Below, piece after piece: positions 1 to 64,000 of a stretch of 64,000 nt of DNA. Origin of the DNA: a virus. A model generated the notes under the pieces. That model worked only from the letters and a program-made list of their open reading frames with translations, ran no database searches and had not been told where the DNA came from. Where the stretch lies: IMG/VR virus record IMGVR_UViG_3300045120_000462. One strand, written 5' to 3'. The translations under genes were made by a program, and so were the position numbers. How positions within the stretch are numbered: the first letter of the stretch is position 1; each line of letters starts with the position of its first letter.

Positions 1-50
1 TCACCCAGGAGTGGGTGCTCACCGAGGCCGGCAAGGCGGTGACGCTGTGA
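1..50 (+). CDS. 3' end of upstream hypothetical gene (partial at window edge)
   Basis: Open in frame 3 from window edge to TGA 48-50 (..TQEWVLTEAGKAVTL*), G/C-rich third positions; stop overlaps next start (GTGA). Confidence 0.45.
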   Translation, partial: TQEWVLTEAGKAVTL

Positions 51-379
51 GCGATCGCACACACCGCGTCGAGACGTTGCACGAGGTCGTGCGCGGCGAG
101 GACGTGTACTACGGACGCTGCGCCACCTGCGGGTGGCGCGGCACGAACTGGAAGGGACGTGACCTCGCCCAGGCGAGCGCCAACGGCCACTTCGTCTTCC
201 CCGAGATGGTGGTGCCGAGCAAGCTGCGTATCACTCTCGAACCTCAACCCACAGGCGTGGCCTGGAAGGTGTGGCGGGGGATCACCGAGCAGTACGAGCT
301 GCTGGGCGAGGGCGAGGCGTTCACCTGGGCCGCGGCCACGCACCAGGCGGGCACGCTGATTACGGAGTTGATGTCGTGA
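47..379 (+). CDS. hypothetical protein
   Basis: Frame of ORF 11..379; GTG 47 overlaps upstream TGA (GTGA coupling); CATCGW CxxC motif; high GC3. Confidence 0.6.
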   Translation: MSDRTHRVETLHEVVRGEDVYYGRCATCGWRGTNWKGRDLAQASANGHFVFPEMVVPSKLRITLEPQPTGVAWKVWRGITEQYELLGEGEAFTWAAATHQAGTLITELMS

Positions 380-696
380 GCTACACCAACTACACCAACA
401 TCGACAGCCACTTCATGCGTGCGTACGAGCCGGGCGACCGGCTCGTACGTGGGTGGACGAGTGAGCTGCCGTTCGTCGTGACGCCCGAGCTGTTGATGGA
501 GACAGCCGAGGTGCTGTTCATGCTCCACAACCGCGACGATCGCCCCGACGGCCAGCTCTGCCCGAGCATGAGCGTCGGCGACGTCATCGTCATCGGTGAG
601 ACGGCAGTGTCCGTTGCCTCGTTCGGGTTCAAGCTCGTGCAGCTCGACGCCACCGACATCATCAACGACAGAACATGGAAGGAAGTCATCGCATGA
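376..696 (+). CDS. hypothetical protein
   Basis: Frame of ORF 271..696; GTG 376 overlaps TGA 377-379; product VSYTNYTNIDSHF... Confidence 0.6.
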   Translation: MSYTNYTNIDSHFMRAYEPGDRLVRGWTSELPFVVTPELLMETAEVLFMLHNRDDRPDGQLCPSMSVGDVIVIGETAVSVASFGFKLVQLDATDIINDRTWKEVIA

Positions 697-1142
697 TCAC
701 CGCACGCATGACCATCGGCACACGCATCCGCGAGGAGCACGGTGATGCCGTGTGGACCATCGCCGGCATCGATGCCAACCGACAGCTCGTGCTCCTCGAA
801 TGCCACGACGTCAACACGGCCAGTGCCGGCATCGTGCCGCCAGTGGCCCCTGTGGTGCCCGTAGAGACACGCAACGACGTTGAACCACTCTCAGTGCTCA
901 CAGGCGCTCAGGCGCACGCACAGGGCCGTGAGGGACGTCTAGAACAGGCGCTCAGGTCACAACGGCCTACAGTGCCCGAGCTGCGCCGGCTGGCACAGAT
1001 GGTCGCCGAGGACGATCAGGTCATCACCTGTGTCCGTTGTGGGCGCACGTGGACCGATGTCGATCTGTGTGATCCCGAGGCTGGCACTGGCCGCATCTTC
1101 TGCGACGAGTGCTGGCCGCATCGTGCCGAGGAGGACGCATGA
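693..1142 (+). CDS. hypothetical protein with C-terminal CxxC..CxxC zinc-ribbon-like motif
   Basis: ATG 693 overlaps stop 694-696 (ATGA); CVRCG...CDEC near C-terminus. Confidence 0.6.
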   Translation: MITARMTIGTRIREEHGDAVWTIAGIDANRQLVLLECHDVNTASAGIVPPVAPVVPVETRNDVEPLSVLTGAQAHAQGREGRLEQALRSQRPTVPELRRLAQMVAEDDQVITCVRCGRTWTDVDLCDPEAGTGRIFCDECWPHRAEEDA

Positions 1143-1462
1143 CCACACGCAACCCGAAGATCGACTGGATGATGTACGAGTGCATCCTCACTCGTGAGCC
1201 GTTCAGCTCGGACGAGGTGACGCAGTTCGGCAAGCTCGTGGCTGTCGACGGCAACACGACGGGCAACTCGACACAGAACACGATCGGCCCGCTGTTCAGC
1301 ACCATGGTGCGCCGCGGCTGCATCGATGATCTCCATCGCACGGTCAAGTCGAAGAACCCACGGCGCAAGTCGAGCAAGGTCGCCGTGTACATCGGCACCG
1401 AGGCCGGCGCCACAGCGGCTGTCGAGTACTTCCGCACGCACGAGAACCCGTGGGCGACGTGA
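1139..1462 (+). CDS. hypothetical protein
   Basis: ATG 1139 overlaps stop 1140-1142 (ATGA); frame of ORF 1109..1462; high GC3. Confidence 0.6.
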   Translation: MTTRNPKIDWMMYECILTREPFSSDEVTQFGKLVAVDGNTTGNSTQNTIGPLFSTMVRRGCIDDLHRTVKSKNPRRKSSKVAVYIGTEAGATAAVEYFRTHENPWAT

Positions 1463-2157
1463 GTGACGACGTGGCGCCCGAGCGCCACGAGCTGCCCCAT
1501 GGTGACCCCGAGTTCGTCGTCGAGACAGCTCGGGGCATCGTCACGAACGAGCTGATGATCGTCGACATCGAACGCCACGAGTGGCAGATCTCGTTGGCAC
1601 TGATGATGAACAAGCTCGCCGAGATCTCGAACCTTGGTCTCATCCTCGTGCCACGTGGCCCACACATCGGTCTGCACTGGATCAACAACACAGCGCCCGG
1701 CTGCACGCTCTCGTGTCAGCTCGTGGCGTCACAGGACATCGAGGCACTGACCAACGAGTGCGCTCGCATGTACGCAGCTCTGCATCCCCTACTACCACCG
1801 GAGGCCAACATGACCACACCCACCAACATCACGTTCAACGGCATCAAGCTCGACCCAGGCATCATCGTCGATGGTGACATCCACGGCCAGTACGCCGAGG
1901 ACCACCTCGCCGAGTTCGCCGCCGCCTACAACATCGAGCTGCACGACGACATCGACCCTCGCGTCTGGCGCGCCCGTGCATCCGAGTCCGAGGAGAACGA
2001 CGACGGCATGGCCGGCAACCATCGCGAGTCGATGGACGAGGCGACCACCAAGCTCATCGAGACGATGAACGAGCACACCGAGGGTGGCTCGTTCGAGTGG
2101 GAGGACGGCAGCGTCTTCCTCACTGTGGATGGTGATGACGATGCCGGCGAAGACTGA
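1459..2157 (+). CDS. hypothetical protein, acidic C-terminus
   Basis: GTG 1459 overlaps stop 1460-1462 (GTGA); frame of ORF 1450..2157. Confidence 0.6.
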   Translation: MSDDVAPERHELPHGDPEFVVETARGIVTNELMIVDIERHEWQISLALMMNKLAEISNLGLILVPRGPHIGLHWINNTAPGCTLSCQLVASQDIEALTNECARMYAALHPLLPPEANMTTPTNITFNGIKLDPGIIVDGDIHGQYAEDHLAEFAAAYNIELHDDIDPRVWRARASESEENDDGMAGNHRESMDEATTKLIETMNEHTEGGSFEWEDGSVFLTVDGDDDAGED

Positions 2158-2347
2158 CCACCACACACGTGGCCCAGGCCCGTGGTGCGGCACGGCCGGC
2201 GGCTACAGCAACCACGGTTGCCGCTGCGATGCGTGCAAGCTCGCATGGCGTGATGCACGTCGTGACTACATGGCACGCAACCCCGAGCAACGACAGGCGC
2301 ACCGCGCCCGCAACGCACGCACACAACCACAGGAGGCAACAGCATGA
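2129..2347 (+). CDS. small Cys/His-motif protein (GYxxHGCRCxxC, putative zinc/DNA-binding motif)
   Basis: Frame of ORF 2084..2347; in-frame ATGs at 2129/2135/2141 so the start is ambiguous; motif WCGTAGGYSNHGCRCDACKLAW. Confidence 0.5.
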   Translation: MVMTMPAKTDHHTRGPGPWCGTAGGYSNHGCRCDACKLAWRDARRDYMARNPEQRQAHRARNARTQPQEATA

Positions 2348-2697
2348 TCATCAGCACCGTGACCTACTACGTCATCGAGCGCGACGAGGAGGACCGATTC
2401 AACCGTCGCTTCGATCGACTGGTCAACAAGGCGTTCTCGTGGTGGCCCGAGGCGTGGTCGATGCACCTCGAAGAGTGGGACCGCGGACGCTCGGCGATAC
2501 GCACACTGGCACAGGGCGACGCCATCAGCCCCGAGCGCATGGCCTATGCGATCGCCTTCATACGTGACTGCATCGCCTTCTACGAGAACGAGCCGTGGGG
2601 AGGTGTCGAGCCGTACGAGGGGCGCAATAAGCTCGCCGCCGATGACTTCCGCAACGTGCTTGACGAGATCGATGTGACGGTGACCAGTGACCAGTGA
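2344..2697 (+). CDS. hypothetical protein
   Basis: ORF 2344..2697; ATG overlaps upstream stop (ATGA). Confidence 0.65.
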   Translation: MIISTVTYYVIERDEEDRFNRRFDRLVNKAFSWWPEAWSMHLEEWDRGRSAIRTLAQGDAISPERMAYAIAFIRDCIAFYENEPWGGVEPYEGRNKLAADDFRNVLDEIDVTVTSDQ

Positions 2698-2917
2698 GCA
2701 CACGCCCACAGCCAACGCCGCTGACACGTTCGGTGTGTGCATGTTCCGTTGGCATGCACCCCGCGTCGAGGATCTCGCCGATGGTGCTGTCACCGATCCC
2801 GAGATCATCACCACCGACGTCGAGCACGTGTGTGCGCGCCCGGCGTTGTTGCCGGCGCCAACCAATCACGAGGGTGGCCACATCTGCACGTGTGGCGCCG
2901 GCATGGAGTTGTCATGA
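2687..2917 (+). CDS. hypothetical protein
   Basis: ORF 2687..2917, GTG start, 11-nt overlap with upstream gene; the competing frame 2694..3035 is Arg/Pro-rich shadow. Confidence 0.5.
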   Translation: MTSEHTPTANAADTFGVCMFRWHAPRVEDLADGAVTDPEIITTDVEHVCARPALLPAPTNHEGGHICTCGAGMELS

Positions 2918-3081
2918 TCCCAGGCGTCGCCGCACTGATGCTCGCACGAGGCTGTCCCGAGGAGCGCCTCGACGAGTGCTTCCAGCTCATGGGAGAGTGG
3001 CCCACAGCCACCACGTGCGGCCAGGCCGTGCGTGACGTCGACCTGGCCATCTCACTGCTGCCACCTGATGCCGGCGACTGA
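2914..3081 (+). CDS. hypothetical small protein (55 aa)
   Basis: ATG 2914 overlaps stop 2915-2917 (ATGA); frame of ORF 2737..3081; product MIPGVAALMLARGCPEERLDE... Confidence 0.5.
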   Translation: MIPGVAALMLARGCPEERLDECFQLMGEWPTATTCGQAVRDVDLAISLLPPDAGD

Positions 3082-3083
3082 GC

Positions 3084-3356
3084 ATGAGTGACTACGTCAT
3101 CCCCGACCACTGCACGTTCTGCGACGAGCCGCCGACGTGTGGGTTCAACGACATCGTGGTCTGCGACGACCACGTACAAGAGGGCATCGCCGAGGCAGTG
3201 AAGGTCATCACAACGGCACGTGACATCAGGGATCCGCAACGACAGGCGGCGATCAAGGACGCACTGACACACGTCTTCGAGGAGCACGCCGACGAGATGA
3301 ACACGCCGGGTGACTCGATCGAGGTCAACACCGACTACGACCCGAGCGCTAACTGA
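3084..3356 (+). CDS. hypothetical protein (N-terminal Cys cluster)
   Basis: ORF 3084..3356; CTFCDEPPTCG...CDDH. Confidence 0.6.
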   Translation: MSDYVIPDHCTFCDEPPTCGFNDIVVCDDHVQEGIAEAVKVITTARDIRDPQRQAAIKDALTHVFEEHADEMNTPGDSIEVNTDYDPSAN

Positions 3357-3616
3357 TGGACTGCCCACTGTGCACCGAGCCGGTCGCCACTGATGACACG
3401 GTCACGCTGTACACCGAGGACGGCCCGCGCCAGGCGCATCGTGAGTGCATGCTGCGCGACGTGCTCGGGGGCATCGGCCACCTGATCGCTCACGAGTACT
3501 GGTGCACACAGCGTCACGATCCTGACGCCGGCCTCACACGCAGACAGTCGTCACTGCTCGTGCACGCCTACACGCTGTTCGTCGGCATCGACCAAGCAGC
3601 GGCCATCCAACCATGA
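3356..3616 (+). CDS. hypothetical protein (CPLC...HREC zinc-finger-like)
   Basis: ORF 3356..3616; start overlaps upstream stop by 1 nt. Confidence 0.6.
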   Translation: MDCPLCTEPVATDDTVTLYTEDGPRQAHRECMLRDVLGGIGHLIAHEYWCTQRHDPDAGLTRRQSSLLVHAYTLFVGIDQAAAIQP

Positions 3617-3858
3617 CACGTGACGAGCAGCTCACCTGGATGCTGTTCTTCGCACGACGTGGCTACGACGAGATCCGCACGTGCCAGCTCATGCGCCTAC
3701 TCGAAGAGGAGTCACAGCTCGTGCACCCCGACTCGGTACTGCACGCCGGCCCACCACAAAGGAGCTACGCACCATGGAAGAGCACCGCAGCTTCGACTCA
3801 GCCGTCGAGCACTACGAGCGATGGAACAGCGGCCCGTACAGCCACGCCGAGCACGTAG
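3613..3858 (+). CDS. hypothetical protein; the 3' third overlaps the next gene
   Basis: ORF 3613..3858, ATGA coupling to upstream gene; the last ~28 codons are S/T/A/P-rich (off-frame look) and overlap 3774..4181. Confidence 0.45.
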   Translation: MTRDEQLTWMLFFARRGYDEIRTCQLMRLLEEESQLVHPDSVLHAGPPQRSYAPWKSTAASTQPSSTTSDGTAARTATPST

Positions 3859-4181
3859 CTCACGTACGTGACGTGTCACTGAAGGGACAGCGCCTACTGC
3901 ATGCGCTCGGAGCGGAGCCTGCGCACTACAAGCTGCCGCCGCCAGCGGACAACGCCCAGCTCGACGCACTACGTGAGGCGTCACTGTGGGCACTGCAGTA
4001 CTTCGCCCACTACGACGAGGCCAACGCCGCCATCCACTGTGCACCAGTGAGGTACTCACCGATCACGTTCCGCCTGGCGCGAGCACTCAACGAGGTGTGG
4101 CCCGAGGGCGAGGAGCCGACGCCCAAGCTGTTCGACGTGCTCAACCACGACGGCGCCTACCCCGAAGACACTGGTCGGTGA
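3774..4181 (+). CDS. hypothetical protein
   Basis: ATG 3774 preceded by AAAGGAG (3758-3764); frame of ORF 3681..4181. Confidence 0.65.
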   Translation: MEEHRSFDSAVEHYERWNSGPYSHAEHVAHVRDVSLKGQRLLHALGAEPAHYKLPPPADNAQLDALREASLWALQYFAHYDEANAAIHCAPVRYSPITFRLARALNEVWPEGEEPTPKLFDVLNHDGAYPEDTGR

Positions 4182-4282
4182 GCTGGCGTGCACTGCACCT
4201 CGTAGCTGCAGGCTTGCTACTGCTCGTGCTCATCATCGTGGTGAGCATCCTCTACGACATCGTGCGTAGCTGGTTCGACTGA
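4178..4282 (+). CDS. small single-pass membrane peptide (34 aa)
   Basis: GTG 4178 overlaps stop 4179-4181 (GTGA); hydrophobic core LVAAGLLLLVLIIVVSILY; high GC3. Confidence 0.45.
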   Translation: MSWRALHLVAAGLLLLVLIIVVSILYDIVRSWFD

Positions 4283-4483
4283 GCGCTCGACGTCGAACGT
4301 CACTACGCACGCACCCAGCCTCTGAGCTTCGGACAGCCGGCGCCCACTACCCAATGCGGTGGTCAGCCCGCGCCCACGTAACCAACGCACCATCACCGAC
4401 CCCGCCTCCGATGCAGTGCAGTAGTCACCCAGCTCGTACTCGACGCCGCCAACGTGCACGCTGATGTAGTAACGCTCCTCCAT
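4217..4483 (-). CDS. possible hypothetical protein (weak call)
   Basis: Internal ATG 4483 of ORF 4217..4603(-); fairly high GC3 but no SD, and antisense overlap with 4178..4282. Confidence 0.3.
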   Translation of the reverse strand: MEERYYISVHVGGVEYELGDYCTASEAGSVMVRWLRGRGLTTALGSGRRLSEAQRLGACVVTFDVERSVEPATHDVVEDAHHDDEHEQ

Positions 4484-4878
4484 GTAGAGGAGGGTGATGG
4501 TGGTGGTAGGTAGTGCTCTCACACTCAGTACAAGGAACGCTGCGCACGTAAGTGTCAACGCAACACCGTGAACTGCGTGAACCCCGTGACGCCTAGGGCG
4601 CACAGGCGGCGCCCACTAACAGCTCCACCGTCTACGTGTACCACCACCACGTGTGTGTGCCGTAGCTCGTGCACGTACTGCGTGCTCGCGTAGTTAGTAG
4701 CTCACGCATGCATGAGTACAGCAGCACGTAGTAACTACGCGCAGCTCGACGCGGTAGCAAGCAGCTCACCAAGCTCCTTGCCGTGTACAGCAGCCGACCG
4801 GAGCGCTCCAACCGGCTCCGCCGCTTGGCCGCTCATACCGCCACACAGCTCCGCTTACGCTCGCTGCGAGTGCAACAG

Positions 4879-4913
4879 CTACTAACTGAGCGGCTGCGCC
4901 GCTGAGTTAGTAG
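4879..4913. other. stem-loop, 16-bp arms with one G.G mismatch, 3-nt loop
   Basis: CTACTAACTGAGCGGC tgc GCCGCTGAGTTAGTAG. Confidence 0.8.
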
Positions 4914-4924
4914 TAGCTCGGCGC

Positions 4925-4949
4925 TAGTTAGTAGCTCCGCTACTAACTA
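4925..4949. other. perfect 10-bp stem-loop
   Basis: TAGTTAGTAG ctccg CTACTAACTA. Confidence 0.85.
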
Positions 4950-4970
4950 ACGACGTACAACGACGTTGAA

Positions 4971-5008
4971 CAATAGAGACTAACGAGCTGCGCTCGTTAG
5001 CTCTATTG
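4971..5008. other. stem-loop, 17 bp with one bulged A
   Basis: CAATAGAGaCTAACGAGC tgc GCTCGTTAGCTCTATTG. Confidence 0.8.
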
Positions 5009-5028
5009 GAGTTACTGCGGCTCGCCGC

Positions 5029-5159
5029 AGCATAGGCTGTAGATGTGCAACGTCGTTGCACATCTGCTGGCGTGCACAGGCTCTGCAGAGGCTAGTACGC
5101 AGTACTAGGCTCCGCAGAGGTAGGGGTGCGGGGAGCATAGGCTCCGCAGGAGCATAGGC
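5029..5159. repeat. second short-repeat family: AGCATAGGC x3 and (T/C)AGGCTC(C/T)GCAG(A)GG x3
   Basis: AGCATAGGC at 5029, 5134, 5151; AGGCTCTGCAGAGG 5078-5091; TAGGCTCCGCAG at 5106 and 5138. Confidence 0.7.
5041..5065. other. perfect 12-bp-arm palindrome
   Basis: AGATGTGCAACG t CGTTGCACATCT. Confidence 0.85.
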
Positions 5160-5273
5160 CCCCCCACCCTTAAGCCGCCTGCGACGCAGGAGTCGGCGGC
5201 TGCACCCATGCGCTTCTCACAGCCACAACCCCATTACGCCATACCCCCAAGTACTGCAGTACCGTGCGTAGCG

Positions 5274-5336
5274 GCGACCCGGCCGCACCGAGGGTCAGAT
5301 CTCATCCATCTAGTCCGGTAAGTCGAGCCGGGTCGC
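5274..5336. other. long-range 10-bp inverted repeat enclosing 43 nt
   Basis: GCGACCCGGC (5274-5283) / GCCGGGTCGC (5327-5336). Confidence 0.7.
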
Positions 5337-5346
5337 TCACACAGAG

Positions 5347-5378
5347 TTGTGGAATCTCACATAGCTGTGTGGTACGTT
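5347..5378 (+). promoter_or_regulatory. candidate promoter for a leaderless transcript
   Basis: GAGTTGTGG (-35-like TTGTGG 5347-5352), TACGTT 5373-5378, then 7 nt to ATG 5386; no SD; the 20-nt spacer is long. Confidence 0.4.
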
Positions 5379-5385
5379 GTTGAAC

Positions 5386-5688
5386 ATGTACACGAACCAT
5401 GACACGCTCAACGTCCCCTGTCCGCAGTGCGAGGCCGAGGTCGGCAAGTGGTGCGTGCCGGCGCACAAGCGCTACAAGTACGACCCCCGTTACTACGTGC
5501 ACGGCAAGCGCCAGGTGGCGTTCGAGATCTACCTGACGGGCGTCAAGCAGGGCGCCGACAAGGTGGTGCGGCTGACGTTCTCCGACCCGAGCTACGGGAC
5601 CGATCCGACTCTTGTGAAGGACGTGCAGGCGGACATCAAGGCGGTGCTGCTCATCCTGCGCAAGTACGGGTCGGCGTCGGCGGCGTGA
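5386..5688 (+). CDS. zinc-finger protein (CPxCxAxxGxxC...H..R motif)
   Basis: Frame of ORF 5377..5688; ATG 5386; VPCPQCEAEVGKWCVPAHKRY..YYVHGKR. Confidence 0.65.
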   Translation: MYTNHDTLNVPCPQCEAEVGKWCVPAHKRYKYDPRYYVHGKRQVAFEIYLTGVKQGADKVVRLTFSDPSYGTDPTLVKDVQADIKAVLLILRKYGSASAA

Positions 5689-5704
5689 GAGCTACCGTGG
5701 GAGC

Positions 5705-5808
5705 GGAGCAGTTCCTTCGTCGGTCTGCTCCTGGGAGGGGATGGCTGGGCGCCCGGCCCCCCTCCCTCGAATCGATCCGGTAGCACTATGGGATCATTCG
5801 ATGATCCC
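5705..5808. terminator. cluster of three stem-loops between convergent genes (bidirectional terminator candidate)
   Basis: GGAGCAG/CTGCTCC 5705-5731; GGGAGGGG/CCCCTCCC 5733-5766; GGGATCA ttcga TGATCCC 5790-5808. Confidence 0.6.
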
Positions 5809-5812
5809 CTAA

Positions 5813-6013
5813 CTACTCCTCCCACCACCTGACCATCCACTTGCCGCCGATCAGCTCGGGGAAGAAGGTACGTGAGTGGAAGGTGAGCTTGGCGCCGACC
5901 GGGAGCGGCCCGTAGCAGTCCTCGTCGAGGAAGTTCAGCTCGAAGGCTGCTTTGCCGGCGACCTCGAACTCCACCCCGTCGAGTGGGCCACCTAACCACG
6001 TAACGAGCAACAC
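5813..6013 (-). CDS. hypothetical protein
   Basis: ORF 5813..6013(-); last gene of the leftward operon. Confidence 0.65.
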   Translation of the reverse strand: MLLVTWLGGPLDGVEFEVAGKAAFELNFLDEDCYGPLPVGAKLTFHSRTFFPELIGGKWMVRWWEE

Positions 6014-6022
6014 AGCGCCAAC

Positions 6023-6481
6023 CTAATCGTCGTAGCCCATCAGCTCTCGGTAGTTGAAGTTCTTGCCGAGCGCTTGGTAGATGTGCCACAGGGGGCCGGT
6101 GAGGTAGTGGCACTCGCCGTTGTAGACCATTGCGTACTTGGGGATGAACAGGCGCCCGAGGACGAACAGCCGGCCTTCACGGGTGAGGCGCCACATGCCG
6201 GTGCGTGAGGAACCGTCGTCGCGCACACCGGGCTGCTTCTCGATCAGTCCCCACAGGTGGGGCTTGACGTTGTCGCCGCCGCCCCTCTGCTGCCCGACGA
6301 TGCTGTTGTAGATCTTCGGGACGTCCATGTAACCGAAGGGATCCTTGCGGTACATCTGGATCAGCATGCGCGCTGGCACGTCGTAGATCGAGCGATCGTA
6401 GAGATGCACGAGCTGGTGGCAGCGTGGGCAGAACGTGTCCTGCGGTAGCTGGGTCGTGGGGACGATCCCGGTGAACTTCAC
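6023..6481 (-). CDS. hypothetical protein (N-terminal CPRC; possible winged-helix region)
   Basis: ORF 6023..6481(-); high GC3. Confidence 0.65.
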   Translation of the reverse strand: MKFTGIVPTTQLPQDTFCPRCHQLVHLYDRSIYDVPARMLIQMYRKDPFGYMDVPKIYNSIVGQQRGGGDNVKPHLWGLIEKQPGVRDDGSSRTGMWRLTREGRLFVLGRLFIPKYAMVYNGECHYLTGPLWHIYQALGKNFNYRELMGYDD

Positions 6482-6876
6482 GTACTGAGCTGCGTTGGGT
6501 GCTTCGTCGCTACGTGGCGGGCGACATCGACGAAGGAACGGTGGCAGTGCTGACAGACACCTCGATCCGCACGCTTGCGTGCCTTCGTCAGTTGGCCCTT
6601 GGTGGCGATGTGCGATGCACGCTCGGCGCGCACGTCCTCTTCTCGTGATGCGAGCTGGCGCGCCAGGCGCTCGGCGCGCTCACGCTCCTCGTCCAGCTTG
6701 CTCTTGCCGGTGTACTCCCAGGTGTGACCGAGCGGGCAGTACGTGTCGGTCTGGCGCTCGTTGTTGTCACGCTGGCGGAGCATGTGAGTGGCGATCTTCT
6801 CGGGGATGGCGTACGTCATGCCACACCAGCAGGTGACCACGGTCAGCTTGGTGGTGATCGTCATCGTGTCGCTCAT
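6478..6876 (-). CDS. hypothetical protein with Cys/His motifs and a coiled-coil segment
   Basis: Internal ATG 6876 of ORF 6478..6960(-) overlaps upstream stop 6873-6875 (ATGA); MSDTMTITTKL... Confidence 0.6.
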   Translation of the reverse strand: MSDTMTITTKLTVVTCWCGMTYAIPEKIATHMLRQRDNNERQTDTYCPLGHTWEYTGKSKLDEERERAERLARQLASREEDVRAERASHIATKGQLTKARKRADRGVCQHCHRSFVDVARHVATKHPTQLST

Positions 6877-7229
6877 GAGGCGTCCTTTCGGATCGGTGTG
6901 ACGTTGTCGTTGGCGTTGATGAGCATGTCGGTGACGGTCTCCAAGTAGGCGGCGCGCCACCAGGCGCTGTTGTGCTTGCCGACGTCCTTGTAGCCGGGCG
7001 GCATGTCGTACTGCGGCGGGCCGAGGCGGTCGCCCGTTATACGAGACACCTTGTCGTAGCGGAGGCCACCGCAGAAGATGCAGCGGTACGTGATCAGGTC
7101 GCCGAAGAGCGGCTTACGTTGGCCTCCGCCGATCGGCTCCCAGGCATGACGAAGAGAACGGCAGCGTGCGTACGCCTCGCCGGCCTCGTTGCGCTGCTCT
7201 CGTGACAGGTTGGGGTGCTTGGGTGGCAT
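6873..7229 (-). CDS. hypothetical protein
   Basis: ORF 6873..7229(-). Confidence 0.65.
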   Translation of the reverse strand: MPPKHPNLSREQRNEAGEAYARCRSLRHAWEPIGGGQRKPLFGDLITYRCIFCGGLRYDKVSRITGDRLGPPQYDMPPGYKDVGKHNSAWWRAAYLETVTDMLINANDNVTPIRKDAS

Positions 7230-7237
7230 GGTGTTCC

Positions 7238-7303
7238 TTACTGGTAGTGGCCGGCGAGCAGAGTTACGTCGAAGATGATCGTGATCATGGCGAGCCAGAG
7301 CAT
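7238..7303 (-). CDS. possible 21-aa hydrophobic peptide
   Basis: MLWLAMITIIFDVTLLAGHYQ, in the gap between two operon genes; very short. Confidence 0.25.
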   Translation of the reverse strand: MLWLAMITIIFDVTLLAGHYQ

Positions 7304-7313
7304 CACGTGGTGC

Positions 7314-7595
7314 CTAGTCTCCACGTTGGTTCTCCTCCGGCCAGCTCGGTGGTGGGTTCTCCACGAAGACCTTGCGGGCGAGATCCATGCGCTGCTGGGT
7401 CGCCAGCGGGAGGTTGTCGACGGCGTAGCCGTACATCTGGCGTAGTTGCTCGACCTTGCGGGCGGCGGCGCCGTGCCACTCGGTGTGCGTCTCCTGGTCG
7501 ATCTCGGCAACCAACGCAGCGCACTCGCCGCAGCGGGTGAACAGCCACTTGACGCCGTTGTCGCCGGTCATCCGGTAAGCGTTGAAGTACCTCAC
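7314..7595 (-). CDS. hypothetical protein (CGEC motif)
   Basis: Frame of ORF 7314..7715(-); GTG 7595 overlaps upstream stop (GTGA); alternative ATG at 7571. Confidence 0.55.
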   Translation of the reverse strand: MRYFNAYRMTGDNGVKWLFTRCGECAALVAEIDQETHTEWHGAAARKVEQLRQMYGYAVDNLPLATQQRMDLARKVFVENPPPSWPEENQRGD

Positions 7596-7813
7596 TGCGC
7601 CACGATGATCTTGGTGGGCGTCAGCAGCCCGTGCTGCGCCGCAATCTGGTCGACCTCGCCCAGGATGCTCGTGCGCTGTTCCTCGGGTAGCTCGTTGAGC
7701 CGGTCGAGCGCCCATTGGGGCACCACCAGCTCGGCCTGGCGAGGCGGCTGGTGCTTGTACAGCTCGATGTACTCAGACAGCACCTCGTTGTAGCGCATCG
7801 TCTCGTCGGTCAT
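7592..7813 (-). CDS. hypothetical protein
   Basis: ORF 7592..7813(-); ATGA coupling upstream. Confidence 0.65.
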   Translation of the reverse strand: MTDETMRYNEVLSEYIELYKHQPPRQAELVVPQWALDRLNELPEEQRTSILGEVDQIAAQHGLLTPTKIIVAQ

Positions 7814-8103
7814 GGAGCCTCCGCTCGTATCTCGTCACCCAGGTCGCAGAACAGCGAGTACTCGATGTAGTCGTCAGGGTCGTCCTCGTAGACACGGGCG
7901 ATCACGCCGTCGTAGAAGTAGGAGAACAGGAACGTGCCCACCCGCCAGCGGCCAAGACGGCCGCTGCGGTCGTTGGCCTTGCGGAACCAGCAGCGGTCGT
8001 TGCGATCCAGCGTCGAGGCCACCCACTCGCCCTCGTTGCAGCGGTAGCCCTCACCGATGGGGCCGATGAAGTCGGGCGGGTAGGCGGTGAGACGGCCGCT
8101 CAC
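7810..8103 (-). CDS. hypothetical protein
   Basis: ORF 7810..8103(-); GTG start overlapping upstream stop. Confidence 0.6.
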   Translation of the reverse strand: MSGRLTAYPPDFIGPIGEGYRCNEGEWVASTLDRNDRCWFRKANDRSGRLGRWRVGTFLFSYFYDGVIARVYEDDPDDYIEYSLFCDLGDEIRAEAP

Positions 8104-8258
8104 TCGTACCTCCTCACAAGACGGATGGCCGCTGCGTACATAGCCTTCATGCTCAGGTCACCTCTCGCTTCCTCTTCGACCAACCGACACCACTCGCACA
8201 GGTAGATGCCGTCCCCGGGTGACGGAGTACCGCAGGAATCACACTCCCACTCGTTCAT
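8100..8258 (-). CDS. 52-aa zinc-ribbon protein (CxxC..CxxC)
   Basis: Below the ORF-track cutoff; MNEWECDSCGTPSPGDGIYLCEWCRLVEEE...; ATGA overlap at 8255-8258 and GTGA overlap at 8100-8103 link it to both neighbours. Confidence 0.55.
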   Translation of the reverse strand: MNEWECDSCGTPSPGDGIYLCEWCRLVEEEARGDLSMKAMYAAAIRLVRRYE

Positions 8259-8506
8259 GCCCTCGCCTTCCGGTAGCTGGTCAACGCCCCAAACAGGCCA
8301 CCCATGGCCCGCCAGAAGTCATCGCTCAGGTCGTTGCGCTCCTGCACGTCCTCGGCGTCCCATGCAGCCGTCGCTGTGGCGATCTTGGTGGCCAGGTCGT
8401 CGGCCAGCGCCCTCCCGGCCTCTAGGGCGTCAGCGGCCTCATCGAGCAGGTCGCCGTCAGGCACCGCACGCCGCAGGCTTGCGATGATCTCATCAGTCGT
8501 CGTCAT
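8255..8506 (-). CDS. hypothetical protein
   Basis: Internal ATG 8506 of ORF 8255..8593(-), preceded by AAGGACGAGGA; MTTTDEIIASL... Confidence 0.6.
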   Translation of the reverse strand: MTTTDEIIASLRRAVPDGDLLDEAADALEAGRALADDLATKIATATAAWDAEDVQERNDLSDDFWRAMGGLFGALTSYRKARA

Positions 8507-8606
8507 AGTCCTCGTCCTTGCTCTTGCCGCCCTGCTCCAACCACGCCCCGATCCCGAAGGCGGCGACGAGCAGAGCACCAACGATGAACACACCGATGCC
8601 GATCAC
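8493..8606 (-). CDS. 37-aa membrane peptide with acidic tail
   Basis: GTG 8606 overlaps upstream stop (GTGA); VIGIGVFIVGALLVAAFGIGAWLEQGGKSKDEDYDDD. Confidence 0.45.
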   Translation of the reverse strand: MIGIGVFIVGALLVAAFGIGAWLEQGGKSKDEDYDDD

Positions 8607-8884
8607 GACACCCACTCCACCACGCCCATCGACACCGCCAGGCGCAGCACGTAGCCGGCGTGGCGATCGTAGAAGCCTCTGCACACCGGCTCGACCGGCT
8701 CGCCTTGGTAGAGATGGTGGTGGCACACGATGCTGCCGGCCTCGTCGGCGGTGGCGCCGGCCACCATCTCGTCGCGGCGCTCGGCGCCGACCGGCGAGCG
8801 TGGCCCGAAGATGCACGTGTGGCACTGAGTGGCGCGGATGTGGACTCGTCCGTCCACGAAGACCTTGTGCCGGCGCCGGCTCAC
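8603..8884 (-). CDS. hypothetical Cys/His-rich protein
   Basis: ORF 8603..8884(-); CHTC...CHHH...C. Confidence 0.6.
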   Translation of the reverse strand: MSRRRHKVFVDGRVHIRATQCHTCIFGPRSPVGAERRDEMVAGATADEAGSIVCHHHLYQGEPVEPVCRGFYDRHAGYVLRLAVSMGVVEWVS

Positions 8885-9072
8885 TTCACGAGCTTCCGCA
8901 ACGACTCGACCAGCCGCATGCGCAGACCGATGATCTGCGTGTCGATCGCCTCGTACTGGCGCAGCAGCTCCCTGGTGACGCCGAGACGGTTCATCAACGT
9001 CATCAGGTCACGTCCCTCCCGTTCGAGGCGCGTCAGCTCGACACGCATGGAGGCCGAATCGAGCATCGTCAT
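8881..9072 (-). CDS. hypothetical coiled-coil protein
   Basis: ORF 8881..9072(-); ATGA coupling on both sides. Confidence 0.6.
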   Translation of the reverse strand: MTMLDSASMRVELTRLEREGRDLMTLMNRLGVTRELLRQYEAIDTQIIGLRMRLVESLRKLVK

Positions 9073-9497
9073 AGCGGTCGCACCTTTCCGATGTGGGTCC
9101 AGAACGTCTTGCCGGAGTGCCGGCGCAGCTCGATGTAGGCGGTGTGGCGCTGTGTCGGGCTGCCGGGGTCGTCATGCAGCTCACCGTCGACCACGAAGTA
9201 GGTGGTGTTCTTGGTGCCGGTCCACCGCACCTCCTGATTCGGCTGCAGGTTCTCCCAAAACGGCCAGTACGGCGACCGCGCCAGCGCTGCGCGCACCTCG
9301 ATCGACGGATCGGGGGTCGGCTCGGGCGGGTGGAGGCGCTTGTACTCGGCGTTGCACCACCAACGCAGGCGGTGAACGGTCTCGGGGTGGACGATCTCGC
9401 ACGTCTCGGCGGCGCCGAGGGCGAATCGGAACACGGCGATGACCTCGTCGACCTCGTTGTCGGTGCCATCGAGCGTCCACAGGTCGATTCCGGTCAT
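9069..9497 (-). CDS. hypothetical protein
   Basis: Internal ATG 9497 of ORF 9069..9812(-) overlaps upstream stop 9494-9496 (ATGA); MTGIDLWTLDG... Confidence 0.6.
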   Translation of the reverse strand: MTGIDLWTLDGTDNEVDEVIAVFRFALGAAETCEIVHPETVHRLRWWCNAEYKRLHPPEPTPDPSIEVRAALARSPYWPFWENLQPNQEVRWTGTKNTTYFVVDGELHDDPGSPTQRHTAYIELRRHSGKTFWTHIGKVRPL

Positions 9498-9841
9498 GTC
9501 CGCACCGGCTTGAAGCGGATGAACGACGTACCGTTGACGCAGAGCCAGATTCGGCCGTCCTGGGACACCTGAACGCCGACCTCGCACGACTGTTGATCCA
9601 TCGCGGCGACGATCGCGGCGTTCTCGATCGACAGATGGCCGTGTTGGTACACCGGGCCGTAGCCGGCGAGCGCCTTGGCGAGCTGTTCGACGTCCTGCGC
9701 CTCCCGAGTGGCCCTCGCCGCCTTCTTGCGACGTGCGACGTGGGTGAAACCGACCGACTTGCCGCCCTTCGAGCGGCACTGGTCGCCGCGGCGCGCCATG
9801 CAGTAGGGGCACGACACGCCGGCAGGCCCGATGAGGATCAT
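9494..9841 (-). CDS. zinc-finger protein (CPYCxARxGxxC...H..R motif)
   Basis: Internal ATG 9841 of ORF 9494..10207(-) overlaps upstream stop 9838-9840 (ATGA). Confidence 0.6.
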   Translation of the reverse strand: MILIGPAGVSCPYCMARRGDQCRSKGGKSVGFTHVARRKKAARATREAQDVEQLAKALAGYGPVYQHGHLSIENAAIVAAMDQQSCEVGVQVSQDGRIWLCVNGTSFIRFKPVRT

Positions 9842-10125
9842 TTCGGCGCCAACTTCCGGGCTGCGGCCTTCTTCACTGCCACTCGGGGCAGGGTCGGCTC
9901 GGGCAGGTTGGCCACGCCAACGATGATGATGCCGTAGTTGTGGTCTTTCGGCGCCGATTTCAGGTCGTTGGCCACCAGGAGCACCGCCGTGCGCAACCAC
10001 GAGTCGTCCTGTACCCCGCGGACGTCCATCGTGCTCCCGTCGGAGAGCAGGAAGCGGTAGGTCGTCCAGTGGTAGTCGACCTCGTAGCCCGTGGTGGTCG
10101 CCACGAGTCGAAGGATGTTGGTCAC
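9838..10125 (-). CDS. hypothetical protein, first gene of the leftward operon
   Basis: ORF 9838..10125(-); GTG start, no SD; TAGCCT lies 9 nt upstream on the minus strand. Confidence 0.6.
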   Translation of the reverse strand: MTNILRLVATTTGYEVDYHWTTYRFLLSDGSTMDVRGVQDDSWLRTAVLLVANDLKSAPKDHNYGIIIVGVANLPEPTLPRVAVKKAAARKLAPK

Positions 10126-10230
10126 AGTGCTGGGAGGCTACCAAACTTTCAACGATGTGTCCCACACGTTGACTCGTCACACTTTTGGTGGTTGAATGAC
10201 GCTCCACAACTCACCCAAGGAGTGTTCCAC
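10126..10230. promoter_or_regulatory. divergent intergenic control region
   Basis: Separates the leftward operon from rightward gene 10231; holds TTGACT(10169-10174)-17 nt-TTGAAT(10192-10197) for the + strand and TAGCCT (10135-10140, minus strand). Confidence 0.5.
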
Positions 10231-11082
10231 ATGCCATCACGTCAGTGGTCACTGATCGTGAGCGAGGCGGCGGTCATCGCCGACTCGTACACGACGCCAG
10301 TGACCCTCCGTCAGCTCCACTACCGGCTCGTCGCAGCCGGCACGGGGGGCTACGTCAACACGACGGCGTGCTACAAGCGCCTGTCGTCGTTGACGGCCGA
10401 GGCGCGCCGCGACGGCACGTTCCCGGCGCTGTCCGACCGTACCCGTGGTGTCCATCAGACGACGTCGTTCGCCGATCCGTCCGATGCGATCGAGTGGGTG
10501 ATCGACCGCTACTGGCGCAACCGCACCGAGGATCAGGACTACCAGATTTGGGTGCTGTACGAGAAGGCCACCCTCGGCGCTCAGATCGAGGATTGGGTTC
10601 GTCCGTACGGCCTGCCTTCCGCCGCCCTGCGCGGCTACAGCTCGGAGTCGTTGGAGCGCGAGGTGTTCGAGCAGATGGAGAACGAGCAGGAGGGCGAGCC
10701 GCGCCCGATCGTCGTGTTCTACCTCGGCGACCTCGACCCCGAGGGCGAGGACATCGAGCGCAACTTCGTCGCTCAGGCCGACCGCTGGGGGATCTCGTTC
10801 AAGCATTGGGAGCGCCTGACGGTGTTGCCGGCGCAGATCACCCCGCTCGGACTCGTCCCCAATCCGGGCAAGGCGACATCCAGCCGCGCCGCCGGCTTCG
10901 TGCGCAAGTACGGCGCCCTGTTCCAGATCGAGACCGAGGCCGTCGACCCCGCCACCCTGCGGACGCTGGTGATCAACGCCATCACCAGCAAGGCGTGGTT
11001 CAACAAGGCGCTGTGGACGGCGTCCAAGGATCAGGAGAAGACCGACACCGAGGCTCTCCGCCAGATCGCCAGCACGATCTGA
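10231..11082 (+). CDS. stand-alone Spo11/TopoVI-A-like protein (5Y-CAP + Toprim), 'Mini-A'-like
   Basis: AAGGAG SD 10218-10223; N-terminal TLRQLHYRLV (CAP Tyr motif); VLYEKATL (Toprim Glu); FYLGDLDPEGEDI (DxDPxGxxI Toprim motif). Confidence 0.6.
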   Translation: MPSRQWSLIVSEAAVIADSYTTPVTLRQLHYRLVAAGTGGYVNTTACYKRLSSLTAEARRDGTFPALSDRTRGVHQTTSFADPSDAIEWVIDRYWRNRTEDQDYQIWVLYEKATLGAQIEDWVRPYGLPSAALRGYSSESLEREVFEQMENEQEGEPRPIVVFYLGDLDPEGEDIERNFVAQADRWGISFKHWERLTVLPAQITPLGLVPNPGKATSSRAAGFVRKYGALFQIETEAVDPATLRTLVINAITSKAWFNKALWTASKDQEKTDTEALRQIASTI

Positions 11083-11213
11083 TGGATCTCGACGAGCTGG
11101 CGGAGTGGTTGGAGCGCCACCCGGAGATCGCCTCGATCACGATCACCGAGATCGTCGAGACGACCACTCCGCCGGCCGGTTCTCCACCCGAGTGGGGAAC
11201 CGACGAGTCGTGA
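11082..11213 (+). CDS. 43-aa acidic protein
   Basis: ATG 11082 overlaps stop by 1 nt (TGATG); MDLDELAEWLERHPEIASITITEIVE... Confidence 0.45.
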   Translation: MDLDELAEWLERHPEIASITITEIVETTTPPAGSPPEWGTDES

Positions 11214-11214
11214 T

Positions 11215-11242
11215 TTGACGTTGCGCAACATCGCTGTATTGT
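11215..11242 (+). promoter_or_regulatory. sigma70-like promoter driving a leaderless gene
   Basis: TTGACG 11215-11220, 16-nt spacer, TATTGT 11237-11242, 6 nt, ATG 11249. Confidence 0.55.
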
Positions 11243-11248
11243 GGTGCG

Positions 11249-11386
11249 ATGTTGTCGCAGGCGTCAGCCGACTCGAACACCATCGGGATGCTCGTGGTCG
11301 CCATTCTCGTGCTCGCCGGTCTGCTCATCGCAGACGTGGTCGCTGAGATCGTGCACATGCGTGAGCGACCCAAAGATCGCCACTGA
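11249..11386 (+). CDS. 45-aa single-pass membrane protein
   Basis: MLSQASADSNTIGMLVVAILVLAGLLIADVVAEIVHMRERPKDRH; below the ORF-track cutoff; followed by a terminator. Confidence 0.5.
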   Translation: MLSQASADSNTIGMLVVAILVLAGLLIADVVAEIVHMRERPKDRH

Positions 11387-11405
11387 TCGGCGGACAGTGG
11401 CCACC

Positions 11406-11449
11406 GGGAAGCCCCGTTCCTTCCAGGGGGGTAGGGACGGGGCTTCTCC
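11406..11449. terminator. stem-loop between convergent genes
   Basis: GAAGCCCCGT (11408-11417) / ACGGGGCTTC (11437-11446). Confidence 0.6.
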
Positions 11450-11452
11450 GCG

Positions 11453-11626
11453 TCACTCGTCGGGTTCGTCGGTCTCCTCGACCTCGAAGTACTCGGCCAG
11501 CTCAGCGTTGGCGGTCTCGACCGCTTCGGCGAGCGTTCCGATGATCACGAACGCACCCGAGGGGATCGCCCCCGAGTGCACGATGTGGCAATCGATGTGG
11601 GACTGGCTGAGATCGAGTCGGCTCAT
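11453..11626 (-). CDS. 57-aa acidic protein
   Basis: MSRLDLSQSHIDCHIVHSGAIPSG...EVEETDEPDE; high GC3; 16 nt downstream of the Thr-rich gene. Confidence 0.5.
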   Translation of the reverse strand: MSRLDLSQSHIDCHIVHSGAIPSGAFVIIGTLAEAVETANAELAEYFEVEETDEPDE

Positions 11627-11642
11627 GGTCGTTCAGTATTGC

Positions 11643-13355
11643 CTACACCGTCGGCGGCAGGAACGGCGGCAGGGTGATGGTCGTCGTCGGCCCTGGCGGG
11701 AACGGGCCGTTCGGGTTGGCGCAGGCGCTGCTCTCGGGCGGGTACGTCACTAGCACTGGCCCGGCCGTTGGGTTGACGGTGTACGTCAGGAAGATCCCCT
11801 GCCTCAGGAAGGCGTCGCTGGGATCCTGCACCCAAAAGCCGTCGCTGTTCAGGTTCCACCCCGGCACGTCAGCGATGGACCCGTCGGAGTTCACCACCGT
11901 GCCGGGGTAGAGGATGTCCACCGTAGCCCCAGGCTCGTAGACGAGCGACTGCACCGACACGACTTCGCCGGTCGCGGCGGCGGTCATGGTGAGGGTTCCC
12001 GTGCGCCCAGCGAGCGACGGGAACTGGTTCTGGAACTCGATGCGGATCGTAGGCACCTCGCGCACGCACACGGTGCCGGCGGCGCCGAACGTGAACGTGT
12101 CAGGGAGGGTTGTCGAGCTTGTAGTCGTCGAACCCGATGGGGAGGTCGTTGAGGTCGAGGACGGGCTGGTCGGCCCACTTGTCGTCGTCGTAGAACCGGG
12201 GATCGTCGTCGAAGACGTAGTCGTCGGGGTCGTAGTGGGCGTGCTCGTCGATGTCGTCGTCTCCTCTGGCGGGCAGTTCTCGGGCAGCGTCACGACGGCC
12301 GTGGCCGTCTCGCCCGAGTTGGCGTAGGTCAGGGTGAGCGGGGTCGTGAGGCTCGCAGGGTAGGGGAAGGTGACCGTCTGGCCCGACTGGAAGACCAGCG
12401 GGTTGTTGGAATAGTCGGTGCCGTCCGAGAAGGTCAGCAGGCCGGGGACGCCGTTGAGGTCGGGCCGGTTGCCGAAGGTGATCGAGATCTCGGGGAGGTT
12501 GTCGTCGCCGCAGAAGGCGAAGTCGTCAATACCCAGGAGACTCGGTCGAGGAATGGTCGTTGTAGTGGTCGACGGCGCGGTCGATGAGGTGGTCGAACTT
12601 GTCGTCGTAGATCCCGGGACGGTCGAGCTTGTCGTGGTCGTCTGCTGGGGCTGGGTAGTGGTCGTCGAGGTGCTCGTCGTCGTTGAGGAGGTCGTGGAGG
12701 TCGATGTCGTAGATGTGGACGTAGGCGGCACGGTGGAGGTGGTCGTGCTTGGCGCGGTGGTCGAACTGGTCGTGGTGCTTGACGATGTCGTGGTTGTACC
12801 ACCATCAGGGAGGCACTCAGACACGTCCGGTTCGGGCTGGCCGACGTCGAAGGCGATCACCTTGGAGCGGCCCTGAGCGTCGGCGAAGAACGAGCCGATC
12901 ACGCCGTCCCAATCGGGGATCGCATTGACGCTGACCGAGATCGGGTTCTGACCCGTCTGCAGCCGCTCGTCAACTCCCGGCGTCCCCACGAACTTGCAGA
13001 CGAAGACCTTCTTGCTCGGCTCCGTCGTAGTTGTCGAGGTCGAAGAGGTCGTACTCGTGGATGACGTCGTTGTGGATGTCGAGGTAGAAGTCGGAGTAGA
13101 GGACGTAGTGGTAGGTGCGACCGTCGTAGTGGTGCTCGTGGTGGGCACCGTCTGCGGGTTCGTCGTCACGATCGTCGTCGTGGTAGCGCCGGCCGTCGTC
13201 GTGGTGTACGACGGGTGTGTCGTCGAGGTGGCCTGATGGGTCGTGGTCGTGTACCCGTACCCCGTCGGGATCGCCCCGCTCCCCCACCCGGCAACCACCG
13301 GGGTGCCCACCAGGACACCGCCCACTATCAGGAGCGCCGCAACCCTTGACTTCAT
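11643..13355 (-). CDS. secreted Thr/Ser-rich (mucin-like) multi-domain protein
   Basis: ORF 11643..13367(-); ATG 13355 preceded by GGAGGG; signal-peptide-like MKSRVAALLIVGGVLVGTPVVAGW; long poly-T/S linkers between globular segments. Confidence 0.75.
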   Translation of the reverse strand: MKSRVAALLIVGGVLVGTPVVAGWGSGAIPTGYGYTTTTHQATSTTHPSYTTTTAGATTTTIVTTNPQTVPTTSTTTTVAPTTTSSTPTSTSTSTTTSSTSTTSSTSTTTTEPSKKVFVCKFVGTPGVDERLQTGQNPISVSVNAIPDWDGVIGSFFADAQGRSKVIAFDVGQPEPDVSECLPDGGTTTTSSSTTTSSTTAPSTTTSTVPPTSTSTTSTSTTSSTTTSTSTTTTQPQQTTTTSSTVPGSTTTSSTTSSTAPSTTTTTIPRPSLLGIDDFAFCGDDNLPEISITFGNRPDLNGVPGLLTFSDGTDYSNNPLVFQSGQTVTFPYPASLTTPLTLTYANSGETATAVVTLPENCPPEETTTSTSTPTTTPTTTSSTTIPGSTTTTSGPTSPSSTSTTSPSGSTTTSSTTLPDTFTFGAAGTVCVREVPTIRIEFQNQFPSLAGRTGTLTMTAAATGEVVSVQSLVYEPGATVDILYPGTVVNSDGSIADVPGWNLNSDGFWVQDPSDAFLRQGIFLTYTVNPTAGPVLVTYPPESSACANPNGPFPPGPTTTITLPPFLPPTV

Positions 13356-13415
13356 CCCGCCCTCCACATCTCAGTTGGTCGGCCCACCCTAGTTCCGAGC
13401 CGGCGTTGAGTGGAG

Positions 13416-13446
13416 TTGTGCAACGGGGTTGAATATCTCCTAGACT
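13416..13446 (+). promoter_or_regulatory. candidate promoter for a leaderless transcript
   Basis: GAGTTGTGC (TTGTGC 13416-13421), TAGACT 13441-13446, 8 nt, ATG 13455; no SD. Confidence 0.45.
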
Positions 13447-13454
13447 AGCTAGTC

Positions 13455-13769
13455 ATGCAGGACGTGAACGCCCCGATCGACATCTTCCACCGGATCTCCC
13501 TGACCCTGATCGCCGACATCCGCAAGAAGCTGATCGAGCTGCACGACCCCGAGTGGGAGCCGGCGCCGATGGACCCCGAATGGGAACCGTCCCATCGTGA
13601 CTGTTTGCACCCCCGTCCGTACAGCGGCGGCTACCGTTCGCTGCTGGGGGAGCCGGCCCCACCCCTTCACCATGGTGACGAGGTGTTCTTCTACGATTAC
13701 GCCCTCGGCCGGGGAAGACACCCTTGTATCCTTGAACGTACCGATCGCACAGGAGTTATACGACGATGA
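13455..13769 (+). CDS. hypothetical protein
   Basis: ORF 13455..13769; high GC3 in the 5' part; ATGA coupling to the next gene. Confidence 0.55.
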   Translation: MQDVNAPIDIFHRISLTLIADIRKKLIELHDPEWEPAPMDPEWEPSHRDCLHPRPYSGGYRSLLGEPAPPLHHGDEVFFYDYALGRGRHPCILERTDRTGVIRR

Positions 13770-14224
13770 CCGAGCCGAACAAGACCGCCCCCGACGCGCA
13801 GCCGCTCGTCGGTGCAAGCGAGGCTGCCGAGATGATGGGCGTCGAGCTGTCGACGTTCTCGCACCTTCGTCGCCGGGAGGCGGCGACCGAGAACTCGAAG
13901 TTCCCACTGCCGATCGCCATCCTCCGCTGTGGCCCGATCTGGAAGACGTCGGAGATCAAGCGGTTCTCCAACAAGTACGTGAAGCCCCGCCCCGGCCCGA
14001 AGCCGGTCGGCGAGCAGGTCAAGCCGAAGCGGGCCGTCAAGCAGACGCTGACCAAGTCGCCGGAGGACGCTGCGGTGGCCGGCAACGGCCACGCCAAGAA
14101 GGCTCCGGCGAAGAAGGCACCCGCCGCCAAGGTCGTCGCCAAGAAGGCGCCGGCCAAGGCTGTCGCTGTGCCGGCCAAGCCGTTGAAGCGTGCGCCGCGG
14201 AAGGCCGTACCCGCAGCGGTCTAA
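13766..14224 (+). CDS. HTH (excisionase/MerR-like) protein with Lys/Ala/Pro-rich histone-H1-like tail
   Basis: ORF 13766..14224; N-terminal LVGASEAAEMMGVELSTFSHLRR; C-terminal AKKAPAKKAPAAKVVAKKAPAKAV repeats. Confidence 0.65.
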   Translation: MTEPNKTAPDAQPLVGASEAAEMMGVELSTFSHLRRREAATENSKFPLPIAILRCGPIWKTSEIKRFSNKYVKPRPGPKPVGEQVKPKRAVKQTLTKSPEDAAVAGNGHAKKAPAKKAPAAKVVAKKAPAKAVAVPAKPLKRAPRKAVPAAV

Positions 14225-14244
14225 CCTCTCGGTAGGAGGCAGCC

Positions 14245-14607
14245 ATGGCGTCGAACAGTGACCGCAGGCACCTGACAACGCCGGGTGATGGGTCACGTCC
14301 CGGCGTCTGGCTGCCAATGGCCGGCCAGCGTGTCAGCGTGGCCCGCTACGACTCCGGCCTCAACCAGATCCACGTCATCTTCCAACGTGACGGCACGCCG
14401 TGGGTGTACGACCAAGTGCCCCGCAACATCTGGCGGAACTTCCGGCGCGCCCAATCGCCTGGCAAGTACATCAACCGTGTGCTCAACGACTACCCGTACT
14501 TCGAGGGGTCGTTCAGCTACGCCGGCCACCGCGACACCAACGACGCCGAGGAAGTGGATACCGGCCAGAACGAGCCGCCCGTCAACCGCTCTCAGATGAA
14601 CTGGTGA
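14245..14607 (+). CDS. KTSC-domain protein
   Basis: TAGGAGG SD at 14231-14237; VARYDSGLNQIHVIFQRDGTPWVYDQVPRNIWRNFRRAQSPGKYINRVL fits the KTSC pattern. Confidence 0.65.
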   Translation: MASNSDRRHLTTPGDGSRPGVWLPMAGQRVSVARYDSGLNQIHVIFQRDGTPWVYDQVPRNIWRNFRRAQSPGKYINRVLNDYPYFEGSFSYAGHRDTNDAEEVDTGQNEPPVNRSQMNW

Positions 14608-14906
14608 AGGTCTGGCTGCACACCTACTGGGCGGGTTGGGGTCCGGTGGTCCCGTCGTCACAGTCGGTCACGACGAAGCAGCCGCGCCTGCAGCGGTCAT
14701 GGATGCGCTCGGTCAACCCGCCCTACTACAACGGCGTCGGCCTGGCGATCCGCTGTGGGCGTAACACGCTCATGTTCGGGGTCTGCTATCCGATAGGACG
14801 GTTGACTCGTCCCGACACCGACGCCGAGATCTTCGAGGCGTTGTTCAGTCGTCCTGTCGACAAGGAGCACGAAGGGCTATGGGGTTCCGAAGAGAGAAGC
14901 GCCTGA
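14604..14906 (+). CDS. hypothetical protein
   Basis: GTG 14604 overlaps stop (GTGA); frame of ORF 14400..14906. Confidence 0.5.
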   Translation: MKVWLHTYWAGWGPVVPSSQSVTTKQPRLQRSWMRSVNPPYYNGVGLAIRCGRNTLMFGVCYPIGRLTRPDTDAEIFEALFSRPVDKEHEGLWGSEERSA

Positions 14907-15142
14907 CCGACCTTCCTCTCCCCGAGGCGTTGGAGATGTCGTTCGAGCGCTCGAAGGCGATGTCCAGCACCGAGCTGGGCATCTGGATCGAGTCGACGGC
15001 GATGAACGTCGATCGGCTGCTCTCGGCGTACCGCCACGGCCCCACGATCAACATCGCCTGGGACATGCACCACCACGCCCTGCAGCTCGTCGGGATGACC
15101 CGTGCCCTCACCGAGAGCACCCAGCTACCTGCGGAGTTGTGA
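14879..15142 (+). CDS. hypothetical protein
   Basis: ORF 14879..15142; 28-nt overlap with upstream gene; alternative ATG at 14936. Confidence 0.5.
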   Translation: MGFRREKRLTDLPLPEALEMSFERSKAMSSTELGIWIESTAMNVDRLLSAYRHGPTINIAWDMHHHALQLVGMTRALTESTQLPAEL

Positions 15143-15165
15143 GTTATTCAACGAAGGCGTACGAT
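15137..15165 (+). promoter_or_regulatory. candidate promoter for a leaderless transcript
   Basis: GAGTTGTGA (TTGTGA 15137-15142), 17-nt spacer, TACGAT 15160-15165, 7 nt, ATG 15173. Confidence 0.55.
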
Positions 15166-15172
15166 CTCCATC

Positions 15173-15397
15173 ATGAACGCACCGTTGATCGCCACCCAGC
15201 TCGTCGAAGCACTCGGCAAGGTCTCCCCCGGCCTGCGCGCCACGTCGAGCGCCTCGTCCGTCCACAAGGGCCAGATCGTCGTGTTGATCGACGCCGACGA
15301 CGCACTGCGGGTGATCGACTTCATCAACGACAACACGCAGACAGTGACGACGGTTGACCCTCGCCAGGGTCAGCTCTTCGACCCCGCCGGCTACTGA
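15173..15397 (+). CDS. hypothetical protein
   Basis: ORF 15173..15397. Confidence 0.6.
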   Translation: MNAPLIATQLVEALGKVSPGLRATSSASSVHKGQIVVLIDADDALRVIDFINDNTQTVTTVDPRQGQLFDPAGY

Positions 15398-15399
15398 CG

Positions 15400-15405
15400 T
15401 AGCCT
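15400..15405 (+). promoter_or_regulatory. -10-like hexamer 6 nt upstream of the terminase start
   Basis: TAGCCT ggccgt GTG(15412); no SD. Confidence 0.35.
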
Positions 15406-15411
15406 GGCCGT

Positions 15412-16998
15412 GTGACGGCCACTGTTCGCGAGATCGCCGAGGAACCGTATGAGGAGATCTACGACGATCCCGACGACGGCGAGGAGTTCATCGAGGTAGA
15501 TCCCGAGAGCGCCGAGTTCATCCATGAGCTGACCATGCGTTGCATGGTCTTCATGGAGGCGTTGTCCGAGATCGAGATGTACCCGTACCAGAAGGATCTC
15601 GCCTACCGCACGATCCAGTCGGTACTGCTCAACGACGGCGCCGAGATCACCGCCCTGTGGGCGCGCCAGTCGGGCAAGTCGACGGCGCTCGCCGCCATCA
15701 TCGCCACGCTGATGGTGCTGCTGCCCAAGCTGGCCGCTGCCTACCCCGATCAGTTCGGTCAGTTCAAGCGTGGCTTTTGGGTCGGCGTGTTCGCCCCCAC
15801 CGAGGAACAGGCGTACACGATCTGGTCGAAGATCTACGACATCCTGTCGTGCAAGCACGGCCGCGAGATCCTCTCCGACGAGGACATCGAGGACGTGCCG
15901 CAGAAGGAAGGCTCGAAGGTCAAGGTCGTCAAGCTCGTCAACAGCCAGTCGATCTGCCGCATGCAGACGGCCAACCCGAAGGCGCAGATCGAGTCGAAGA
16001 CGTACCACTTCGTACTCCTCGACGAGAGCCAGGACTGCGACTCGGAGAAGGCCAAGAAGTCGATCTTCCCGATGCTCGCCTCGACCAACGGCACCAAGGT
16101 GTTCACCGGCACCTGTTCAAGGAAGCGCAACTTCTTCTACGACGCCATCCAGGCCAACAAGCGTCGCGCCACCCGGCGCGGTGGCCGGCAGGATCACTTC
16201 CAGTACGACTGGAAGGTCGTCGTCAAGTTCAACAACTTCTACAAGAAGTACATCGCTGGTGAGAAGGAGCGCATCGGCGAGGACTCCGACGAGTTCCGCC
16301 TGAGCTACGCCTGCCAGTGGCTGCTCGAACAAGGAATGTTCGTGACCGAGGAGAGCTTCGACTTCCTCGGCGATCCCAACATGGACATCATCCCGTGGTT
16401 CGTGATCGACAAGTGCGTCGCCGGCATCGACCCGGCGCGCACGAAGGACTCGACCGTGGTGACGGTGATGTGGGTCGACTGGAACAACCCCGACCCGTAC
16501 GGGTACTGCCAGCACCGCATCCTCAACTGGTTGGAGATCCAGAACAAGCCGTGGGAAGAGCAGTACGCCCGCATCATCGACTTCCTCTCTCACTACAACG
16601 TGGCGATCATCGGCGTGGACGGTCAGGGTCTCGGTGGGCCGATCGCCGAGCGCCTCGCCCACGAGATGCCGTGGGTCGATGTGCGCTCGCTCGGGTCCAA
16701 CCCGGCCGACCAGGAGAAGCGGTGGAAGCGGTTGAAGGCGCTGATCGAGCGCCGGATGTTCATCTACCCGGCCAGCCGGCAGTGCAAGAAGCGCCGCTCC
16801 TACAAGCGCTTCCGTCTGCAGTTCGAGGAGTTGGAGACGATCTACAGCGGCAAGTTCATGCTCGCTGCGGCGCCCGAGGTCGTGAACAGCTACGACGACT
16901 ACTGCGACTCGTCCGCATTAGCGGTGGCGGTCACCGAGGATGAGGACTTCGGCGTGATCGCTCAGATCGACTCGCCGTTCCATGGTCGACGTCGGTAA
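15412..16998 (+). CDS. terL: terminase large subunit
   Basis: 528 aa; Walker A ARQSGKST; Walker B HFVLLDESQD; C-terminal nuclease-like GIDPARTKDSTVVTV. Confidence 0.9.
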   Translation: MTATVREIAEEPYEEIYDDPDDGEEFIEVDPESAEFIHELTMRCMVFMEALSEIEMYPYQKDLAYRTIQSVLLNDGAEITALWARQSGKSTALAAIIATLMVLLPKLAAAYPDQFGQFKRGFWVGVFAPTEEQAYTIWSKIYDILSCKHGREILSDEDIEDVPQKEGSKVKVVKLVNSQSICRMQTANPKAQIESKTYHFVLLDESQDCDSEKAKKSIFPMLASTNGTKVFTGTCSRKRNFFYDAIQANKRRATRRGGRQDHFQYDWKVVVKFNNFYKKYIAGEKERIGEDSDEFRLSYACQWLLEQGMFVTEESFDFLGDPNMDIIPWFVIDKCVAGIDPARTKDSTVVTVMWVDWNNPDPYGYCQHRILNWLEIQNKPWEEQYARIIDFLSHYNVAIIGVDGQGLGGPIAERLAHEMPWVDVRSLGSNPADQEKRWKRLKALIERRMFIYPASRQCKKRRSYKRFRLQFEELETIYSGKFMLAAAPEVVNSYDDYCDSSALAVAVTEDEDFGVIAQIDSPFHGRRR

Positions 16999-17010
16999 CG
17001 GGCAGCGAAC

Positions 17011-17016
17011 TACGCT
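17011..17016 (+). promoter_or_regulatory. -10-like hexamer, leaderless architecture
   Basis: AACTACGCT gagacc ATG(17023). Confidence 0.45.
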
Positions 17017-17022
17017 GAGACC

Positions 17023-17424
17023 ATGACGATTGCACCCAATCCGTTGTACCCCGAGCGGGCCAACCAGGCGTTCGAGCTGGCCTTCGCCGCCAACCCTGCG
17101 GGCAACCGTGGGGACATGCGGTTCGAGGAGGGCATCGGCACCGACACTGACGTTCCCAACGACTTCGTTCGTGGGGCGTTCGTCGACCCGACCGCCGCTC
17201 CGGGGCGCATCAACCACAACAACCCCGAGATGGTCTACAAGCACGCCGACGAGACGATGCAGGAGCGCGCCCACGTCGGCAGCGCATCGTGGATCGAGGC
17301 GCCGGCCATGCTCTCCGACTTCGTGGCAGGAGCCAGCGCCGGCCAGACGCCGCCGCAGTTCGAGATGATCGTGGTGCCTGGCGGCTACATGTACCGGCGA
17401 GCGCCAACGGTCATCGACGACTGA
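17023..17424 (+). CDS. hypothetical protein
   Basis: ORF 17023..17424. Confidence 0.65.
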   Translation: MTIAPNPLYPERANQAFELAFAANPAGNRGDMRFEEGIGTDTDVPNDFVRGAFVDPTAAPGRINHNNPEMVYKHADETMQERAHVGSASWIEAPAMLSDFVAGASAGQTPPQFEMIVVPGGYMYRRAPTVIDD

Positions 17425-17430
17425 GCTGTC

Positions 17431-17604
17431 ATGCTCAACCCCACCCAGTTCGGTCAGTACGGCCTGAGCCAGTACATCGAGGCGCACGAGTCGGGTGGCA
17501 CCGACACCGTGTACTTGAAGGGTGAGTCGACCCCCCGCCGAGTGTGGAAGGGACACCCGACCGAGCGGCCTGAGGGCTGGGTCCAAGCAGAGCTACCGAG
17601 GTAA
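17431..17604 (+). CDS. 57-aa hypothetical protein
   Basis: MLNPTQFGQYGLSQYIEAHESGG...; fills the gap between flanking genes; high GC3. Confidence 0.5.
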   Translation: MLNPTQFGQYGLSQYIEAHESGGTDTVYLKGESTPRRVWKGHPTERPEGWVQAELPR

Positions 17605-17607
17605 CAC

Positions 17608-18192
17608 GTGGCCCGTTCATACAAGTCAGCACTGCCGACATGGTCGACGTACACGCCTCACGTTGCTCCGATCGGCGGCATCCAGCCGGCGATGAACCAA
17701 GAGGTGCTGTGGCGTAACCGTGCTCGGCAGTGGACGCCGCCGTCGACCGCCGGCCAGTACCAGCGGTTCGCTGCCGAGGCTGCCAGCATGGTTCGAGGGA
17801 CCGGGTCGGCCGGTGCTGTCGCCGGGTTCCTGACTCACCGGCCGCTCTTCAACGCTGCGCTCGGAGCGATTCAACAGCGCGGCGCCAACAGGCGGCAGTT
17901 GGCGCAGCAGACGCAGCAGGCGATCAACCAACAGCAGGTGGTTCAGCAAGCGACCGGTCAGCCGCAGCAGCCGCAGCAGCCGGCCGGCGCGCAAGCTCCC
18001 CGCTCTGCTCCCCCGACGGTCAGCCCGACTGCGGTAGCAACTCGACAGGCGGCGCAGAGCAAGATCAGCATCCTCGCCGGCCAGGCTGTTGCATCGCCCA
18101 AGGCTGGACAGTCGACCGGACCAGCGAGCCTGATCACCGATGAGTGGCGCGATCGGTTGAACCAGAGCTTCACTCCCATCACCAACCCGTAA
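17608..18192 (+). CDS. hypothetical Gln-rich protein
   Basis: ORF 17608..18192; QQTQQAINQQQVVQQATGQPQQPQQP. Confidence 0.65.
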   Translation: MARSYKSALPTWSTYTPHVAPIGGIQPAMNQEVLWRNRARQWTPPSTAGQYQRFAAEAASMVRGTGSAGAVAGFLTHRPLFNAALGAIQQRGANRRQLAQQTQQAINQQQVVQQATGQPQQPQQPAGAQAPRSAPPTVSPTAVATRQAAQSKISILAGQAVASPKAGQSTGPASLITDEWRDRLNQSFTPITNP

Positions 18193-18202
18193 GGAAGAGA
18201 CC

Positions 18203-18361
18203 ATGGCAGAGCAGCAGGATTACACCGGGCAGTTGGCTCCTGGGCCGGAGGCAGCGGGCGCTCCCATCGATGAGCCGTACCAGGGCTTCGCGCCCTTCAT
18301 GCACGTCGGCTACTCGATGAACGCAGCGTTCGCCGAGGGCGTGCAGGCCGGCCGCTACTGA
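18203..18361 (+). CDS. 52-aa hypothetical protein
   Basis: AAGGAAGAG SD; MAEQQDYTGQLAPG... Confidence 0.5.
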   Translation: MAEQQDYTGQLAPGPEAAGAPIDEPYQGFAPFMHVGYSMNAAFAEGVQAGRY

Positions 18362-18363
18362 CC

Positions 18364-18744
18364 ATGCCTGAGCCGGTCCCACCCGGCCACATGCGGATGA
18401 AGCGCGGCGACATACGCAAGGTCGCCAACTCACCGCACTGGGATCGCAAGGCCCAGGAAGGCAAAGAGGTGATGGACCCGGGCTTCCCGGCCCAGCACAC
18501 ATGGTCGACAGCGAGAGACCTGATCCAAGGGGACGGCTTCTTTCACCAGGGGCAGTCCTGGGTGGTCAAGGATCTTCGTGATCACAACCTCGGACGCACT
18601 GTCGTGGTCGAGCCGCGCAAGGGGATGGTCGGGCGCACAGTGATGAGCCAGATGCAGTTCGGGACGCCGGGGATCACGATGGAGGACACCGACGAGCGCG
18701 CCTTCACGTTCCATCCCGACGAGATGATCGCCCGCCGCGGATAG
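18364..18744 (+). CDS. hypothetical protein
   Basis: ORF 18364..18744. Confidence 0.65.
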   Translation: MPEPVPPGHMRMKRGDIRKVANSPHWDRKAQEGKEVMDPGFPAQHTWSTARDLIQGDGFFHQGQSWVVKDLRDHNLGRTVVVEPRKGMVGRTVMSQMQFGTPGITMEDTDERAFTFHPDEMIARRG

Positions 18745-18768
18745 CCCCGGCCCTTCCAGGCCGTCGCT

Positions 18769-18774
18769 TACGCT
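18769..18774 (+). promoter_or_regulatory. -10-like hexamer
   Basis: CTTACGCT ggg GTG(18778) GTG(18781); the 6-nt spacing favours 18781 as the start. Confidence 0.35.
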
Positions 18775-18777
18775 GGG

Positions 18778-19260
18778 GTGGTGGACACCAACTGGCGAAT
18801 CAGCGTCGTCCGTAGCGTTGTTGCTCCGCTCATCATCGGGGTGGGCGTGTTGATGTTGATTCGTCTCGGTGGCGGCTCTCCCTTGTCCTCCATTGCGGGA
18901 GTCGCCACCATCTTCGCGATCGCCGTGGCGTGGTACATCGGCGCCCGTCTGGCCCAGCGCTCTCATCCGCAGCTCGGCTTCCTCCTCGGGGTATCGGTTC
19001 GACCTCGGTATGGAGAGGACGGTGAGAGCGAGCTAGCGCCGTCCCTGCGACGCACGCTCGTGCCGCTCGCCGTCGCCACGGCGGTCGGTTGCTTGGTTGG
19101 GGCGTTCATCGGGGGCGTCACGCCTGCACTGACCGTCGTGGCGACGGCACTTGCCTACTACGGGATCCTTCGCGCCGTCGAGGAACGTTCGGCGCCCGAC
19201 TCGACAGCTCGCAATGTCACCGGGCTGCTGCTCGGTGGGCGCGCCGTTCTGTACTACTGA
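18778..19260 (+). CDS. multi-pass membrane protein
   Basis: ORF 18778..19260; about 4 hydrophobic helices. Confidence 0.65.
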   Translation: MVDTNWRISVVRSVVAPLIIGVGVLMLIRLGGGSPLSSIAGVATIFAIAVAWYIGARLAQRSHPQLGFLLGVSVRPRYGEDGESELAPSLRRTLVPLAVATAVGCLVGAFIGGVTPALTVVATALAYYGILRAVEERSAPDSTARNVTGLLLGGRAVLYY

Positions 19261-19270
19261 GGAGCGTGGG

Positions 19271-20644
19271 GTGCCCAAGGAAGTCCGCCAGTACGGCAAG
19301 AAGGCACTGACGAAGCAGGCCGGCACGGGGTTGGAGGGGACCGCCACCAACTACACGCCCGAGCACATGGAGTCTCCCGATGTGCAGCGGACGATGGGCG
19401 AGATGCACGCTCGCCGGCTGTCGTTCGAGAACTCCCCCGGCAGTACTCGAATGCACTCACCGCTGCGCGGTGTCGGTGATCTCGACGTTGCGTACGAGAG
19501 CCGTGGCTGGCACGACATCGAGCGTCAGCACGGCGCCGCCGGCCCCTCGATGGGTGATTACAAGGAGCTGGCCGAGTCAGGCCACAACCCGTTCCCACAG
19601 CCGACCCGCTTCGAGGATCTGCCCGATGAAGAGCAGGCCCGCGCCCACGCTGGCTTGAAGGCGCACGGCACGTCGTACCGGCGCCTCGTCAACGACCTCG
19701 GGCGGGGACTAGACCGCGCCTACTCACGATCCAGTGAGATGGGCGGGATCCCGGTTGCCTCGAACTTCTACGAGCCGGAGGGTTTCCCTCGCCTGGTGAT
19801 CGCCCATCACATGCCCGAGGCGCCGGCCGAGCATGCTGCTGCGGCGATCGCCATGACGTCACCGAAGAACAAGTTCCTCCACGTGACGAACAAGGGTGCC
19901 GTGAACATGCCCAACATCAACTCCGCTGTGGCAGCGGGGTCGATCGCAACCAGTGGGCGCTACACGACGTCGGACCAGTTCAAGAAGATCCCCGGGCCGG
20001 AACTCAACAAGATCGGGCGCACGGTCAGTGGTGGTGGTGTCGGTCTCCACGGCAACGTGCGCAAGGCCGGCTACGCACTGCACCAGGGAGCCGAGGGCGG
20101 CGACATCTCCGAGTGGCGTGGCTTCCCGACGAAGGCCGCTCCGGCGGGCAGTAAGAAGGGTGGCGAACTCGGCGGCAGCCTCATCTTCGGAGGGTCGCCG
20201 AAGGCATCACCGTTTGCTTCATCGTTCATCGACGAGGCAGCGCCGTTCCATGTCACCGACGTGCACATGGCGTCGTTGGCGTTCCCGCACCTCTCGTCGA
20301 TCAAGGGTTCGGGCAAGAACATCAACCCGAGCGGCGCCAGTACCGGCACCAAGACCGAGCGCGAGCTGGCCGTCGAGCGTGTCCCCCACGCCCACGCCAT
20401 CATCGACCACGCCATGCGTACCGCCATGGGTGAGCGTGGCTTGAACAAGATCCGCTTCCAGCAGGGCGCCGCCTGGGGCGAGGAGCAGATCCACCGCACG
20501 ATCATGCCCGAGCCTGGTGGTCGGCGACTCGGGTTCCGTCCCGACACCGTCTACCAGTGGCAGGCAGCGACCATGCCGCACACGAACCTGAACTTCCGGG
20601 CACGTACCAAGGCGGGTGTTGGCACCCTCCACTTGCCAGACTAG
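19271..20644 (+). CDS. hypothetical protein (457 aa)
   Basis: GTG 19271 after GAGGAG; frame of ORF 19151..20644; no motif recognised. Confidence 0.65.
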   Translation: MPKEVRQYGKKALTKQAGTGLEGTATNYTPEHMESPDVQRTMGEMHARRLSFENSPGSTRMHSPLRGVGDLDVAYESRGWHDIERQHGAAGPSMGDYKELAESGHNPFPQPTRFEDLPDEEQARAHAGLKAHGTSYRRLVNDLGRGLDRAYSRSSEMGGIPVASNFYEPEGFPRLVIAHHMPEAPAEHAAAAIAMTSPKNKFLHVTNKGAVNMPNINSAVAAGSIATSGRYTTSDQFKKIPGPELNKIGRTVSGGGVGLHGNVRKAGYALHQGAEGGDISEWRGFPTKAAPAGSKKGGELGGSLIFGGSPKASPFASSFIDEAAPFHVTDVHMASLAFPHLSSIKGSGKNINPSGASTGTKTERELAVERVPHAHAIIDHAMRTAMGERGLNKIRFQQGAAWGEEQIHRTIMPEPGGRRLGFRPDTVYQWQAATMPHTNLNFRARTKAGVGTLHLPD

Positions 20645-20647
20645 AGT
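20642..20647 (+). promoter_or_regulatory. -10-like hexamer overlapping the upstream stop
   Basis: TAGAGT tatgac ATG(20654). Confidence 0.4.
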
Positions 20648-20653
20648 TATGAC

Positions 20654-20971
20654 ATGACATTGAATGACTCTGATCAGCCCCAGGACGACGTGTACTGGAA
20701 GCTCTCGTACAACATCAACCTGCCGCGCCCCAAGGTCAAGGTGCACCGGGTGGAGTGGGACGAGACGCAGGGCGTGCTGTTCGTCTACGTCTCGACGAGC
20801 AAGAACAAGCACCCCCGCGACGAGTACATCGACGGGATCCCGTTGTACGCCCCCGACGAGGACGGTGTCGACGTGCTCGTGGGCATGAACCCGGTGGCGC
20901 TCGGCGACCCGCCGCAGACGTTGGTCAAGGGGTGGCACCTCGACATGACTGAACGACTACTCGGGAGCTAG
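20654..20971 (+). CDS. hypothetical protein
   Basis: ORF 20654..20971. Confidence 0.65.
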   Translation: MTLNDSDQPQDDVYWKLSYNINLPRPKVKVHRVEWDETQGVLFVYVSTSKNKHPRDEYIDGIPLYAPDEDGVDVLVGMNPVALGDPPQTLVKGWHLDMTERLLGS

Positions 20972-20974
20972 CTG

Positions 20975-21535
20975 ATGACCACTCAGGATTCGTTGAGCCG
21001 GGAGCAGATGGGGCACCTGTTGGCCAACAAGCCTGAGGGGTTCAGCGTTCGTGCCTTTGCCCCCGATGTAGGCGAGAACGCCCATCACGGCTACATGGTC
21101 GCCATCGAGGGCCACGGTCAGGACTACCACCCTTCGGCTTCGGTGGACGAGGGGATGGACTTCGTTGCCAGGCGAGAAGAGGCGTTGCGCAAGCCCGAGC
21201 ACTACTTCGGTGGGTATCAGGGGTCCGACCCCGAGCGGACGGCTCTCGATGTCGCTCGCAAGCACCCCGACACGTTCTCTGGTCACGTTGCCGCCGGCAC
21301 TCAGGCGATGAGACTCAACCAGGAGGCGTACGGGCTACTTGGCGAACCAGACGACTACACCGACATGCCCAACCCCTACTACGAGTCAGGGGCTGGGCAT
21401 CATGCGCGGACGGTGAACATGGAGCAGATGGGGACGGCGATCCATCTCGCCGGCAAGCATCACCCCGGTGGGGGGATCGACTCGCCGGTTCCGTCTCGAT
21501 CAGCAGAGCTAGATCCGCCATCGAGGTTGCGGTGA
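20975..21535 (+). CDS. hypothetical protein
   Basis: ORF 20975..21535; 3' end overlaps the convergent gene by 76 nt. Confidence 0.6.
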   Translation: MTTQDSLSREQMGHLLANKPEGFSVRAFAPDVGENAHHGYMVAIEGHGQDYHPSASVDEGMDFVARREEALRKPEHYFGGYQGSDPERTALDVARKHPDTFSGHVAAGTQAMRLNQEAYGLLGEPDDYTDMPNPYYESGAGHHARTVNMEQMGTAIHLAGKHHPGGGIDSPVPSRSAELDPPSRLR

Positions 21536-21834
21536 TCAGCGCAGACCCAGCCCTCATCCTCCACGGCGACCGACGTCTTGCCACAGACGTGGCAGGGGTG
21601 GTTGGTCGTGAACTGCTTCGACCAGTCAGACAGCCCGCGTTCGTTGCGGACGCCCATGGCGGTGGAGAGCACCTTGCCGGCCGACCAGCGGCCGAAGTCA
21701 GTCGACTGGGTGAGCATCACCTGCTGGTAGTAGGCGATCTGCTCGATCAGCTCGTGGTCGGTGAGCGCCCGCAGCATCTCGGGGAGCGAGCCGGAACCAC
21801 TGAGGTGGTCTGTGGGCGTGATCGTCTTGTTCAT
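21460..21834 (-). CDS. hypothetical protein on the opposite strand (CHVC motif)
   Basis: ORF 21460..21852(-); ATG 21834 (MNKTITPT..) or 21852; palindrome in its upstream region. Confidence 0.55.
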   Translation of the reverse strand: MNKTITPTDHLSGSGSLPEMLRALTDHELIEQIAYYQQVMLTQSTDFGRWSAGKVLSTAMGVRNERGLSDWSKQFTTNHPCHVCGKTSVAVEDEGWVCADHRNLDGGSSSADRDGTGESIPPPG

Positions 21835-21838
21835 GACG

Positions 21839-21865
21839 TAGTCACGATACATCGTGTCGTGACTA
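21839..21865. promoter_or_regulatory. perfect 9-bp inverted repeat, candidate operator
   Basis: TAGTCACGA tacatcgtg TCGTGACTA, in the 53-bp gap between divergent genes 21834(-) and 21888(+). Confidence 0.5.
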
Positions 21866-21887
21866 CCAGCAACCGGAGGGGCCAGCG

Positions 21888-22142
21888 ATGATCAGCGGTC
21901 AGAACATCCGTCACGTCGGACCTCATCCCGAGCTGGCCTACATCGCCGAGGACACAGCGATGACCCCGGGGCAGCATGCCCTCGCCCAGGCGGCTCGGGG
22001 CCGGCCGCTTACCAGTGACGCGATCGGGGAAACAACAGGTTCCGACTACAGCGCTTCCGTAGCTCGTGCTCGGGCCAACGTTGTCTTCGAGGGACAGGAA
22101 CGTCGAGAGGGCGCCAGTCGTGCTCACGACAAACGCTCGTAA
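21888..22142 (+). CDS. hypothetical protein
   Basis: ORF 21888..22142; GGAGGGG SD. Confidence 0.5.
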   Translation: MISGQNIRHVGPHPELAYIAEDTAMTPGQHALAQAARGRPLTSDAIGETTGSDYSASVARARANVVFEGQERREGASRAHDKRS

Positions 22143-22156
22143 CAGAGGAGAACAAC

Positions 22157-22357
22157 ATGCACAGCCTGATGCTCGCCGTCGATGACGGCCTCATCTCCGG
22201 CAACGCCAACTTCGCAGACATCTGCTTCATCATCGCCATCGTGGCGGCGGTGCTGTCGGCGGTCGGCCAGTTCGGCGCCAACCAACTCACCAAGCACGCC
22301 GGCTGGCTTCTCGCCACCGCCGTCGCCTTCGTCGCTCTCGGGTGGTTGGTGCTTTGA
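22157..22357 (+). CDS. small two-helix membrane protein
   Basis: ORF 22157..22357; AGAGGAG SD; hydrophobic segments. Confidence 0.65.
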   Translation: MHSLMLAVDDGLISGNANFADICFIIAIVAAVLSAVGQFGANQLTKHAGWLLATAVAFVALGWLVL

Positions 22358-22359
22358 CG

Positions 22360-22365
22360 TACCGT
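22360..22365 (+). promoter_or_regulatory. -10-like hexamer within a repeated 12-mer
   Basis: GTACCGTTGAGG 22359-22370 is identical to 30757-30768; followed by an SD-led gene at 22395. Confidence 0.35.
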
Positions 22366-22394
22366 TGAGGCGAACACTCACAAGGAGAACTGCC

Positions 22395-22541
22395 ATGACC
22401 GAACCCACTCCCGAAACGACCGAGGACGCCAGCCGCCGCGAGCAGGCCAAGGCCCAACTCGGCGAGGCCGTCGAAGGCTTGAAGGCCGAGCTGGCCACCC
22501 GGCTCGACCAGTTCCTCGACGAGGTCGGCGCTCTCATCTGA
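22395..22541 (+). CDS. 48-aa coiled-coil protein
   Basis: AAGGAG SD; MTEPTPETTEDASRREQAKAQLGEAVEGLK... Confidence 0.5.
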   Translation: MTEPTPETTEDASRREQAKAQLGEAVEGLKAELATRLDQFLDEVGALI

Positions 22542-22542
22542 C

Positions 22543-23322
22543 GTGGCCGCACGACAGCAACGTCTCCCGGGGGTCGACTGGCACGAGGGTGACCTTCGAC
22601 GAGAGGAGTCCCTGGCTCAGGGCGCCAAGGCGTACGCCCGCGGCCAAGGACTCCCCTACCGCCCCGGGAACATTGCTGCCGTGCGCGCTGACCCCAGCGT
22701 CATGCACGCTGTCGGTGGGATCGTGCAATCCCAGCAGGGCGCCCCTCCGCACATGTCCGAGCAGTTGGCCGGCTCGTATGCCGCACTGCACGAGGGGATC
22801 AACCGTCAGTACGCACACCTCACCTCGCCGGTCGAGGAAGGTGGCCTCGGCATCACCCACGAGGTCTCTGCCGAAGACCCGTATGCCAACATCGGAGAGG
22901 CGATGGCCGACGTGCGACAGAATCGCCGTCTGCGCACGTTGGCCACCGCCGTAACGCAGTCAGGTGAGGGGCGCGAGGGATCTCCCGCCTACGCCAACCC
23001 GATGATGCCGCCCGAGATGAACGACAAGTTCCGGGCCGTGCACGACGCCTTCGGCCACCTGGCCACCGGGCGCAGCTTCGATCGTCACGGTGAGGCGGCG
23101 TCGTTCCAACACCACGCAGCGATGTTCCCGCCCGAAGCTCACGCCGCTATGGCCTCCGAGCTGCGAGCGCAGAACTCGGCGTTGATCCGCATGGGCAACT
23201 TCCCCGAGAACAAGCCCTACGACCTGCCGGCGTGGGCGTCACAGGTCAAGGCCACGCTGCCCGGCGTCAAGCGCGTCAGGATGTCGCCGGCACCGACGCT
23301 GTTCGACCAGGAGGACGCATGA
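22543..23322 (+). CDS. hypothetical protein
   Basis: ORF 22543..23322, GTG start. Confidence 0.65.
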   Translation: MAARQQRLPGVDWHEGDLRREESLAQGAKAYARGQGLPYRPGNIAAVRADPSVMHAVGGIVQSQQGAPPHMSEQLAGSYAALHEGINRQYAHLTSPVEEGGLGITHEVSAEDPYANIGEAMADVRQNRRLRTLATAVTQSGEGREGSPAYANPMMPPEMNDKFRAVHDAFGHLATGRSFDRHGEAASFQHHAAMFPPEAHAAMASELRAQNSALIRMGNFPENKPYDLPAWASQVKATLPGVKRVRMSPAPTLFDQEDA

Positions 23323-23498
23323 CCATCCGTGGCCGACACCCGATGCACGCCAACGATCCACCGAAGCAGCCGAGCAAAGAGGTCGAGTTGTACACCGACC
23401 CGTACACGTGGAGTGAGGAACGGCTCGATGAGTGGGCGGCAAGCGAGCCGGTGACCAAGGCTGCTGCATGGTTGCGAGACCACAACGGCCCGTTCTAG
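23319..23498 (+). CDS. hypothetical protein
   Basis: ATG 23319 overlaps stop (ATGA); frame of ORF 23232..23498. Confidence 0.55.
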   Translation: MTIRGRHPMHANDPPKQPSKEVELYTDPYTWSEERLDEWAASEPVTKAAAWLRDHNGPF

Positions 23499-23507
23499 GG
23501 AGAGACC

Positions 23508-23681
23508 ATGGCGATCAGAGGTAAGAGCAACAAGAGGACGCCGCAGATCGGCGAGGAGTGGAACGACCCTCGTGTCGACGAGTACGGCGACCCCGGTGAC
23601 GAAGGGTTCGAGAAGCAGCTCTGGCGGGCCACCGCCAAGCCGCCACCCGGCCCCGTCAACCCCGTCAAGGATTGGGACTAG
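23508..23681 (+). CDS. 57-aa hypothetical protein (MAIRG N-terminus)
   Basis: GGGAGAG SD; MAIRGKSNKRTPQIGEEW... Confidence 0.5.
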   Translation: MAIRGKSNKRTPQIGEEWNDPRVDEYGDPGDEGFEKQLWRATAKPPPGPVNPVKDWD

Positions 23682-23683
23682 CA

Positions 23684-23899
23684 ATGGCCATCAGAGGACG
23701 AGTCCCACGCTTCGGTGTCGGTGACACCGTGCACGTGCCGAGTGTCGGCCCGGTCACCGTCAACAAGATGGGCAAGCGCTACTTCTCGGGCACGAACCGA
23801 GACACGGGCGACGCTGTCGGCGACACCGGCATCGAGTTGGCCGCTGGCCAGACGATGAAGGGCACCAATCCGTGGAAGGTCGAGAAGGGAGCTGAGTGA
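23684..23899 (+). CDS. hypothetical protein (MAIRG N-terminus)
   Basis: Frame of ORF 23672..23899; ATG 23684; MAIRGRVPRFGVGDTV... Confidence 0.55.
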   Translation: MAIRGRVPRFGVGDTVHVPSVGPVTVNKMGKRYFSGTNRDTGDAVGDTGIELAAGQTMKGTNPWKVEKGAE

Positions 23900-24033
23900 T
23901 GCCAGGAGGCAAGGATCCCGGTCCTTCGATCAAGAAGCCCGCTGAGTACGAGGCGTTGAAGAAGAAGGGGATGTCGAAGTCGAAGGCGGCTGCCATCTCC
24001 AACGCCGACGCCAAGAAGGAGAAGAAGAAGTAG
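23899..24033 (+). CDS. 44-aa basic Lys-rich protein (GPSIKKPxxYEALKKKGMSK type)
   Basis: ATG overlaps stop by 1 nt; MPGGKDPGPSIKKPAEYEALKKKGMSKSKAAAISNADAKKEKKK, resembles a small conserved actinobacterial family. Confidence 0.5.
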   Translation: MPGGKDPGPSIKKPAEYEALKKKGMSKSKAAAISNADAKKEKKK

Positions 24034-24173
24034 TGGCCACGCTCCTGTGGATCTTGGCGGTGCTGTGCATCGTCTTCGGTGTGGTGCGCCTCATCCAGGG
24101 AGCGATCCTGTGGGGTCTCGTGCTGATCGTCGTCGGACTGATCCTCGGCGGCGGAGGCATCGGAGTCCACTAA
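24033..24173 (+). CDS. 46-aa two-helix membrane peptide
   Basis: GTG overlaps TAG by 1 nt; VATLLWILAVLCIVFGVVRLIQGAILWGLVLIVVGLILGGGGIGVH. Confidence 0.5.
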   Translation: MATLLWILAVLCIVFGVVRLIQGAILWGLVLIVVGLILGGGGIGVH

Positions 24174-24973
24174 TGGTTGCTCTCCACCAGCGCATCTACC
24201 GGGGCGAGATCCGTGGGGCGTTCCCGACGTACGAGCACCCGGACCCGGCGGCACACGCCGCCGAGGATCCCGAGGGCTTCCTGCACAAGTGGATGCAGCC
24301 GCACTACCCGTTCCCCAAGGGTTGGACCGGCGACGCCCCCACCGTCGGTCAACACTGGACGCGCTCGCCGCAGGCCATCCCCGAGCGGTTCGTGGAGCCG
24401 ATGCTCCACCAGGCGCAGCCGGGCGTGCCGATGGGCAAGCGCGAGCAGACCGCCGTGATGCGCCGGGAGGCGACCGAGCAGGACACAGGTGGCCCGGGCT
24501 ACGGCATGCCCGGCCACGAAGAGCACCGGGCGATGATGGACAAGTTCCACTCGTACGCCGAGCGCGCCGAGCGCGAGGGCATCAACACGTACCACGATCT
24601 CTCCGGCGGTGACCCCGATCGCCCGGGCAAGGCGCGCAAGTACAACATGGCCGTGGTGTGGGAGGGCCAGCAGCACGAGCGTGGCGAGACCGGCACCAAC
24701 TACGAGGACGAGACGAACATCCCCTTCGGCGAGCACGTCACCGTTACCGGGGCGCGTCTCTACGTACCGAAGTCAGGTTCGGTGCACGACTTCGGCCAAC
24801 GGCACCCGTCGCCGTTCACGTCCGAGGAGCGTGCGTTCGCCCATCACGAGACGATGAACCGCTCGGGCTACAGCGCCATCAACCCGTCGTCGTCCGTCCC
24901 GTGGAGCCGCATACAGTTCGCCAACGCCGTGGAGTTGAAGGTCGGCCGTAACCCTGGTCAGTGGAGTCGGTGA
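24173..24973 (+). CDS. hypothetical protein with possible R-S-ExE ADP-ribosyltransferase-like motifs
   Basis: ATG 24173 overlaps TAA by 1 nt; frame of ORF 24047..24973; IYRGE, HWTRSP, YEDETNIPFGEHVTVTG. Confidence 0.55.
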   Translation: MVALHQRIYRGEIRGAFPTYEHPDPAAHAAEDPEGFLHKWMQPHYPFPKGWTGDAPTVGQHWTRSPQAIPERFVEPMLHQAQPGVPMGKREQTAVMRREATEQDTGGPGYGMPGHEEHRAMMDKFHSYAERAEREGINTYHDLSGGDPDRPGKARKYNMAVVWEGQQHERGETGTNYEDETNIPFGEHVTVTGARLYVPKSGSVHDFGQRHPSPFTSEERAFAHHETMNRSGYSAINPSSSVPWSRIQFANAVELKVGRNPGQWSR

Positions 24974-25003
24974 CTTCTAACCCGGCCGGCGACCCCTGCG
25001 AAC

Positions 25004-25009
25004 TACGGT
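25004..25009 (+). promoter_or_regulatory. -10-like hexamer, leaderless architecture
   Basis: AACTACGGT tggttc ATG(25016). Confidence 0.45.
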
Positions 25010-25015
25010 TGGTTC

Positions 25016-25414
25016 ATGGCTAAGCACGAGCACATGTCGGCTGCATCAGCGCTGACCCATGCGGCGCTGATCGGTCACGTCATTCGAGGCACGGTGTTGG
25101 AGGGCAAGTCGTTCGGCGACGCCCACGCTGATGCGCGCAGCGCTGTTGGGGATGCTTCTGACGCCTTCCAGCGTCAGCCCTACCAAGACCCGTCCTCACA
25201 GGCCACCGGGCCGATGATCGATGAAGCGTTCTACCCAGTCCCCGCAGGGAGCCTCGACATCAACTCGGGGGATCTCTTCGACACCAGCGGCAAGCCGCTG
25301 GTCGGCCCAGCCGCCAACCGGGTGAACCAGGAAGCAAGGCTCGCCGAACAGGATCGATCGTGGAGAGCGTTCCATTCCGTCCACTCCCCAGGAGCGCGCA
25401 TAGCTCCACCGTGA
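25016..25414 (+). CDS. hypothetical protein
   Basis: ORF 25016..25414. Confidence 0.6.
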   Translation: MAKHEHMSAASALTHAALIGHVIRGTVLEGKSFGDAHADARSAVGDASDAFQRQPYQDPSSQATGPMIDEAFYPVPAGSLDINSGDLFDTSGKPLVGPAANRVNQEARLAEQDRSWRAFHSVHSPGARIAPP

Positions 25415-25427
25415 TCAGGGGCGTAAC

Positions 25428-25433
25428 TACGCT
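25428..25433 (+). promoter_or_regulatory. -10-like hexamer, leaderless architecture
   Basis: AACTACGCT gggtcc ATG(25440). Confidence 0.45.
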
Positions 25434-25439
25434 GGGTCC

Positions 25440-25901
25440 ATGGCAGCCCCCGCACCCGTACTCACGATCACGCCTGGCACGGCGACGCTGACGATGGCGA
25501 ACCTCGCCCCGACTGTGCAGCTCGCCGACACCGGCACCCACTCCCCCGTCGCTGACAGCCGCGCCTTCAAGATGGACGGCGCCACGGTGAAGTCGACGGT
25601 GGGGCCATCGGGCGCCGGCATCAGCACCGCCGTGCCGTACCCAGTCGCCCTCACAGGAGGAACGCATCAGGGCACGGTGACCACCGTCAGTGCCGGCGGC
25701 TCGACCACGAGCGCCAACGTGCCGATCGTTGTCACTGACTCGGTCGCCGCCGCCAACACGCTGTACACCGACAGCAATGGCAACGCCGTGCGCATGCACC
25801 CCAGCCTGCTTTCCAACGAGTACCGCGACCCGACGATGTGCACGCCGGGACCGCAGACGGCGTCGGGGATCTACAACGCACGTACCCGCGGCTCGATCTA
25901 G
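25440..25901 (+). CDS. Ig-like (Big_2-like) domain protein
   Basis: ORF 25440..25901; VLTITPGTATLTMANLAPTVQLADTG pattern; beta-rich T/S/V composition. Confidence 0.55.
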   Translation: MAAPAPVLTITPGTATLTMANLAPTVQLADTGTHSPVADSRAFKMDGATVKSTVGPSGAGISTAVPYPVALTGGTHQGTVTTVSAGGSTTSANVPIVVTDSVAAANTLYTDSNGNAVRMHPSLLSNEYRDPTMCTPGPQTASGIYNARTRGSI

Positions 25902-26098
25902 TGCCGAGGGTGGCGGACCCACCCGGGCCTGGTGAGCGTGAGACATCGGCCCGGCTCCGCTTCGACGAGCGGCGCGCCCTGATCGAGGCTGCCGGCGATC
26001 CGCACAAGGGTGTCGATGTGATCACGCCACGCATGGAGCGCATCCGAACCGAGCTGTCGCACCTCTTCAAGAAGGCGGCGACCGATGCCAGCCGATGA
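25901..26098 (+). CDS. 65-aa hypothetical protein
   Basis: GTG 25901 overlaps TAG by 1 nt; frame of ORF 25838..26098. Confidence 0.45.
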   Translation: MPRVADPPGPGERETSARLRFDERRALIEAAGDPHKGVDVITPRMERIRTELSHLFKKAATDASR

Positions 26099-26546
26099 GC
26101 ATCTCGGCAAGCAGTTCAAGGTGTACCACGGCACGCAGTATCCATGGGAGGGACCGCCGAGCGCATCGCCCGAGCACCCGCTCCACGTCGCCAGCAACAC
26201 CGACCTCCCCGGCGACTACGCCTTCCCCGTCGGGGGTTACGACCCCGCCGAAGACTACGAGTCGATGACTCGTGGTCGCATCAGGGAGTACGCCGTCGAC
26301 CCCGCCGCCAAGATCCATCACACCGAGGAAGGTCACTTCGACGGCATCCTCTCGCCAGAGGGGCAGGAGCAAGCCAAGGGCCACGACATGACGATGTTCA
26401 AGGAAGGTCTCGGCATCGTCTACAACCCGGCCGTGCTCCATCACGTTCGCGACATTGGCTACAAGGAGCACATGCACTCCGATCCAGAGGACGAGATGGA
26501 GTACATGCACGGCGAGGACTGGCGCCACCACCTGCGCAGGCGATGA
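26085..26546 (+). CDS. Arr-like (ADP-ribosyltransferase fold) protein, divergent paralogue
   Basis: ORF 26085..26546; ADEHLGKQFKVYHGTQY..HVASNTDLPGDYA..GRIREYAVDP. Confidence 0.5.
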   Translation: MPADEHLGKQFKVYHGTQYPWEGPPSASPEHPLHVASNTDLPGDYAFPVGGYDPAEDYESMTRGRIREYAVDPAAKIHHTEEGHFDGILSPEGQEQAKGHDMTMFKEGLGIVYNPAVLHHVRDIGYKEHMHSDPEDEMEYMHGEDWRHHLRRR

Positions 26547-26857
26547 CTGCCACCGACCACCTCAACCGTGAGCTGTTCCACGCCACGACGCACCCGTTTC
26601 AAATCGGCGACGTGGTCAACCCCACCGACACCGAGCACAGCGAGACACCGATGGCGTTTGCCACGCCCGACTTGGGCCTCGCCAACTCGATCGCCCGTGG
26701 CAAGGCCCGCTGGCACAACAAGCGCAACCCTGATGACCAGAGGACCGGACACGTCTTCGCTGTCGAGCACATGAGTGAGCCGGCCGATCTGTGGATGCCG
26801 AGCAGGTACGTCGCAGACCCCGCTGGGTTCCGAGTCGTACGTAAGGTTGAGCAGTGA
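26543..26857 (+). CDS. Arr-like (rifampin ADP-ribosyltransferase fold) small protein
   Basis: ATG 26543 overlaps stop (ATGA); LFHATTHPFQIGDVVNP / MAFATPDLGLANSIA / GHVFAVEHMSEP / SRYVADPAGFRVVRKVE parallel the Arr blocks FYHGTKANLAIGDLL / IYFSAL..AVWGAELA / YIYIVEPTGPFE / SYRTCEPLRIVGVVE (Arr sequence recalled from memory). Confidence 0.55.
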   Translation: MTATDHLNRELFHATTHPFQIGDVVNPTDTEHSETPMAFATPDLGLANSIARGKARWHNKRNPDDQRTGHVFAVEHMSEPADLWMPSRYVADPAGFRVVRKVEQ

Positions 26858-28554
26858 GCGTTGCCTTCTGGCCCCCGAGCTACCGCGCCGGTACCTCCGA
26901 CCTCTCGATCCAGATCTCCCCTCTCGGGCTGGTCGACCTCTCCAACGAGGAGATGGACGTCCACGGGATCCGGCTGTCTCGGTACTCGCTGTATTGGGCG
27001 CACTACCTCGGCCACCACTGGGCGTACCGACGAGAGATCGGCGAGCCGCAGTTCACGTTCAACTACGTGCGCGCTCTGTCGGACTACCTCACCAACTTCA
27101 CCTTCGGCCGCGGCGTGACCTTCCAGTCGCCGCCGGCTACCTCGGCCATCATCCCGGCGATCTTGAAGCGGGTGTGGGAGCAGGACAACCGCAAGGCATC
27201 GATCCTGTGGGAGATGGGCCAGATCGCCTCGGTGACCGGTGACCTCTTCGTCAAGGTGGCGTACGAAGATCCCTTCGTCGACTCGGCGGGCCGGCTACAT
27301 CCTGGCCGTGTCCGCATCCTCCCTCTGAACCCGGCCAACTGCTTCCCACAGTGGCACGAGCACGACCGACAGCGGATGCTCTCGTTCAAGTTGAAGTACC
27401 GGTTCTTCTCGACCGACCAGACCGGCACCCGCATCGTCAACACGTACATCGAGCGGATCACCGACACGGGCATCGAGGAGTACGTCAACGACGAGCTGAT
27501 CTCGGCGCGGCCGAACCCGCTCGGCGTGATCCCGATCGTCTACGTCCCCAACATCCTGATCTCAGGATCGCCGTGGGGGATGAGCGACATCGCCGAGATC
27601 ATCCCGCTCAATCGCGAGTACAACGAGAAGGCCGTCGAGATCTCCGACATCGTCAACTACCACTCCGCTCCCGTCACGGTGATCACCGGGGCCAAGGTGC
27701 CGCAGTTGGAGAAGGGTGCGCGCAAGACGTGGTTCCTGCCCAAGGACGCCAAGGTCGAGACCCTGCAGTCCACGTGGCAGCTAGAGCACATGCTCGGCTA
27801 CATGGACGTCGTCAAACGAGGGATGCACGAGATGACCGGCGTGCCCGAGCAGGCGCTCGGTCAGGTGCAGCCGATCAGCAACACGAGCGGCGTGGCGCTG
27901 GCGATCCAGTACGCCCCGACGATGCAGCGCTTCCGCATGAAGAAGAACAACTTCGAGTCGGGCTTCCAGCAGATCAACGAGCTGGTGATCCTCACGCTGT
28001 TCCAGAAGGAACCGCAGTCGATGATGTTCAACCCCATGGAGGACACGGCGCCCAAGCCGGGCCAGCTCACACAGCTCGACCCCGCTGACCCCAACAGCTA
28101 CGAGACGTCGACCTACTGGCCCGAGCCGTTGCCGGTCGATATCCTCGTCAAGCTCAACGAGATCACGCAGAAGATGCAGCTCGGGTTGGAGTCCAAGCGC
28201 GGTGCGCTCGCCGACCTTGGTGAGGAGTTCCCCGACGACAAGCTCGCCGAGATCTTCGCCGAGATCCTCGAAGACGCCAAGGATCAGGGTGCGTTGCAGT
28301 TGCAGACCTCGGCGATCCAGGCGGCGATCGTCGCCCTCACCGGAATGGTCCCGGCTACTGGCGAGCCGGCCGACCCCGGTGGGGGCGGTGGCGATGGCCA
28401 GGGCGTCAACAAGCCCGATGCTGGTGGTACCGGCACAATGCCCGGTCTCGTGCTCGACCAGAACACGATGAACCTGATGAATGAGCTGACCACTCGTGCC
28501 TACATGCCGCGCATGGGACAGTTCCGTAACCCGGCCAACACCAGTAACGAGTAG
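26854..28554 (+). CDS. portal protein
   Basis: 566 aa; GTG overlaps stop (GTGA); LYWAHYLGHHW motif near the N-terminus, size, and position upstream of scaffold and capsid. Confidence 0.85.
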   Translation: MSVAFWPPSYRAGTSDLSIQISPLGLVDLSNEEMDVHGIRLSRYSLYWAHYLGHHWAYRREIGEPQFTFNYVRALSDYLTNFTFGRGVTFQSPPATSAIIPAILKRVWEQDNRKASILWEMGQIASVTGDLFVKVAYEDPFVDSAGRLHPGRVRILPLNPANCFPQWHEHDRQRMLSFKLKYRFFSTDQTGTRIVNTYIERITDTGIEEYVNDELISARPNPLGVIPIVYVPNILISGSPWGMSDIAEIIPLNREYNEKAVEISDIVNYHSAPVTVITGAKVPQLEKGARKTWFLPKDAKVETLQSTWQLEHMLGYMDVVKRGMHEMTGVPEQALGQVQPISNTSGVALAIQYAPTMQRFRMKKNNFESGFQQINELVILTLFQKEPQSMMFNPMEDTAPKPGQLTQLDPADPNSYETSTYWPEPLPVDILVKLNEITQKMQLGLESKRGALADLGEEFPDDKLAEIFAEILEDAKDQGALQLQTSAIQAAIVALTGMVPATGEPADPGGGGGDGQGVNKPDAGGTGTMPGLVLDQNTMNLMNELTTRAYMPRMGQFRNPANTSNE

Positions 28555-28621
28555 GTTCGACCTCTTCACGCTGCGTAGATAACCTCTACGGCACAACGTC
28601 GCACCACTGCGGAGGCATTCA

Positions 28622-29494
28622 ATGACGGACAGCATCACGGTTACACCCGACCCCGCCGACAACAACGGTCAGATCGCCTTCAACACCTCGTCGTCGACCT
28701 CCACCTTCGATCCCAACCTCGGCAACACCGGTACCGGGTTCCTCGTCGGCACGCAGCCGGCGCCGGCAACGCAGCGCACCACTGCTCCGCAGGGCCACAC
28801 GCTCACTCCCGAAGAGATCGCAGCGCTCGGTGCGCAAGGAGTTGCTCCGCAACTGCAGCAGATCACCAGTTCACAGCAGACGATGGAGCAGCGCATGGCG
28901 GCGATGCAGGCCGAGATCGATCTGGCCAAGTCCGAGCGCGAGGCCGCACAGACCGCCGCTGCCGATGCCGAGGCCGCTCGTCTCGCTGCCGAGACCGCCG
29001 CTGCCGAACAGGAGATGTCGGCGACCGAGTTGGTCGGCAAGGTCCGCGAGGAGATGCAGCAGCAGTTCGAGCAGCTTCGTGCTGCCGCTGATGCGAGCAA
29101 CGCCATCCTCGAACAGGAGCGCCACTTCCAGGCGCTGCAGGAGTACAAGAACAACCGGCTCGCCGAGCCGGAGATCGCCGCCGCCGTGATGCCGCACCTC
29201 CACCAGTACATCGTCGGCAACACCGAGCAGGAGATCGAGGAGGCCATCGCCCGGGCCGCTGCCACATCCAGCAACATCCTTGGCGAGTTCCAGTCGTACC
29301 AGCAGTCGTATCGCCAGCAAGCTCCTGGCGTCTCCACCGCCGTACCGACCGCCGGCCCGATGGAAGCTCAGGCATCGCAGCAGACGATGTCGGCCCAGCA
29401 GATCGCCGCACTGCCGCCGGCCGAGTACGCACGTCTGCGCCCGCAGTTGCTGCGTGCCGCTGGTGACGCCTACCGCGCCCAGCAGGGTCGATAG
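28622..29494 (+). CDS. scaffolding protein
   Basis: GCGGAGG SD; Ala/Glu/Gln-rich coiled coil; lies between portal and major capsid. Confidence 0.75.
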   Translation: MTDSITVTPDPADNNGQIAFNTSSSTSTFDPNLGNTGTGFLVGTQPAPATQRTTAPQGHTLTPEEIAALGAQGVAPQLQQITSSQQTMEQRMAAMQAEIDLAKSEREAAQTAAADAEAARLAAETAAAEQEMSATELVGKVREEMQQQFEQLRAAADASNAILEQERHFQALQEYKNNRLAEPEIAAAVMPHLHQYIVGNTEQEIEEAIARAAATSSNILGEFQSYQQSYRQQAPGVSTAVPTAGPMEAQASQQTMSAQQIAALPPAEYARLRPQLLRAAGDAYRAQQGR

Positions 29495-29512
29495 CTCCCG
29501 TCGCTCGGAAGG

Positions 29513-29540
29513 GCTGACCTACTATCTGTTGTAGGTCAGC
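29513..29540 (+). terminator. perfect 10-bp stem-loop
   Basis: GCTGACCTAC tatctgtt GTAGGTCAGC, just after the scaffold stop. Confidence 0.55.
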
Positions 29541-29575
29541 ACTGGCCTGATCTTCCGACCTTCAAGGAGTAACAC

Positions 29576-30703
29576 ATGCCCGATATCTCAGGTGGCATCT
29601 CGGGTACTGGCAACCTGTACTCGGGCGTGTCCGGTGGTTCCAACCCGGCTGCCGTGCCGGTTGGTGGTGCCTTCCTCGGTGTGCAAGCGCCGCCAGCGCC
29701 GTCTGGCCTCGTCACTCAGGGCTACCCGCAGGGCACTGCGATCACCGGCTCGACCTCGCTCACCCCGGCGATCCAGACGGTGTGGAGCCGGGAGATCCTC
29801 TTCCAGGCGATGCCCATTCTGCGCTTCGAGCAGTTCGCCGTGAAGAAGACCGAGCTGGGAGTCACTCCCGGTTTGACCATCAACTTCATGAAGTACAACA
29901 ACCTCGACGTGGACTCCGTCAACGGCGCAGCCCTCACCGAAGGTGTGCGCATGAGCACTCGGGCGCTGTCGGCGTTCCAGTACCGCATCCTCGTCGGCGA
30001 GCAGGGAACGGCCGTCGCCGTCTCCGAGCTGCTCCTCCACGCTTCGTTCGATGACGTGATGGCTTCGGCCTCGCGTCTGCTCGGGCGCCACATGGCGCAG
30101 AGCATGGACTACCAGGCCCGCAACACGCTGATGCTGGCGCCCGGGTCCGAGGTCTACGGGTACGACAAGGCGGCTCCCTACCAGGGCAGCTCGACCAACA
30201 TCTATGACCCCGGTACCAAGGCAGCCAGCGCTGCCGGCGTGACCGGCGCCGTCGCCGCCACCAACCGCTACCTGCTCACTCCTCATACCGTGAAGGACGC
30301 TGTGCAGGCGCTCGCCTCGCTCAACATCCCCCGGCTCGGCGAGACGTACGTGCAGTTCGTGCACCCGGCCCAGGCCCGTCGTCTTCGTGACACGCCCGAG
30401 TGGATCGAGGTGACCAAGTACGCCGCTCCCGGGAACTTCATGCTTGGCGAGATCGGCCGCATCAACGACGTCGTGTTCATCGAGACCACGCAGGTCAACT
30501 TCGCTGCGGCCGGCGCCGGCAACAACTACTACGACGGCCTGATGATCGGCGACAACGCCTTCGGGCACGCCGTGTCGCTCCCTGTCGAGCTGCGTGACGG
30601 CGGAGTCCTCGACTTCGGCCGGGAGCACGCCCTCGCCTGGTACGCCATTTGGGGTTGGGGTTCGATCACGCCGCAGGCCGTGGTCCGCACGCTCACCAAC
30701 TGA
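29576..30703 (+). CDS. major capsid protein (HK97-fold type)
   Basis: AAGGAG SD; 375 aa; position after scaffold; strong terminator downstream. Confidence 0.85.
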   Translation: MPDISGGISGTGNLYSGVSGGSNPAAVPVGGAFLGVQAPPAPSGLVTQGYPQGTAITGSTSLTPAIQTVWSREILFQAMPILRFEQFAVKKTELGVTPGLTINFMKYNNLDVDSVNGAALTEGVRMSTRALSAFQYRILVGEQGTAVAVSELLLHASFDDVMASASRLLGRHMAQSMDYQARNTLMLAPGSEVYGYDKAAPYQGSSTNIYDPGTKAASAAGVTGAVAATNRYLLTPHTVKDAVQALASLNIPRLGETYVQFVHPAQARRLRDTPEWIEVTKYAAPGNFMLGEIGRINDVVFIETTQVNFAAAGAGNNYYDGLMIGDNAFGHAVSLPVELRDGGVLDFGREHALAWYAIWGWGSITPQAVVRTLTN

Positions 30704-30727
30704 TCCCCCTCCCTCGTGGGAGCGATG

Positions 30728-30751
30728 GAAGCGCCCCGGCGGGGGCGCTTC
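30728..30751 (+). terminator. perfect 10-bp GC-rich stem-loop followed by TTC
   Basis: GAAGCGCCCC ggcg GGGGCGCTTC. Confidence 0.7.
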
Positions 30752-30757
30752 TTCGCG

Positions 30758-30763
30758 TACCGT
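30758..30763 (+). promoter_or_regulatory. -10-like hexamer, leaderless architecture
   Basis: TACCGT tgaggt GTG(30770); lies within the 12-mer shared with 22359-22370. Confidence 0.4.
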
Positions 30764-30769
30764 TGAGGT

Positions 30770-31105
30770 GTGGCTGCAGACGAGCACCTCGGGCTGCAGT
30801 TCGAGTACGAGCACTTCCCGCCGTCCGAGAGTGGTGTCTCGTTCGATCAGCACCGGATCTACGCCAACGTCGGTGACACCGAGGTCGGCCACATGTCGTG
30901 GAGCCAGAAGGGCATCCACTACATCGAAGCGCGCCGACCTCGACAGGGCATCGCTACAGCGTTGTGGAACGAAGGCCATCGACTGGCTGCGGAGAACCCG
31001 AGCATCGTCAAGCCGGCGCACACTGCCGACCGCACCGACTCCGGTGACGCCTGGGCGCGAGCGGTCGGTGGGCGCCTTCCCCGGCGCAAGAGGGACGAAG
31101 GTTAG
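30770..31105 (+). CDS. hypothetical protein (N-terminus ADEHLGLQF shared with 26085 product)
   Basis: ORF 30770..31105; IHYIEARRPRQGIATALWNEGHRLA is weakly GNAT-like. Confidence 0.55.
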   Translation: MAADEHLGLQFEYEHFPPSESGVSFDQHRIYANVGDTEVGHMSWSQKGIHYIEARRPRQGIATALWNEGHRLAAENPSIVKPAHTADRTDSGDAWARAVGGRLPRRKRDEG

Positions 31106-31108
31106 AGT
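31103..31108 (+). promoter_or_regulatory. -10-like hexamer overlapping the upstream stop
   Basis: TAGAGT tggcctg ATG(31116). Confidence 0.4.
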
Positions 31109-31115
31109 TGGCCTG

Positions 31116-31508
31116 ATGGCAACACGCAGAACCGCAACAACCGAAGTCGTCGAGGAACCAGTGGGGGATCTCGGTCCATCGGGTGTGCGCAGCTTGGAAC
31201 CAGAGCCTGACCCCGGCCCCGACTTCCAAGGTGTCGACGAGGTCGAGATGCCCGACCCTCGTGACGACATGACCACGACGCAGAACTTCTACACCACGCC
31301 TGGCGTCGTCACCGAGGTGATCGAGTTCGAGCCGGAGATCGTCGAGGGTGACGAGCCGACGTATCGCGTTCGCCTGACTGCGGATCTCGAACCGATCTAC
31401 ATCGGTATCGACTTCCCGATCCCGGCGATGCGCAAGGACGTCCTCTACGAGGTCAACCAGCGTGTGTACGACTACCTCTTGCCGAAGGGCTTGATCCAAG
31501 GGAAGTGA
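31116..31508 (+). CDS. hypothetical head-module protein
   Basis: ATG 31116 in frame of ORF 30594..31508; MATRRTATTEVVEEP... Confidence 0.6.
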   Translation: MATRRTATTEVVEEPVGDLGPSGVRSLEPEPDPGPDFQGVDEVEMPDPRDDMTTTQNFYTTPGVVTEVIEFEPEIVEGDEPTYRVRLTADLEPIYIGIDFPIPAMRKDVLYEVNQRVYDYLLPKGLIQGK

Positions 31509-31511
31509 ACC

Positions 31512-31829
31512 ATGGCCACCAGTAAGTCATCCTCGACGGCAGAGACGCCGGAGCAAGTCACCACTGACGTTCCGCCAGACGAGAACGCTCCGGCCGAACC
31601 GGAGCAGGTGGAGACCACGCCGGAGGAGAACGTTCCCGTCCTCCCGCCGACGTTGGCGGAGGCCGGCCTCGTCGGTGTCGTCGGCGTCACCGCCGGCCAG
31701 TACTCGACCCCGAGCGGATCGTTCTACGCCGTCTCGCCGGGGCAGTCGTATGTCGTGTCGAGTGACGACGCCGACTCTCTCGTCGAGCAGGGCGCAGCGG
31801 TCAAGATCGACAACGCCTCCGCTGGCTGA
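31512..31829 (+). CDS. hypothetical protein, acidic Pro/Glu-rich N-terminus
   Basis: ORF 31512..31829. Confidence 0.6.
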   Translation: MATSKSSSTAETPEQVTTDVPPDENAPAEPEQVETTPEENVPVLPPTLAEAGLVGVVGVTAGQYSTPSGSFYAVSPGQSYVVSSDDADSLVEQGAAVKIDNASAG

Positions 31830-33277
31830 TGCCGTACAACGTCCCCAATTCGGCGGACGTTCCCGCCATCGACCTTGCCGAACCGGACAACGCTGACTTC
31901 CTAGCTCTCGGGTTCCAACGGACAGGAGTCGTCTCCGGCGGGGCTGTCACGCAGTCGGGCACGCCGGCCATGTCGGTGCTGGTCGCCGCCGCCGAGATCA
32001 TCATCGACGGAGCGCCCTACACCAAGTCCTCGGCCACGGTCGTGCTCGACCCGGCGACGTCCTCGCCGCGCTTCGACATCATCGGGTGGAACCTCTCCGG
32101 CAACCCGGTGGCGATCAAGGGGACACCGAGCGGCACCAACGCAGTGGTGCCGGCGTTCGACCCGACGATCTTCTGCATGACAGCGATCGTCTACATCGGC
32201 GCCAGCGCCGTCTCGATCACCAACGCCTACATCGTCCAGAAGCAGGTCTCCCCGAGGATCAGCCTGAGGCACAACTACGTCGCCGACACCGACGTGGTGC
32301 TCGACTGGTCGACGCCGACGAAGGCGAGTGGGTTGAGGGCGTTCGCCAACGGAACCCTGCAATGGGTCTCGTCCACTCTCTCCCGTACCACCGACACGGC
32401 AATGGAGTGGGCGACGTCGTTGCTCATCCGGCAGAACGCCTCGGGCACGCCGAGCTTGATCTTGAAGTCGGCGACGCCGAGCGGGTTGAAGGGCGACTAC
32501 ATCCTGCAGGTGCAGCCGCAGACGACGACGAACACGATCGCCGGCATCGACACCACCGGGCGCCTCTCCGGCCTGAACATGCGAGCCGGCGCCGGCTCCC
32601 CCGAGGGAGCGGTCACCGCCGACCGCGGCACGCTCTACCTCAACGAGACAGCCACAGGCGGCAACGACGCTCTGTACGTGAAGACGACCGACAGTGTTCC
32701 CACCGGGTGGGTGGCGCTCGGTGCCTACGTCTCTTCGGCGCAAGCGATCCCGGTCGGTGGTGTGGTGGCGTGGCCGGGCATCATCGGCGCCGACACCGTC
32801 CCGTCGGGCTACCTGTGGTGCGACGGCAGCGAGCAGTCGCAGGCGACCTACCCGGCGCTGTCAGGATTCTGCGGGACGAAGTTCGGCACGGCCGCTGTCG
32901 GCAACTTCAAGCTGCCCGACTACCGCGGGCGCACGCTGTTCGGTGTCGACGGCACGCTCGCCACGACGCCCGGTGTCAACATCGGCGCCGACTCGTTGAC
33001 GCTGTCGATCGACCAGATGCCGGTGCACTCTCACGTTGTCCAAGACCCACAGCACGAGCACCCACAGCCGGGCTACTACCCATACGTCGTAGCGCAGGCG
33101 TACCTGCCGCGCTTCGCCATGTTGAAGAACACCGGCTCCGGTATCGGCATCGACACCGTGGATGGCACTACCTCGCACCTGGCTTCCACCGGGGTCACGG
33201 TGGCGCCGGCTGGCAACTCGCAGCCCTTCTCGACCTACCAGCCGTCGCAGTCGACCAACTTCATCATCAAGACGTGA
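31829..33277 (+). CDS. fibre-like protein with C-terminal phage tail-collar domain
   Basis: 482 aa; PVGGVVAWPG..VPSGYLWCDGSEQSQATYPALSGFCGTKFG..GNFKLPDYRGRTLFG matches the tail-collar pattern. Confidence 0.75.
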   Translation: MPYNVPNSADVPAIDLAEPDNADFLALGFQRTGVVSGGAVTQSGTPAMSVLVAAAEIIIDGAPYTKSSATVVLDPATSSPRFDIIGWNLSGNPVAIKGTPSGTNAVVPAFDPTIFCMTAIVYIGASAVSITNAYIVQKQVSPRISLRHNYVADTDVVLDWSTPTKASGLRAFANGTLQWVSSTLSRTTDTAMEWATSLLIRQNASGTPSLILKSATPSGLKGDYILQVQPQTTTNTIAGIDTTGRLSGLNMRAGAGSPEGAVTADRGTLYLNETATGGNDALYVKTTDSVPTGWVALGAYVSSAQAIPVGGVVAWPGIIGADTVPSGYLWCDGSEQSQATYPALSGFCGTKFGTAAVGNFKLPDYRGRTLFGVDGTLATTPGVNIGADSLTLSIDQMPVHSHVVQDPQHEHPQPGYYPYVVAQAYLPRFAMLKNTGSGIGIDTVDGTTSHLASTGVTVAPAGNSQPFSTYQPSQSTNFIIKT

Positions 33278-33278
33278 G

Positions 33279-33722
33279 ATGGCTGCTCGGCAGAAGATCT
33301 CCGTCGACCAGTTCGGAGACCTCTTCCACGGCACCTCTTCGGCGGCTGACGCCACTGACGAGTTGGCCCAGCACGTTGGTGGTCATCGCTACAGCGCCAT
33401 GCAGAAGTCCTTCGGCTGGAACTACGCCACCACCAGCAAGCACGAGGCGTGGCAGTACGCCGACGACGCAGCACAGAGCGACACCCGGCGCACTGGCGTC
33501 CAGCACCATCCACGGGTGTTCCAGGTGCAGCCGAAGCGGCGCAGCGAGACGTGGGGACCGGATCCCGACAGCGGCCCCAACGGCTTCAATGACGGTCCTG
33601 CCAACAAGCGTGATGCGCTCGACTACGCCGAGAACGGCAGCCCTGTGTCCCTGAGGTTCAGGTCACCACTGAGGGTGGTCGGTGGACTGGTTCGTAACCC
33701 GGAAGGAGACTTCGACTCATGA
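33279..33722 (+). CDS. Arr-like (ADP-ribosyltransferase fold) protein
   Basis: ATG 33279 in frame of ORF 33162..33722; DLFHGTSS / WNYATTSKHEAWQYADDAA / RVFQVQPKRRSETWGPDPD / SLRFRSPLRVVGGLV parallel the Arr blocks. Confidence 0.5.
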   Translation: MAARQKISVDQFGDLFHGTSSAADATDELAQHVGGHRYSAMQKSFGWNYATTSKHEAWQYADDAAQSDTRRTGVQHHPRVFQVQPKRRSETWGPDPDSGPNGFNDGPANKRDALDYAENGSPVSLRFRSPLRVVGGLVRNPEGDFDS

Positions 33723-33880
33723 GCCTCGAACGCTTCTACGGCAGTCGCGACGCGAAGGACGGTGTGATCTTCACCGGCCGCAGCGACGACCCGATCGACA
33801 CCGCCGTCGACAACTACGAGCCGGGCATGTACGAGTTCATCGAGGTCGCTCAGACGGACGACCTGTTCGACCGCGACTGA
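33719..33880 (+). CDS. 53-aa hypothetical protein
   Basis: ATG overlaps stop (ATGA); MSLERFYGSRDAKDGVIFTGRSDDP... Confidence 0.45.
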   Translation: MSLERFYGSRDAKDGVIFTGRSDDPIDTAVDNYEPGMYEFIEVAQTDDLFDRD

Positions 33881-33882
33881 TC

Positions 33883-33888
33883 TACGCT
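33883..33888 (+). promoter_or_regulatory. -10-like hexamer, leaderless architecture
   Basis: ATCTACGCT ggcatc ATG(33895). Confidence 0.45.
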
Positions 33889-33894
33889 GGCATC

Positions 33895-34755
33895 ATGGGT
33901 CGCAGCGTCGAGTCCCTGATGTACGACGCCCGCACGTGGCTGCGTGACTTCCCGACCTTCTTCACTGCCAGCTCTCCTGCGGTCTCGATCGCCAACCGCA
34001 CGATCAACCTGCCGCACATGAACATCGCCGTCGGTGGTCTCGTCGCATGGGCCACCGACGGCACCAACACGTGGAACGGGGTGCTCGACGACCACGAGAC
34101 GGTGGTGGCCGGCGCTCAGTTCGGCTACCTGCTCGATCAACGCAATGGCCTGATGCAGGTCGGCACCGTACCGACGACGCCGGCCTTCACCAGCGGCGCC
34201 CACATCAACGTCGAGGGCTTCTACACCGACTGGGTGGCCGACCAGGACTTGAAGTTCCACACCACCAACGTCATCGCCGAGTACAGCTACGGCCAGCCGA
34301 CGTGGACACTCGACACGATCGGCGATGTCGAGGCCGACCTCGTCTCACTGCGCACTGCGTGTGACGTGCTCTTCGCTCTGCTCGTGCAGTACTCCCGTGA
34401 CATCGACGTGTCGACGCCACAGGCGATGAGCATCCCGGCGACACAGCGTTTCCATCAGGTGAACACGTTGTTGTTCGGGCCGGGTGGCCTCATGGACAAG
34501 TTGAAGACCAAGGAGGACATGCTCGGTGTGGGCCTCGGGCGCGCCGAGATCGGCACGTTGCGCCGGGTGAGCAAGACGACCAACCGGCTCGTACCGGTGT
34601 ACGTGGTGCGTGAGTACGACGACATCTCCAAGCCACGCCGGCTGTTCACCGAGCCAGACACCATGGGCCAGTTCTCGCCGCCGACCGGCTTCACTCCTGG
34701 CCGCGAGCTGATCGAGGCGCAGGGCGGCACCATCCCGACGGAACCGAACCCGTGA
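33895..34755 (+). CDS. hypothetical structural protein (head/neck module)
   Basis: ATG 33895 in frame of ORF 33682..34755; 286 aa. Confidence 0.6.
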   Translation: MGRSVESLMYDARTWLRDFPTFFTASSPAVSIANRTINLPHMNIAVGGLVAWATDGTNTWNGVLDDHETVVAGAQFGYLLDQRNGLMQVGTVPTTPAFTSGAHINVEGFYTDWVADQDLKFHTTNVIAEYSYGQPTWTLDTIGDVEADLVSLRTACDVLFALLVQYSRDIDVSTPQAMSIPATQRFHQVNTLLFGPGGLMDKLKTKEDMLGVGLGRAEIGTLRRVSKTTNRLVPVYVVREYDDISKPRRLFTEPDTMGQFSPPTGFTPGRELIEAQGGTIPTEPNP

Positions 34756-34756
34756 G

Positions 34757-35419
34757 ATGGCTGACCCCCGTGTCGAGCTAGCCGCAGTCAACCGCCACCT
34801 CGGCTGGTGGCAGCACACCCACGGCGAGGTCGTGCTGTGGTACGAGCTGGACGGCAAGGCGTCGGTGTACAACCCCGTCTTCAACGTGCGCAACAAGGTG
34901 TACCGCGAGCCGATCGCCGTACCGGTGCTGTGGGTGATCTCGACCGAGGACACGCAGGAGAACACGCCCGAGGGCAGCAGGATGGTCACCACCCTGCAGC
35001 TCGCCATCACCATGAACCAGTTCCGCCGGCTCGGGATCTCGGACCCCTACGACTACGAGCGCCATCTGCTCGACCTCATCGTCTACTCCGGCGAGTACTA
35101 CTCCGTCGGCGAGTACAGCTTGCTCGGGCGGCTGTGGCGTGACGACGTGATCATCGCCATCAACGCCATCCACGTCTTCCCCGAGGAGGAGCTGGTCGGC
35201 TCCGAGGTGCCCGACGCTGCGTTCGTCGCCGAGTCGGTACGGCCGTCGCTCGGTGTCAACGACTCGGAGCCACAGACGTGGCTCCACTACCCGCCGCCGG
35301 CACTGCAGGCGGTCGCCACCGGCACCATCTCCGGTGGCTACTCGTGGTCGATGGCTGGTGCGCCGGCCGGCTACGGCGTCGGTCTCTACGGCGCCGGCCC
35401 ATACGGAGGTACACCATGA
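34757..35419 (+). CDS. hypothetical structural protein (neck module)
   Basis: ORF 34757..35419. Confidence 0.6.
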   Translation: MADPRVELAAVNRHLGWWQHTHGEVVLWYELDGKASVYNPVFNVRNKVYREPIAVPVLWVISTEDTQENTPEGSRMVTTLQLAITMNQFRRLGISDPYDYERHLLDLIVYSGEYYSVGEYSLLGRLWRDDVIIAINAIHVFPEEELVGSEVPDAAFVAESVRPSLGVNDSEPQTWLHYPPPALQAVATGTISGGYSWSMAGAPAGYGVGLYGAGPYGGTP

Positions 35420-35982
35420 CCGACACACCCACTCCTCCCGATCCGGGGCAGCCGCTGTGGGGTGACGACCTCAACAACTACCTGCTCTCGTTGGAGGCGC
35501 GCATCGCCGCCAACGAGGCGTTGTTCGCCACTGAGGGCGGGCGTATCTCTGCCGTCGAGACGACGGTCGCCGAGCAGGGAGAGTGGATTGCCTCCATCGA
35601 TGGACGGGTGGCAGCGGTCGAGTCCAAGCCCGAGTACGTCTACAACAGCTACGCCTGGATGTACTCCAACCAAGCGCCGCCGCCCTCTGGCAACCAAGTG
35701 CGCTTCGACAACACCGACCTCTCCCTCGCTACCGTCGCGGTCTTCCGGTTGCTCGACAGCGATAGCGCTGACCGCACGCCCGTGTTCCAGAAGCTGGCTG
35801 ACGGATCGCAGATCCGCATCAGCGATTGGGATGACGCCACCGTCCTCCACCTCTACCGCGTCACGGGGCCGGCCACCATCGGCCCATCCGACGTCACCGT
35901 ACCGATCGAGTGGATCTCCGGCAGCGGCACGATCCCCAACGCCAAGGCCAACGTCGGCTTCCTCGTTGCGATCTCCCCGTAG
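35416..35982 (+). CDS. hypothetical structural protein with coiled-coil N-terminal part
   Basis: ATG 35416 overlaps stop (ATGA); frame of ORF 35278..35982. Confidence 0.6.
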   Translation: MTDTPTPPDPGQPLWGDDLNNYLLSLEARIAANEALFATEGGRISAVETTVAEQGEWIASIDGRVAAVESKPEYVYNSYAWMYSNQAPPPSGNQVRFDNTDLSLATVAVFRLLDSDSADRTPVFQKLADGSQIRISDWDDATVLHLYRVTGPATIGPSDVTVPIEWISGSGTIPNAKANVGFLVAISP

Positions 35983-35995
35983 CTCGGAGGCCCGC

Positions 35996-36046
35996 AACTA
36001 CTGTTGGGCATGAGACCGGATTGCGCCCGGCTCCCCAACAGTTAGT
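35996..36046 (+). terminator. imperfect stem-loop
   Basis: CTGTTGGG (36001-36008) / CCCAACAG (36034-36041) with partial extension; right arm contains GTTAGTAG, as in the 4.7-4.95 kb iterons. Confidence 0.3.
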
Positions 36047-36059
36047 AGGTGCGTCAGCA

Positions 36060-36365
36060 GTGACAAGGCCACTGTTCGAGTTCAACACGTCCGTCGTCGA
36101 GGCGTTCAGTGGTGACCTCATGCTGCAGCACCTCACTCAGGCCCAGGACGCCGTCGAGCACGAGATCCGCGAGTCGCTACGCAAGCAGGCGCCGGATGAG
36201 GAGTTCGACATCTACTGGGAGGACGACCAGATCGTTGTCGGTCTGACGGCGGAGCAAGCACAGCGTGAGTTCGGCGAACCCGGTACTCCGCTGACCGCTA
36301 CGGTACGCACCGCTCTGGCCGGCGCTGCCGAGCGCCTTCGCCCCAAGTTGGCCATCCGTGAGTGA
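36060..36365 (+). CDS. hypothetical protein
   Basis: GTG 36060 in frame of ORF 35910..36365; alternative ATG 36120. Confidence 0.5.
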   Translation: MTRPLFEFNTSVVEAFSGDLMLQHLTQAQDAVEHEIRESLRKQAPDEEFDIYWEDDQIVVGLTAEQAQREFGEPGTPLTATVRTALAGAAERLRPKLAIRE

Positions 36366-37092
36366 CACCGCCACCCGTGTCGACCAGCTCAACCGTGGTC
36401 TGATCCTCGCCGAGTCGGCGGCGTTGAAGGCCAAGCTCTCGGGGATCTCAGTACCACGACCCGGCGCCGAGGCCCGCCGGGTGCGCACGTACTTCCGATA
36501 CCCCGACGAGCAGACCGAGCGGATCTACCCGTTCATCACCATCGAGTTCATGACGATGCAGTTCGCCCGCGACCGGGCGCACTCGGTGCACATGATCCCG
36601 ATCAACTACTGGCCGAGCGAGTACCCGACGTTTCAGGAGTACGCCGATGCGCACAACCTGACGCAGTGGACCGGCCGGGTCGGCAGCGCCGAGGTTCTCT
36701 ACTGGCACCCGTACAACATGCTGTTTCAGATCTCGGTCCACAGCCGAGACCCTCTCGACGCTTTGTACATCGAGGGCGTGCTGATCGGCACGCACTACAT
36801 CCCCGACCGCTGGGGCTACCTGACGATCCCCGAGGACGGCTCGATCCGTTGGCTCGATCGCATGGAGCAGCGCACCGCCAACTACCTCGAAGGCAACCCG
36901 CAGGGGATGAACCAGACCGTGTTCCGCACGATCTACACCGTCTCGGTCAACGCCTACGTACCGCCGGATGATCCCGCCATCTACCTCCAAGCGCTGCAGA
37001 TCATGGGCGTCATCATCAGGATCTCGCAGACCCCGGGCGCCGAACCCGAAGTCATCTCGTCTTGGATCAACGAAGCCCCGACCACGCCTTAA
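36358..37092 (+). CDS. hypothetical structural protein upstream of sheath (tail terminator/completion candidate)
   Basis: ORF 36358..37092; position only. Confidence 0.55.
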   Translation: MSDTATRVDQLNRGLILAESAALKAKLSGISVPRPGAEARRVRTYFRYPDEQTERIYPFITIEFMTMQFARDRAHSVHMIPINYWPSEYPTFQEYADAHNLTQWTGRVGSAEVLYWHPYNMLFQISVHSRDPLDALYIEGVLIGTHYIPDRWGYLTIPEDGSIRWLDRMEQRTANYLEGNPQGMNQTVFRTIYTVSVNAYVPPDDPAIYLQALQIMGVIIRISQTPGAEPEVISSWINEAPTTP

Positions 37093-37107
37093 CAAAGGAC
37101 CACGTCT

Positions 37108-38724
37108 ATGCCCGCTGCAACAACCATCACCGACACCTACTTCCCCGGCGTCCACGTGGTCGAGCGCCCGTTCCAGCCGGGCATCGCCAGTACCGCTGAC
37201 GTCACTGCCTTCGGGGCGTTCATCGGCCAGTCGGCTCAGGGGCCGGGTGTGCCCACCGAGGTGCGCTCGTGGCCCGAGTTCACCCAGCAGTTCGGGACCA
37301 TCTACACCGACCTGCACAACGCTGTCTACGACTTCTTCACCAACGGTGGCCGGCGCGCCTTCGTGACGCGTCTCGCTGCGACCGGTGGGGCGCCGGCCTC
37401 ACTGGTCGTCTACGACTCGTTGGTCACCACGCCGCCCGGTCCTCCGGGGGCGCTGTTGTTCACGGTGACGGCGACCAACAACGGCACGTGGGGGAACAAC
37501 CTCAACGTCGTCTGCTACACCCGCGACGCCGTCAACTACCGCTTCGACGTGGCGGTGTACAGCGTGCCCACCGGGACGACGTTCGACGCCACCAAGCGCA
37601 ACAGTGAGTACCTCGTCGCTCAGTGGAACGACGTCTCGCTGTTCCCCAACGACGACCGCTACCTCTACACGGTGACCAACCCGCCGTCCTCGACGAGCAC
37701 GCCGCTGGTCACCTTCATCCCCGGCGTGACGTACAACCCGAACCTGCCGAACACCGCAGCCAACCGGCCGATGCCCGGCACGGCCGGTGGCACGGCGCTG
37801 ACCGGTGGGTCCGACGGCACGTACACGCTCCCGCTCGACACGCAGTACGCCAACGCCGTTGCGGGCATGGCTGCCATCCCCGGGCCGTACGTGCTCAACC
37901 TGTGCAACCAGACGAAGAAGGAGATCATCACGGCGGCGATCAACGACGCCTCGGCCCGTGGTGATGTCTTCGTCGTCTGCGATCCGCCGCTCGGCAAGAC
38001 CGTGGCCGAGATCGTGCAGTACGCACAGAGCGATCTCGGGCTGAACGTGTACAACAACAAGGCCGGCAGCTTCGCTGCGCTCTACTACCCGGCGGTGTGG
38101 ATGCCAGCGATCGGTTCGGCCGTGCCGGGGCGCACCGTGTTGCGCCCCGGTGGTGGTGCGATCGTCGGCCAGTACATGGCGACCGACGACTCGCAGGGTC
38201 CATGGCGTGCGCCGGCCGGGCGCAACTACTTGGTCGGCGGTGCGCTGCAGGTCGAGCGCTCACTGACCGAGGCCGAGCTGACGACGCTCAACAACTCCAA
38301 CGTCAACGCTCTGCGTGTGGTCACCGGGGCGGGTGTGTCGATCATGGGCGCCCGTACCTTGAAGAAGACCGGCGCCGACATGTACATCAACGTGCGGCGC
38401 ACGATCATGGAGGTCACCCGCAGCCTGACATTGGCCACCGAGGTGTCGCTGTTCGACAACAACGACGAGCGGTTGTGGGAGCGCCTCGAAGGCACCTGCG
38501 AGGACTACCTCGGCAACATCTACGCACAGGGCGGGTTGAAGGGTGGCTCCCCCACCGATGCGTTCTACGTCCGCTGCGACGGCACCAACAACACCCCGAA
38601 CACCATCGCTCAGGGCGTGGTCAACATCGAGGTCGGCATCGCTCTGCTCACCCCGGCCGAGTTCATCATCATCACCATCGGACAGTTCGAGAGCGGCACG
38701 GTCGCCACGGCTGTGAACATCTGA
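37108..38724 (+). CDS. tail sheath protein
   Basis: 538 aa; N-terminal TYFPGVHVVERP.., C-terminal NALRVVTGAGVSIMGARTL; followed by the tube gene. Confidence 0.9.
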   Translation: MPAATTITDTYFPGVHVVERPFQPGIASTADVTAFGAFIGQSAQGPGVPTEVRSWPEFTQQFGTIYTDLHNAVYDFFTNGGRRAFVTRLAATGGAPASLVVYDSLVTTPPGPPGALLFTVTATNNGTWGNNLNVVCYTRDAVNYRFDVAVYSVPTGTTFDATKRNSEYLVAQWNDVSLFPNDDRYLYTVTNPPSSTSTPLVTFIPGVTYNPNLPNTAANRPMPGTAGGTALTGGSDGTYTLPLDTQYANAVAGMAAIPGPYVLNLCNQTKKEIITAAINDASARGDVFVVCDPPLGKTVAEIVQYAQSDLGLNVYNNKAGSFAALYYPAVWMPAIGSAVPGRTVLRPGGGAIVGQYMATDDSQGPWRAPAGRNYLVGGALQVERSLTEAELTTLNNSNVNALRVVTGAGVSIMGARTLKKTGADMYINVRRTIMEVTRSLTLATEVSLFDNNDERLWERLEGTCEDYLGNIYAQGGLKGGSPTDAFYVRCDGTNNTPNTIAQGVVNIEVGIALLTPAEFIIITIGQFESGTVATAVNI

Positions 38725-38734
38725 GGAGACAACC

Positions 38735-39355
38735 ATGGCAGCTCTTACGTTCCCCATCAACGCTGTGCCGGCGGATCGAGATCCGCTGCGCAACTTCGTC
38801 TTCCGCGTCAGCTTCCTCGGTCAGGCGCTCATCGCCCGGTCGTTCGCCGACATGGGGTTCATCTCCGTCTCCGGCCAGGGGATCCAGACCGAGATGATCC
38901 CCTACCGCGAGGGCGGCGACAACACGATCACCCGCAAGATGCCAGGGCAGTCCGACGTCGGGCCGCTGCAACTCATCCGCGGCGTGTTCATCAACACCAA
39001 CAACTCACCGCAGTACGACTGGGTCCGTCGTGTCTTCTCGGTGCAGTGGGGCAAGGGCTTCACCGGATGGAGCAGCAACTTCCGCTGCGACATGATCGTG
39101 CGGGTGATCAAGCACCCGGTGACGAGTTGGCAGACGGGCCAGCAGGGCGACCCTCGTGGCAACCTGTCGGCCGGCATGATGACCCGCTACTACAACTGCT
39201 GGCCGGGGGCAATCCAGTGGAACGACCTCAACGCCGGGGACAACTCGGTGATGGTCGAGACGATGACGGTGCATCATGAGGGGTTCCAGGTCTACTACGG
39301 CTCCAACGCCACCGGGACCGGCGTCACTGCCGACCGGCCGGAGTTCGCCGGCTAG
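38735..39355 (+). CDS. tail tube protein (T4 gp19-like family)
   Basis: GAGGAG SD; FVFRVSF..FISVSGQGIQTEMIPYREGGDNTITRKMPGQSDVGPLQLIRG pattern. Confidence 0.85.
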   Translation: MAALTFPINAVPADRDPLRNFVFRVSFLGQALIARSFADMGFISVSGQGIQTEMIPYREGGDNTITRKMPGQSDVGPLQLIRGVFINTNNSPQYDWVRRVFSVQWGKGFTGWSSNFRCDMIVRVIKHPVTSWQTGQQGDPRGNLSAGMMTRYYNCWPGAIQWNDLNAGDNSVMVETMTVHHEGFQVYYGSNATGTGVTADRPEFAG

Positions 39356-39381
39356 ACCGAAGACCCCAAGGAGGACACCGC

Positions 39382-40341
39382 ATGACGAGTGAGCAGACCG
39401 ATCTCGAAGAGCTATCACCAGACGACTTCGATCCCGACAAGATCAACCCCGACGGGGAGATCTTCGACATGTCGCAGTGGTCGACCGAGCCACCCGGCAC
39501 CCAGCCCGAGCAGGAGATGCACCCCGGCGCCCTGACGCCGGATCACGTCAACGACTCTCTGGCGAGGATGCTCGAAGACACTCGCCCCGATGTGCCGCTG
39601 ATCGCCGACCCGCCGGCCGGGACGGTGGAGCTGCTGTGGGGGATCGAGCGCGACGGCCACCGATACAAGACGGCGATCGTGCGAGAGCTGAACGGTGGCG
39701 ACGAGGAAGCTCTGGCGCGGCTGCCAGCGGGCAACGTCAACTACAACGTCATGGTGGTCGACCTCCACCTGCGCTGTGGCGTCGTGCAGATCGGTGGGAT
39801 CGACATCGCCAAGGACCGCAACGCCCTCGGTGAGTTGCTGATCTTCGATCGGGACATCCTGTTCAAGGAGATCCTGCTGACGACCTACGGCAAGCAGCGG
39901 ACGTACCGCGACGTGCTGTGCCCCACGTGTGGCTTCGCCGTCGACCTGTACGTCGATGTCGAGGCGCTGGTCGAGATCCGTGACAATCGTGAGTTCAGCA
40001 GTGACCGCTTCGTCGCCGAGTTGCGCGACGGCAGGCAGGTGCTGATGCGCTACGTCAGCGGCAACGATCAGCTCGGGGTGTTCCAGTCCACGACCAGGCC
40101 GCTGACCACAGCGGAAGCGAACAGCGCCTTCCTCGCCTCGTGCGTCGAGAAGGTCGACGGCAAGGCCGTTGCCAACCCGCAGGAGTGGTCACGGGAGCTG
40201 GGTGCTGCCGACAGAGCGACGATCGTGGAAGCTCTGCTCGCCATCCCCTCCATCGGATTCAAGGAGGTTGAAGTGCCCTGTGAGAAGTGTGGAGAGAGGC
40301 TCCCCACGAAGATCACTTGGGCCGATCTTCTACCGAGTTAA
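39382..40341 (+). CDS. tail assembly chaperone candidate
   Basis: AAGGAGG SD; position between tube and tape measure; CPTCG and CEKCG motifs. Confidence 0.6.
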   Translation: MTSEQTDLEELSPDDFDPDKINPDGEIFDMSQWSTEPPGTQPEQEMHPGALTPDHVNDSLARMLEDTRPDVPLIADPPAGTVELLWGIERDGHRYKTAIVRELNGGDEEALARLPAGNVNYNVMVVDLHLRCGVVQIGGIDIAKDRNALGELLIFDRDILFKEILLTTYGKQRTYRDVLCPTCGFAVDLYVDVEALVEIRDNREFSSDRFVAELRDGRQVLMRYVSGNDQLGVFQSTTRPLTTAEANSAFLASCVEKVDGKAVANPQEWSRELGAADRATIVEALLAIPSIGFKEVEVPCEKCGERLPTKITWADLLPS

Positions 40342-40513
40342 CTACCAGGCCGTCTACGCCCACTACACCCGGCTGGTCGAGACGTTCGGCTGGAACCCGA
40401 CGATCTGCAAGGCGTTGACGATTCGTGAGCGGAATTACTGGATCGAGTACATGGACTACAAGTCACGCATGGACCGCTATCGCAAGATGATGATCCCGAT
40501 CAAGGCGTCGTAG
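40280..40513 (+). CDS. chaperone extension frame: either a frameshift (+1/-2) product or an overlapping small gene
   Basis: Frame of ORF 40169..40513 overlaps the chaperone 3' end; no start after stop 40341; in-frame GTG 40280 lies 12 nt after AAGGAGG; ends 1 nt before the tape measure start. Confidence 0.45.
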   Translation: MRSVERGSPRRSLGPIFYRVNYQAVYAHYTRLVETFGWNPTICKALTIRERNYWIEYMDYKSRMDRYRKMMIPIKAS

Positions 40514-40514
40514 G

Positions 40515-43500
40515 ATGCCGCCGCCCAACGAGCCGGCGGTCGGCCTGGGGGCGGCGTCGGGTACATCGAGCCGTTCGGGGAGAGGTCCATCGACCACCTC
40601 GCCCACGCCGACGACCACGCTCTCCGCCAAGCTGAGCTGGGACGGCTTGAAGGGGATGGCGTCCTCGTGGAAGGAGGTCGCCACCGCCACCAGGGAGGTG
40701 CTCGCCAACCTCGGCGGGATCATCTCGTTGGCGCGTACCGGCGGCTCGGTACTCAACAACCTCGGCAAGACCGGTACCGGTATCGGTGGCAGCACCGGCA
40801 GCACGCAGACCAGCAACCACTGGCTCAACAACGTGCCGTCGGTGGCGGCGCGTCAGTCGAACGGCCCCGTCAACGGTGGTCTCCGTCCGGTCTCCGGGCC
40901 GGGCGGCAGCATGACGCCGTTCGTGAACAACGTGAACCGTGGGCCGGGTGCCACCGGCCCAGCAGCGGCACCATCTGCTGCCGCTCAGACAACGACAGCG
41001 GCGCCCACCGTCTCGTCTCTCGGCACTCCCTCGGCTCGTACTGCTGCGGCTGCTGTTGCCAACGCTGTCGGTGGCGGCGGCGGCGGTACGACAGGGACGG
41101 GAACGCCTGCGCCTTCCGGCGGTACCTCGATGCCGTGGATGAGCCGGCTCAACGTTGGGCTGAACATGGCGATGGTGGCGACTGCCGGCGTCGCCAACAT
41201 GGCTTCCGATCGCCTCCACCGCAACATCGTCGAGAGCATCCCGCTCTCGGCGCAGGCGACGTTCGCTGCCTCGATGTACGGGGGCAACCCCAACCAGATC
41301 GAGATGGATCGCTTCCGCATGCTCGGTCAGTTCGCCGGGTCACGACAGGACGTTGCACAGACTGCAGCGCTGTCGTTCCGCATGGGTCAGACGCCGACCC
41401 AGGCAGCGCAGTACATGCAGGGTCTCGGCACAGCCACCCAGGCGTTCGGTGGTACGGCCACGACCACGCAGCTCGCTCAGGCCAATGCAGGGTTCCTCGA
41501 TCCGATGGTGCTGCGCCGGCAGCGGTCGATGGGGATCCAGTACGCCCGTGTCGGCGGGCAGGTGCGCCAGCCATTCGACGTCGCCAAGGACTACATCCGC
41601 AACTACGAGCAGCGGTTCAACGGCGGGCGCAAGCTCAACCAGTTCGACTTCATCAACCTCGGCACGCCTGGCTCCGGCATCCGCATCCGCTTCCAGCAGT
41701 TGTACATGCTCGACGACGAGACGATCGACACCTGGATCGTCACCGCCGGTCTGCAGCAGGCGCAAGCCGGCGGGAACATCGACTACAACTCGTCGGCGGC
41801 GCTGTCGGCTGCCGGGCTGAACAAGAACCAGCTCGGCCTGCAGGCACTGAGCACGCAGACGGCTGGCTCCCGGCGCGAGGCGAGCTTCGCCCAGCAGAAC
41901 CAGACGGGCGAGGTCAGCAACCTCCGCACCGAGGAGTCGATCCAGAACGCACTGGCCGGCGTCGAGGATGCCGCCAGTGGTCTGACCAACACGTTCGCCT
42001 CGCTCGAACGAGTGGTCAAGACGCTCACCGCCGGCCTCGGTCTCCTCGGCGGAGTGGGTCTCGCCCGCAGCATGTTGGGTGGTGGTGGTGGTGGCGGTGG
42101 CGGTGGCGGTCTGCTCGGTGGTCTGCTCCGCGGCGGCGGTTCTGCGGCCGAAGGTGAGGTGTCAGCCGGTGCCGGCGGGTTGAGTGCCGGCGGATCGTTC
42201 GCGCTGGGCACCATCGGAGCAGTAGGCGTAGGCATGGGCATCCAGCAGGCTGTCAACGCCAAGGATTGGGGTGACATCTTCCAGAGCACCGCCATGACCA
42301 CGGCCGGCGGTGCTGCGCTCGGCGGGGCGGTTGGTGGCCCCCCCGGTGCGGTGATCGGTGCCGCTGGTGGGTTGGCGGTCGGTGTGGCTGCCAACATTTG
42401 GGGCCACTTCGTCGGCAGCGATGGGTTCACCGAGGAGGAGCAACGGGCAACGCAGGGCGCTCAGATCCAGGCCGCTGACATGTCCGACAAGCAGATCATC
42501 AACGCCTACCGGCACTGGTACATGACCGAAGGCCCGGGACATGGGATGAAGAAGAATCCTGACGGGACGTACCAGTCAGGTACCGGGTTGGCGCGTCCAC
42601 AGGAACCGAGGCTCACCGACTTCAACTCTCTTCGTGTCGACCCGTACAAGTACCCGGTGATCTCCGGGTACATCGACATGTACCAGCGGCGCCGAGCGCA
42701 GTTGATTGTCGCCTGGATGGACGCCGCAAAGTCCCGCAACCCCGAGACCTTCAACAAGGCTGCCGAGTTCGGTGGAATGCAGGATGAGTTCACCGGGACG
42801 GCTCACTGGCTCGGCGAGTGGCAGGACGTCCGCGAGAAGTTCAACACGTTCGCTACGACCGGCGGCATGATCGACGACGACGACTTCCACGATGCCGGCG
42901 ACAGGCTCATCTCTGTCACGAAGGCCGTGCGCGCCCCGACGTACTACAAGAGGTATGAGGGCGGGGCGGATGAGCGTGCGATCTACGACGAGTTCTTCCC
43001 CGGACTCACGAACCCGATGCAGATCAAGCCCGACTACAGCGAGGCCGCTACAGCGGTAGCCAACCTGTACTCGACGCCGCTCAACGGACAGACCGGCGAT
43101 CCCACCGATCCGGCCGCTACCGCCACCTCCACCGACACCAGTGGGCAGTACGCCTTCGTCAACCGGATGCCGATGGCCCCGGAACCGCACGATGCTTCGT
43201 GGAACGGGATGCACCCGATCATGAAGAAGCGGATCCTGGCGATGATCGCAGGGTCCAAGGGCAAGGTGCACTGGGAGGCCGGCGGCGGTACCCGTTCGAC
43301 CGAGCAGCAGCGGGCGATGTTCCTCGACCGCTATCGGCCCGGCCCCGGGCGCGGCGAGGTCACCTGGAACGGGCAGAAGTGGCACCACGTCAGTGGTGCT
43401 GCTGCCGCTCCGCCAGGTCGCTCGATGCACGAGATCGGTCTCGCCGCCGACATGGGTGGCGACATGGGCTGGATCGTGGCGCACTCCAAGGCGTACGGCC

Positions 43501-44603
43501 TGCGGAGCTTCTTCGACGTCAACGACGAGCCGTGGCACGTGCAGCCGGCCGAGCTGCCCGGTAGCCGCTCTGCGTACGAGAAGCAAGGGCTGGACAAGGT
43601 GTGGGGCACGTCGGCGGCGTCCAATGGCGCTGCTACCGACACCACCGCGACCGCTGGTGACAGTGGTAGTGGCGGCGGCGGTGGTGGAGGCGGCGGCGGC
43701 GCCAGCATCTCCTCTGGCCTCGGTGGTAGCAGTGCAGGTCTCCTCAGTCAGGGCACGTCGAGCCTGGCGACGTTGCAGGGCGGCGCCGGCTTCATGGGCG
43801 GCGGTGGTGGCGGTGGTGGCGACACCAGCACGGTGACCGACGCAGCAGCGCCCGACACGACGAGCACGTACACGGGCGGCAAGATGACCGGCGACGATGT
43901 CGCCAAGATGGCCTACGAGGTCGGCTTCCGCGGCCAGGGTCTGATCAACGTCATCGGCATCACCAACCGTGAGTCGGATTGGGATCCGTCGGCGCACAAC
44001 ACCAACCGCGGTACCGGCGACAACAGCTACGGCCTGGGCCAGATCAACATGCTCGGCAGCCTCGGCCCCGAGCGCGCCCGCCTGTTCGGGATCACCAACT
44101 ACGACGACCTGCTCAACCCGAAGACGAACCTGATGGCCATGTACAAGCTGTCGGGCAACGGCCAGAACTTCGGTCCATGGCTCTCGTACCGCCCCGGCCT
44201 CGAACTGAGCCAGAAGCGCATCCAGATCGCCACCGAGATCGTCAAGCGACTGCACCTCGGTGATGCAGCGTTCGATCATGGTGATGACGGTCGGCGGGGC
44301 AGCGTCCTGTCTGCTCGCGAGGAGAGCGAGGCGCGCCGTATCATCGCCAGCGCTCACCTCGGCGATCCGATCTCAGAGTCGGGGATGGGAGCCAGCTCGT
44401 TCGGCGGGGCCGCTCTCCCGCCCGGCAGAACCGTCGGGGGCTTCTCTCGTTCGATGAGGAGTGCGGTCGGCGGCGGTGTCACCGTCAACGTCACGATCCA
44501 GTCGCAAGGCAACTACGCCTACGACGCACAACGATTGGCCAAGGCGGTGCGCCCGGCGATCGAGGCCGAGTACGCCGAGGTCACAGCGAAGAGGAGCACG
44601 TAA
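40515..44603 (+). CDS. tape measure protein with embedded M15-type peptidase and lytic transglycosylase domains
   Basis: 1362 aa after the chaperone; GRSMHEIGLAAD...DEPWHVQP (~43200-43560); ITNRESDWDPSAHN..SYGLGQINM (~43880-44200); poly-Gly linkers. Confidence 0.9.
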   Translation: MPPPNEPAVGLGAASGTSSRSGRGPSTTSPTPTTTLSAKLSWDGLKGMASSWKEVATATREVLANLGGIISLARTGGSVLNNLGKTGTGIGGSTGSTQTSNHWLNNVPSVAARQSNGPVNGGLRPVSGPGGSMTPFVNNVNRGPGATGPAAAPSAAAQTTTAAPTVSSLGTPSARTAAAAVANAVGGGGGGTTGTGTPAPSGGTSMPWMSRLNVGLNMAMVATAGVANMASDRLHRNIVESIPLSAQATFAASMYGGNPNQIEMDRFRMLGQFAGSRQDVAQTAALSFRMGQTPTQAAQYMQGLGTATQAFGGTATTTQLAQANAGFLDPMVLRRQRSMGIQYARVGGQVRQPFDVAKDYIRNYEQRFNGGRKLNQFDFINLGTPGSGIRIRFQQLYMLDDETIDTWIVTAGLQQAQAGGNIDYNSSAALSAAGLNKNQLGLQALSTQTAGSRREASFAQQNQTGEVSNLRTEESIQNALAGVEDAASGLTNTFASLERVVKTLTAGLGLLGGVGLARSMLGGGGGGGGGGGLLGGLLRGGGSAAEGEVSAGAGGLSAGGSFALGTIGAVGVGMGIQQAVNAKDWGDIFQSTAMTTAGGAALGGAVGGPPGAVIGAAGGLAVGVAANIWGHFVGSDGFTEEEQRATQGAQIQAADMSDKQIINAYRHWYMTEGPGHGMKKNPDGTYQSGTGLARPQEPRLTDFNSLRVDPYKYPVISGYIDMYQRRRAQLIVAWMDAAKSRNPETFNKAAEFGGMQDEFTGTAHWLGEWQDVREKFNTFATTGGMIDDDDFHDAGDRLISVTKAVRAPTYYKRYEGGADERAIYDEFFPGLTNPMQIKPDYSEAATAVANLYSTPLNGQTGDPTDPAATATSTDTSGQYAFVNRMPMAPEPHDASWNGMHPIMKKRILAMIAGSKGKVHWEAGGGTRSTEQQRAMFLDRYRPGPGRGEVTWNGQKWHHVSGAAAAPPGRSMHEIGLAADMGGDMGWIVAHSKAYGLRSFFDVNDEPWHVQPAELPGSRSAYEKQGLDKVWGTSAASNGAATDTTATAGDSGSGGGGGGGGGGASISSGLGGSSAGLLSQGTSSLATLQGGAGFMGGGGGGGGDTSTVTDAAAPDTTSTYTGGKMTGDDVAKMAYEVGFRGQGLINVIGITNRESDWDPSAHNTNRGTGDNSYGLGQINMLGSLGPERARLFGITNYDDLLNPKTNLMAMYKLSGNGQNFGPWLSYRPGLELSQKRIQIATEIVKRLHLGDAAFDHGDDGRRGSVLSAREESEARRIIASAHLGDPISESGMGASSFGGAALPPGRTVGGFSRSMRSAVGGGVTVNVTIQSQGNYAYDAQRLAKAVRPAIEAEYAEVTAKRST

Positions 44604-45775
44604 TGGGGACGACAGGTACCGCCGGAGCAGCTCAGCCGTCACAGTTGCCGGTTGGCAGCACCGCCATCAACACCACGTACAGCATCAACAACGACTACCT
44701 CTACCCCCGCTACGTAGCTCCTCCGATGCTGGACGGGCTGTTCCAGAACAGTACGTGGTGGACGAGGCTGTGGGGGACCGGTCTGGTCCGCGGCTGGATC
44801 TACCCGTGCGACATCGACCCCGAGCTGATCACGGCAGCAGCAGCAACCGACCCATCCACTGCGGCCTCCACCGTGGTGTCGGCGCGGATGGCGTTGGAGC
44901 AAGGCACCACGACCACGACGACCACCGACGCCAACCCTCAGGGCCACTTTGCTGTTGGTCCTGGCGCAACGTTGCAGACCGGTGAGAAGAAGACGAAGCC
45001 GAAGCGGATTCGCTTCTCGCAGGGCAAGCAGTTCCAGTTCAATCCTTTCTCGGCCAGCCTGACGATCGACTTCCAGCACGCCTCGGCGCCGGCCGAGACG
45101 TTGCAGACGAATGGCACAGCTTCGGAGTCACAGGTCGGCACGGCGACGACCGGCATCGAGATGTTCTTCGATCGCTCGATGGAGGTGGCTGCGGCCACCG
45201 CCGGGGTCAAGAAGGTAGACGGTCACACCATCGATCCGATCTTCGCCGACGTCGGCGTGCAGAAGGATCTGTGGGACGTCTACCGGGTCATCCTCGGCGG
45301 CGACCAGGACTACTTCGCCAAGATCGGATCCACCCTCGTCAACATCGACACCGTCTACGGGATGAAGGTCCAGCCCGGCAGCATCACCGACATGACGGGC
45401 CGGCTGTTCGACCTCGGGGCGCAGGGCATCTCGGCGTGGGGCCGTGGCGTGGCCGTCTACTACAACCCGAACATGGTGTTCATTGGCTGGGTCAGCTCGA
45501 TGGCGTTCACCTACGCCGAGTTCAACGCCAACTACATCCCGACGAAAGCGAAGATGGACATGGGACTGCAAGTGCTCTACTCGACCTCGGAGTCGGGCGG
45601 CGATGCGTTCGTCAATTCGACCGACACCACCACCGACCCCACTGTCGTCGCCACCACCGTCCAGAACCCCGACGGGACCACCACCCACACGCAGACCAAC
45701 CCGGCCACGTACACCGCCTCCGACTACAACCCGCCGACACAGACCACCTCCGCCGGCACCCACTACACGGTCTAG
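44603..45775 (+). CDS. baseplate hub / tube-initiator-like protein (FNP-motif CIS-tube-like domain)
   Basis: ATG overlaps TAA by 1 nt; KRIRFSQGKQFQFNPFSASLTIDF ... IEMFFDRS pattern; position after the tape measure. Confidence 0.6.
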   Translation: MGTTGTAGAAQPSQLPVGSTAINTTYSINNDYLYPRYVAPPMLDGLFQNSTWWTRLWGTGLVRGWIYPCDIDPELITAAAATDPSTAASTVVSARMALEQGTTTTTTTDANPQGHFAVGPGATLQTGEKKTKPKRIRFSQGKQFQFNPFSASLTIDFQHASAPAETLQTNGTASESQVGTATTGIEMFFDRSMEVAAATAGVKKVDGHTIDPIFADVGVQKDLWDVYRVILGGDQDYFAKIGSTLVNIDTVYGMKVQPGSITDMTGRLFDLGAQGISAWGRGVAVYYNPNMVFIGWVSSMAFTYAEFNANYIPTKAKMDMGLQVLYSTSESGGDAFVNSTDTTTDPTVVATTVQNPDGTTTHTQTNPATYTASDYNPPTQTTSAGTHYTV

Positions 45776-45778
45776 GGT
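45773..45778 (+). promoter_or_regulatory. -10-like hexamer overlapping the upstream stop
   Basis: TAGGGT cgaatc GTG(45785). Confidence 0.3.
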
Positions 45779-45784
45779 CGAATC

Positions 45785-46048
45785 GTGGACCGCTACGTCA
45801 ACCAGAAGACGGTGAGCATGCCGCACAGCAACGGCACGCAGGTCACCGTGGTACTGCGCCGGCCGATCTTCCCGTCGCGGCAGAAGTTCATGACGTACAC
45901 CGCCACTGCTGCTGATGCGATGTGGACGTTGGCCGATCGGTTCTACAAGAACACCTTCGACTGGTGGACGATCGCCGACATGAACCCACACGTCGAGTGC
46001 CCCGATGATCTCCACTACGGGACGCAGTTGCTGCTTCCGGTGACGTGA
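45785..46048 (+). CDS. LysM-like tail protein (P2 gpX-like)
   Basis: ORF 45785..46048; YTATAADAMWTLADRFYKNTFDWWTIADMNPH..LHYGTQLLLP. Confidence 0.7.
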   Translation: MDRYVNQKTVSMPHSNGTQVTVVLRRPIFPSRQKFMTYTATAADAMWTLADRFYKNTFDWWTIADMNPHVECPDDLHYGTQLLLPVT

Positions 46049-46049
46049 C

Positions 46050-47075
46050 ATGGCGGACGTCTTCGTTGTCGACAAGTACGCGCTCGACGTCCCCAACTAC
46101 ACCATCGAGGAACGCTGTGGGCAGCACGACCTGCTGACGGTGACCGGGGCGGGGGCGGCGGGCCTCTACAACTACGCCGGCAAGCCGGCGAGCTTGTCGA
46201 TCGACAGCGGGTCCAACTCTCGGGTCATCGTCGGGTACCTGGATACCGCAGTGACGACCACCGGGCAGAAGGACCAGTCGGTCGTCACGGCGTTCATGCT
46301 CGGGGCGTCGAGCGCCCTGCGCTCGGGCAGCGAGCGCAAGTGGAAGGACAAGCGCCCCTTCGAGATCGCCTCCGACGTCGTGCGTCCCTACGGGTTCTGC
46401 TTGGAGATGGACACCTACAAGTTCTCCATCCCGTTGTTCGTGCAGTCGGCTGAGAGCGACTGGCAGCTCCTCAACCGTCTGGCCGACGAGATCGGGATGC
46501 AGCTCATCGGCACCAACACCGTGATCCGCATGATCGACCCGATCATGGAGATCCGTCGGCGCAAGCTGCGCCCGCTGTTCACTCTCGACGTCACCAAGCT
46601 CATCAGCTACAGCAGCGCCCACAACTCCATCCCGCTCGGCTTCGAGGCGCGGGTGTTCTCCGGCATCGACAAGTTCGGGCAGACGTTCAGGGTCGTCGCC
46701 AACGAGGGAGCATCGATCACACTGCCGGCGGCAGAGACCGTGTCCTCGTTGGAGGAGGCGCTGCTCGCCAAGGAGCGCATCGAGCGGCGCCGTCACCGGA
46801 TGCGTCGAGCGCAATGCGTGTTGAAGTTCAACCCCATCCTGCGCTCCGGTACGACGATCGCACTGACCAACGGCACCGAGACCAACGTGTGGTTCATCAC
46901 CGAGTCCCAGCACATGATGGCCGCTCGTGGTGACTCGAAGACGATGCTGAGCCTGTACCGCGACGAGGATGACCAGAAGGCTGTCATCGATGCCTGGCGC
47001 CAGTCGATGTGGCCGCGGCCGGTCAAGTCACAGGACCATTGGGTCGGTACCGAGCGGTGGGAGCGCGAGCTGTGA
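46050..47075 (+). CDS. baseplate hub protein (late control gene D / gpD-like)
   Basis: 341 aa; VQSAESDWQLLNRLADEIGMQL motif; synteny after the LysM protein. Confidence 0.8.
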   Translation: MADVFVVDKYALDVPNYTIEERCGQHDLLTVTGAGAAGLYNYAGKPASLSIDSGSNSRVIVGYLDTAVTTTGQKDQSVVTAFMLGASSALRSGSERKWKDKRPFEIASDVVRPYGFCLEMDTYKFSIPLFVQSAESDWQLLNRLADEIGMQLIGTNTVIRMIDPIMEIRRRKLRPLFTLDVTKLISYSSAHNSIPLGFEARVFSGIDKFGQTFRVVANEGASITLPAAETVSSLEEALLAKERIERRRHRMRRAQCVLKFNPILRSGTTIALTNGTETNVWFITESQHMMAARGDSKTMLSLYRDEDDQKAVIDAWRQSMWPRPVKSQDHWVGTERWEREL

Positions 47076-50000
47076 GCGGCGAGCTGTCGGTCTACGAGGC
47101 GTTCGTACGTAGCTTCGACACGGCGACGAAGATCGCCACCGTCGTCATGCCCGGGCCGTACGGGATGGAGCCGATCGAGGCGGCGCCGTTCACCCGCAAC
47201 GGTGCTCCGCTGACGAGCCTCGACACCCTCACGTCCGGTGACCGAGTTGTTGTGGTGATGCACAACAACAACGTGCCCGAGTGGGTCTCGACGTACACCG
47301 ACTGGCCGGCGACAGCTAACGCTCTCTACGTCAACACCACCGGGGACACGATGACCGGGGCGTTGACGCTGTCTGGTCCGCCGTCGAGTGCACTGCACGC
47401 AGCGACCAAGGCGTACGTCGATGGCTCGGTGTTCGTGCCCGACGTGTACCAGGCGACGAGCCAGGCGCAGATGCTGGCGCTGCCGGCGACCAAGGGCGAC
47501 TACTGCATCCGCAACGACGTCGCCAAGACGTTCATCCTGCAGGCTGCTCCGCCGACCGTGCTGGCCAACTGGATCGAGCTGGCCACACCTGACGCTTCGG
47601 CCGCTGCTGCGGCCGCAGTGGCGGCGCACGTGGCGCTCGCCGACCCGCACACGCAGTACCTCACCAAGACGTTGGCAGCCTCGACCTACACCACGGTCAC
47701 CACGTACAACGCCCACGTCGCAGCGGCCGATCCCCACCCCGGCTACACCACGCCCACCGAGGTGACGGCACAGATCGCCACCGACATCGCCACCCACGTG
47801 GCAGCCGGCGACCCGCACCCTGTGTACACGACCGGCACCGAGCTGACAGCGGCGTTCACCGCCCACACCAGCCAGGCCGACCCGCACCCGGTGTACGCCA
47901 CCGATGGGGACTTGTCGCTGCACGTCTCTGCTGCCGACGCCCACCCGCAGTACCTCTCCGAGTCGGAGATGGATGCGGCGATCCTCGCCCACGTGCAGGC
48001 GCCCGACCCGCACCCGACCTACATGACGCAGACGGAGTCGGACCTCCTCTACCGCAACGCCAGCTACCTCAACACCGGCACGCTGAACAACGCCCTGCTG
48101 GCCAACCCGATCACCTCGAACACCACCGGCACCGCTGCAGCGTGGACGACGGCGCGCACGTTCACGCTCGCCGGCAACGTCACCGGTAGCGCCTCGGTCA
48201 AGGGCGACGCCAACGTCTCGCTGACGGCGACGGTCGTCAACGACAGCCACACCCACAACACGCAGTATTACGACAAGGCGACAAGCGACGCCCGCTACGT
48301 CGATGTCACGGGCGACGTGATCACCTCGGGCCTGCTTTCGTTCGGCTCGCGGCTCGGTCAGCACCTCGGTCTCAACTCGACGACGTTCGGCATCGGTGCG
48401 CAGACCAACAACACCTACTTCCGTACCGCCAGCGGCTTCCGCTTCTACCTCGGTGGTGTGCATTCCGACACCGCTGGTGCGCCAGGGGCCGGCGGCATCG
48501 AGCTGCTCAACATCACCACCAGCTCGGTGCAGTTCAAGGCGCGCAACCTCGCCACCGAGATGTACGTGCAGGCACGTGGGATGAACCTCGTCGCCAACGG
48601 CTCGGGCCTGACCGGCGACAACACCAACTTCTCGACCTTCAACTACAACAGCGTCGAGAGCTTTGCCGGTGGTGGCAGCTTCACCTACAACGGCCCCGAC
48701 GCCAACCGCGAGATCGACGAGTTCATCCCCGTCGATCCGAGCCGGCGCTACAAGTACTCGTACGCCATCAAGCTCCTGTCGTTCAGCCAGGCCGGCGAGA
48801 CACCGAACCACTACGGCCTCGTCGACAGCTACGACACCGACGGCCTGTCGATCCAGTCGTACCACGTGATGAAGCTGCCCGGCTCGGCGCTGACCACGCT
48901 GGCCGTCGCCCTCGCTCCCGGCGCCACCACGATCACGCTGACGTCGGCTGTTGGCTGGCACAACGGCGCCTCGACGGCGAGCAAGTACATCGCCTTCTAC
49001 CCGTACACCAACGCTCAGGGATACACGTATCCCTTCTACACGTACACCCGCAACGTCACTGCTGCGGACATGTGGGCGAGCGGTGCGATCTCGGGCAACG
49101 TCATCACACTGCGCACCCCGTGGGCCGGCTCCTCGTACGCCATCGGCACCCCGGTGGCCAACGCCATCGCTGGTGGCACCTACGACTACATCGCCGGCTC
49201 GAACGTGGCGACGCCGACAGTGTGGACGGTCTTCTCGGGATCGATCGGCAAGCTCGACAGCGAGACCTTCACCGATCCCTCGATCACTCCCGTGCCGGCG
49301 AGCACTGGTGCGTACCAGTCGCCGAGCGGCTTCCGTTGGGGCACCGCCTTCGTCAAGGTCGGCTGGCTGCTGAGCTACAACACGCCGGTCGGCACAGCCA
49401 ACACTGCTGTCGACGCTGTCACGTTCGAGACGATCTCCACCGGCAGCGACAGCATGACGTTCACCGGCTCGCCGCCGTTCGCTGTCACCTCGACGACGCT
49501 GGTGCCCAACCTCAACGCCGACATGGTCGACGGGCTGCACGCCGCCGCCTTCCTGCAGCTGACACCTGGCGGCACCGTGGTCGGCAACCTCGTCGTCAAC
49601 CCGGGCACGCTCAGCTTCGGCAGCAACCTCGGCCAGCGGCTCAACCTCTACGGCACGACGTTCGGAATCGGCGCACAGACCAACGCCGAGTACTTCCGTA
49701 CTCCCTCCGACTTCTACTGGTACTCGGGCGGTGTCCACTCCGACACTCAGGGTGCAGCCGGTGCCGGCGGCACGTCGTTGATGTCGCTGTCGTCGTCGGT
49801 GTTCAAGTACAAGACGTACGACGTCTGGCACAAGGGCAACATGGGCAGCGGCTCGACACTCGACGCCGACCTGCTCGACAACCACGACTCGATCTACTTC
49901 GCCAACCGCACCGAGATGGAGGCGCTGCTCGGCGACCTGATGTTCGTCGGCGTGTATGACGCCGCCAAGTACGTCGAGTCCAACCTCGCCACTTGGCCGC

Positions 50001-52930
50001 AACCGATCTGGACCGGGGGCACCTCGACGTATCGCCACGGGATGTATTGGGTCGCCGGCTCGTCCAAGGAACTCAACTTCATCGACGCCGACTACTCCGG
50101 CCGCTACGACGCCGCTCAGACCTACACCGTCAGCAACAGGGCGCTGACGTCCAACGTGGCCACGCTGACCACGTCAGCACCGCACGCCATCGTCGTCGGC
50201 AAGGAAGTGCTCGTCGAGGGCGTCGACCCGTTGTTCGACGGCAAGTTCATCGCCAAGGCGCCGCTCACCTCGACGACGTTCAGCTACGACAAGACCAACG
50301 CCAACGTATCGTCGACCGCCACCACCGCCGGTACGGCGACCCTCACCTTCGACGCAGCCGTCCCGGTGAACAGTGGTGACTGGATCATCGCCCTCGACCC
50401 CAACCGCTCGGCCAACGTCGCCGCCGGCAACTACCAGACCAACCTCACGCTGAGCCAGGTCGTCTTCCAGTACATCCCCTTCTCGACCGAGACGTACGTC
50501 AAGTCGGTGATGGAGCTGCACACCGACCCGCTGCGCTCGCCCGACCCGCACAGCCAGTACCTGCTGCCGGCCGAGGCCGACATCACCTACGCACAGATCA
50601 TCCACACCCACGAGTTCGACATCAACCAGTCGTTGATCAAGCACATGGGCTTCGACCCGTGGGCGGTGACGGGGTACTCGTGGGCGAACGGCGTCGTCAC
50701 GCTGACGGTGAACCCCGACCACAACCTGCTGGCCGGCGCTCACTTCGATCTCGTCGGTGTCCACGTCGAACTGAACGGCAATCAGCTCGTGCAGGAAGTC
50801 GACGCCCTCACACGGGTCGTGCGCTTCGAGCACGCCATGCCGACCGGGTACACCGTCCCGGTCACGCTCGCCTTCGCTGGCTCGGTCACCAACGATCCCC
50901 ACGCTCAGTACCTCGTCGAGAACGAGGGCAACGCTCTCTACGCCTTCAAGACGCACCCGCACAACTACGAGGTGGCCGGTGCGGTGGCCTTCCACGAAGG
51001 CAAGCCCGACCCCCACCCGCAGTACCTGACCGACGCCGATGCGCTCGTGCAGTACGCCAAGATCGATCACCTCCACGACGACCGGTACTCGCTACTCACC
51101 CACGTCCACCCGATCGTCAACGAGATCCACTCCACCGACGGCGCCAACTCGGCGGACATCTACATCGGTGCCAACCAGCCGGCGGCGCCGAGGATCGGCG
51201 ACCTCTGGATCGACACGGTCACCATCGCTCTACAGAAGCCGAGCGCCATCGTGAACTTCACTGCGGCACAGGCAACGACACCGCCACAGATGAAGCTCAC
51301 GTGGACAGCCTCGCCGGCAACCGAGGCCGTCACGAGCATCACGGTGTCGCGCTCGACTGCACAGGCTGGTCCGTGGACGAGCGTCTACACGGGCGTCCCC
51401 GTCACCACCGTGACTGACAACAGTGGGCTGCTCGTGGAGAACACCAACTACTACTACCGCATCTACGCCACCAACCTGCCGGGAGACGGAGCGCAGACGG
51501 TGATCGGCCCGGTGCTCTCGGGCAACATCATCCCCACCTTGCCGACTGGTGTGGCTGCATCGGTGCAGGGACCAGGCGCCGTCCGCCTGACATGGACACC
51601 TGTCGCCGGCCTCTCCTACGAGGTGTTCCTCAACGGTGTTTCACAAGGGATCAAGACGACGCCCTTCGACGCCACGTTGCTACCGGAGAACACCGACTAC
51701 GTGATCGGTGTGCGGGCGATCGATGCACCGCCGGTACCGAACCAGCCGGGCTACTCGGTGGTCGCCTATGCCACCAAGGTGACAACGCCGAATGTTGCCC
51801 CACCCGTGATCACAGGACTGGTCGCCAGCAACACCAACTACCAAGGGTTCGACCTCACCTGGAACTACCCAACGATCAACGACCTTCAAGACTTCCACGT
51901 CTCCACCGTTCCGGTGGTGGCGTACTTCACGCCGCTGGATGTGGGAGGCAACGGCTGCCAGGTCAATGGTCTCGATGCGCTGACCAACTACACGGTCAGC
52001 GTTGCTGCTCGTGACACAGCAGGTGTGCTCGGGCCGGCACAGAGCATCATCGTGGCGACGATCGCCGCCGACGGTACGACGTTGCCGCCGAACGTGGCGC
52101 TCACTGGTGGCACGACACAGACCAACGGCTTCAAGCCCGAGGGCGTCTACGGCAAGATGTGGGCGCGGTTCACCGTGCCGAGCGGCGTCACCGCATGGCG
52201 CCTCGACCGCTCGACCAACGGCGTCAACTGGACGCTCGACACGAACTGGGCGAACACCGGGACGCCAGGCGATCGCAGCGTGATCCTCAACGCCGGCACC
52301 GCCTATGCCTCGGGCACGACGGTGTACTGCCGGGTGTACACGAGGAACGCCGCCAACCACGTCAACTACACCGACTTCCCTCCGTACACGTTGATCGCTA
52401 CGCCCACCCTCATCTCTGCTGACGGCACCAACCACTGGCGCAACATCAACGGCGGGCAGTGGAACGGCTCGGGCAACCTGCGCCCGTTCCAGGGCTACTA
52501 CGACGCCAGCTACCCGAACGCCAAGGGGTGCTGGTTCTACGGTACGCAGATCAACACGAAGCTCTACTACAGCGGCCGGCGCACCGTCACCTCGTGCAAG
52601 ATGTGGTTCAGGCGTGAAGCGTGCGGCCTCGCTACCGGCGCCGTGCCGATCATCCAGATGCACAACATCGCCACCAACCCGGGGACGGTCACGGGTGGCT
52701 ACGGCGATCCCGCACTGACCGGCACGTCGACACCTATGGGCATAGCTGTCACGCCCGGCGGCGCCGCACTGCAGGGCACGATCCCGGCAGCGTTCATCAC
52801 CGATCTTCTCATCGGCACCGCCGCCAAGGGGATCGCCGTCTACGACTCCGACGGTGATCCGTACATGTGCTTCTCCACCATCTCCGAGTTCCCGACCTCG
52901 GGACAGCTCTCGTTCGATCACCTGGGGTAG
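47072..52930 (+). CDS. giant spike-fibre protein (1952 aa): OB-fold-like N-terminus, DPHPxY repeats, three FN3-like domains
   Basis: GTG 47072 overlaps stop (GTGA); frame of ORF 47009..52930; nine (A/G)DPH(P/T/S)xY motifs; FN3-like segments ~51238-52060. Confidence 0.85.
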   Translation: MSGELSVYEAFVRSFDTATKIATVVMPGPYGMEPIEAAPFTRNGAPLTSLDTLTSGDRVVVVMHNNNVPEWVSTYTDWPATANALYVNTTGDTMTGALTLSGPPSSALHAATKAYVDGSVFVPDVYQATSQAQMLALPATKGDYCIRNDVAKTFILQAAPPTVLANWIELATPDASAAAAAAVAAHVALADPHTQYLTKTLAASTYTTVTTYNAHVAAADPHPGYTTPTEVTAQIATDIATHVAAGDPHPVYTTGTELTAAFTAHTSQADPHPVYATDGDLSLHVSAADAHPQYLSESEMDAAILAHVQAPDPHPTYMTQTESDLLYRNASYLNTGTLNNALLANPITSNTTGTAAAWTTARTFTLAGNVTGSASVKGDANVSLTATVVNDSHTHNTQYYDKATSDARYVDVTGDVITSGLLSFGSRLGQHLGLNSTTFGIGAQTNNTYFRTASGFRFYLGGVHSDTAGAPGAGGIELLNITTSSVQFKARNLATEMYVQARGMNLVANGSGLTGDNTNFSTFNYNSVESFAGGGSFTYNGPDANREIDEFIPVDPSRRYKYSYAIKLLSFSQAGETPNHYGLVDSYDTDGLSIQSYHVMKLPGSALTTLAVALAPGATTITLTSAVGWHNGASTASKYIAFYPYTNAQGYTYPFYTYTRNVTAADMWASGAISGNVITLRTPWAGSSYAIGTPVANAIAGGTYDYIAGSNVATPTVWTVFSGSIGKLDSETFTDPSITPVPASTGAYQSPSGFRWGTAFVKVGWLLSYNTPVGTANTAVDAVTFETISTGSDSMTFTGSPPFAVTSTTLVPNLNADMVDGLHAAAFLQLTPGGTVVGNLVVNPGTLSFGSNLGQRLNLYGTTFGIGAQTNAEYFRTPSDFYWYSGGVHSDTQGAAGAGGTSLMSLSSSVFKYKTYDVWHKGNMGSGSTLDADLLDNHDSIYFANRTEMEALLGDLMFVGVYDAAKYVESNLATWPQPIWTGGTSTYRHGMYWVAGSSKELNFIDADYSGRYDAAQTYTVSNRALTSNVATLTTSAPHAIVVGKEVLVEGVDPLFDGKFIAKAPLTSTTFSYDKTNANVSSTATTAGTATLTFDAAVPVNSGDWIIALDPNRSANVAAGNYQTNLTLSQVVFQYIPFSTETYVKSVMELHTDPLRSPDPHSQYLLPAEADITYAQIIHTHEFDINQSLIKHMGFDPWAVTGYSWANGVVTLTVNPDHNLLAGAHFDLVGVHVELNGNQLVQEVDALTRVVRFEHAMPTGYTVPVTLAFAGSVTNDPHAQYLVENEGNALYAFKTHPHNYEVAGAVAFHEGKPDPHPQYLTDADALVQYAKIDHLHDDRYSLLTHVHPIVNEIHSTDGANSADIYIGANQPAAPRIGDLWIDTVTIALQKPSAIVNFTAAQATTPPQMKLTWTASPATEAVTSITVSRSTAQAGPWTSVYTGVPVTTVTDNSGLLVENTNYYYRIYATNLPGDGAQTVIGPVLSGNIIPTLPTGVAASVQGPGAVRLTWTPVAGLSYEVFLNGVSQGIKTTPFDATLLPENTDYVIGVRAIDAPPVPNQPGYSVVAYATKVTTPNVAPPVITGLVASNTNYQGFDLTWNYPTINDLQDFHVSTVPVVAYFTPLDVGGNGCQVNGLDALTNYTVSVAARDTAGVLGPAQSIIVATIAADGTTLPPNVALTGGTTQTNGFKPEGVYGKMWARFTVPSGVTAWRLDRSTNGVNWTLDTNWANTGTPGDRSVILNAGTAYASGTTVYCRVYTRNAANHVNYTDFPPYTLIATPTLISADGTNHWRNINGGQWNGSGNLRPFQGYYDASYPNAKGCWFYGTQINTKLYYSGRRTVTSCKMWFRREACGLATGAVPIIQMHNIATNPGTVTGGYGDPALTGTSTPMGIAVTPGGAALQGTIPAAFITDLLIGTAAKGIAVYDSDGDPYMCFSTISEFPTSGQLSFDHLG

Positions 52931-52933
52931 CTG

Positions 52934-54730
52934 ATGGTCAACACGATCAAGAGATGGAACGGCACGACGTGGGATGTCGTCTACGACAAGAGCGTCTTCC
53001 TGCCGCTCGATGGAACGCTGCCGATGAGTGGCGATCTGACGTTGTTCCGCGATCCGACGGTCGCCATGCACGCCACCACCAAGCAGTACGTCGATGCGCT
53101 CGCTCAGGGGATCGCTTGGAAGGACGCTGTCGTCCTGGCAACGACAGCCAACATCACGCTCTCCGGTAATCAGTCGGTCGACGGCTTCACGACGCCGCCT
53201 GGTAACCGCATCCTCGTCAAGAACCAGACGACCGCCTCGCAGAACGGCATCTACGTCGCCGCGACCGGCGCCTGGACACGAGCTACCGACGCTGATTCTC
53301 AGGCCGATCTCGCTAACGCCGCAGTCTTCATCTCCTTGGGCAACGTCAACGCTGACACAGCGTGGGTCTGCACCACCGACTACCCGACCATCGACACCAC
53401 CGCACTGACGTGGGTGCAGTTCGGTGGCAGCAACTTCACGCAGGGGATGGCCGACGCCCTCTACCTCCGCCGTACCAGCGACACTCTGACCGGGCAGCTA
53501 ACGATCGACTACCTCGCCGCACCGGGTGGTGATCCCACGCCGCTGCAGTTGATCGGCAAGAACCAAGCGGTCGTCCTGTTCAGCACCGACCGCGCCAGCA
53601 ACAACATCGTGACGCAGCGTGGGCAGATCGGCATCGATGCCTACGAGAACATCGACATCCAGTCGTACACCAACACGGGTGGCACCGGATGGATCACGCT
53701 CACCCCACGAGGTGCAACGACATTCCTCGCCACCTCGGGCTACTGCGTCGGCATGGCTCAGTTCCGCGCCGTATCGACCAACTCGCAGGCGATGATCGTC
53801 TCGGCACGAACTGTTGCCGACGTCGCTGGTGGCTACATCGGGTACTACGGCAGCAGCGATGGTTACAGCAGCAGCCTCGGCACCCGCCAGGGGTACATCG
53901 GCTATCCCTCCTCGTCCACCATGTACATGCGCAACGAGGACGTTGGCAGCATCAACATCACCGCCCTCAACGGATCGGTCACGATCCTCGGCAACTCGGG
54001 CAACGCCCTGCTGCAGTCGGCGACGAGCACAGCCATCGTCGATGGCGGCGGTGGCGCCAGCATCAACGTCAACGCCGGCATCTCGATCATCACCGCCACC
54101 TCGCAGCCCGTCACGTGGCTCCAAGGGTCGGTCGAGCGCATGCGCATGGATTCTGGTGGGAACTTCATGCTCAACCAGTCGGACGTCAATAACTACGACA
54201 CCGACCAGGGGTTCCAGATCCGCCAGGACGGGCGGTTCATCAACACACAGACGACCAACAGCGCCTACAACTGGATGCTCCACCTAGGCACTGGTACCGG
54301 TGGTGGCAGCACAGCCGGCGCCATCTTCTGCACCTTCCGAGCCATCACCGTCACCAGCCCGATCACGATCGGTCAGGTCGGAACGATCACCCAGGTCGGC
54401 AACCCGGCGACCGGCGTGCTCTACAACCAGACGTCGGACAAGCGGTTGAAGACGTTCATCCGTGACTACGACGACGACTGGATCATGGGCAGGATCCGAG
54501 CCGGCCGGCCGATGCACTTCTTCTGGAACGCCGTTCCCAACGAGGAGAAGTTCAGCTTCTTCGCTCAGGATCTCTTCGAGGTCGTACCCGAGGCCGTCGC
54601 CATCGGGGAAGGTGAGCCGGGCGAGAAGGACTTCGAGCCGTGGGGGAACGACCTCGGCGCTCTGACGCCTACTCTGTGGGCGGCGGTGCAGATCCTTGAA
54701 CGACGATTGACAGCATTGGAGAACAGATGA
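52934..54730 (+). CDS. tail fibre with C-terminal S74-type intramolecular chaperone domain
   Basis: 598 aa; LPMSGDLTLFRDPTVAMHATTKQYVD; C-terminal SDKRLKTFIRDYDDDW...LWAAVQILERRLTALE. Confidence 0.8.
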   Translation: MVNTIKRWNGTTWDVVYDKSVFLPLDGTLPMSGDLTLFRDPTVAMHATTKQYVDALAQGIAWKDAVVLATTANITLSGNQSVDGFTTPPGNRILVKNQTTASQNGIYVAATGAWTRATDADSQADLANAAVFISLGNVNADTAWVCTTDYPTIDTTALTWVQFGGSNFTQGMADALYLRRTSDTLTGQLTIDYLAAPGGDPTPLQLIGKNQAVVLFSTDRASNNIVTQRGQIGIDAYENIDIQSYTNTGGTGWITLTPRGATTFLATSGYCVGMAQFRAVSTNSQAMIVSARTVADVAGGYIGYYGSSDGYSSSLGTRQGYIGYPSSSTMYMRNEDVGSINITALNGSVTILGNSGNALLQSATSTAIVDGGGGASINVNAGISIITATSQPVTWLQGSVERMRMDSGGNFMLNQSDVNNYDTDQGFQIRQDGRFINTQTTNSAYNWMLHLGTGTGGGSTAGAIFCTFRAITVTSPITIGQVGTITQVGNPATGVLYNQTSDKRLKTFIRDYDDDWIMGRIRAGRPMHFFWNAVPNEEKFSFFAQDLFEVVPEAVAIGEGEPGEKDFEPWGNDLGALTPTLWAAVQILERRLTALENR

Positions 54731-54993
54731 GCAACACCAACATCGATGATCTCACCCGTGAGGATCTCCTGACGATGTTCCGCCGCGAGCGGTTCGTGCG
54801 TGGTCAGATGGAGCAGCGGGTCGGGAGCCTGATCGCCGAGAACATCGAGATGGTTGGGATCATCCAAGACATGCAGAACGATCTGACGTTGGCTCGTCAG
54901 CAGGTGCTCGCCCACGGTCACGATCACTCTCACGAGGCCAATGGCGAGGTAACGACGCCGGCCGAGGTCGCCCCCTCGCAGAGCAGCTCGTAA
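54727..54993 (+). CDS. hypothetical coiled-coil protein
   Basis: ORF 54727..54993; ATGA coupling. Confidence 0.55.
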   Translation: MSNTNIDDLTREDLLTMFRRERFVRGQMEQRVGSLIAENIEMVGIIQDMQNDLTLARQQVLAHGHDHSHEANGEVTTPAEVAPSQSSS

Positions 54994-55007
54994 CTAAGCT
55001 CGGCTCC

Positions 55008-55091
55008 ATGAGCGATGCACCAGACGACGACGACACCATCCCCGAGAACCCCGAGCAGGAATCGGACGAAGCGGACGCTGACGACGAGTGA
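55008..55091 (+). CDS. possible 27-aa acidic peptide
   Basis: MSDAPDDDDTIPENPEQESDEADADDE; stop overlaps the endolysin GTG (GTGA); very short. Confidence 0.25.
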   Translation: MSDAPDDDDTIPENPEQESDEADADDE

Positions 55092-56761
55092 CCCTCTTCG
55101 GACCCGATGTCTCGCAGTACCAGCAGGGGCTTGTCCCTCCTGATCCTCACGGCATCGGGTTCGGCATCTGTCGCGCCTCCATCGGTCAGATGGTCGACAC
55201 GACGGCTGTCGGCCCCATCAACTGGTGTCGCACACACAACGTCCCGGTAGCGGCGTACCACTTCGTCTACCCGACGAAGACGCACCCGGCCTCGACTCAG
55301 GCCGAGGCGTTCCATCGCGCCGTCGGTGGCGACAGTCGGATCAACGCCATGATCGATTGGGAGTCGGACACCAACGACAACTGCCACCCCGATGGCGGGC
55401 CGCAGAAGCCAGCGTGGTCCGACGTGACAGCGGTGGCGAACGCGATCCGCAACCTCGGCCACAAGGTGGCGTTGCTCTACGCTCCCGACTGGTACTGGTC
55501 GGAGATGGGTGCGCCGTCGATGGCCGGCGCCGGCTTCGATCTCGTCGCCGCCGAGTACGGCAAGAAGCCGTGGCCCACCGGCTCGGCCACCCAGGTGTAC
55601 GCCGCCCGCGGCGGCGACGCCAGCCCCGACTGGAAGGCGTACGGAGGACTCACCCCCGTGCTGTTGCAGTTCTCCTGCCAGACCACGTGGGGCAACAAGC
55701 AGCTCGACATGAACGCCTACCGGGGCGACCCTGCCGTCCTGAACAAGTGGTTCACGATCTGGAACAAGGAGACGACAGTGGCGACCTACCCCTACGCCTA
55801 CCAGGGCACGATGGTGTCGATGGAGCAGATGGAGGCGAAGAAGACCGTCAAGAACCTCCACCCCGAGTTCTGGCGGCGCTTCAAGGCGCTGATGGAGTTC
55901 GGTGCCGCCAACGGCGTGCAGATCGGCGTCGGCACTGGCTGGCGCATCCAGCCGACCAACCCTGACGGCTCGACCAAGAACGGCTTCGCCGCACCAGGCA
56001 ACAGCAACCACGAGGGGTTCCCCGCTGACGGCGTGTCCGCTGGCGCTGTGGCGATAGACGCCGTCATCTCGGCGTCGTTCGCCTGGATGGAGAAGAACCT
56101 CGCTCGCTACGGCCTGCGCTCGTTCAACCAGCCATCGACCAACGGGTACAAGGGCAGTGATGAGCCGTGGCACGTCCAGCCCTACGAGATCCCGGCCAGC
56201 CGCCTGCACCGCACCTCGCCTTGGAAGCTCAACGCCTTCCCGTTGCCGACCGACCCGGCGCCGACGCCCATCCCGCCGCCCACGACAGGTAGCTGGGCCA
56301 CCGACCTGATGAAGGCGATGCCGGTGCTCGTCAAGGGAGCCAAGGGCACGCCGGTCTTGCGCCTGCAGCACTTCCTCGCTCTGGCCGGCGAGTTCGACGC
56401 CACCAACATGGCCAACTTCGACGGCGTGTTCGGCTCGGGCACCGAGAACGCCGTGAAGAAGTTCGAGACCAGCCACAAGCAGGCCACCGACGGCAAGGTC
56501 GACAGCGTCCTGTGGGACTTGTTCATGGCAGCCGGCGACGGCATCCCCAACCTCGTCAAGGGCAACGCCGGGGTGGACGTGCAGCGCATGCAGCGCATGC
56601 TCGCGGCCAATGGCCAGATGGACCCTGCCAACCAGAGCAACTTCGACGGGCAGTTCGGTAGCGGTACCGAGAGCGCCTTGAAGAAGTTCCAGACGGCCAA
56701 GAAGCTGACTGCCGACGGCAAGTGCGGGCAGAAGACGTGGACGAGTCTGCTCAACGGCTGA
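55088..56761 (+). CDS. endolysin: GH25 muramidase + M15-type peptidase + two PG_binding_1 repeats
   Basis: LFGPDVSQYQQG N-terminus; NSNHEG..AVAID..DEPWHVQP; two copies of the LVKG..G..V..LQ..L....DG.FGSGTE.A.KKFQ pattern. Confidence 0.85.
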   Translation: MTLFGPDVSQYQQGLVPPDPHGIGFGICRASIGQMVDTTAVGPINWCRTHNVPVAAYHFVYPTKTHPASTQAEAFHRAVGGDSRINAMIDWESDTNDNCHPDGGPQKPAWSDVTAVANAIRNLGHKVALLYAPDWYWSEMGAPSMAGAGFDLVAAEYGKKPWPTGSATQVYAARGGDASPDWKAYGGLTPVLLQFSCQTTWGNKQLDMNAYRGDPAVLNKWFTIWNKETTVATYPYAYQGTMVSMEQMEAKKTVKNLHPEFWRRFKALMEFGAANGVQIGVGTGWRIQPTNPDGSTKNGFAAPGNSNHEGFPADGVSAGAVAIDAVISASFAWMEKNLARYGLRSFNQPSTNGYKGSDEPWHVQPYEIPASRLHRTSPWKLNAFPLPTDPAPTPIPPPTTGSWATDLMKAMPVLVKGAKGTPVLRLQHFLALAGEFDATNMANFDGVFGSGTENAVKKFETSHKQATDGKVDSVLWDLFMAAGDGIPNLVKGNAGVDVQRMQRMLAANGQMDPANQSNFDGQFGSGTESALKKFQTAKKLTADGKCGQKTWTSLLNG

Positions 56762-56973
56762 GCGACACGATCGAGGTCGTCTTCACGTTCGTCCGCCGGC
56801 TCACCGTCTTCGGCCTCGGCTGCTGGGTGATCGGCAACGCACTCGTCAACCCCGAGGAGCGCGCCACTCAACTCATCATCGGCATGGTGATGGTCGGCGT
56901 GCTGCCGATCGAGAACTTCTTCCGGTGGCGACGGGGTACAGCGGCCGAGGACGACAGGGCACCGCCGAACTAG
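56737..56973 (+). CDS. holin-like two-helix membrane protein
   Basis: Frame of ORF 56722..56973 (GTG 56722 or 56737); overlaps the endolysin 3' end; TM segments VVFTFVRRLTVFGLGCWVIGNALV and LIIGMVMVGVLPI. Confidence 0.55.
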   Translation: MDESAQRLSDTIEVVFTFVRRLTVFGLGCWVIGNALVNPEERATQLIIGMVMVGVLPIENFFRWRRGTAAEDDRAPPN

Positions 56974-56995
56974 AGCTGCGTGGGAAACTGGCATC

Positions 56996-57523
56996 GTGAC
57001 GATGCCGGCTGTCTTCGGTCCTGGTACGTGGTCGCTCGACTACCTCGTGACTGGTGGCTGGGCCTACGCGCCCATGGGCGACATCTACCCGCTCGAACCG
57101 GTGTGGTCGGAGAGCCACAGCACCACGGGCGAGGCGATCAACCCCGAGGACGAGCAGAACTACTACTCGATGGTCTGCCCGTACTACGCAGACACCGACC
57201 CGTTCTTCGTCGTCAAGGTGACCGAGGATCTACTCACCACCGACGAGGTCGAGGAGATCGTTCCCGCTGACCCGGTGATGACGTCGGCGTGGATCTGGTC
57301 GCCGTACGGGTTCTCCCAGGAGTACCAAGTGCTCGTCGAGAAGATCATGACCGGCGTCGCCCCCGACGAGACATGGACCGGCAAGTTCAAGGTCACCTTC
57401 ACGCAAGCTGTGCGCAAGGCGATCGGCCCCAACACGCTCGCCAAGTTCGCCTTCGACTTCTGGATCTCTGGTGACATGGAGCGCATCCGGTTGGCCTTCG
57501 GCGACGTGGTGTTCCGCAAGTGA
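56996..57523 (+). CDS. hypothetical structural protein
   Basis: ORF 56996..57523 (alternative ATG 57002). Confidence 0.6.
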   Translation: MTMPAVFGPGTWSLDYLVTGGWAYAPMGDIYPLEPVWSESHSTTGEAINPEDEQNYYSMVCPYYADTDPFFVVKVTEDLLTTDEVEEIVPADPVMTSAWIWSPYGFSQEYQVLVEKIMTGVAPDETWTGKFKVTFTQAVRKAIGPNTLAKFAFDFWISGDMERIRLAFGDVVFRK

Positions 57524-57966
57524 GCGTCAACGAGTCCGACCTGCCACGCTCGCGACGGTTCAAGGTCGAGGGCGAGCCGACAGCACAGTCCGTCGCTACG
57601 ACACAGCAGTCGACGACCGTGCCGGCCGGTGCGCGCAAGTTCAACGTCGAGGTCGGGTTCCCTCAGTCACGGGTGACGACGGGGAAGTCGACGGACGTCG
57701 AGTTCGTCTTCGGCGCACCCGGCACGCCGGGCGCTCCCGGCCCGCCTGGGCCACCAGGGGAGTCGGCCGAGGCGCTCGGGTTCGTCTTCCACCAGGGGAC
57801 GCCCAATGACACCTGGGTGATCCACCACAACCTGGCCTACTACCCCAGCATCATGGTCATCGACTCGACCGGCGCCGAGGTCGAGGGGGACATCGTCTTC
57901 ACCAACCCAACCACCGTGACGGTGACGTTCAGCAATGCCTTCGCCGGCACTGCCTATCTCAGCTAG
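57520..57966 (+). CDS. short collagen-like-repeat protein
   Basis: GTG overlaps stop (GTGA); GAPGTPGAPGPPGPPGES G-X-Y run, then a beta-rich C-terminal domain. Confidence 0.65.
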   Translation: MSVNESDLPRSRRFKVEGEPTAQSVATTQQSTTVPAGARKFNVEVGFPQSRVTTGKSTDVEFVFGAPGTPGAPGPPGPPGESAEALGFVFHQGTPNDTWVIHHNLAYYPSIMVIDSTGAEVEGDIVFTNPTTVTVTFSNAFAGTAYLS

Positions 57967-57974
57967 GAGCCGCC

Positions 57975-59510
57975 ATGGCCAAGAAGTTCCTCACCCCCAT
58001 CGACTTGGTTCAGAACGAGCTGCAGAACGCTCGGGTGCAGAACCTCGCCGCTGCTCCTGGTGCGCCGACGCCCGTCAAGGGTCAGATGTACTTCAACACC
58101 AGCGACAACACGATGTACTGGTACGACGGTTCATCGTGGGTGGCTGCCAAGGCGCCGGCCACGTCGGGCATCGACCAGACCTTCGCCGACGGTCGCTACG
58201 TGCAGCTCAGCGGTGCCACCCCGATGACGGGACTGCTGACTCTCTCGGCCGACCCGTCGTCCGCTCTCCACGCAGCTACCAAGCAGTACGTCGACAACCT
58301 GTCGGCTGGGCTGTCGTGGAAGACCTCAGTGCGTGTGGCGACCACGGTCAACGGCACGATCGGTACGGCGTTCGCCAACGGTCAGGTGGTCGACGGCGTC
58401 ACGCTCGTCACCGGCAACCGCATCCTGTTGAAGAACCAGACGACGGCGTCTGAGAACGGCATCTACACCGTCAACGCATCGAGCACCCCGACCCGGGCCA
58501 CCGACTCCGACACCGGTACCGAACTGGTGGGTGCTGCTGTCCTCGCTACGGAAGGCACGACGCAGGCTGACACGGCGTGGGTCAACAGCACCAACGCTCC
58601 GATCACCATCGGCTCGACGTCAACGGTGTGGGTGCAGTTCGGCGCCGGCCAGACCTACATCGGCGGCGCCGGCTTGTTGCTGACCGCCAACACGTTCGAC
58701 GTCGGTGCCGGCCCCGGCATCACCGTCAACGCCGACACGATCCAGATCACCAACGCTGGCGTCACCAACGCCATGTTGGCGACGATGCCCACGGTCACGA
58801 TCAAGGGCAACGTCACGGGTGGTACTGCGGCGCCGGTCGACCTCACCGCCGCCCAGGTGAAGTCGATGCTGGCGATCACCAACGCCGACATCACCGGCCT
58901 CGGCACGCTCGCTACCAAGAGCACGATCGCATCGGCCGACATCACCGATGGCGCCGTTGCCAACGTCGACTTGGCGACGATGGTGGCACACACCTTCAAG
59001 GGCAACAACACCGCCGCCACGGCAGCTCCACTCGATCTCACGATCGCACAGATGCAGGCCGAGCTGGTGGTCCCAGCCTTGCCGGTGACGGTGGCCAACG
59101 GTGGCTCGGGGCGCGCCTCGGGCGTTACTGCGTACGGACTGCTCGCTGTGGGGACCACGCCGACCGGTGCCGAGCAGACGGTCAACCCTGCTGCCTCTGG
59201 TTGGTTGAAGACGACGAGCACCTCGGCACTGCCGGCGTGGACGGCGATCACTACCGCTGACGTCACCGGTCTCGATACCGCACTGCTGGCGCGGCCGTCA
59301 AAGTACGCCAGCGCTACCGTGGGTGGCGCCACCTCCCAGGTGATCACGCACAGCCTCAACACCAAGGACGTGATCGTGAACGTGTACCGCACGGCCACGC
59401 CGTGGGACACCATCGAGTGCGACATCGAGCGCACCTCGACGACCACCCTCACGTTGCGCTTCGCCGTCGCCCCGGCGACCAACGAGTACACCGTGGTGGT
59501 TGTTGGGTGA
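57975..59510 (+). CDS. tail fibre protein
   Basis: AGGAG SD; TPMTGLLTLSADPSSALHAATKQYVDN; a central ~130-aa block is paralogous to the 52934 product. Confidence 0.75.
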   Translation: MAKKFLTPIDLVQNELQNARVQNLAAAPGAPTPVKGQMYFNTSDNTMYWYDGSSWVAAKAPATSGIDQTFADGRYVQLSGATPMTGLLTLSADPSSALHAATKQYVDNLSAGLSWKTSVRVATTVNGTIGTAFANGQVVDGVTLVTGNRILLKNQTTASENGIYTVNASSTPTRATDSDTGTELVGAAVLATEGTTQADTAWVNSTNAPITIGSTSTVWVQFGAGQTYIGGAGLLLTANTFDVGAGPGITVNADTIQITNAGVTNAMLATMPTVTIKGNVTGGTAAPVDLTAAQVKSMLAITNADITGLGTLATKSTIASADITDGAVANVDLATMVAHTFKGNNTAATAAPLDLTIAQMQAELVVPALPVTVANGGSGRASGVTAYGLLAVGTTPTGAEQTVNPAASGWLKTTSTSALPAWTAITTADVTGLDTALLARPSKYASATVGGATSQVITHSLNTKDVIVNVYRTATPWDTIECDIERTSTTTLTLRFAVAPATNEYTVVVVG

Positions 59511-60916
59511 GCATCAAGTCCCTCACTCCGATCGCCCTCCCGGCCGACCCGACCAACGCTCTAGAGGCTGCCACCAAGCAGTACACCGACCTGCGCGTCG
59601 CCAAGGTGGGCGATGCGATGACCGGCCCGCTGACGATGAGGGGCGACTCGTCGTCGACAGCGCCGATCATCATGACCTCGGCCGACGGCTTGACCGAGCA
59701 CGGGCGCATCGCCTTCTACACGGGTGGCATCTCGGTGCGGGAGAACGCCGGCAAGCAGTTCGAGGTGATGGTCAACGGCGGGCAGAAGTTCATCGTTCAG
59801 GAGACCCTCACCACCCTCGCCAACCTCATGAACTTCCAGGCCGGTGCTCAGATTTCGGGAGCCTTCGACCTCACGCTGTCCCGTGACCCGTCGAGCAACC
59901 TTCAAGCGGCAACGAAGCAGTACGTCGACAACAAGACGTTCACTCCTGCTGCTGGCTCCGTCACCTTGGCGATGATGGCGAACCTCACCCAGGACCAGTT
60001 CATCGGTCGGGTCACTGCCTCGACCGGTGTGCCCGAGACCGCCACCATCACAGCGGCAGCGCGCACCGTGCTCGATGACACGACCACCGCCGCCATGTTG
60101 ACGACGCTCGGTGCTCAGCCGGTCGACTCGGACCTCACCACCATCGCCGCACTCACCGCCACCACTGGCAACATGATCTTGTCAGCCGGTTCGGCGTGGA
60201 CCTCGGCCAACCCTGCCACCGTGAAGACGGCGCTCGGTCTGACCATTGGCACCAACGTGCAGGCATGGGACGCCGACCTCGACACCCTTGCTGGCCTCAC
60301 CGCCACCACCAACAACGTGATCCAGTCGGTTGGTTCAGCGTGGGCGTCGCGCACTCCCACTCAGCTCACCGCCACGCTCGACACGTTCACGGCGACGCTC
60401 AAAGGGCTTGTCCCGCCACCGACGACGGCGACCGGCAAGTTCTTGAAAGACGATGCCACGTGGGCTGTGGCCGGCGGTGCTACCGACGTGATGTGGGTCG
60501 GCACGAGCGCCCCCTCCGATTCGACGATCGAGGTCTGGTACGACACCGATGAGGTCGCCGGCATCTCGTTGGACAAGGCGACTGGTGACGCCAGCTACTT
60601 CCCCATCCGAGCCACGATCTCGGCGTCAGCGGCCACGAGCTACACCCTGGTTGCCACCGACGAGAACAAGCTGCTCACGTTCTCTGCTTCGACCGCCATC
60701 ACCATCACCGTGCCACCCAACTCGTCGGTGGCGTACTCGCTCGGTGCGCGCATCGACATCGCTCAGGTTGGCACTGGCCAGATCACCATCGCCCCAGGAG
60801 CCGGCGTCACGATCATCCGTTCACCGTCGTTGCTGTTCCGTACGCAAGGCTCGGCTGCCTCGCTCATCAAGGTGGCCGCCACCGATACCTGGCTCCTGAC
60901 GGGTGACCTTGCCTGA
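59507..60916 (+). CDS. tail fibre protein
   Basis: GTG 59507 overlaps stop (GTGA); two AATKQY(T/V)D modules; C-terminal domain paralogous to the 61912 product. Confidence 0.7.
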   Translation: MSIKSLTPIALPADPTNALEAATKQYTDLRVAKVGDAMTGPLTMRGDSSSTAPIIMTSADGLTEHGRIAFYTGGISVRENAGKQFEVMVNGGQKFIVQETLTTLANLMNFQAGAQISGAFDLTLSRDPSSNLQAATKQYVDNKTFTPAAGSVTLAMMANLTQDQFIGRVTASTGVPETATITAAARTVLDDTTTAAMLTTLGAQPVDSDLTTIAALTATTGNMILSAGSAWTSANPATVKTALGLTIGTNVQAWDADLDTLAGLTATTNNVIQSVGSAWASRTPTQLTATLDTFTATLKGLVPPPTTATGKFLKDDATWAVAGGATDVMWVGTSAPSDSTIEVWYDTDEVAGISLDKATGDASYFPIRATISASAATSYTLVATDENKLLTFSASTAITITVPPNSSVAYSLGARIDIAQVGTGQITIAPGAGVTIIRSPSLLFRTQGSAASLIKVAATDTWLLTGDLA

Positions 60917-61629
60917 TGCCAGGACCACTGCCCCTCGGGTGTATTGCCGCTTCGCACATCTTCGCTCCGCCGCTCGGGTACATCGACGTCCCTGTCACGT
61001 CGTCCAACAACCTGATGTCGACGCCCAACGACACCCCGACGATCGACGACCTCACCCTCACCGCTCGGGTGACGCTGAACGCCGTGCCAGGTTCAGGCAG
61101 CCGCACGATCTGTGAACGCTGGGTCACGCAGTCGATAGGACTCAACCGCTTCATCTGGCGCTTCGACGCCACCGCCAAGCCCAACCTCATCTACGGGTCC
61201 GCTGCTGCCACGCTCACCCGAGCGTCGACCGTGGCCTGGCCGTTCCCCGCTAATCAGTGGGGCTGGTTGAAGACGTTCCTCGATGTCGACAACGGTGCCA
61301 GCCAGAACGTCTGCTACTTCTGGACGAGCGGCGACGGGGTCTCCTGGTCACTGCTCGACACCGTCACCACCGCCGGAGTGACACCCATTGACACAGGTAC
61401 CGCTGGGTACCTCGCTATCGGGGGGCGCACCGGCTCGACGTTGGGCCTCACCGGCAAGATCAGCGACTTGAAGATCGAGAACGCCACGTCCACCTTGTTC
61501 GAGATGCACACCGATGCCAACCTCTCTGGTGTGGCGGTGGGAGCGGCCAGCATCACCGTCACCTCGGGCCAGACGATGACTGTGCAACGCTCTGGATCAC
61601 CGGCTCTCGTTCTGGTCCCATCACCATGA
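60916..61629 (+). CDS. LamG/concanavalin-A-like lectin-fold protein
   Basis: ORF 60916..61629; LTLTARVTL..RTICERW...FIWRF...GWLKTFLDVDNG...CYFWTSGDGVSW pattern. Confidence 0.55.
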   Translation: MPGPLPLGCIAASHIFAPPLGYIDVPVTSSNNLMSTPNDTPTIDDLTLTARVTLNAVPGSGSRTICERWVTQSIGLNRFIWRFDATAKPNLIYGSAAATLTRASTVAWPFPANQWGWLKTFLDVDNGASQNVCYFWTSGDGVSWSLLDTVTTAGVTPIDTGTAGYLAIGGRTGSTLGLTGKISDLKIENATSTLFEMHTDANLSGVAVGAASITVTSGQTMTVQRSGSPALVLVPSP

Positions 61630-61639
61630 AAGGTCCACC

Positions 61640-61909
61640 ATGAGCTATTCATCACAAGCGATGTTGAGCACCGACGCCGACTTCATTGTGCGTATCGCAG
61701 CCGCCGCCGCTGTCGAGGTGCCCAAGACTCACCAGCCTCGGCAGTGGGCCGATGATCACATCTGGTGGATCTCTGCCTCGCCAGGCTTCGCCGACTCCTA
61801 CGAGTACGCCCTCAACACCAACGTCGAGCGTCCCGGTAACGATCCTGCCGTGATCACCGATGGCCAGATCCTGGCGGCAGTGCAGGCACTGGTCTCCACA
61901 GGGGCGTAA
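61640..61909 (+). CDS. hypothetical protein
   Basis: ORF 61640..61909; AAAGG SD. Confidence 0.6.
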   Translation: MSYSSQAMLSTDADFIVRIAAAAAVEVPKTHQPRQWADDHIWWISASPGFADSYEYALNTNVERPGNDPAVITDGQILAAVQALVSTGA

Positions 61910-61911
61910 CC

Positions 61912-62976
61912 GTGGCCGGCGCTCTCAAAGTTCGCACGGCCGTCGGCCCGGACGTCTGGACGACCATCGGCGGATCCGTGCCTGTGGTCGAGCTGACCCA
62001 GGCTGCGTATGACGCTCTCGGGACCAAGGATCCGGGCACCTTCTACGTCATCGTTGATGGCGCTGATCGCACGCTGCTCACCGGTACGACGGCGCCGGCT
62101 GCAGGCACCGGCATCGACGGCGACTTCTACATCAACACCACGACGTGGATGATCTACGGGCCGAAGGCGGCAGGAGCGTGGCCGACCGGTGTGGTGCTCG
62201 CCGCCAGCACCAGTAGCAGCGGAGCGTTCTTCAAGTTCGACTGGTCATCGACCACCACGGCGCCGCCGGCCACGAGCGGGGTGCGCTACAACAATGCCGC
62301 TGCCGCCTCGGTGACAAACATCTACCTGAGCTACACGGCCAAAGACAGCACCGACATCAAGACCCGCCTGCTGCAGGGCACAGCCGGCGACCGTCTGTAC
62401 ATCCAGGCTCGGACCAACTCAGCGAAGTACGCCATCTATTACCTCTCGGGCGTGCCGACCGACAACGGCACCTACGCCACCATCCCGGTGACGTACTCGA
62501 TCGCCGGGACGGCGATGGCTGATGCCGACGAGGTCATGGTCGGGTTCATCGAGGCGCCGTCCTCGGAGACGTACGCCGGCATCGTCGAGCTGGCCACGGC
62601 AGCCGAGACGCTGACCGGCACCGACAATGTTCGTGCTGTCCACCCGGCCGGGGCGTTCGCCACCTTCGCTCCCAAGACCCTCGTCATCAACGCCCAAGTC
62701 GGCACGACGTACACGCCTGTGCTCGCTGATGCGGGCAAGCTGATCACGCTCAACAACGCCAGTGCGATCACCTTCACTCTGCCGCTCAATGCGTCAGTTG
62801 CCTATCCCATCGGCACGCAGCTCAACCTCATGCAGATCGGCGCTGGTGCTGTCACCGTTGCCAGCGGTGGTACCACTCTTGGCGGCACGCCCTCGCTCAT
62901 CTTCCGGGCGCAGTACTCGATGGTGACGTTGTTCAAGATCAACACAGACTTTTGGGTCTGCGTCGGAGACACCTGA
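61912..62976 (+). CDS. minor tail/fibre protein
   Basis: ORF 61912..62976, GTG start; C-terminal ~90 aa paralogous to the 59507 product. Confidence 0.65.
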   Translation: MAGALKVRTAVGPDVWTTIGGSVPVVELTQAAYDALGTKDPGTFYVIVDGADRTLLTGTTAPAAGTGIDGDFYINTTTWMIYGPKAAGAWPTGVVLAASTSSSGAFFKFDWSSTTTAPPATSGVRYNNAAAASVTNIYLSYTAKDSTDIKTRLLQGTAGDRLYIQARTNSAKYAIYYLSGVPTDNGTYATIPVTYSIAGTAMADADEVMVGFIEAPSSETYAGIVELATAAETLTGTDNVRAVHPAGAFATFAPKTLVINAQVGTTYTPVLADAGKLITLNNASAITFTLPLNASVAYPIGTQLNLMQIGAGAVTVASGGTTLGGTPSLIFRAQYSMVTLFKINTDFWVCVGDT

Positions 62977-63851
62977 TGCCGTTCGGTGGAGTCGTCGCCC
63001 AGCAGTACGTGCCGAACAAGATGATCGGCGGTTCGTTCGCCCAGTCGGGCGGCTTCAACATCCACATCTTCGGTAGCAGCGGCTCGCTCACCAAGCTCCG
63101 CACTGGTGCTCTCTCATGTGACATTCTCGCCGTTGGTAGTGGTGGCGGCGGTGGCAAGGGACCATCGGCGGGTGCTGGCGGTGGCGGTGGTGCTGGCGAA
63201 CTGGTGACGGGTGCTGCTACCTCGGTCACTTCATCGTTGACGATCACGGTCGCAACTGGTGGTGCGGGAGCGACGGTGGCCTCGACCAACGGCACGGCCG
63301 GTGGGCAGTCTGGTGCTGTCGGCAACCTCGTAGCGGTGCAAGCTGATGGCGGTGGCGGTGGCGGTGGTGGCACCGTTGTCAACCAGACACTCGGTGGTGG
63401 TGGCGGTGGTGGGGTGGCTGGTATCACCGCAGTGACCGCCCCTGGTGGTACGGCGACCGCCCCAGGCAAAGCGGGCGGAACGGGTAATGGCTCGACCACG
63501 GCCTCGCAGCGCAACGCTGGGGGCGGCGGCGGTCAAGGTGCAGTCGGCACTGCTGGTGGGACGACGACAGCCGGTGGTGGCGGTACTGGTGTGTCCAACA
63601 GCTACTCCGGTGCTGCGGTCACCTACGGCGGTGGTGGTGCTGGTGGAGCCAGCGTGGCCGGTGGTGCGCTCGGTGGTTCGGGTGGTGGTGGCGCAGGCGG
63701 CAACACCGGCACCACGGCTGGTGGAGCTGGTGGCAACAACACAGGTGGTGGTGGTGGCGGGTCGACAGCAGCGGGCAACGCCGGCCTCGGCGGCTCGGGC
63801 ATCGTCATCGTTCGCTACACCACGCCAGTCAAGAAGGGCACGCCGGGCTGA
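62976..63851 (+). CDS. glycine-rich minor tail protein
   Basis: ATG 62976 overlaps TGA by 1 nt; frame of ORF 62952..63851; long GGGGG/GAGG tracts ending in GGSGIVIVRY. Confidence 0.7.
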   Translation: MPFGGVVAQQYVPNKMIGGSFAQSGGFNIHIFGSSGSLTKLRTGALSCDILAVGSGGGGGKGPSAGAGGGGGAGELVTGAATSVTSSLTITVATGGAGATVASTNGTAGGQSGAVGNLVAVQADGGGGGGGGTVVNQTLGGGGGGGVAGITAVTAPGGTATAPGKAGGTGNGSTTASQRNAGGGGGQGAVGTAGGTTTAGGGGTGVSNSYSGAAVTYGGGGAGGASVAGGALGGSGGGGAGGNTGTTAGGAGGNNTGGGGGGSTAAGNAGLGGSGIVIVRYTTPVKKGTPG

Positions 63852-63853
63852 CG

Positions 63854-64000
63854 ATGGCGCTTATCAAGCCGACCTCGCGCATCTACCACGGCACCAACCC
63901 GGTAGGTGCGACCTACAAGGGCACGCACAAGGTGTGGGAGCCGTTCTCCCCTCTGTCGATCCCGTGGGCCGTCGCACATTGGGCGGGAGACCCCGCCTGG
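63854..64000 (+). CDS. hypothetical protein (5' partial, runs off the window)
   Basis: ATG 63854; MALIKPTSRIYHGTNPVGATYKG...; open to the window end. Confidence 0.5.
   Translation, partial: MALIKPTSRIYHGTNPVGATYKGTHKVWEPFSPLSIPWAVAHWAGDPAW

Follow-up and report, generated by a model that had tools for sequence, protein, structure and literature searches.

Location and form of the sites

The window (the whole stretch of viral DNA analysed, 64 kb) carries 16-17 genes, among them those for the large terminase, the portal protein and a baseplate-like protein, in which a hexamer of the form TAnnnT lies a fixed short distance before the start codon; we call such genes TA-led. All 14 combinations of hexamer, spacer and start codon listed in a preliminary description of this DNA were found at the coordinates quoted for them, and three further sites, at 26854 (portal), 55008 and 6013 (minus strand), were absent from that list. 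In the features below, numbers between hyphens are spacer lengths in nt and SD is a Shine-Dalgarno sequence.

5373..5388, plus strand: TACGTT-7-ATG 5386, predicted leaderless-type promoter of a gene for a 100-aa zinc-finger protein (Pfam Phage_zn_bind_8)
6011..6025, minus strand: TAGGTT-6-GTG 6013, TA from the TAG stop of the upstream gene 6023-6481 (minus strand)
11215..11251, plus strand: TTGACG-16-TATTGT-6-ATG 11249, with a -35-like hexamer, before a 45-aa predicted membrane peptide
13355..13391, minus strand: TAGGGT (13391-13386), leftward, then a short leader with SD GTGGAGGG and ATG 13355
13413..13457, plus strand: GAGTTGTGCAACG ... TAGACT-8-ATG 13455, predicted first rightward promoter of a divergent control region
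15134..15175, plus strand: GAGTTGTGA (-35-like)-17-TACGAT-7-ATG 15173
15400..15414, plus strand: TAGCCT-6-GTG 15412, large terminase gene
17011..17025, plus strand: AAC-TACGCT-6-ATG 17023, kept in relatives L001, L005 and L009
18769..18783, plus strand: TACGCT-6-GTG 18781
20619..20656, plus strand: TTGGCA-17-TAGAGT-6-ATG 20654, TA from the TAG stop of the upstream gene
22360..22397, plus strand: TACCGT 22360, then a leader of ~23 nt with SD AAGGAGAA and ATG 22395
25004..25018, plus strand: AAC-TACGGT-6-ATG 25016
25428..25442, plus strand: AAC-TACGCT-6-ATG 25440
26842..26856, plus strand: TAAGGT-6-GTG 26854, portal protein gene (phrog_64 portal)
30722..30756, plus strand: terminator-like hairpin 3' of the major capsid gene, the next predicted promoter following directly
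30758..30772, plus strand: TACCGT-6-GTG 30770, kept in relative L012
31103..31118, plus strand: TAGAGT-7-ATG 31116, TA from the TAG stop of the upstream gene
33883..33897, plus strand: ATC-TACGCT-6-ATG 33895
35999..36062, plus strand: AAC-TACTGT 35999, then a leader of ~50 nt with an SD and GTG 36060
45773..45787, plus strand: TAGGGT-6-GTG 45785, TA from the upstream TAG stop; the product resembles a baseplate wedge protein
54995..55010, plus strand: TAAGCT-7-ATG 55008, a 27-codon acidic ORF overlapping the endolysin start at 55088; the weakest candidate

At the left of the window, the gene opening at ATG 5386 has a coding score of 47.8, and a repeat, ACGTTGTTGAACA, overlaps both its hexamer and its start codon. 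The element GAGTTGTG lies upstream of it at 5344-5351 and was said to be common to three sites; it does recur, at 5344, 13413 and 15134. The -35-like hexamers noticed earlier are also present (TTGACG-16-TATTGT at 11215 and TTGTGA-17-TACGAT at 15137), and a scan with an E. coli-type consensus found 20619..20656 as its sole site. On the minus strand, GTG 6013 is the first start of an ORF of 66 aa with a coding score of 27.9, and ATG 13355 opens an ORF of 574 aa. The hexamer at 13391 (minus strand), TAGGGT, is a putative promoter, as are TACCGT 22360 and AAC-TACTGT 35999, the last of which precedes the genes for sheath, tube and tape-measure proteins.

Two starts in the virion region merit comment. 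The preliminary description wavered between GTG 18778 and GTG 18781; the second, with spacer 6, stands, and 18778 is rejected, since relatives have TACGCT followed by GGGCAT, GGGCGT or GGGTTC and then GTG, with only the second GTG conserved. For the gene at 33895, the coding score is 127 from this start, compared with 85 from the longer-ORF start at 33682. The extended form (A/T)(A/T)C-TACG(C/G)T, attributed earlier to several sites, occurs at 17023, 25016, 25440 and 33895, and the use of an upstream TAG stop as the beginning of the hexamer holds at 20642, 31103 and 45773, with a fourth case at 6025 (minus strand). The hairpin at 30722..30756 has a predicted energy of -35.8 kcal/mol (z=-3.8), and a UUCUUCG tail comes directly after it. 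A promoter role is improbable for some intergenic hexamers: TACTAT 29520 and TAACCT 28580 lie inside hairpins, and TAGGAT 40511 shares bases with a stop and with a start codon.

Phasing of the hexamer with gene starts

Genes and starts were called with our own codon-usage caller under a longest-ORF rule, blind to the hexamer; the caller is crude, above all at 5.8-13.4 kb. TAnnnT is as rare as was supposed, with 53 occurrences on the plus strand of the 64 kb window and 32 on the minus strand. Measured from the blind starts, its offsets form a single sharp peak, with 10 genes at spacer 6, two at spacer 7 and one at spacer 8, and 0-2 genes at each of the remaining offsets from -60 to +40. The enrichment survives a background comparison: the hexamer stands at spacer 6-8 before 14 of 81 gene starts, compared with 7 of 4,445 other ATG/GTG codons (Fisher p=1.1e-20). 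Conversely, the window holds 21 instances of TAnnnT-N6-8-ATG/GTG, 16 of which begin an ORF that is 40 codons or longer and scores positive for coding, the start codon being the first of its ORF in 12 of these 16. The same peak appears when GC-rich relatives are pooled (55 of 968 genes at spacer 6, over a background of ~3 per offset).

The hexamer is exclusive to genes that have neither an SD nor stop/start coupling (14 of 38, compared with 0 of 44; p=4e-6). The claim that almost every such gene carries it is roughly right for 13.4-57 kb and too strong for the window as a whole (14 of 38 with blind starts) and for its left arm. Correction of three start-call errors raises the 14 sites of the blind table to 17 in all. 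TTG is used at 0 of 53 hexamer-associated starts and at 60 of 653 other starts.

Conservation among relatives

Across the close clade of related metagenomic phages, TAnnnT at spacer 6-8 is kept in 26 of 28 non-identical orthologous upstream regions, compared with 1 of 85 control orthologues of SD-led or coupled genes. The inner bases vary (TAAGGT/TAGGGT, TACGCT/TAGCCT, TAGAGT/TAGGCT/TAGAAT, TAGCCT/TAAGCT/TAGTCT), and the flanks of conserved hexamers can be unrelated between orthologues. At 25016, for example, the upstream flank in L002 and L009 is unrelated, yet GTACGGTTGG..CATG is kept. The terminase gene of L003 follows a different upstream gene and still has TAAGCT-6-GTG; in L017 and L040 it has TAGTCT-7/8-ATG.

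Comparable substitutions are seen at the start homologous to 11249 (TATCAT-6-ATG in L003), at 13455 (TACCAT or TAGGAT at spacer 7, with no change in the distance between GTTGTGCAA and ATG), at 15173 (GGTTGTGAGTTATTCAAGGATGTCGTATGAT-7-ATG), at 20654 (TAGAAT-6-ATG in L005), at 31116 (TAGAGT-7 in L012, TAGGCT-7 in L010) and at 33895 (TAGCCT-6-ATG in L009 and L010). The portal start has TAGGGT-6-GTG in close relatives and is TA-led or SD-led in distant ones, and the orthologues of 30770 in L010 and L011 are SD-led instead of TA-led.

Strand, context and avoidance

Between 13.4 and 64 kb, hexamers that touch intergenic DNA lie on the coding strand in 21 cases and on the other strand in one (p=1e-5). 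The base at -1 is a pyrimidine at 36 of 42 hexamer starts, compared with 336 of 590 other starts (p=1.5e-4), and the hexamer starts have a purine at +1 and are G-rich at -6 to -4. Within genes TAnnnT is depleted 6-9 fold on both strands (observed/expected 0.11-0.16; sense 0.16, antisense 0.12; z about -11), and when compared with synonymous-codon shuffles it is the most depleted of 64 XYnnnZ patterns, TAnnnC having a ratio of 0.98. The corresponding ratios are 0.16/0.35 for phiC31 and 0.24/0.24 for D29, with a weaker depletion (about 0.5) in Pseudomonas phage D3112. All frames of mycobacterial coding sequence are depleted in the -10 consensus, and in M. tuberculosis, where TANNNT is avoided, an introduced TANNNT creates intragenic start sites (PMC10653884). 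That depletion belongs to a host genome; here it is found in phage DNA.

Proposed function and alternatives

An actinobacterial host is indicated. The endolysin is most closely related to lysin A proteins from phages of Mycobacterium, Rhodococcus and Corynebacterium, and a contig whose capsid protein is 80% identical was binned with a Nocardioidaceae genome. The hexamers are probably -10 promoters read by the host primary sigma factor, giving leaderless mRNAs and short transcription units. TAnnnT would thus be the -10 element for host RNA polymerase carrying a SigA/HrdB-type sigma factor. As actinobacterial promoters usually do, most of these would act with no -35 element that can be recognised. 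Because the hexamer ends 6 (sometimes 7-8) nt before ATG or GTG, the first transcribed base should be the A or G of that codon or lie no more than 1-2 nt from it; a 6-nt gap between hexamer and +1 is the standard distance from a -10 element to the start site. The resulting mRNA would lack both a 5' leader and a Shine-Dalgarno sequence, and its translation would follow the leaderless route.

At least three hexamers placed further upstream (22360, 35999 and, on the minus strand, 13391) would serve SD-led genes. Taken together, the TA-led and SD-led promoters would split the region of virion, assembly and lysis genes at 13-57 kb into some 16 short transcription units. The capsid gene is followed by at least one clear terminator hairpin. 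The core of the preliminary description (-10 elements, start codons as transcription starts, many internal promoters, leaderless units) is supported by every computational test that we ran. Initiation by RNA polymerase at these sites, the sigma factor used, the time of firing and the extent of read-through are matters of prediction here. We likewise infer many units rather than one long operon, although such promoters are compatible with read-through transcripts.

Could part of the set belong to the phage rather than to the host machinery? A subset with the form C-TACGCT-GG (17023, 18781, 25016, 25440, 33895 and 35999) might constitute leaderless promoters of a phage-specific class, read by a modified host polymerase or by a phage sigma factor encoded outside the window. 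No other hexamer comes near TACGCT in frequency within the family (13 of 89 unique sites), its flanks (AAC or ATC upstream, GG downstream) recur in the window and are kept in relatives, and the whole holds more sequence than a bare -10 element requires. The late promoters of the Thermus phage Lalka27a (TAGGGT) also have a distinct -10, ascribed by the authors to a phage factor. We nevertheless consider such a class unlikely. Orthologous sites exchange TACGCT for TAGCCT with the architecture intact, no position upstream of -13 is conserved among 60 spacer-6 sites, and primary sigma factors generally favour GGG immediately after the -10 element. Moreover, a Pfam scan of 40 window proteins revealed no sigma factor, no polymerase and no known sigma-binding domain; the window represents 64 kb of a genome of ~110 kb, the rest of which might encode a sigma factor or polymerase.

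Classical phage late regions are long operons, and only one strong terminator lies between units of this one. It might be argued, then, that long read-through transcripts are translated internally without an SD, by re-initiation or 70S scanning, and that the hexamers are weak or incidental promoters, some of them simply a TAG stop followed by T. Four sites (20642, 31103, 45773 and, on the minus strand, 6025) do use the upstream TAG with a gap of only 9-10 nt, and these could be served by translational re-initiation without a promoter. As an account of the whole set this appears distinctly improbable. At most sites the gap is 14-307 nt without an SD, which is unfavourable for re-initiation, and the pattern is kept where the upstream gene differs, as for the L003 terminase. 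The strand bias, the pyrimidine at -1 and the genome-wide avoidance of TAnnnT are promoter signals at the DNA level, and on a rough estimate chance would place TAG-NNN-T at gaps of 8-10 nt in ~0.6 genes, compared with the four observed.

The fixed short distance to the start codon, and the fact that the hexamer takes the place of an SD, would also suit an RNA-level translation-initiation signal that is no promoter at all, like the start-associated sequences of Cluster K mycobacteriophages. We give this very little credence: just three positions are fixed, with the inner bases free to vary; the geometry matches a -10 element exactly; nothing SD-like occurs in the motif; and its avoidance is just as strong on the antisense strand of genes, where a signal in the mRNA would have no bearing. 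Finally, chance, or a choice of starts to fit the hexamer, was tested and rejected as having a negligible probability, for although the starts listed earlier were picked by eye, blind calls reproduce the peak, and in six comparison phages the same pipeline counts only 0-3 such genes per phage.

Comparison with known systems

The Cluster K start-associated sequence, which Pope and colleagues are said to have described in 2011, is reportedly conserved over 13 bp and has an SD-like core. In both cases a motif recurs directly before many start codons of an actinophage; here, however, only T, A and T are fixed and there is no SD, so that the element is of a different kind.

The architecture itself is not new, being the described TA-led leaderless structure (PMC3160421), found also in Thermus phages. 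TA-led leaderless genes are known from Actinobacteria and Deinococcus-Thermus, where TANNNT begins ~12 nt before the start codon, and make up ~20% of actinobacterial genes (18.9% in S. coelicolor) (Zheng et al. 2011, PMC3160421); they have been validated experimentally in Deinococcus radiodurans (PMC12340547). The phage sites resemble these cellular genes in the position of TANNNT, in inner bases that are poorly informative in GC-rich genomes, in the lack of an SD, in the switching of orthologues between SD-led and TA-led forms, and in a gene share, about 14-20% here, close to the actinobacterial ~20% (PMC3160421). They differ in belonging to a phage genome, in being concentrated in a virion, assembly and lysis module, and in having predicted starts.

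In Lalka27a, RNA 5' ends lie 6 nt downstream of TANNNT (bioRxiv 10.64898/2026.04.20.719267). According to the same preprint, which cites Sevostyanova et al. 2007, all promoters of phiYS40 and Lalka27a have TANNNT, and most transcripts have the A or G of the initiator codon as their first base; these Thermus phages share with ours a wide use of TA-led leaderless genes. Their hosts belong to another phylum (Deinococcus-Thermus, compared with an inferred actinobacterium for ours), and their lineages are not related to it. Lalka27a has temporal classes with a defined consensus and measured 5' ends, whereas here classes are only hinted at (the GAGTTGTG group and the C-TACGCT-GG group).

The point of interest is density. 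In this uncultured, GC-rich phage of an apparent actinobacterium about one gene in five has the TA-led design, which is unusually frequent among the virion genes; it accounts for 14-20% of genes, terminase and portal included, compared with 0-5% in five comparison phages. Cluster O mycobacteriophages have predicted leaderless SigA-like promoters, three per genome, at divergent control regions and at one leftward gene (PMC4351075). With the same blind pipeline, Corndog has 3 such genes of 59, compared with 11 of 79 here (14-17 after correction of start calls).

Phasing of a -10-like hexamer at start codons

The preliminary description of this DNA had listed TAnnnT hexamers, resembling -10 elements, a few nucleotides upstream of many start codons, and all of the listed sites are there as written. 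The hexamer is also as rare as had been claimed, with just 53 copies on the plus strand of the window and 32 on the minus strand. Gene starts were called with our own codon-statistics caller, which is crude, above all between 5.8 and 13.4 kb; the start of the longest ORF was taken, or the next start where overlap with the upstream gene exceeded 10 nt, and the hexamer played no role in these blind starts. Measured from them, the offsets of TAnnnT form a single spike, with ten hexamers at a spacer (the distance between hexamer and start codon) of 6 nt, two at 7 nt and one at 8 nt, compared with 0-2 at any other offset. The spacer-6 peak puts the first T of the hexamer at -12, as expected of TA-led genes, those preceded by the hexamer and presumed to be leaderless, in which this T lies about 12 nt before the site where translation begins.

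Scoring against background ATG and GTG codons bears out the proposed phasing: a hexamer at spacer 6-8 is present at 14 of 81 gene starts, compared with 7 of 4,445 others (Fisher p=1.1e-20). In the family as a whole (the window and its metagenomic relatives) there are 89 unique sites, with spacers of 6 nt (60 sites), 7 nt (22) and 8 nt (7). The window contains 21 occurrences of TAnnnT-N6-8-ATG/GTG, 16 of which begin ORFs that run for 40 codons or more and score positively for coding; in 12 of these 16 the start is the first in its ORF. The start codon at window sites is ATG (10) or GTG (6), and family-wide the numbers are 59 and 30. TTG occurs at none of 53 hexamer-associated blind starts, compared with 60 of 653 other starts, and the restriction to AUG or GUG, with a purine at +1, is that of TA-led starts. 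Chance and start-picking bias are excluded as the source of the pattern. Three hexamers had been missed in the preliminary description:

26842, plus strand, TAAGGT-6-GTG, portal gene
54995, plus strand, TAAGCT-7-ATG 55008
6025, minus strand, TAGGTT-6-GTG 6013

The hexamer excludes other start signals. All 14 blind hexamer genes lack both stop/start coupling to the upstream gene and a Shine-Dalgarno (SD) sequence, an SD being scored as absent where pairing is weaker than -7 kcal/mol; among the 44 genes that are SD-led or coupled, no hexamer is found (p=4e-6). At four hexamer sites, with gaps of 9-10 nt, coupling to the upstream gene is ambiguous. Orientation points the same way. From 13.4 to 64 kb every gene lies on the plus strand and intergenic DNA totals 2.8 kb; the hexamers that touch this DNA number 21 on the plus strand and one on the minus strand (p=1e-5). 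Of the 21, 13 are placed for leaderless starts, two are clearly leadered and most of the others look incidental. Three hexamers in the window look like leadered promoters of SD-led genes:

22360, plus strand, candidate promoter before ATG 22395
35999, plus strand, candidate promoter before GTG 36060
13391, minus strand, candidate promoter before ATG 13355

Base preferences are seen at the start itself. Hexamer starts in the family have a pyrimidine at position -1 in 36 of 42 cases, compared with 336 of 590 other starts (p=1.5e-4), and positions -6 to -4 are G-rich. Both features, the -1 pyrimidine and the G-rich positions that follow the hexamer, lend indirect support to transcription that would start at the start codon.

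Conservation among relatives

In the close clade, the near relatives of the window, 26 of 28 non-identical orthologous upstream regions retain TAnnnT at spacer 6-8; this count is confined to the close clade, a first pooled count having been swamped by distant SD-led portal homologues. The inner bases drift, from TAAGGT to TAGGGT at the portal gene, from TACGCT to TAGCCT at 33895, from TAGCCT to TAAGCT or TAGTCT at the terminase gene, and also from TAGAGT to TAGGCT or TAGAAT. In the relative L003 a different gene lies upstream of the terminase gene and the hexamer pattern is nevertheless present, while the flanks of the 25016 site cannot be aligned among relatives. For control genes that are SD-led or coupled, 1 of 85 orthologues has a hexamer.

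In more distant relatives one and the same gene, such as the portal gene or the homologue of 30770, is now TA-led and now SD-led, as seen when window genes 26854 and 30770 are compared with loci L010, L011, L021, L026, L047 and others; in L010 and L011 the 30770 homologue is SD-led (GGCGGAGGTG). This switching is of the same kind as that described by Zheng et al. between orthologues of cellular genomes (PMC3160421). Distant homologues of window gene 17023 have a conserved upstream block, TA(G/A/T)GCT-CGCCC(T)GATAC, that contains TAnnnT (loci L045, L047, L049, L052, L054, L076, L078, L086 and L088). No ATG, GTG or TTG lies 5-9 nt downstream of the hexamer in this block, which may be a leadered promoter or mark an unusual start.

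Depletion of the hexamer within genes

Synonymous-codon shuffles of 57 genes, in which 64 XYnnnZ patterns were ranked, show TAnnnT to be the most depleted of all within window genes. On the sense strand 24 copies are observed against 151 expected (ratio 0.16) and on the antisense strand 17 against 140 (0.12); the overall ratio for both strands is 0.11-0.16, compared with 0.98 for TAnnnC. The depletion is not a peculiarity of this phage, since phiC31 (0.16/0.35), D29 (0.24/0.24) and Mycobacterium tuberculosis show it too; ratios are ~0.5 in the GC-rich Pseudomonas phage D3112 and ~0.7 in phage BRock. For M. tuberculosis, depletion of TANNNT has been published, and recoding that adds TANNNT creates intragenic start sites (PMC10653884). 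Together, the wider occurrence of the depletion and these intragenic starts show that in this host group the hexamer acts as a signal by itself. The in-gene depletion known for M. tuberculosis now extends to phages.

Putative promoter anatomy and sub-motifs

The 89 pooled family sites have no -35 consensus and no conserved position upstream of -13, and across 60 family sites there is no information content near -35. Upstream of the -10 element, a TTGACA-like hexamer at a distance of 16-18 nt is found at 3 of 17 sites only, which falls short of the canonical -35/-10 arrangement of sigma-70 promoters. Two -35-like hexamers reported earlier hold up (TTGACG-16 at 11215 and TTGTGA-17 at 15137), and there is one more:

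20619, plus strand, -35-like hexamer, TTGGCA-17

This scarcity fits the -10-only promoters typical of Actinobacteria. An E. coli-type promoter and terminator scan proved unsuitable, giving one promoter (20619-20647) where 2.1 are expected and ten terminators where 7.2 are expected, and TTGTG-N20-TAnnnT, tried as a general pattern, has one match only.

The upstream element said to be common to three sites is indeed present, as GAGTTGTG, before 5386, 13455 and 15173. If one mismatch is allowed, the window shows no enrichment of it (41 matches, 62 expected); exact copies number five, three of them at promoters, and it is possibly an operator or a -35 variant. At 13455 it forms part of TGTGCAACG, whose distance to the ATG is constant in relatives although the hexamer moves by 1 nt; this motif may be an operator instead of a -35 element. 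As TGTKCAACG, this same motif has six copies in the window (4964, 5044, 5054, 13417, 41351 and 61581), compared with 1.2 expected. At 5041-5065 two of these are joined in a perfect palindrome, AGATGTGCAACG-T-CGTTGCACATCT; another immediately precedes the 13455 promoter. Gene 5386, the product of which has a phage zinc-finger DNA-binding domain, has a related repeat, ACGTTGTTGAACA, across its -10 element and start codon; possibly these sites and this protein are an operator and regulator pair. Another sub-motif, C-TACGCT/TACGGT-(G/T)G, is common to five or six sites: 17023, 18781, 25016, 25440, 33895 and the leadered 35999.

Two strong hairpins flank the major capsid gene, at 29505-29558 (-27.5 kcal/mol, z -3.3) and 30722-30756 (-35.8 kcal/mol, z=-3.8). 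The second follows the gene, has a U-rich tail and adjoins the hexamer at 30758; it looks like an intrinsic terminator. Two hexamers considered as capsid or scaffold promoters, TACTAT at 29520 and TAACCT at 28580, were dropped, both being inside strong hairpins, with TACTAT 29520 in the one before the capsid gene. Further downstream, a very acidic ORF of 27 codons, 55008-55091 (MSDAPDDDDTIPENPEQESDEADADDE), has TAAGCT-7 upstream and a 4-nt overlap with the start codon of the endolysin gene; it could encode a real peptide or be a mere transcribed leader.

Phage lineage and probable host

The window, at about 65% G+C, represents 64 kb of a ~110-kb genome. A nucleotide search of GenBank phages found no match to it, so that its identity rests on protein similarity. 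Its predicted proteins identify a myovirus:

15412-16998, plus strand, large terminase
26854-28554, plus strand, portal
29576-30703, plus strand, major head protein
37108-38724, plus strand, tail sheath
38735-39355, plus strand, tail tube
55088-56761, plus strand, endolysin

The nearest isolated phages are BRock-like Streptomyces myoviruses, of ~112 kb and only 51% G+C, with protein identities of 44% for the terminase and 62% for the capsid. Much closer relatives are metagenomic contigs only (L001-L005 and L009-L013), with nucleotide identities of 70-90%; one is part of a contig of 111 kb (IMGVR_UViG_3300043499_000238). The clade of the window has no cultured member nearer than the BRock-like phages. 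Its capsid is common to more than 80 metagenomic contigs (L009-L088 and L093) of 51-67% G+C, at 52-92% amino-acid identity, and across these contigs the density of TAnnnT drops steeply as G+C rises, from ~8/kb at 53% to 0.2-1.5/kb above 62%.

The host is most likely an actinobacterium, judging from the endolysin, which is closest to the lysin A proteins of Mycobacterium, Rhodococcus and Corynebacterium phages, and from a contig that was binned with a Nocardioidaceae genome and carries a capsid 80% identical to that of the window.

Comparison with other phages and cellular genomes

The TA-led structure accounts for ~20% of genes in Actinobacteria and Deinococcus-Thermus, and 18.9% in Streptomyces coelicolor (PMC3160421), in line with the earlier statement that leaderless genes are common in Actinobacteria. 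Experiments have validated it in Deinococcus (PMC12340547). The window agrees with these genes in each property that sequence can address: position of the hexamer, lack of SD or coupling, use of AUG or GUG, and excess over background. Among phages, most transcripts of the Thermus phage Lalka27a are leaderless; they come from TANNNT promoters and their 5' ends map 6 nt past the hexamer, and a passage of the same paper says that transcripts of phiYS40, another Thermus phage, are likewise mostly leaderless and from TANNNT promoters (bioRxiv 10.64898/2026.04.20.719267). Temporal promoter classes with distinct consensus sequences are a feature of this phage type; in the window two recurrent sub-motifs, C-TACGCT-GG at five or six sites and GAGTTGTG before three, may hint at such classes. 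For Cluster O mycobacteriophages, three leaderless promoters have been predicted (PMC4351075).

Five GC-rich phage genomes and BRock were run through one blind pipeline. TA-led genes number 11 of 79 in the window, 0 of 47 in phiC31, 0 of 49 in D3112, 1 of 64 in D29, 3 of 59 in Corndog, 2 of 55 in Min1 and, against a high background, 2 of 52 in BRock. Those of the comparison actinophages include genes of lysogeny type, such as the integrase gene, which is the single D29 case, and a gene at the probable repressor position of Min1. The TA-led share is 14-20% in the window, compared with 0-5% in phiC31, D29, Corndog and Min1, implying that actinophages vary widely in adopting the leaderless mode of their hosts.

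Cluster K phages reportedly have, immediately before start codons, a conserved repeat of ~13 bp that includes an SD-like core, the start-associated sequence. The window motif does not match it, as it fixes three positions only, its inner bases vary, and its sites have weak SD pairing (-0 to -4 kcal/mol).

Proposed mechanism and alternatives

A motif phased to start codons, oriented with the genes, conserved in relatives and avoided elsewhere is what the sequences show; that transcription initiates there, with which sigma factor, when, and with how much read-through, we infer. In the most probable scenario, host RNA polymerase carrying the primary sigma factor would bind the -10 element, and transcription would begin 6-7 nt downstream of the hexamer, at the first base (A or G) of the start codon. 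Such an mRNA, having neither leader nor SD, would be translated via the leaderless route. On the sequence evidence, most of the sites are probably real transcription starts close to the start codon, and the DNA between 13.4 and 57 kb would then split into about 16 units with a mean length of 2.7 kb. A more far-reaching reading, which we consider rather doubtful, is that this uncultured, GC-rich sister clade of the BRock-like Streptomyces myoviruses has rebuilt its entire virion, assembly and lysis module as ~15 separately promoted, largely leaderless, -10-only mini-operons, in the manner of the Thermus phages phiYS40 and Lalka, possibly together with a phage-specific C-TACGCT-GG promoter class or with a phage-induced change that turns host translation towards leaderless mRNAs.

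The TACGCT-GG subset might instead be a promoter class specific to the phage. We think this unlikely, although it would be compatible with leaderless output; a Pfam search of 40 window proteins found no phage sigma factor or RNA polymerase. Distinctly improbable is expression chiefly from read-through transcripts with SD-independent re-initiation, plausible solely for the four sites with a TAG stop and gaps of 9-10 nt. That the hexamer is a translation signal in the RNA is hardly credible, being contradicted by the antisense depletion and by the variable inner bases.

Implications

The usual picture of tailed-phage late genes is of one or a few long operons. If transcription starts at the start codon, as we propose, the terminase gene, the portal gene and about a dozen further virion-module genes would each seem to own a minimal promoter. 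Expression levels could then be tuned for each gene through its transcription, and the phage would rely on the primary sigma factor of its host and on leaderless translation. TA-led architecture is already established and existing knowledge is not overturned. What is locally notable is a density like that of host genomes (14-20%) at terminase, portal, baseplate-like and other virion-module genes of an actinophage lineage, which is useful for annotation and for understanding phage expression but will not surprise a specialist.

For annotation, TAnnnT-N6-ATG/GTG reliably marks the true start codon in this phage family. It settles the start at 33895 rather than 33682, at 5386 rather than at upstream TTGs, and at 18781 rather than 18778, the last of which was also ruled out by comparison with relatives. 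Gene-finding programs that learned from SD-led starts will place hexamer-led ones wrongly. In synthetic biology, the sites are ready-made candidates for short, naturally varied, -10-only promoters for use in GC-rich actinobacteria.

Other regions of the window

Scans of the whole window for tRNAs and Rfam families were empty. A stretch of ~1.1 kb, 4283-5385, has no convincing ORF, tRNA or Rfam match and contains many direct repeats laden with stops (TAGTTAGTAGCTC, positions 4691 and 4925). It has near-perfect hairpins at 4879-4913, 4975-5010 and 5041-5065, and TAnnnT on both strands, including a tandem TAGGCTCCGCAG at 5106 and 5138; a role as control region, origin or non-coding RNA is possible.

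Finally, the minus-strand ORF 11643-13367 (574 aa), for which Pfam and PHROG gave no match, has an atypical G+C by codon position (GC1 0.46 < GC2 0.66). An interpretation from base composition, in which it is the shadow of plus-strand ORFs, was dropped, since its amino-acid identity among relatives is 72-74%, compared with ~58% for the overlapping plus-strand ORFs. Conservation favours the minus frame, and 13368-13454 is therefore treated as a divergent control region.

Follow-up and report, generated by a model that had tools for sequence, protein, structure and literature searches.

The question raised by this locus is whether a small phage protein carrying hallmark motifs of the topoisomerase VI A subunit (Top6A) and Spo11 belongs to that group of enzymes, and what it might do on phage DNA without an ATPase partner. 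Within the type IIB topoisomerases and Spo11, such a partner is, to our knowledge, lacking in the Mini-A branch alone. The gene lies in a 64,000-nucleotide stretch of viral DNA (the whole of which is called the window here), which contains portal, major head, sheath and tube genes and derives from a myovirus that is at least 90 kb long and has a G+C content of 65%. In addition, a 528-aa gene at 15412-16998 shows a weak Terminase_6C match. The gene and its immediate surroundings are arranged as follows:

10126..10230, no strand: 105-bp spacer separating the divergent gene 9838-10125 (minus strand) from the Mini-A gene
10231..11082, plus strand: Mini-A gene (ATG at 10231, TGA at 11080-11082; 283 aa), encoding a Toprim domain behind a short 5Y-CAP-like N-terminal domain
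11082..11213, plus strand: acidic ORF of 43 aa, its start overlapping the stop of Mini-A (TGATG); orphan
11215..11242, plus strand: sigma-70-like promoter TTGACG-16-TATTGT, found by promoter scan
11249..11386, plus strand: 45-aa ORF predicted to have a single transmembrane helix at residues 14-32; orphan
11408..11446, no strand: hairpin (17-nt arms, 88% complementary; 5-nt loop) between convergent plus- and minus-strand genes

Evidence for a phage-encoded Mini-A-type protein

The 283-aa product matched PHROG 6247, "DNA topoisomerase" (E 3e-34). Its nearest homologue is 76% identical (E 5e-134) and the family comprises 10,980 representative clusters (50% identity) at E<=1e-3, which indicates that the gene is real and conserved far above chance. 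The family is spread over phages of Actinobacteria, Proteobacteria and Bacteroidota as well as archaeal viruses. A megablast of positions 9000-13000 against GenBank phages gave no match; by tblastn, 73 phages were matched, including Pseudomonas phage NP1 (KX129925.1), whose 300-aa protein aligned over 85% of the query with 31% identity (E 2e-19) and, like the window protein, falls in PHROG 6247. The Mini-A alignment published by Takahashi et al. (2020, NAR Genom Bioinform, PMC7671362) draws on two phage/bacterial sources, one of which is NP1; equating the NP1 ORF with that Mini-A rests on its SWELDAL signature. The published SWELDAL and RQLYYQL signatures are carried by the NP1, Sano, SPN19, Wilca and Commonplace proteins.

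The window protein resembles Mini-A in length (283 aa, within the range of ~280-300 aa), in the position of its tyrosine near the N-terminus (Tyr31), with the first half of the Top6A 5Y-CAP missing (query residue 9 pairs with Top6A profile column 93 in hhalign), in the Toprim E and DxDxxG, in a conserved C-terminal E..A box, and in its viral or proviral source and its lack of a B subunit. It differs in two respects. The residue before the tyrosine is His (RQLHY), whereas the published sequences have Tyr or Phe, and the C-terminal box reads F-Q-I-E-T-E-A-V, in which the Trp is lost, so that it departs from the xWELDAL form published for Mini-A when the T2BI box was defined (PMC7671362). Overall, the PHROG 6247 match, the homology to NP1 and the invariant Tyr, Glu and DxD residues described below support the first-pass annotation of the product as a stand-alone, phage-encoded Mini-A-type relative of the Topo VI A subunit and Spo11. 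The Mini-A family has already been described, and the window gene adds another member. That annotation had also stated that the function of such stand-alone A-subunit homologues is not established, in agreement with the literature, where no biochemical activity is reported for any Mini-A.

Conservation of the putative catalytic residues

The three hallmark motifs on which the annotation was based can be read directly in the sequence of the ORF, and a fourth conserved box follows them:

10303..10332, plus strand: TLRQLHYRLV (residues 25-34), with the putative catalytic Tyr31 and, four residues before it, Arg27 (RxxHY); predicted helix 26-36
10552..10575, plus strand: VLYEKATL (residues 108-115), with the Toprim Glu111 (and Lys112) at the end of predicted strand 105-110
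10717..10755, plus strand: FYLGDLDPEGEDI (residues 163-175), the Toprim DxDxxG metal-binding motif (Asp167, Asp169, Gly172) right after predicted strand 160-165
10921..10944, plus strand: FQIETEAV, counterpart of the T2BI box, with Glu234 and Ala237 kept and Trp replaced by Ile

Among 319 homologues, E111, D167, D169 and G172 are each present in all 319, while Y31 is found in 315, R27 in 314, E234 in 314 and A237 in 312; the exceptions at R27 and Y31 are mostly gaps or truncated ORFs. The assignment had been said to fall if the Tyr and DxD residues varied among homologues. Since Arg27, Tyr31, Glu111, Asp167, Asp169, Gly172 and Glu234 are essentially invariant, this objection does not apply.

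These counts also bear on the annotation of homologues in Microbacterium and Curtobacterium phages, according to which the protein would bind DNA without catalysis. The Wilca, Fizzles and Nonagon homologues are labelled 'DNA binding protein', and the lack of any reported enzymatic activity in the Mini-A family is in keeping with this label. However, the full Tyr/Arg/Glu/DxD/T2BI-Glu set is invariant across about 25-76% identity, a signature of selection on catalysis, and a purely DNA-binding role is therefore hardly probable at all.

The residue before the tyrosine varies. It is H in 108, F in 105 and Y in 9 sequences of the protein-database set, and Y in 66, H in 15 and F in 9 of the viral set, and residue 233 (W versus V/I) covaries with it (Y versus H/F). 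The window protein represents a subtype with HY and Q-I-E-T-E-A instead of YY and S-W-E-L-D-A-L. This Q[VI]E/[HF]Y subtype was seen at 21 of the 85 IMG/VR loci scored and in nearly all of the closest metagenomic relatives. In this subtype I or V stands in place of the Trp, and the acidic position of the C-terminal box is E or D. The window locus thereby adds a useful natural variant for structure-function work, an actinophage-type subfamily that is well conserved but has its Tyr-helix/T2BI pair altered.

Relationship to Top6A, JetD and other Toprim proteins

Direct links from the window protein to Top6A and JetD appeared consistent, if weak. The single protein or the narrow profile A1 retrieved nothing from Pfam, NCBIfam or the PDB sequences, with no Pfam match even at E<=1. 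The best PDB profile match among 177,635 sequences was Top6A 1D3Y (E 0.06), in which the Toprim domain was aligned and TLREAYY faced TLRqlfY. In hhalign comparisons with Top6A (E 0.0026-0.006), a 203-column collinear alignment spanned the Tyr, Glu and DxD positions: TLRQLHYRLV aligned to TLRE(A/M)YY, Glu111 to the Glu of IETGG/IETSG, and the FYLGDLDPEGEDI motif to DGDPW/DGDPYG. The profile-profile probabilities were low (1-11%), being <1% for the narrow Mini-A profile against 29 Top6A sequences and 6-11% for broader profiles. As to JetD, the gathering score of PF09664 (DUF2399, the JetD-type Toprim) was passed only in the 44%-identical relatives P0113 and P0116, and the sole PADLOC family match was JetD, with the JetD3 model covering residues 153-182 (E 0.022). 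PF21180 matched the NP1 and SPN19 homologues below threshold (E 0.009).

Structure prediction with AlphaFold2 gave a full model with a pLDDT of 93.5 and a pTM of 0.88, and a Toprim-only model with a pLDDT of 95.1. The models predict a Toprim topology, with E111 after strand 105-110 (strand 1) and D167xD169 after strand 160-165 (strand 3). In Foldseek searches, the best PDB matches of the full model (E 0.018) were unrelated Rossmann-like folds (TM about 0.2), and BFVD gave no confident match. The top natural matches of the Toprim-only model were the Toprim domains of RecR, T7 primase and Topo II (E 0.007-0.12), RecR having a probability of 1.0, a TM of 0.48 and an E of 0.007; Top6A, Spo11 and JetD were absent from the top 50 for either model. 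Foldseek yielded generic Toprim matches at best and did not confirm the specific Top6A fold. Thus, of the HHpred- and Foldseek-type searches proposed for this protein, the profile alignments agreed with the annotation in their collinear motifs, at weakly significant E-values, whereas the structural search retrieved no TopoVI-A, Spo11 or JetD.

Compared with Top6A/Spo11 (PF04406 and PF21180; PDB 1D3Y, 2ZBK, 2Q2E, 8URQ), the window protein has the same order of catalytic elements, namely R-x-x-aromatic-Y, the Toprim Glu, an [RK]G[YQ]P-like motif, DxDxxG and a C-terminal Glu box. In contrast, it is ~100 residues shorter, has neither a B (GHKL) subunit nor a B-binding N-terminal segment, and does not reach the PF04406 (TP6A_N) and PF21180 thresholds. 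Topo VIII, a plasmid-borne type IIB topoisomerase, is similar in being confined to mobile elements and in having a truncated 5Y-CAP plus Toprim domain. Its GHKL/transducer B moiety, which is either fused to it or adjacent, its RVELNAM box and its Arg at the third position after the Tyr have no counterpart in the window protein.

The comparison with JetD/MksG (PF09664) raises the possibility of a hydrolytic nuclease of this kind, which would work with no covalent tyrosine intermediate, for example in host-DNA degradation or in end processing for packaging. The only significant Pfam and PADLOC links are indeed to JetD-type Toprim models, the Toprim domains are of the same subtype, and in both cases the protein itself would act independently of ATP: MksG, whose Toprim domain is Topo VI-like, is a nuclease that depends on cations but not on ATP (PMC10123090). 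On the other side, JetD/MksG have a long N-terminal arm (DUF3322/DUF2220), whereas the N-domain of the window protein is short, and they are encoded in jetABCD/mksBEFG operons, whereas the window gene has no such operon or SMC-like neighbours. Moreover, MksG has no tyrosine at the 5Y-CAP-equivalent position (PMC10123090) and JetD/MksG have no 5Y-CAP catalytic tyrosine, but Arg27 and Tyr31 are kept in 314-315 of the 319 Mini-A homologues, a pattern not easily accounted for unless they act in catalysis.

Gene neighbourhoods of Mini-A

The first-pass annotation had noted that no GHKL ATPase partner lies nearby. The called genes of three loci (L001, L095 and L097) were searched for this family. 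No GHKL/Bergerat Pfam match was found among those between a point ~8.5 kb before the window start and window position 20.8 kb, nor among those from ~52 kb to past the right end of the window, and the ORFs scanned between ~20.8 and ~52 kb are structural genes. On the 68-kb contig, this search began ~17.7 kb from the left end. Among the called genes scanned, the statement thus held. Across 92 Mini-A loci, no conserved neighbour was found either, every neighbour family occurring at 7 or fewer of them. A Walker A motif was present in 3 of 126 adjacent genes, at or below the background of 36 of 612. In NP1 and a Micromonospora element, translational coupling links Mini-A to a RecA-like or Sak4 ATPase. 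Because adjacent Walker-A genes were not above background at the 92 loci, a hidden 'Mini-B' ATPase was rejected.

The neighbours that do recur are an SNF2-like helicase, DnaB, a family-A DNA polymerase and an SF2 helicase, together with a Pol exonuclease, the Sak4 annealase, a ligase and a RecB-like exonuclease. A 67%-identical relative has an O-like replication initiation protein, DnaB and a DnaG-type primase within 6 kb. In the source phage itself, the Mini-A gene is surrounded by small genes with no assigned function, and no recognisable replication module is found there.

Top6A-type enzymes are dimers acting on both strands. This property is relevant to a second alternative, in which the protein would be a replication initiator that nicks one strand at the origin, keeps the 5' end bound to Tyr31 and starts rolling-circle replication. 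Such a role, analogous to that of HUH endonucleases, was proposed for skuldviruses of Asgard archaea (bioRxiv 10.1101/2021.07.29.453957) and repeated in 2026; the Tyr/Mg2+ chemistry would suit covalent 5' attachment, and a repeat-rich, gene-poor stretch 5 kb to the left is a possible origin. Nevertheless, cleavage of both strands by Top6A-type dimers does not fit nicking, the 67%-identical relative already has its separate initiation protein, DnaB and primase, many phages with Mini-A bring a polymerase and helicases of their own, and the family spans phages with very different replication modules. We consider the initiator reading distinctly unlikely.

The same loci bear on the packaging role that had been suggested, including the version of it in which a hydrolytic nuclease processes ends. 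TerL or TerS adjoins Mini-A in three relatives of the window clade, which would favour it, but no terminase cluster or family recurs among the neighbours at 92 loci, so the packaging link was not retained. Mini-A is also found in temperate elements with integrases, a further point against the hydrolytic nuclease, which we regard as improbable.

Proposed activity of the protein

Because the window protein belongs to the Mini-A family, has catalytic residues that are invariant, lacks a partner among the genes searched and is associated with replication genes, we lean modestly towards its being an ATP-independent, Tyr- and Mg2+-dependent DNA breakage-rejoining enzyme that acts on phage DNA in replication or recombination. 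We infer the dimerisation, covalent catalysis, substrate and biological role of Mini-A by analogy, as follows. Like Top6A/Spo11, Mini-A would dimerise on duplex DNA, where Tyr31, positioned with Arg27, would attack the phosphodiester backbone while Glu111, Asp167 and Asp169 of the Toprim domain hold Mg2+, and the product would be a covalent 5'-phosphotyrosyl break. The Q-I-E-T-E-A C-terminal box may pack on the Tyr helix and gate the reaction. Since there is no ATPase clamp, cleavage and possibly resealing would be ATP-independent, with no gated strand passage. The job of the enzyme may be to make or reseal breaks feeding recombination-dependent or concatemer-forming replication or, alternatively, to relieve links between daughter molecules. 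Several observations weigh against this reading: the window protein matches no Pfam or NCBIfam model, the profile-profile probabilities are low, Foldseek retrieved no Top6A, Spo11 or JetD among its top 50, no activity is on record for any Mini-A, the gene is not surrounded by a recognisable replication module in this phage, and terminase genes adjoin it in three relatives.

A bolder form of this proposal, which we raise tentatively and think unlikely, is that Mini-A is a viral 'Spo11 without a partner'. An ATP-independent dimer would introduce programmed, covalently capped double-strand breaks into phage DNA, to be resected and used by phage annealases and recombinases for recombination-dependent replication, and the T2BI box, together with the residue ahead of Tyr31 that covaries with it, would serve as an autoinhibitory latch. 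If this were true, Mini-A would be a counterpart of meiotic break formation in viruses of prokaryotes, and possibly its ancestor. More generally, the role of Mini-A, once learned, would show how many phages handle DNA breaks, and it bears on whether the ancestor of Topo VI and Spo11 was a stand-alone viral enzyme. The window locus alone leaves existing knowledge unchanged; what it adds is neighbourhood evidence pointing to replication or recombination and evidence against a conserved partner gene.

Small genes and transcription signals at the locus

The Mini-A gene (GC3 = 0.90) is preceded by the Shine-Dalgarno sequence AAGGAG at 10217-10222, 8 nt 5' of its ATG. It had been placed at a divergent promoter at the head of a short operon with an acidic and a membrane protein. 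The divergent layout with gene 9838-10125 is clear, but the promoter scan accepted no site in the spacer 10126-10230, where a weak -35/-10 candidate, TTGACT-17-TTGAAT (10169-10174 / 10192-10197), was spotted by eye; a promoter in this spacer is thus inferred. The characters given for the two small products agree with their sequences: the 43-aa ORF has a pI of 4.05, with 11 D/E against 1 K/R (GC3 0.84), and residues 14-32 of the 45-aa ORF are hydrophobic, with a mean Kyte-Doolittle value of 2.85 (GC3 0.78). Both were called as genes on Logan contigs bearing identical sequence.

By tblastn over 97 Mini-A loci (1.14 Mb), three of which come from the source phage's own contigs, homologues of the two ORFs were matched only in these three and in none of the other 94. 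The ORFs look coding and are unique to the source phage. Accordingly, the co-occurrence with Mini-A for which a search in other phages had been suggested was rejected. The short-operon layout is conserved at no other locus.

This result also weighs on an anti-defence function, in which the protein would be a decoy or antagonist of Toprim/SMC systems (Wadjet, JetABCD/MksBEFG) or of other defences, with the small downstream proteins as accessories. Its Toprim domain resembles that of JetD, and the region around the gene, made up of small orphan genes, looks early in this phage. Yet a decoy needs no invariant full catalytic set, the protein lacks the JetD N-terminal arm and its matches cover the Toprim part only, the supposed accessories are absent from the 94 loci outside the source phage, and the other neighbourhoods are replication modules rather than anti-defence islands. 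Gene neighbourhoods thus offer little or no support for anti-defence, as for packaging, and we judge this function very improbable.

The canonical promoter ascribed to the 45-aa ORF was recovered, TTGACG-16-TATTGT being the sole sigma-70-type match in 9700-11800 (1 found, 0.1 expected). Since it stops 6 nt before the ATG at 11249, a leaderless transcript would be expected. Neither a tRNA scan nor an Rfam scan of the window gave a match. The hairpin at 11408-11446, which was not listed by a terminator scan requiring a T tract, is probably a bidirectional terminator without a T-run.

A Mini-A gene at a divergent junction

The Mini-A gene and the features that follow it are:

10231-11082 (+), Mini-A ORF of 283 aa, ATG at 10231 and TGA at 11080-11082
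Residues 25-34 (+), motif TLRQLHYRLV in the window protein
Residues 108-115 (+), motif VLYEKATL in the window protein
Residues 163-175 (+), motif FYLGDLDPEGEDI in the window protein
11082-11213 (+), 43-aa acidic ORF (pI 4.05), its start overlapping the Mini-A stop codon
11215-11242 (+), sigma-70-type match TTGACG-16-TATTGT, the sole match in 9700-11800 (0.1 expected by chance)
11249-11386 (+), 45-aa ORF with a single hydrophobic helix (residues 14-32)
11408-11446 (no strand), hairpin with 17-nt arms, between the Mini-A unit and two convergent - strand genes

An AAGGAG sequence is located 8 nt upstream of the Mini-A ATG, and the third-position G+C of the gene is 0.90 in a window of 65% G+C. All three motifs quoted in the first-pass annotation were found in the product. 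That annotation also described a short operon at a divergent promoter. Both small ORFs do look coding, having coding-like third-position G+C (0.84 and 0.78 for the 43-aa and 45-aa ORFs, respectively) and being called as genes on public contigs with identical sequence. However, no homologs of either were found in 94 Mini-A loci outside this phage's own contigs, and the suggested search for their co-occurrence elsewhere gave 0/94; the "operon" is peculiar to this phage. The Mini-A gene diverges from the gene at 9838-10125 (-), but the 105-bp spacer between them yielded no consensus promoter. The separate promoter claimed for the 45-aa gene was recovered as the TTGACG-16-TATTGT match, which ends 6 nt 5' of the ATG at 11249, so this gene would be leaderless.

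Convergent to the Mini-A unit is a 570-aa ORF (11643-13355, -) made mostly of Thr/Ser/Pro-rich runs with a hydrophobic segment at the N-terminus; it has no PHROG match and no recorded Pfam match, and it has early-looking genes on one side and the packaging operon on the other.

The window protein belongs to a very large viral family

The window protein matched PHROG 6247 "DNA topoisomerase" (E 3e-34) as well as 73 GenBank phages at 25-32% identity, including Chi-like Salmonella phages, Pseudomonas phages NP1 and PaMx25, Xylella phages Sano and Salvo, and phages of Microbacterium and Curtobacterium. By definition, Mini-A proteins have ~300 residues, carry a Toprim E + DxDxxG and a C-terminal "T2BI" box (xWELDAL), and reside in viruses or proviruses without a B subunit (PMC7671362). 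The family-defining alignment figure lists NP1 (Takahashi et al. 2020, PMC7671362), and the matched NP1 ORF, which contains SWELDAL, is on this signature probably the same Mini-A. The overall identification of a stand-alone Mini-A-type protein was correct. The family is already known, and the window locus adds a member to it. It is also very large: a profile search covering 1.84 billion representative proteins yielded 10,980 clusters at E<=1e-3, of which 1,970 reached E<=1e-30. In line with the earlier remark that Mini-A function is not established, no biochemical or genetic characterization of any Mini-A was found in the literature searched, up to 2026, and the functional question concerns the whole family, not this locus in particular.

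GenBank phage labels for the family are inconsistent (hypothetical, DNA topoisomerase, DNA binding protein). In NP1 (L003), a 63-aa ORF at 8422-8613 is labelled 'putative DNA topoisomerase', and the true Mini-A gene at 5884-6786 is a 'hypothetical protein'.

Catalytic residues are conserved in two covarying subtypes

Homologs from protein databases (228), IMG/VR loci (85), and annotated phages (6) were aligned. Among these 319 sequences, Glu111, Asp167, Asp169, and Gly172 are each present in 319/319, Lys112 in 317/319, Tyr31 in 315/319, Arg27 and Glu234 in 314/319 each, and Ala237 in 312/319; most of the sequences lacking Arg27 or Tyr31 have a gap there or are truncated ORFs. Since Tyr31 and the DxD are conserved across this set, the objection foreseen in the first-pass annotation, that either might prove unconserved, fails. 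The alignment shows a complete, invariant set of predicted type IIB cleavage residues (Arg/Tyr, Glu, DxD, and the T2BI Glu).

Two subtypes were distinguished: the first has Y-Y at the Tyr helix and an S/C-W-E-L-D-A-L box, whereas in the second, which includes the window protein, these elements read [H/F]-Y and Q-[V/I]-E-x-[E/D]-A. The window protein lacks the literal xWELDAL signature, and its Tyr-helix/T2BI pair, as aligned, differs from the published one. Residue 30, before the catalytic Tyr (Y vs H/F), covaries with T2BI residue 233 (W vs V/I): in the 85 IMG/VR loci scored, Tyr occurs in 59/61 W-type and His or Phe in 21/21 Q[VI]-type proteins. The T2BI box of Top6A contacts the Tyr helix (PMC7671362). 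The covariation fits such a physical contact but is only a hint, because clades are non-independent samples and phylogeny confounds the comparison.

Relationship to Top6A/Spo11 and JetD

The window protein had no match in Pfam or NCBIfam. PF09664 (JetD C-terminal Toprim domain) was matched by 8/45 close homologs, 2 of them above the gathering score, and PF21180 (TOP6A-Spo11 Toprim) by the NP1 and SPN19 proteins (E 0.009). Among 5,027 PADLOC models, JetD models alone were matched, by 7/8 family members tried (E values 2e-5 to 0.06; window protein 0.022). When a 60-sequence Mini-A profile was searched against all PDB sequences, the best match was M. jannaschii Top6A (1D3Y, E 0.06), aligned over the Toprim region, with a second, sub-threshold stretch pairing TLREAYY with TLRqlfY.

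For a Top6A set, a yeast Spo11 sequence was searched against the PDB, where 8URQ confirmed it, and homologs, all carrying PF04406/PF21180, were gathered with a M. mazei Top6A segment. Comparison of Mini-A with this set by hhalign gave E 0.075 (narrow profile) and 0.003-0.006 (broader), with probabilities of 1-11%; the best alignment has 203 collinear columns superposing R..Y, the Toprim Glu, RGYxS on KGQPA, and DxD. In confident AlphaFold2 models (pLDDT 93.5 at full length; 95.1 for residues 96-258), Glu follows strand 1 and DxD follows strand 3, which is the Toprim order. Foldseek with the full model returned only Rossmann-like noise, and with the domain-only model the Toprim domains of RecR, T7 primase, and Topo II (E 0.007-0.12). 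Of the searches advised by the first-pass annotation, the profile comparisons pointed consistently but weakly to Top6A and JetD, and neither Foldseek top 50 included Top6A, Spo11, or JetD. Overall, a Toprim fold is supported; a specific Top6A relationship is weakly suggested by these statistics and is backed by the published analysis and the collinear order of all catalytic motifs.

An alternative is that Mini-A is a hydrolytic nuclease of the JetD/MksG kind. However, MksG lacks the CAP tyrosine (PMC10123090), whereas Tyr31 is invariant in Mini-A homologs, which argues against this alternative.

Genomic neighborhood and likely role

As stated in the first-pass annotation, no GHKL partner is nearby: no Bergerat/GHKL Pfam match was found in the called genes of two stretches, one reaching from ~8.5 kb before the window to position 20.8 kb and the other from ~52 kb past the right end, and the ORFs scanned between ~20.8 and ~52 kb are structural genes. 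ORFs within 4.5 kb of Mini-A were clustered for 92 loci (80 IMG/VR loci found with the family profile and 12 others), and no family occurred in more than 7/92. Adjacent same-strand genes carry a Walker A motif in 3/126 cases versus a background of 36/612, so the Mini-A protein is truly stand-alone. This count also argues against a "Mini-B" candidate, a RecA-fold ATPase translationally coupled to Mini-A in NP1 and a Micromonospora element.

Recurrent neighbors of Mini-A

SNF2-like helicase, directly downstream, 7 loci
DnaB-like helicase, neighbor, 7 loci
Family-A DNA polymerase, directly upstream, 6 loci
SF2 helicase, neighbor, 5 loci
DNA polymerase exonuclease subunit, recurrent neighbor
ParB-methyltransferase fusions, recurrent neighbors
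Sak4-like annealase, neighbor in NP1

These data show that Mini-A resides preferentially in replication/recombination modules. Contexts among the closest relatives are variable: Mini-A follows TerL, precedes TerS in a prophage-like element with a serine recombinase, adjoins DnaB, DnaG, and an O-like initiator, or lies in temperate elements with tyrosine integrases. The modest novelties here are the family size, the covarying pair of subtypes, the absence of a conserved partner across 92 loci, and the association with replication modules.

By analogy with the established Top6A/Spo11 mechanism, a Mini-A dimer would cut both strands by Mg2+-assisted Tyr attack on DNA, and the products would be 5'-phosphotyrosyl ends staggered by 2 nt. 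With no ATP-gated clamp, gated strand passage would be impossible, and the enzyme would break DNA, possibly reseal it, and do no more. It could induce breaks for recombination-dependent or concatemer-forming replication, or unlink DNA without ATP. A rolling-circle-type initiator has already been proposed for skuldviruses (bioRxiv 10.1101/2021.07.29.453957), but this reading is weakened for the window clade by the separate initiator, DnaB, and DnaG adjoining a 67% identical homolog. Mini-A might also be an anti-defence decoy or a DNA-binding protein without catalysis. We regard type IIB-like cleavage, with a role on phage DNA in replication/recombination, as the most likely explanation, with moderate confidence in the package as a whole.

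In two JGI contigs (L011/L012, with the 67% identical P0004), Mini-A is part of the packaging module, where it directly follows the large terminase and precedes the portal, unlike its placement in the window. In Micromonospora sp. U21 (L006; JAGPYK010000007.1, 6489-12468), a 44%-identical Mini-A belongs to an integrated element ordered serine recombinase, two small genes, 405-aa P-loop protein, Mini-A, and small terminase subunit, followed by an FtsK/SpoIIIE gene on the opposite strand. The P-loop protein is RecA/DnaB-like (weak matches) and overlaps the Mini-A start.

The phage genome and a repeat-rich region

The window is from a contractile-tailed phage, with tube and baseplate hub genes in addition to:

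15412-16998, 528-aa gene with a weak Terminase_6C Pfam match
26854-28554, portal gene
29576-30703, major head gene
37108-38724, tail sheath gene

The sequence also occurs on a 68,376-bp Logan contig that reaches 26 kb further left than the window, so the genome is at least ~90 kb; contigs of 105-123 kb carry the relatives whose proteins are 64-67% identical. Megablast found no GenBank phage similar to 9000-13000.

Two small proteins, at 5377-5688 (+) and 9494-9841 (-), match PF24623 (Phage_zn_bind_8), the latter two genes away from the point of divergence with Mini-A. A gene-poor region of ~1.2 kb (4182-5376), located ~5 kb to the left of Mini-A, has G+C down to 0.60-0.61 and dense short repeats. 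It contains TAGTTAGTAGC four times in both orientations (4691, 4878, 4925, and 4939; 0.08 expected, and absent from the rest of the 64 kb), two hairpins (4879-4913 and 5041-5065), and GGAGCATAGGC(T/C)CC repeats at 5106-5162, and may represent a candidate origin or operator cluster.
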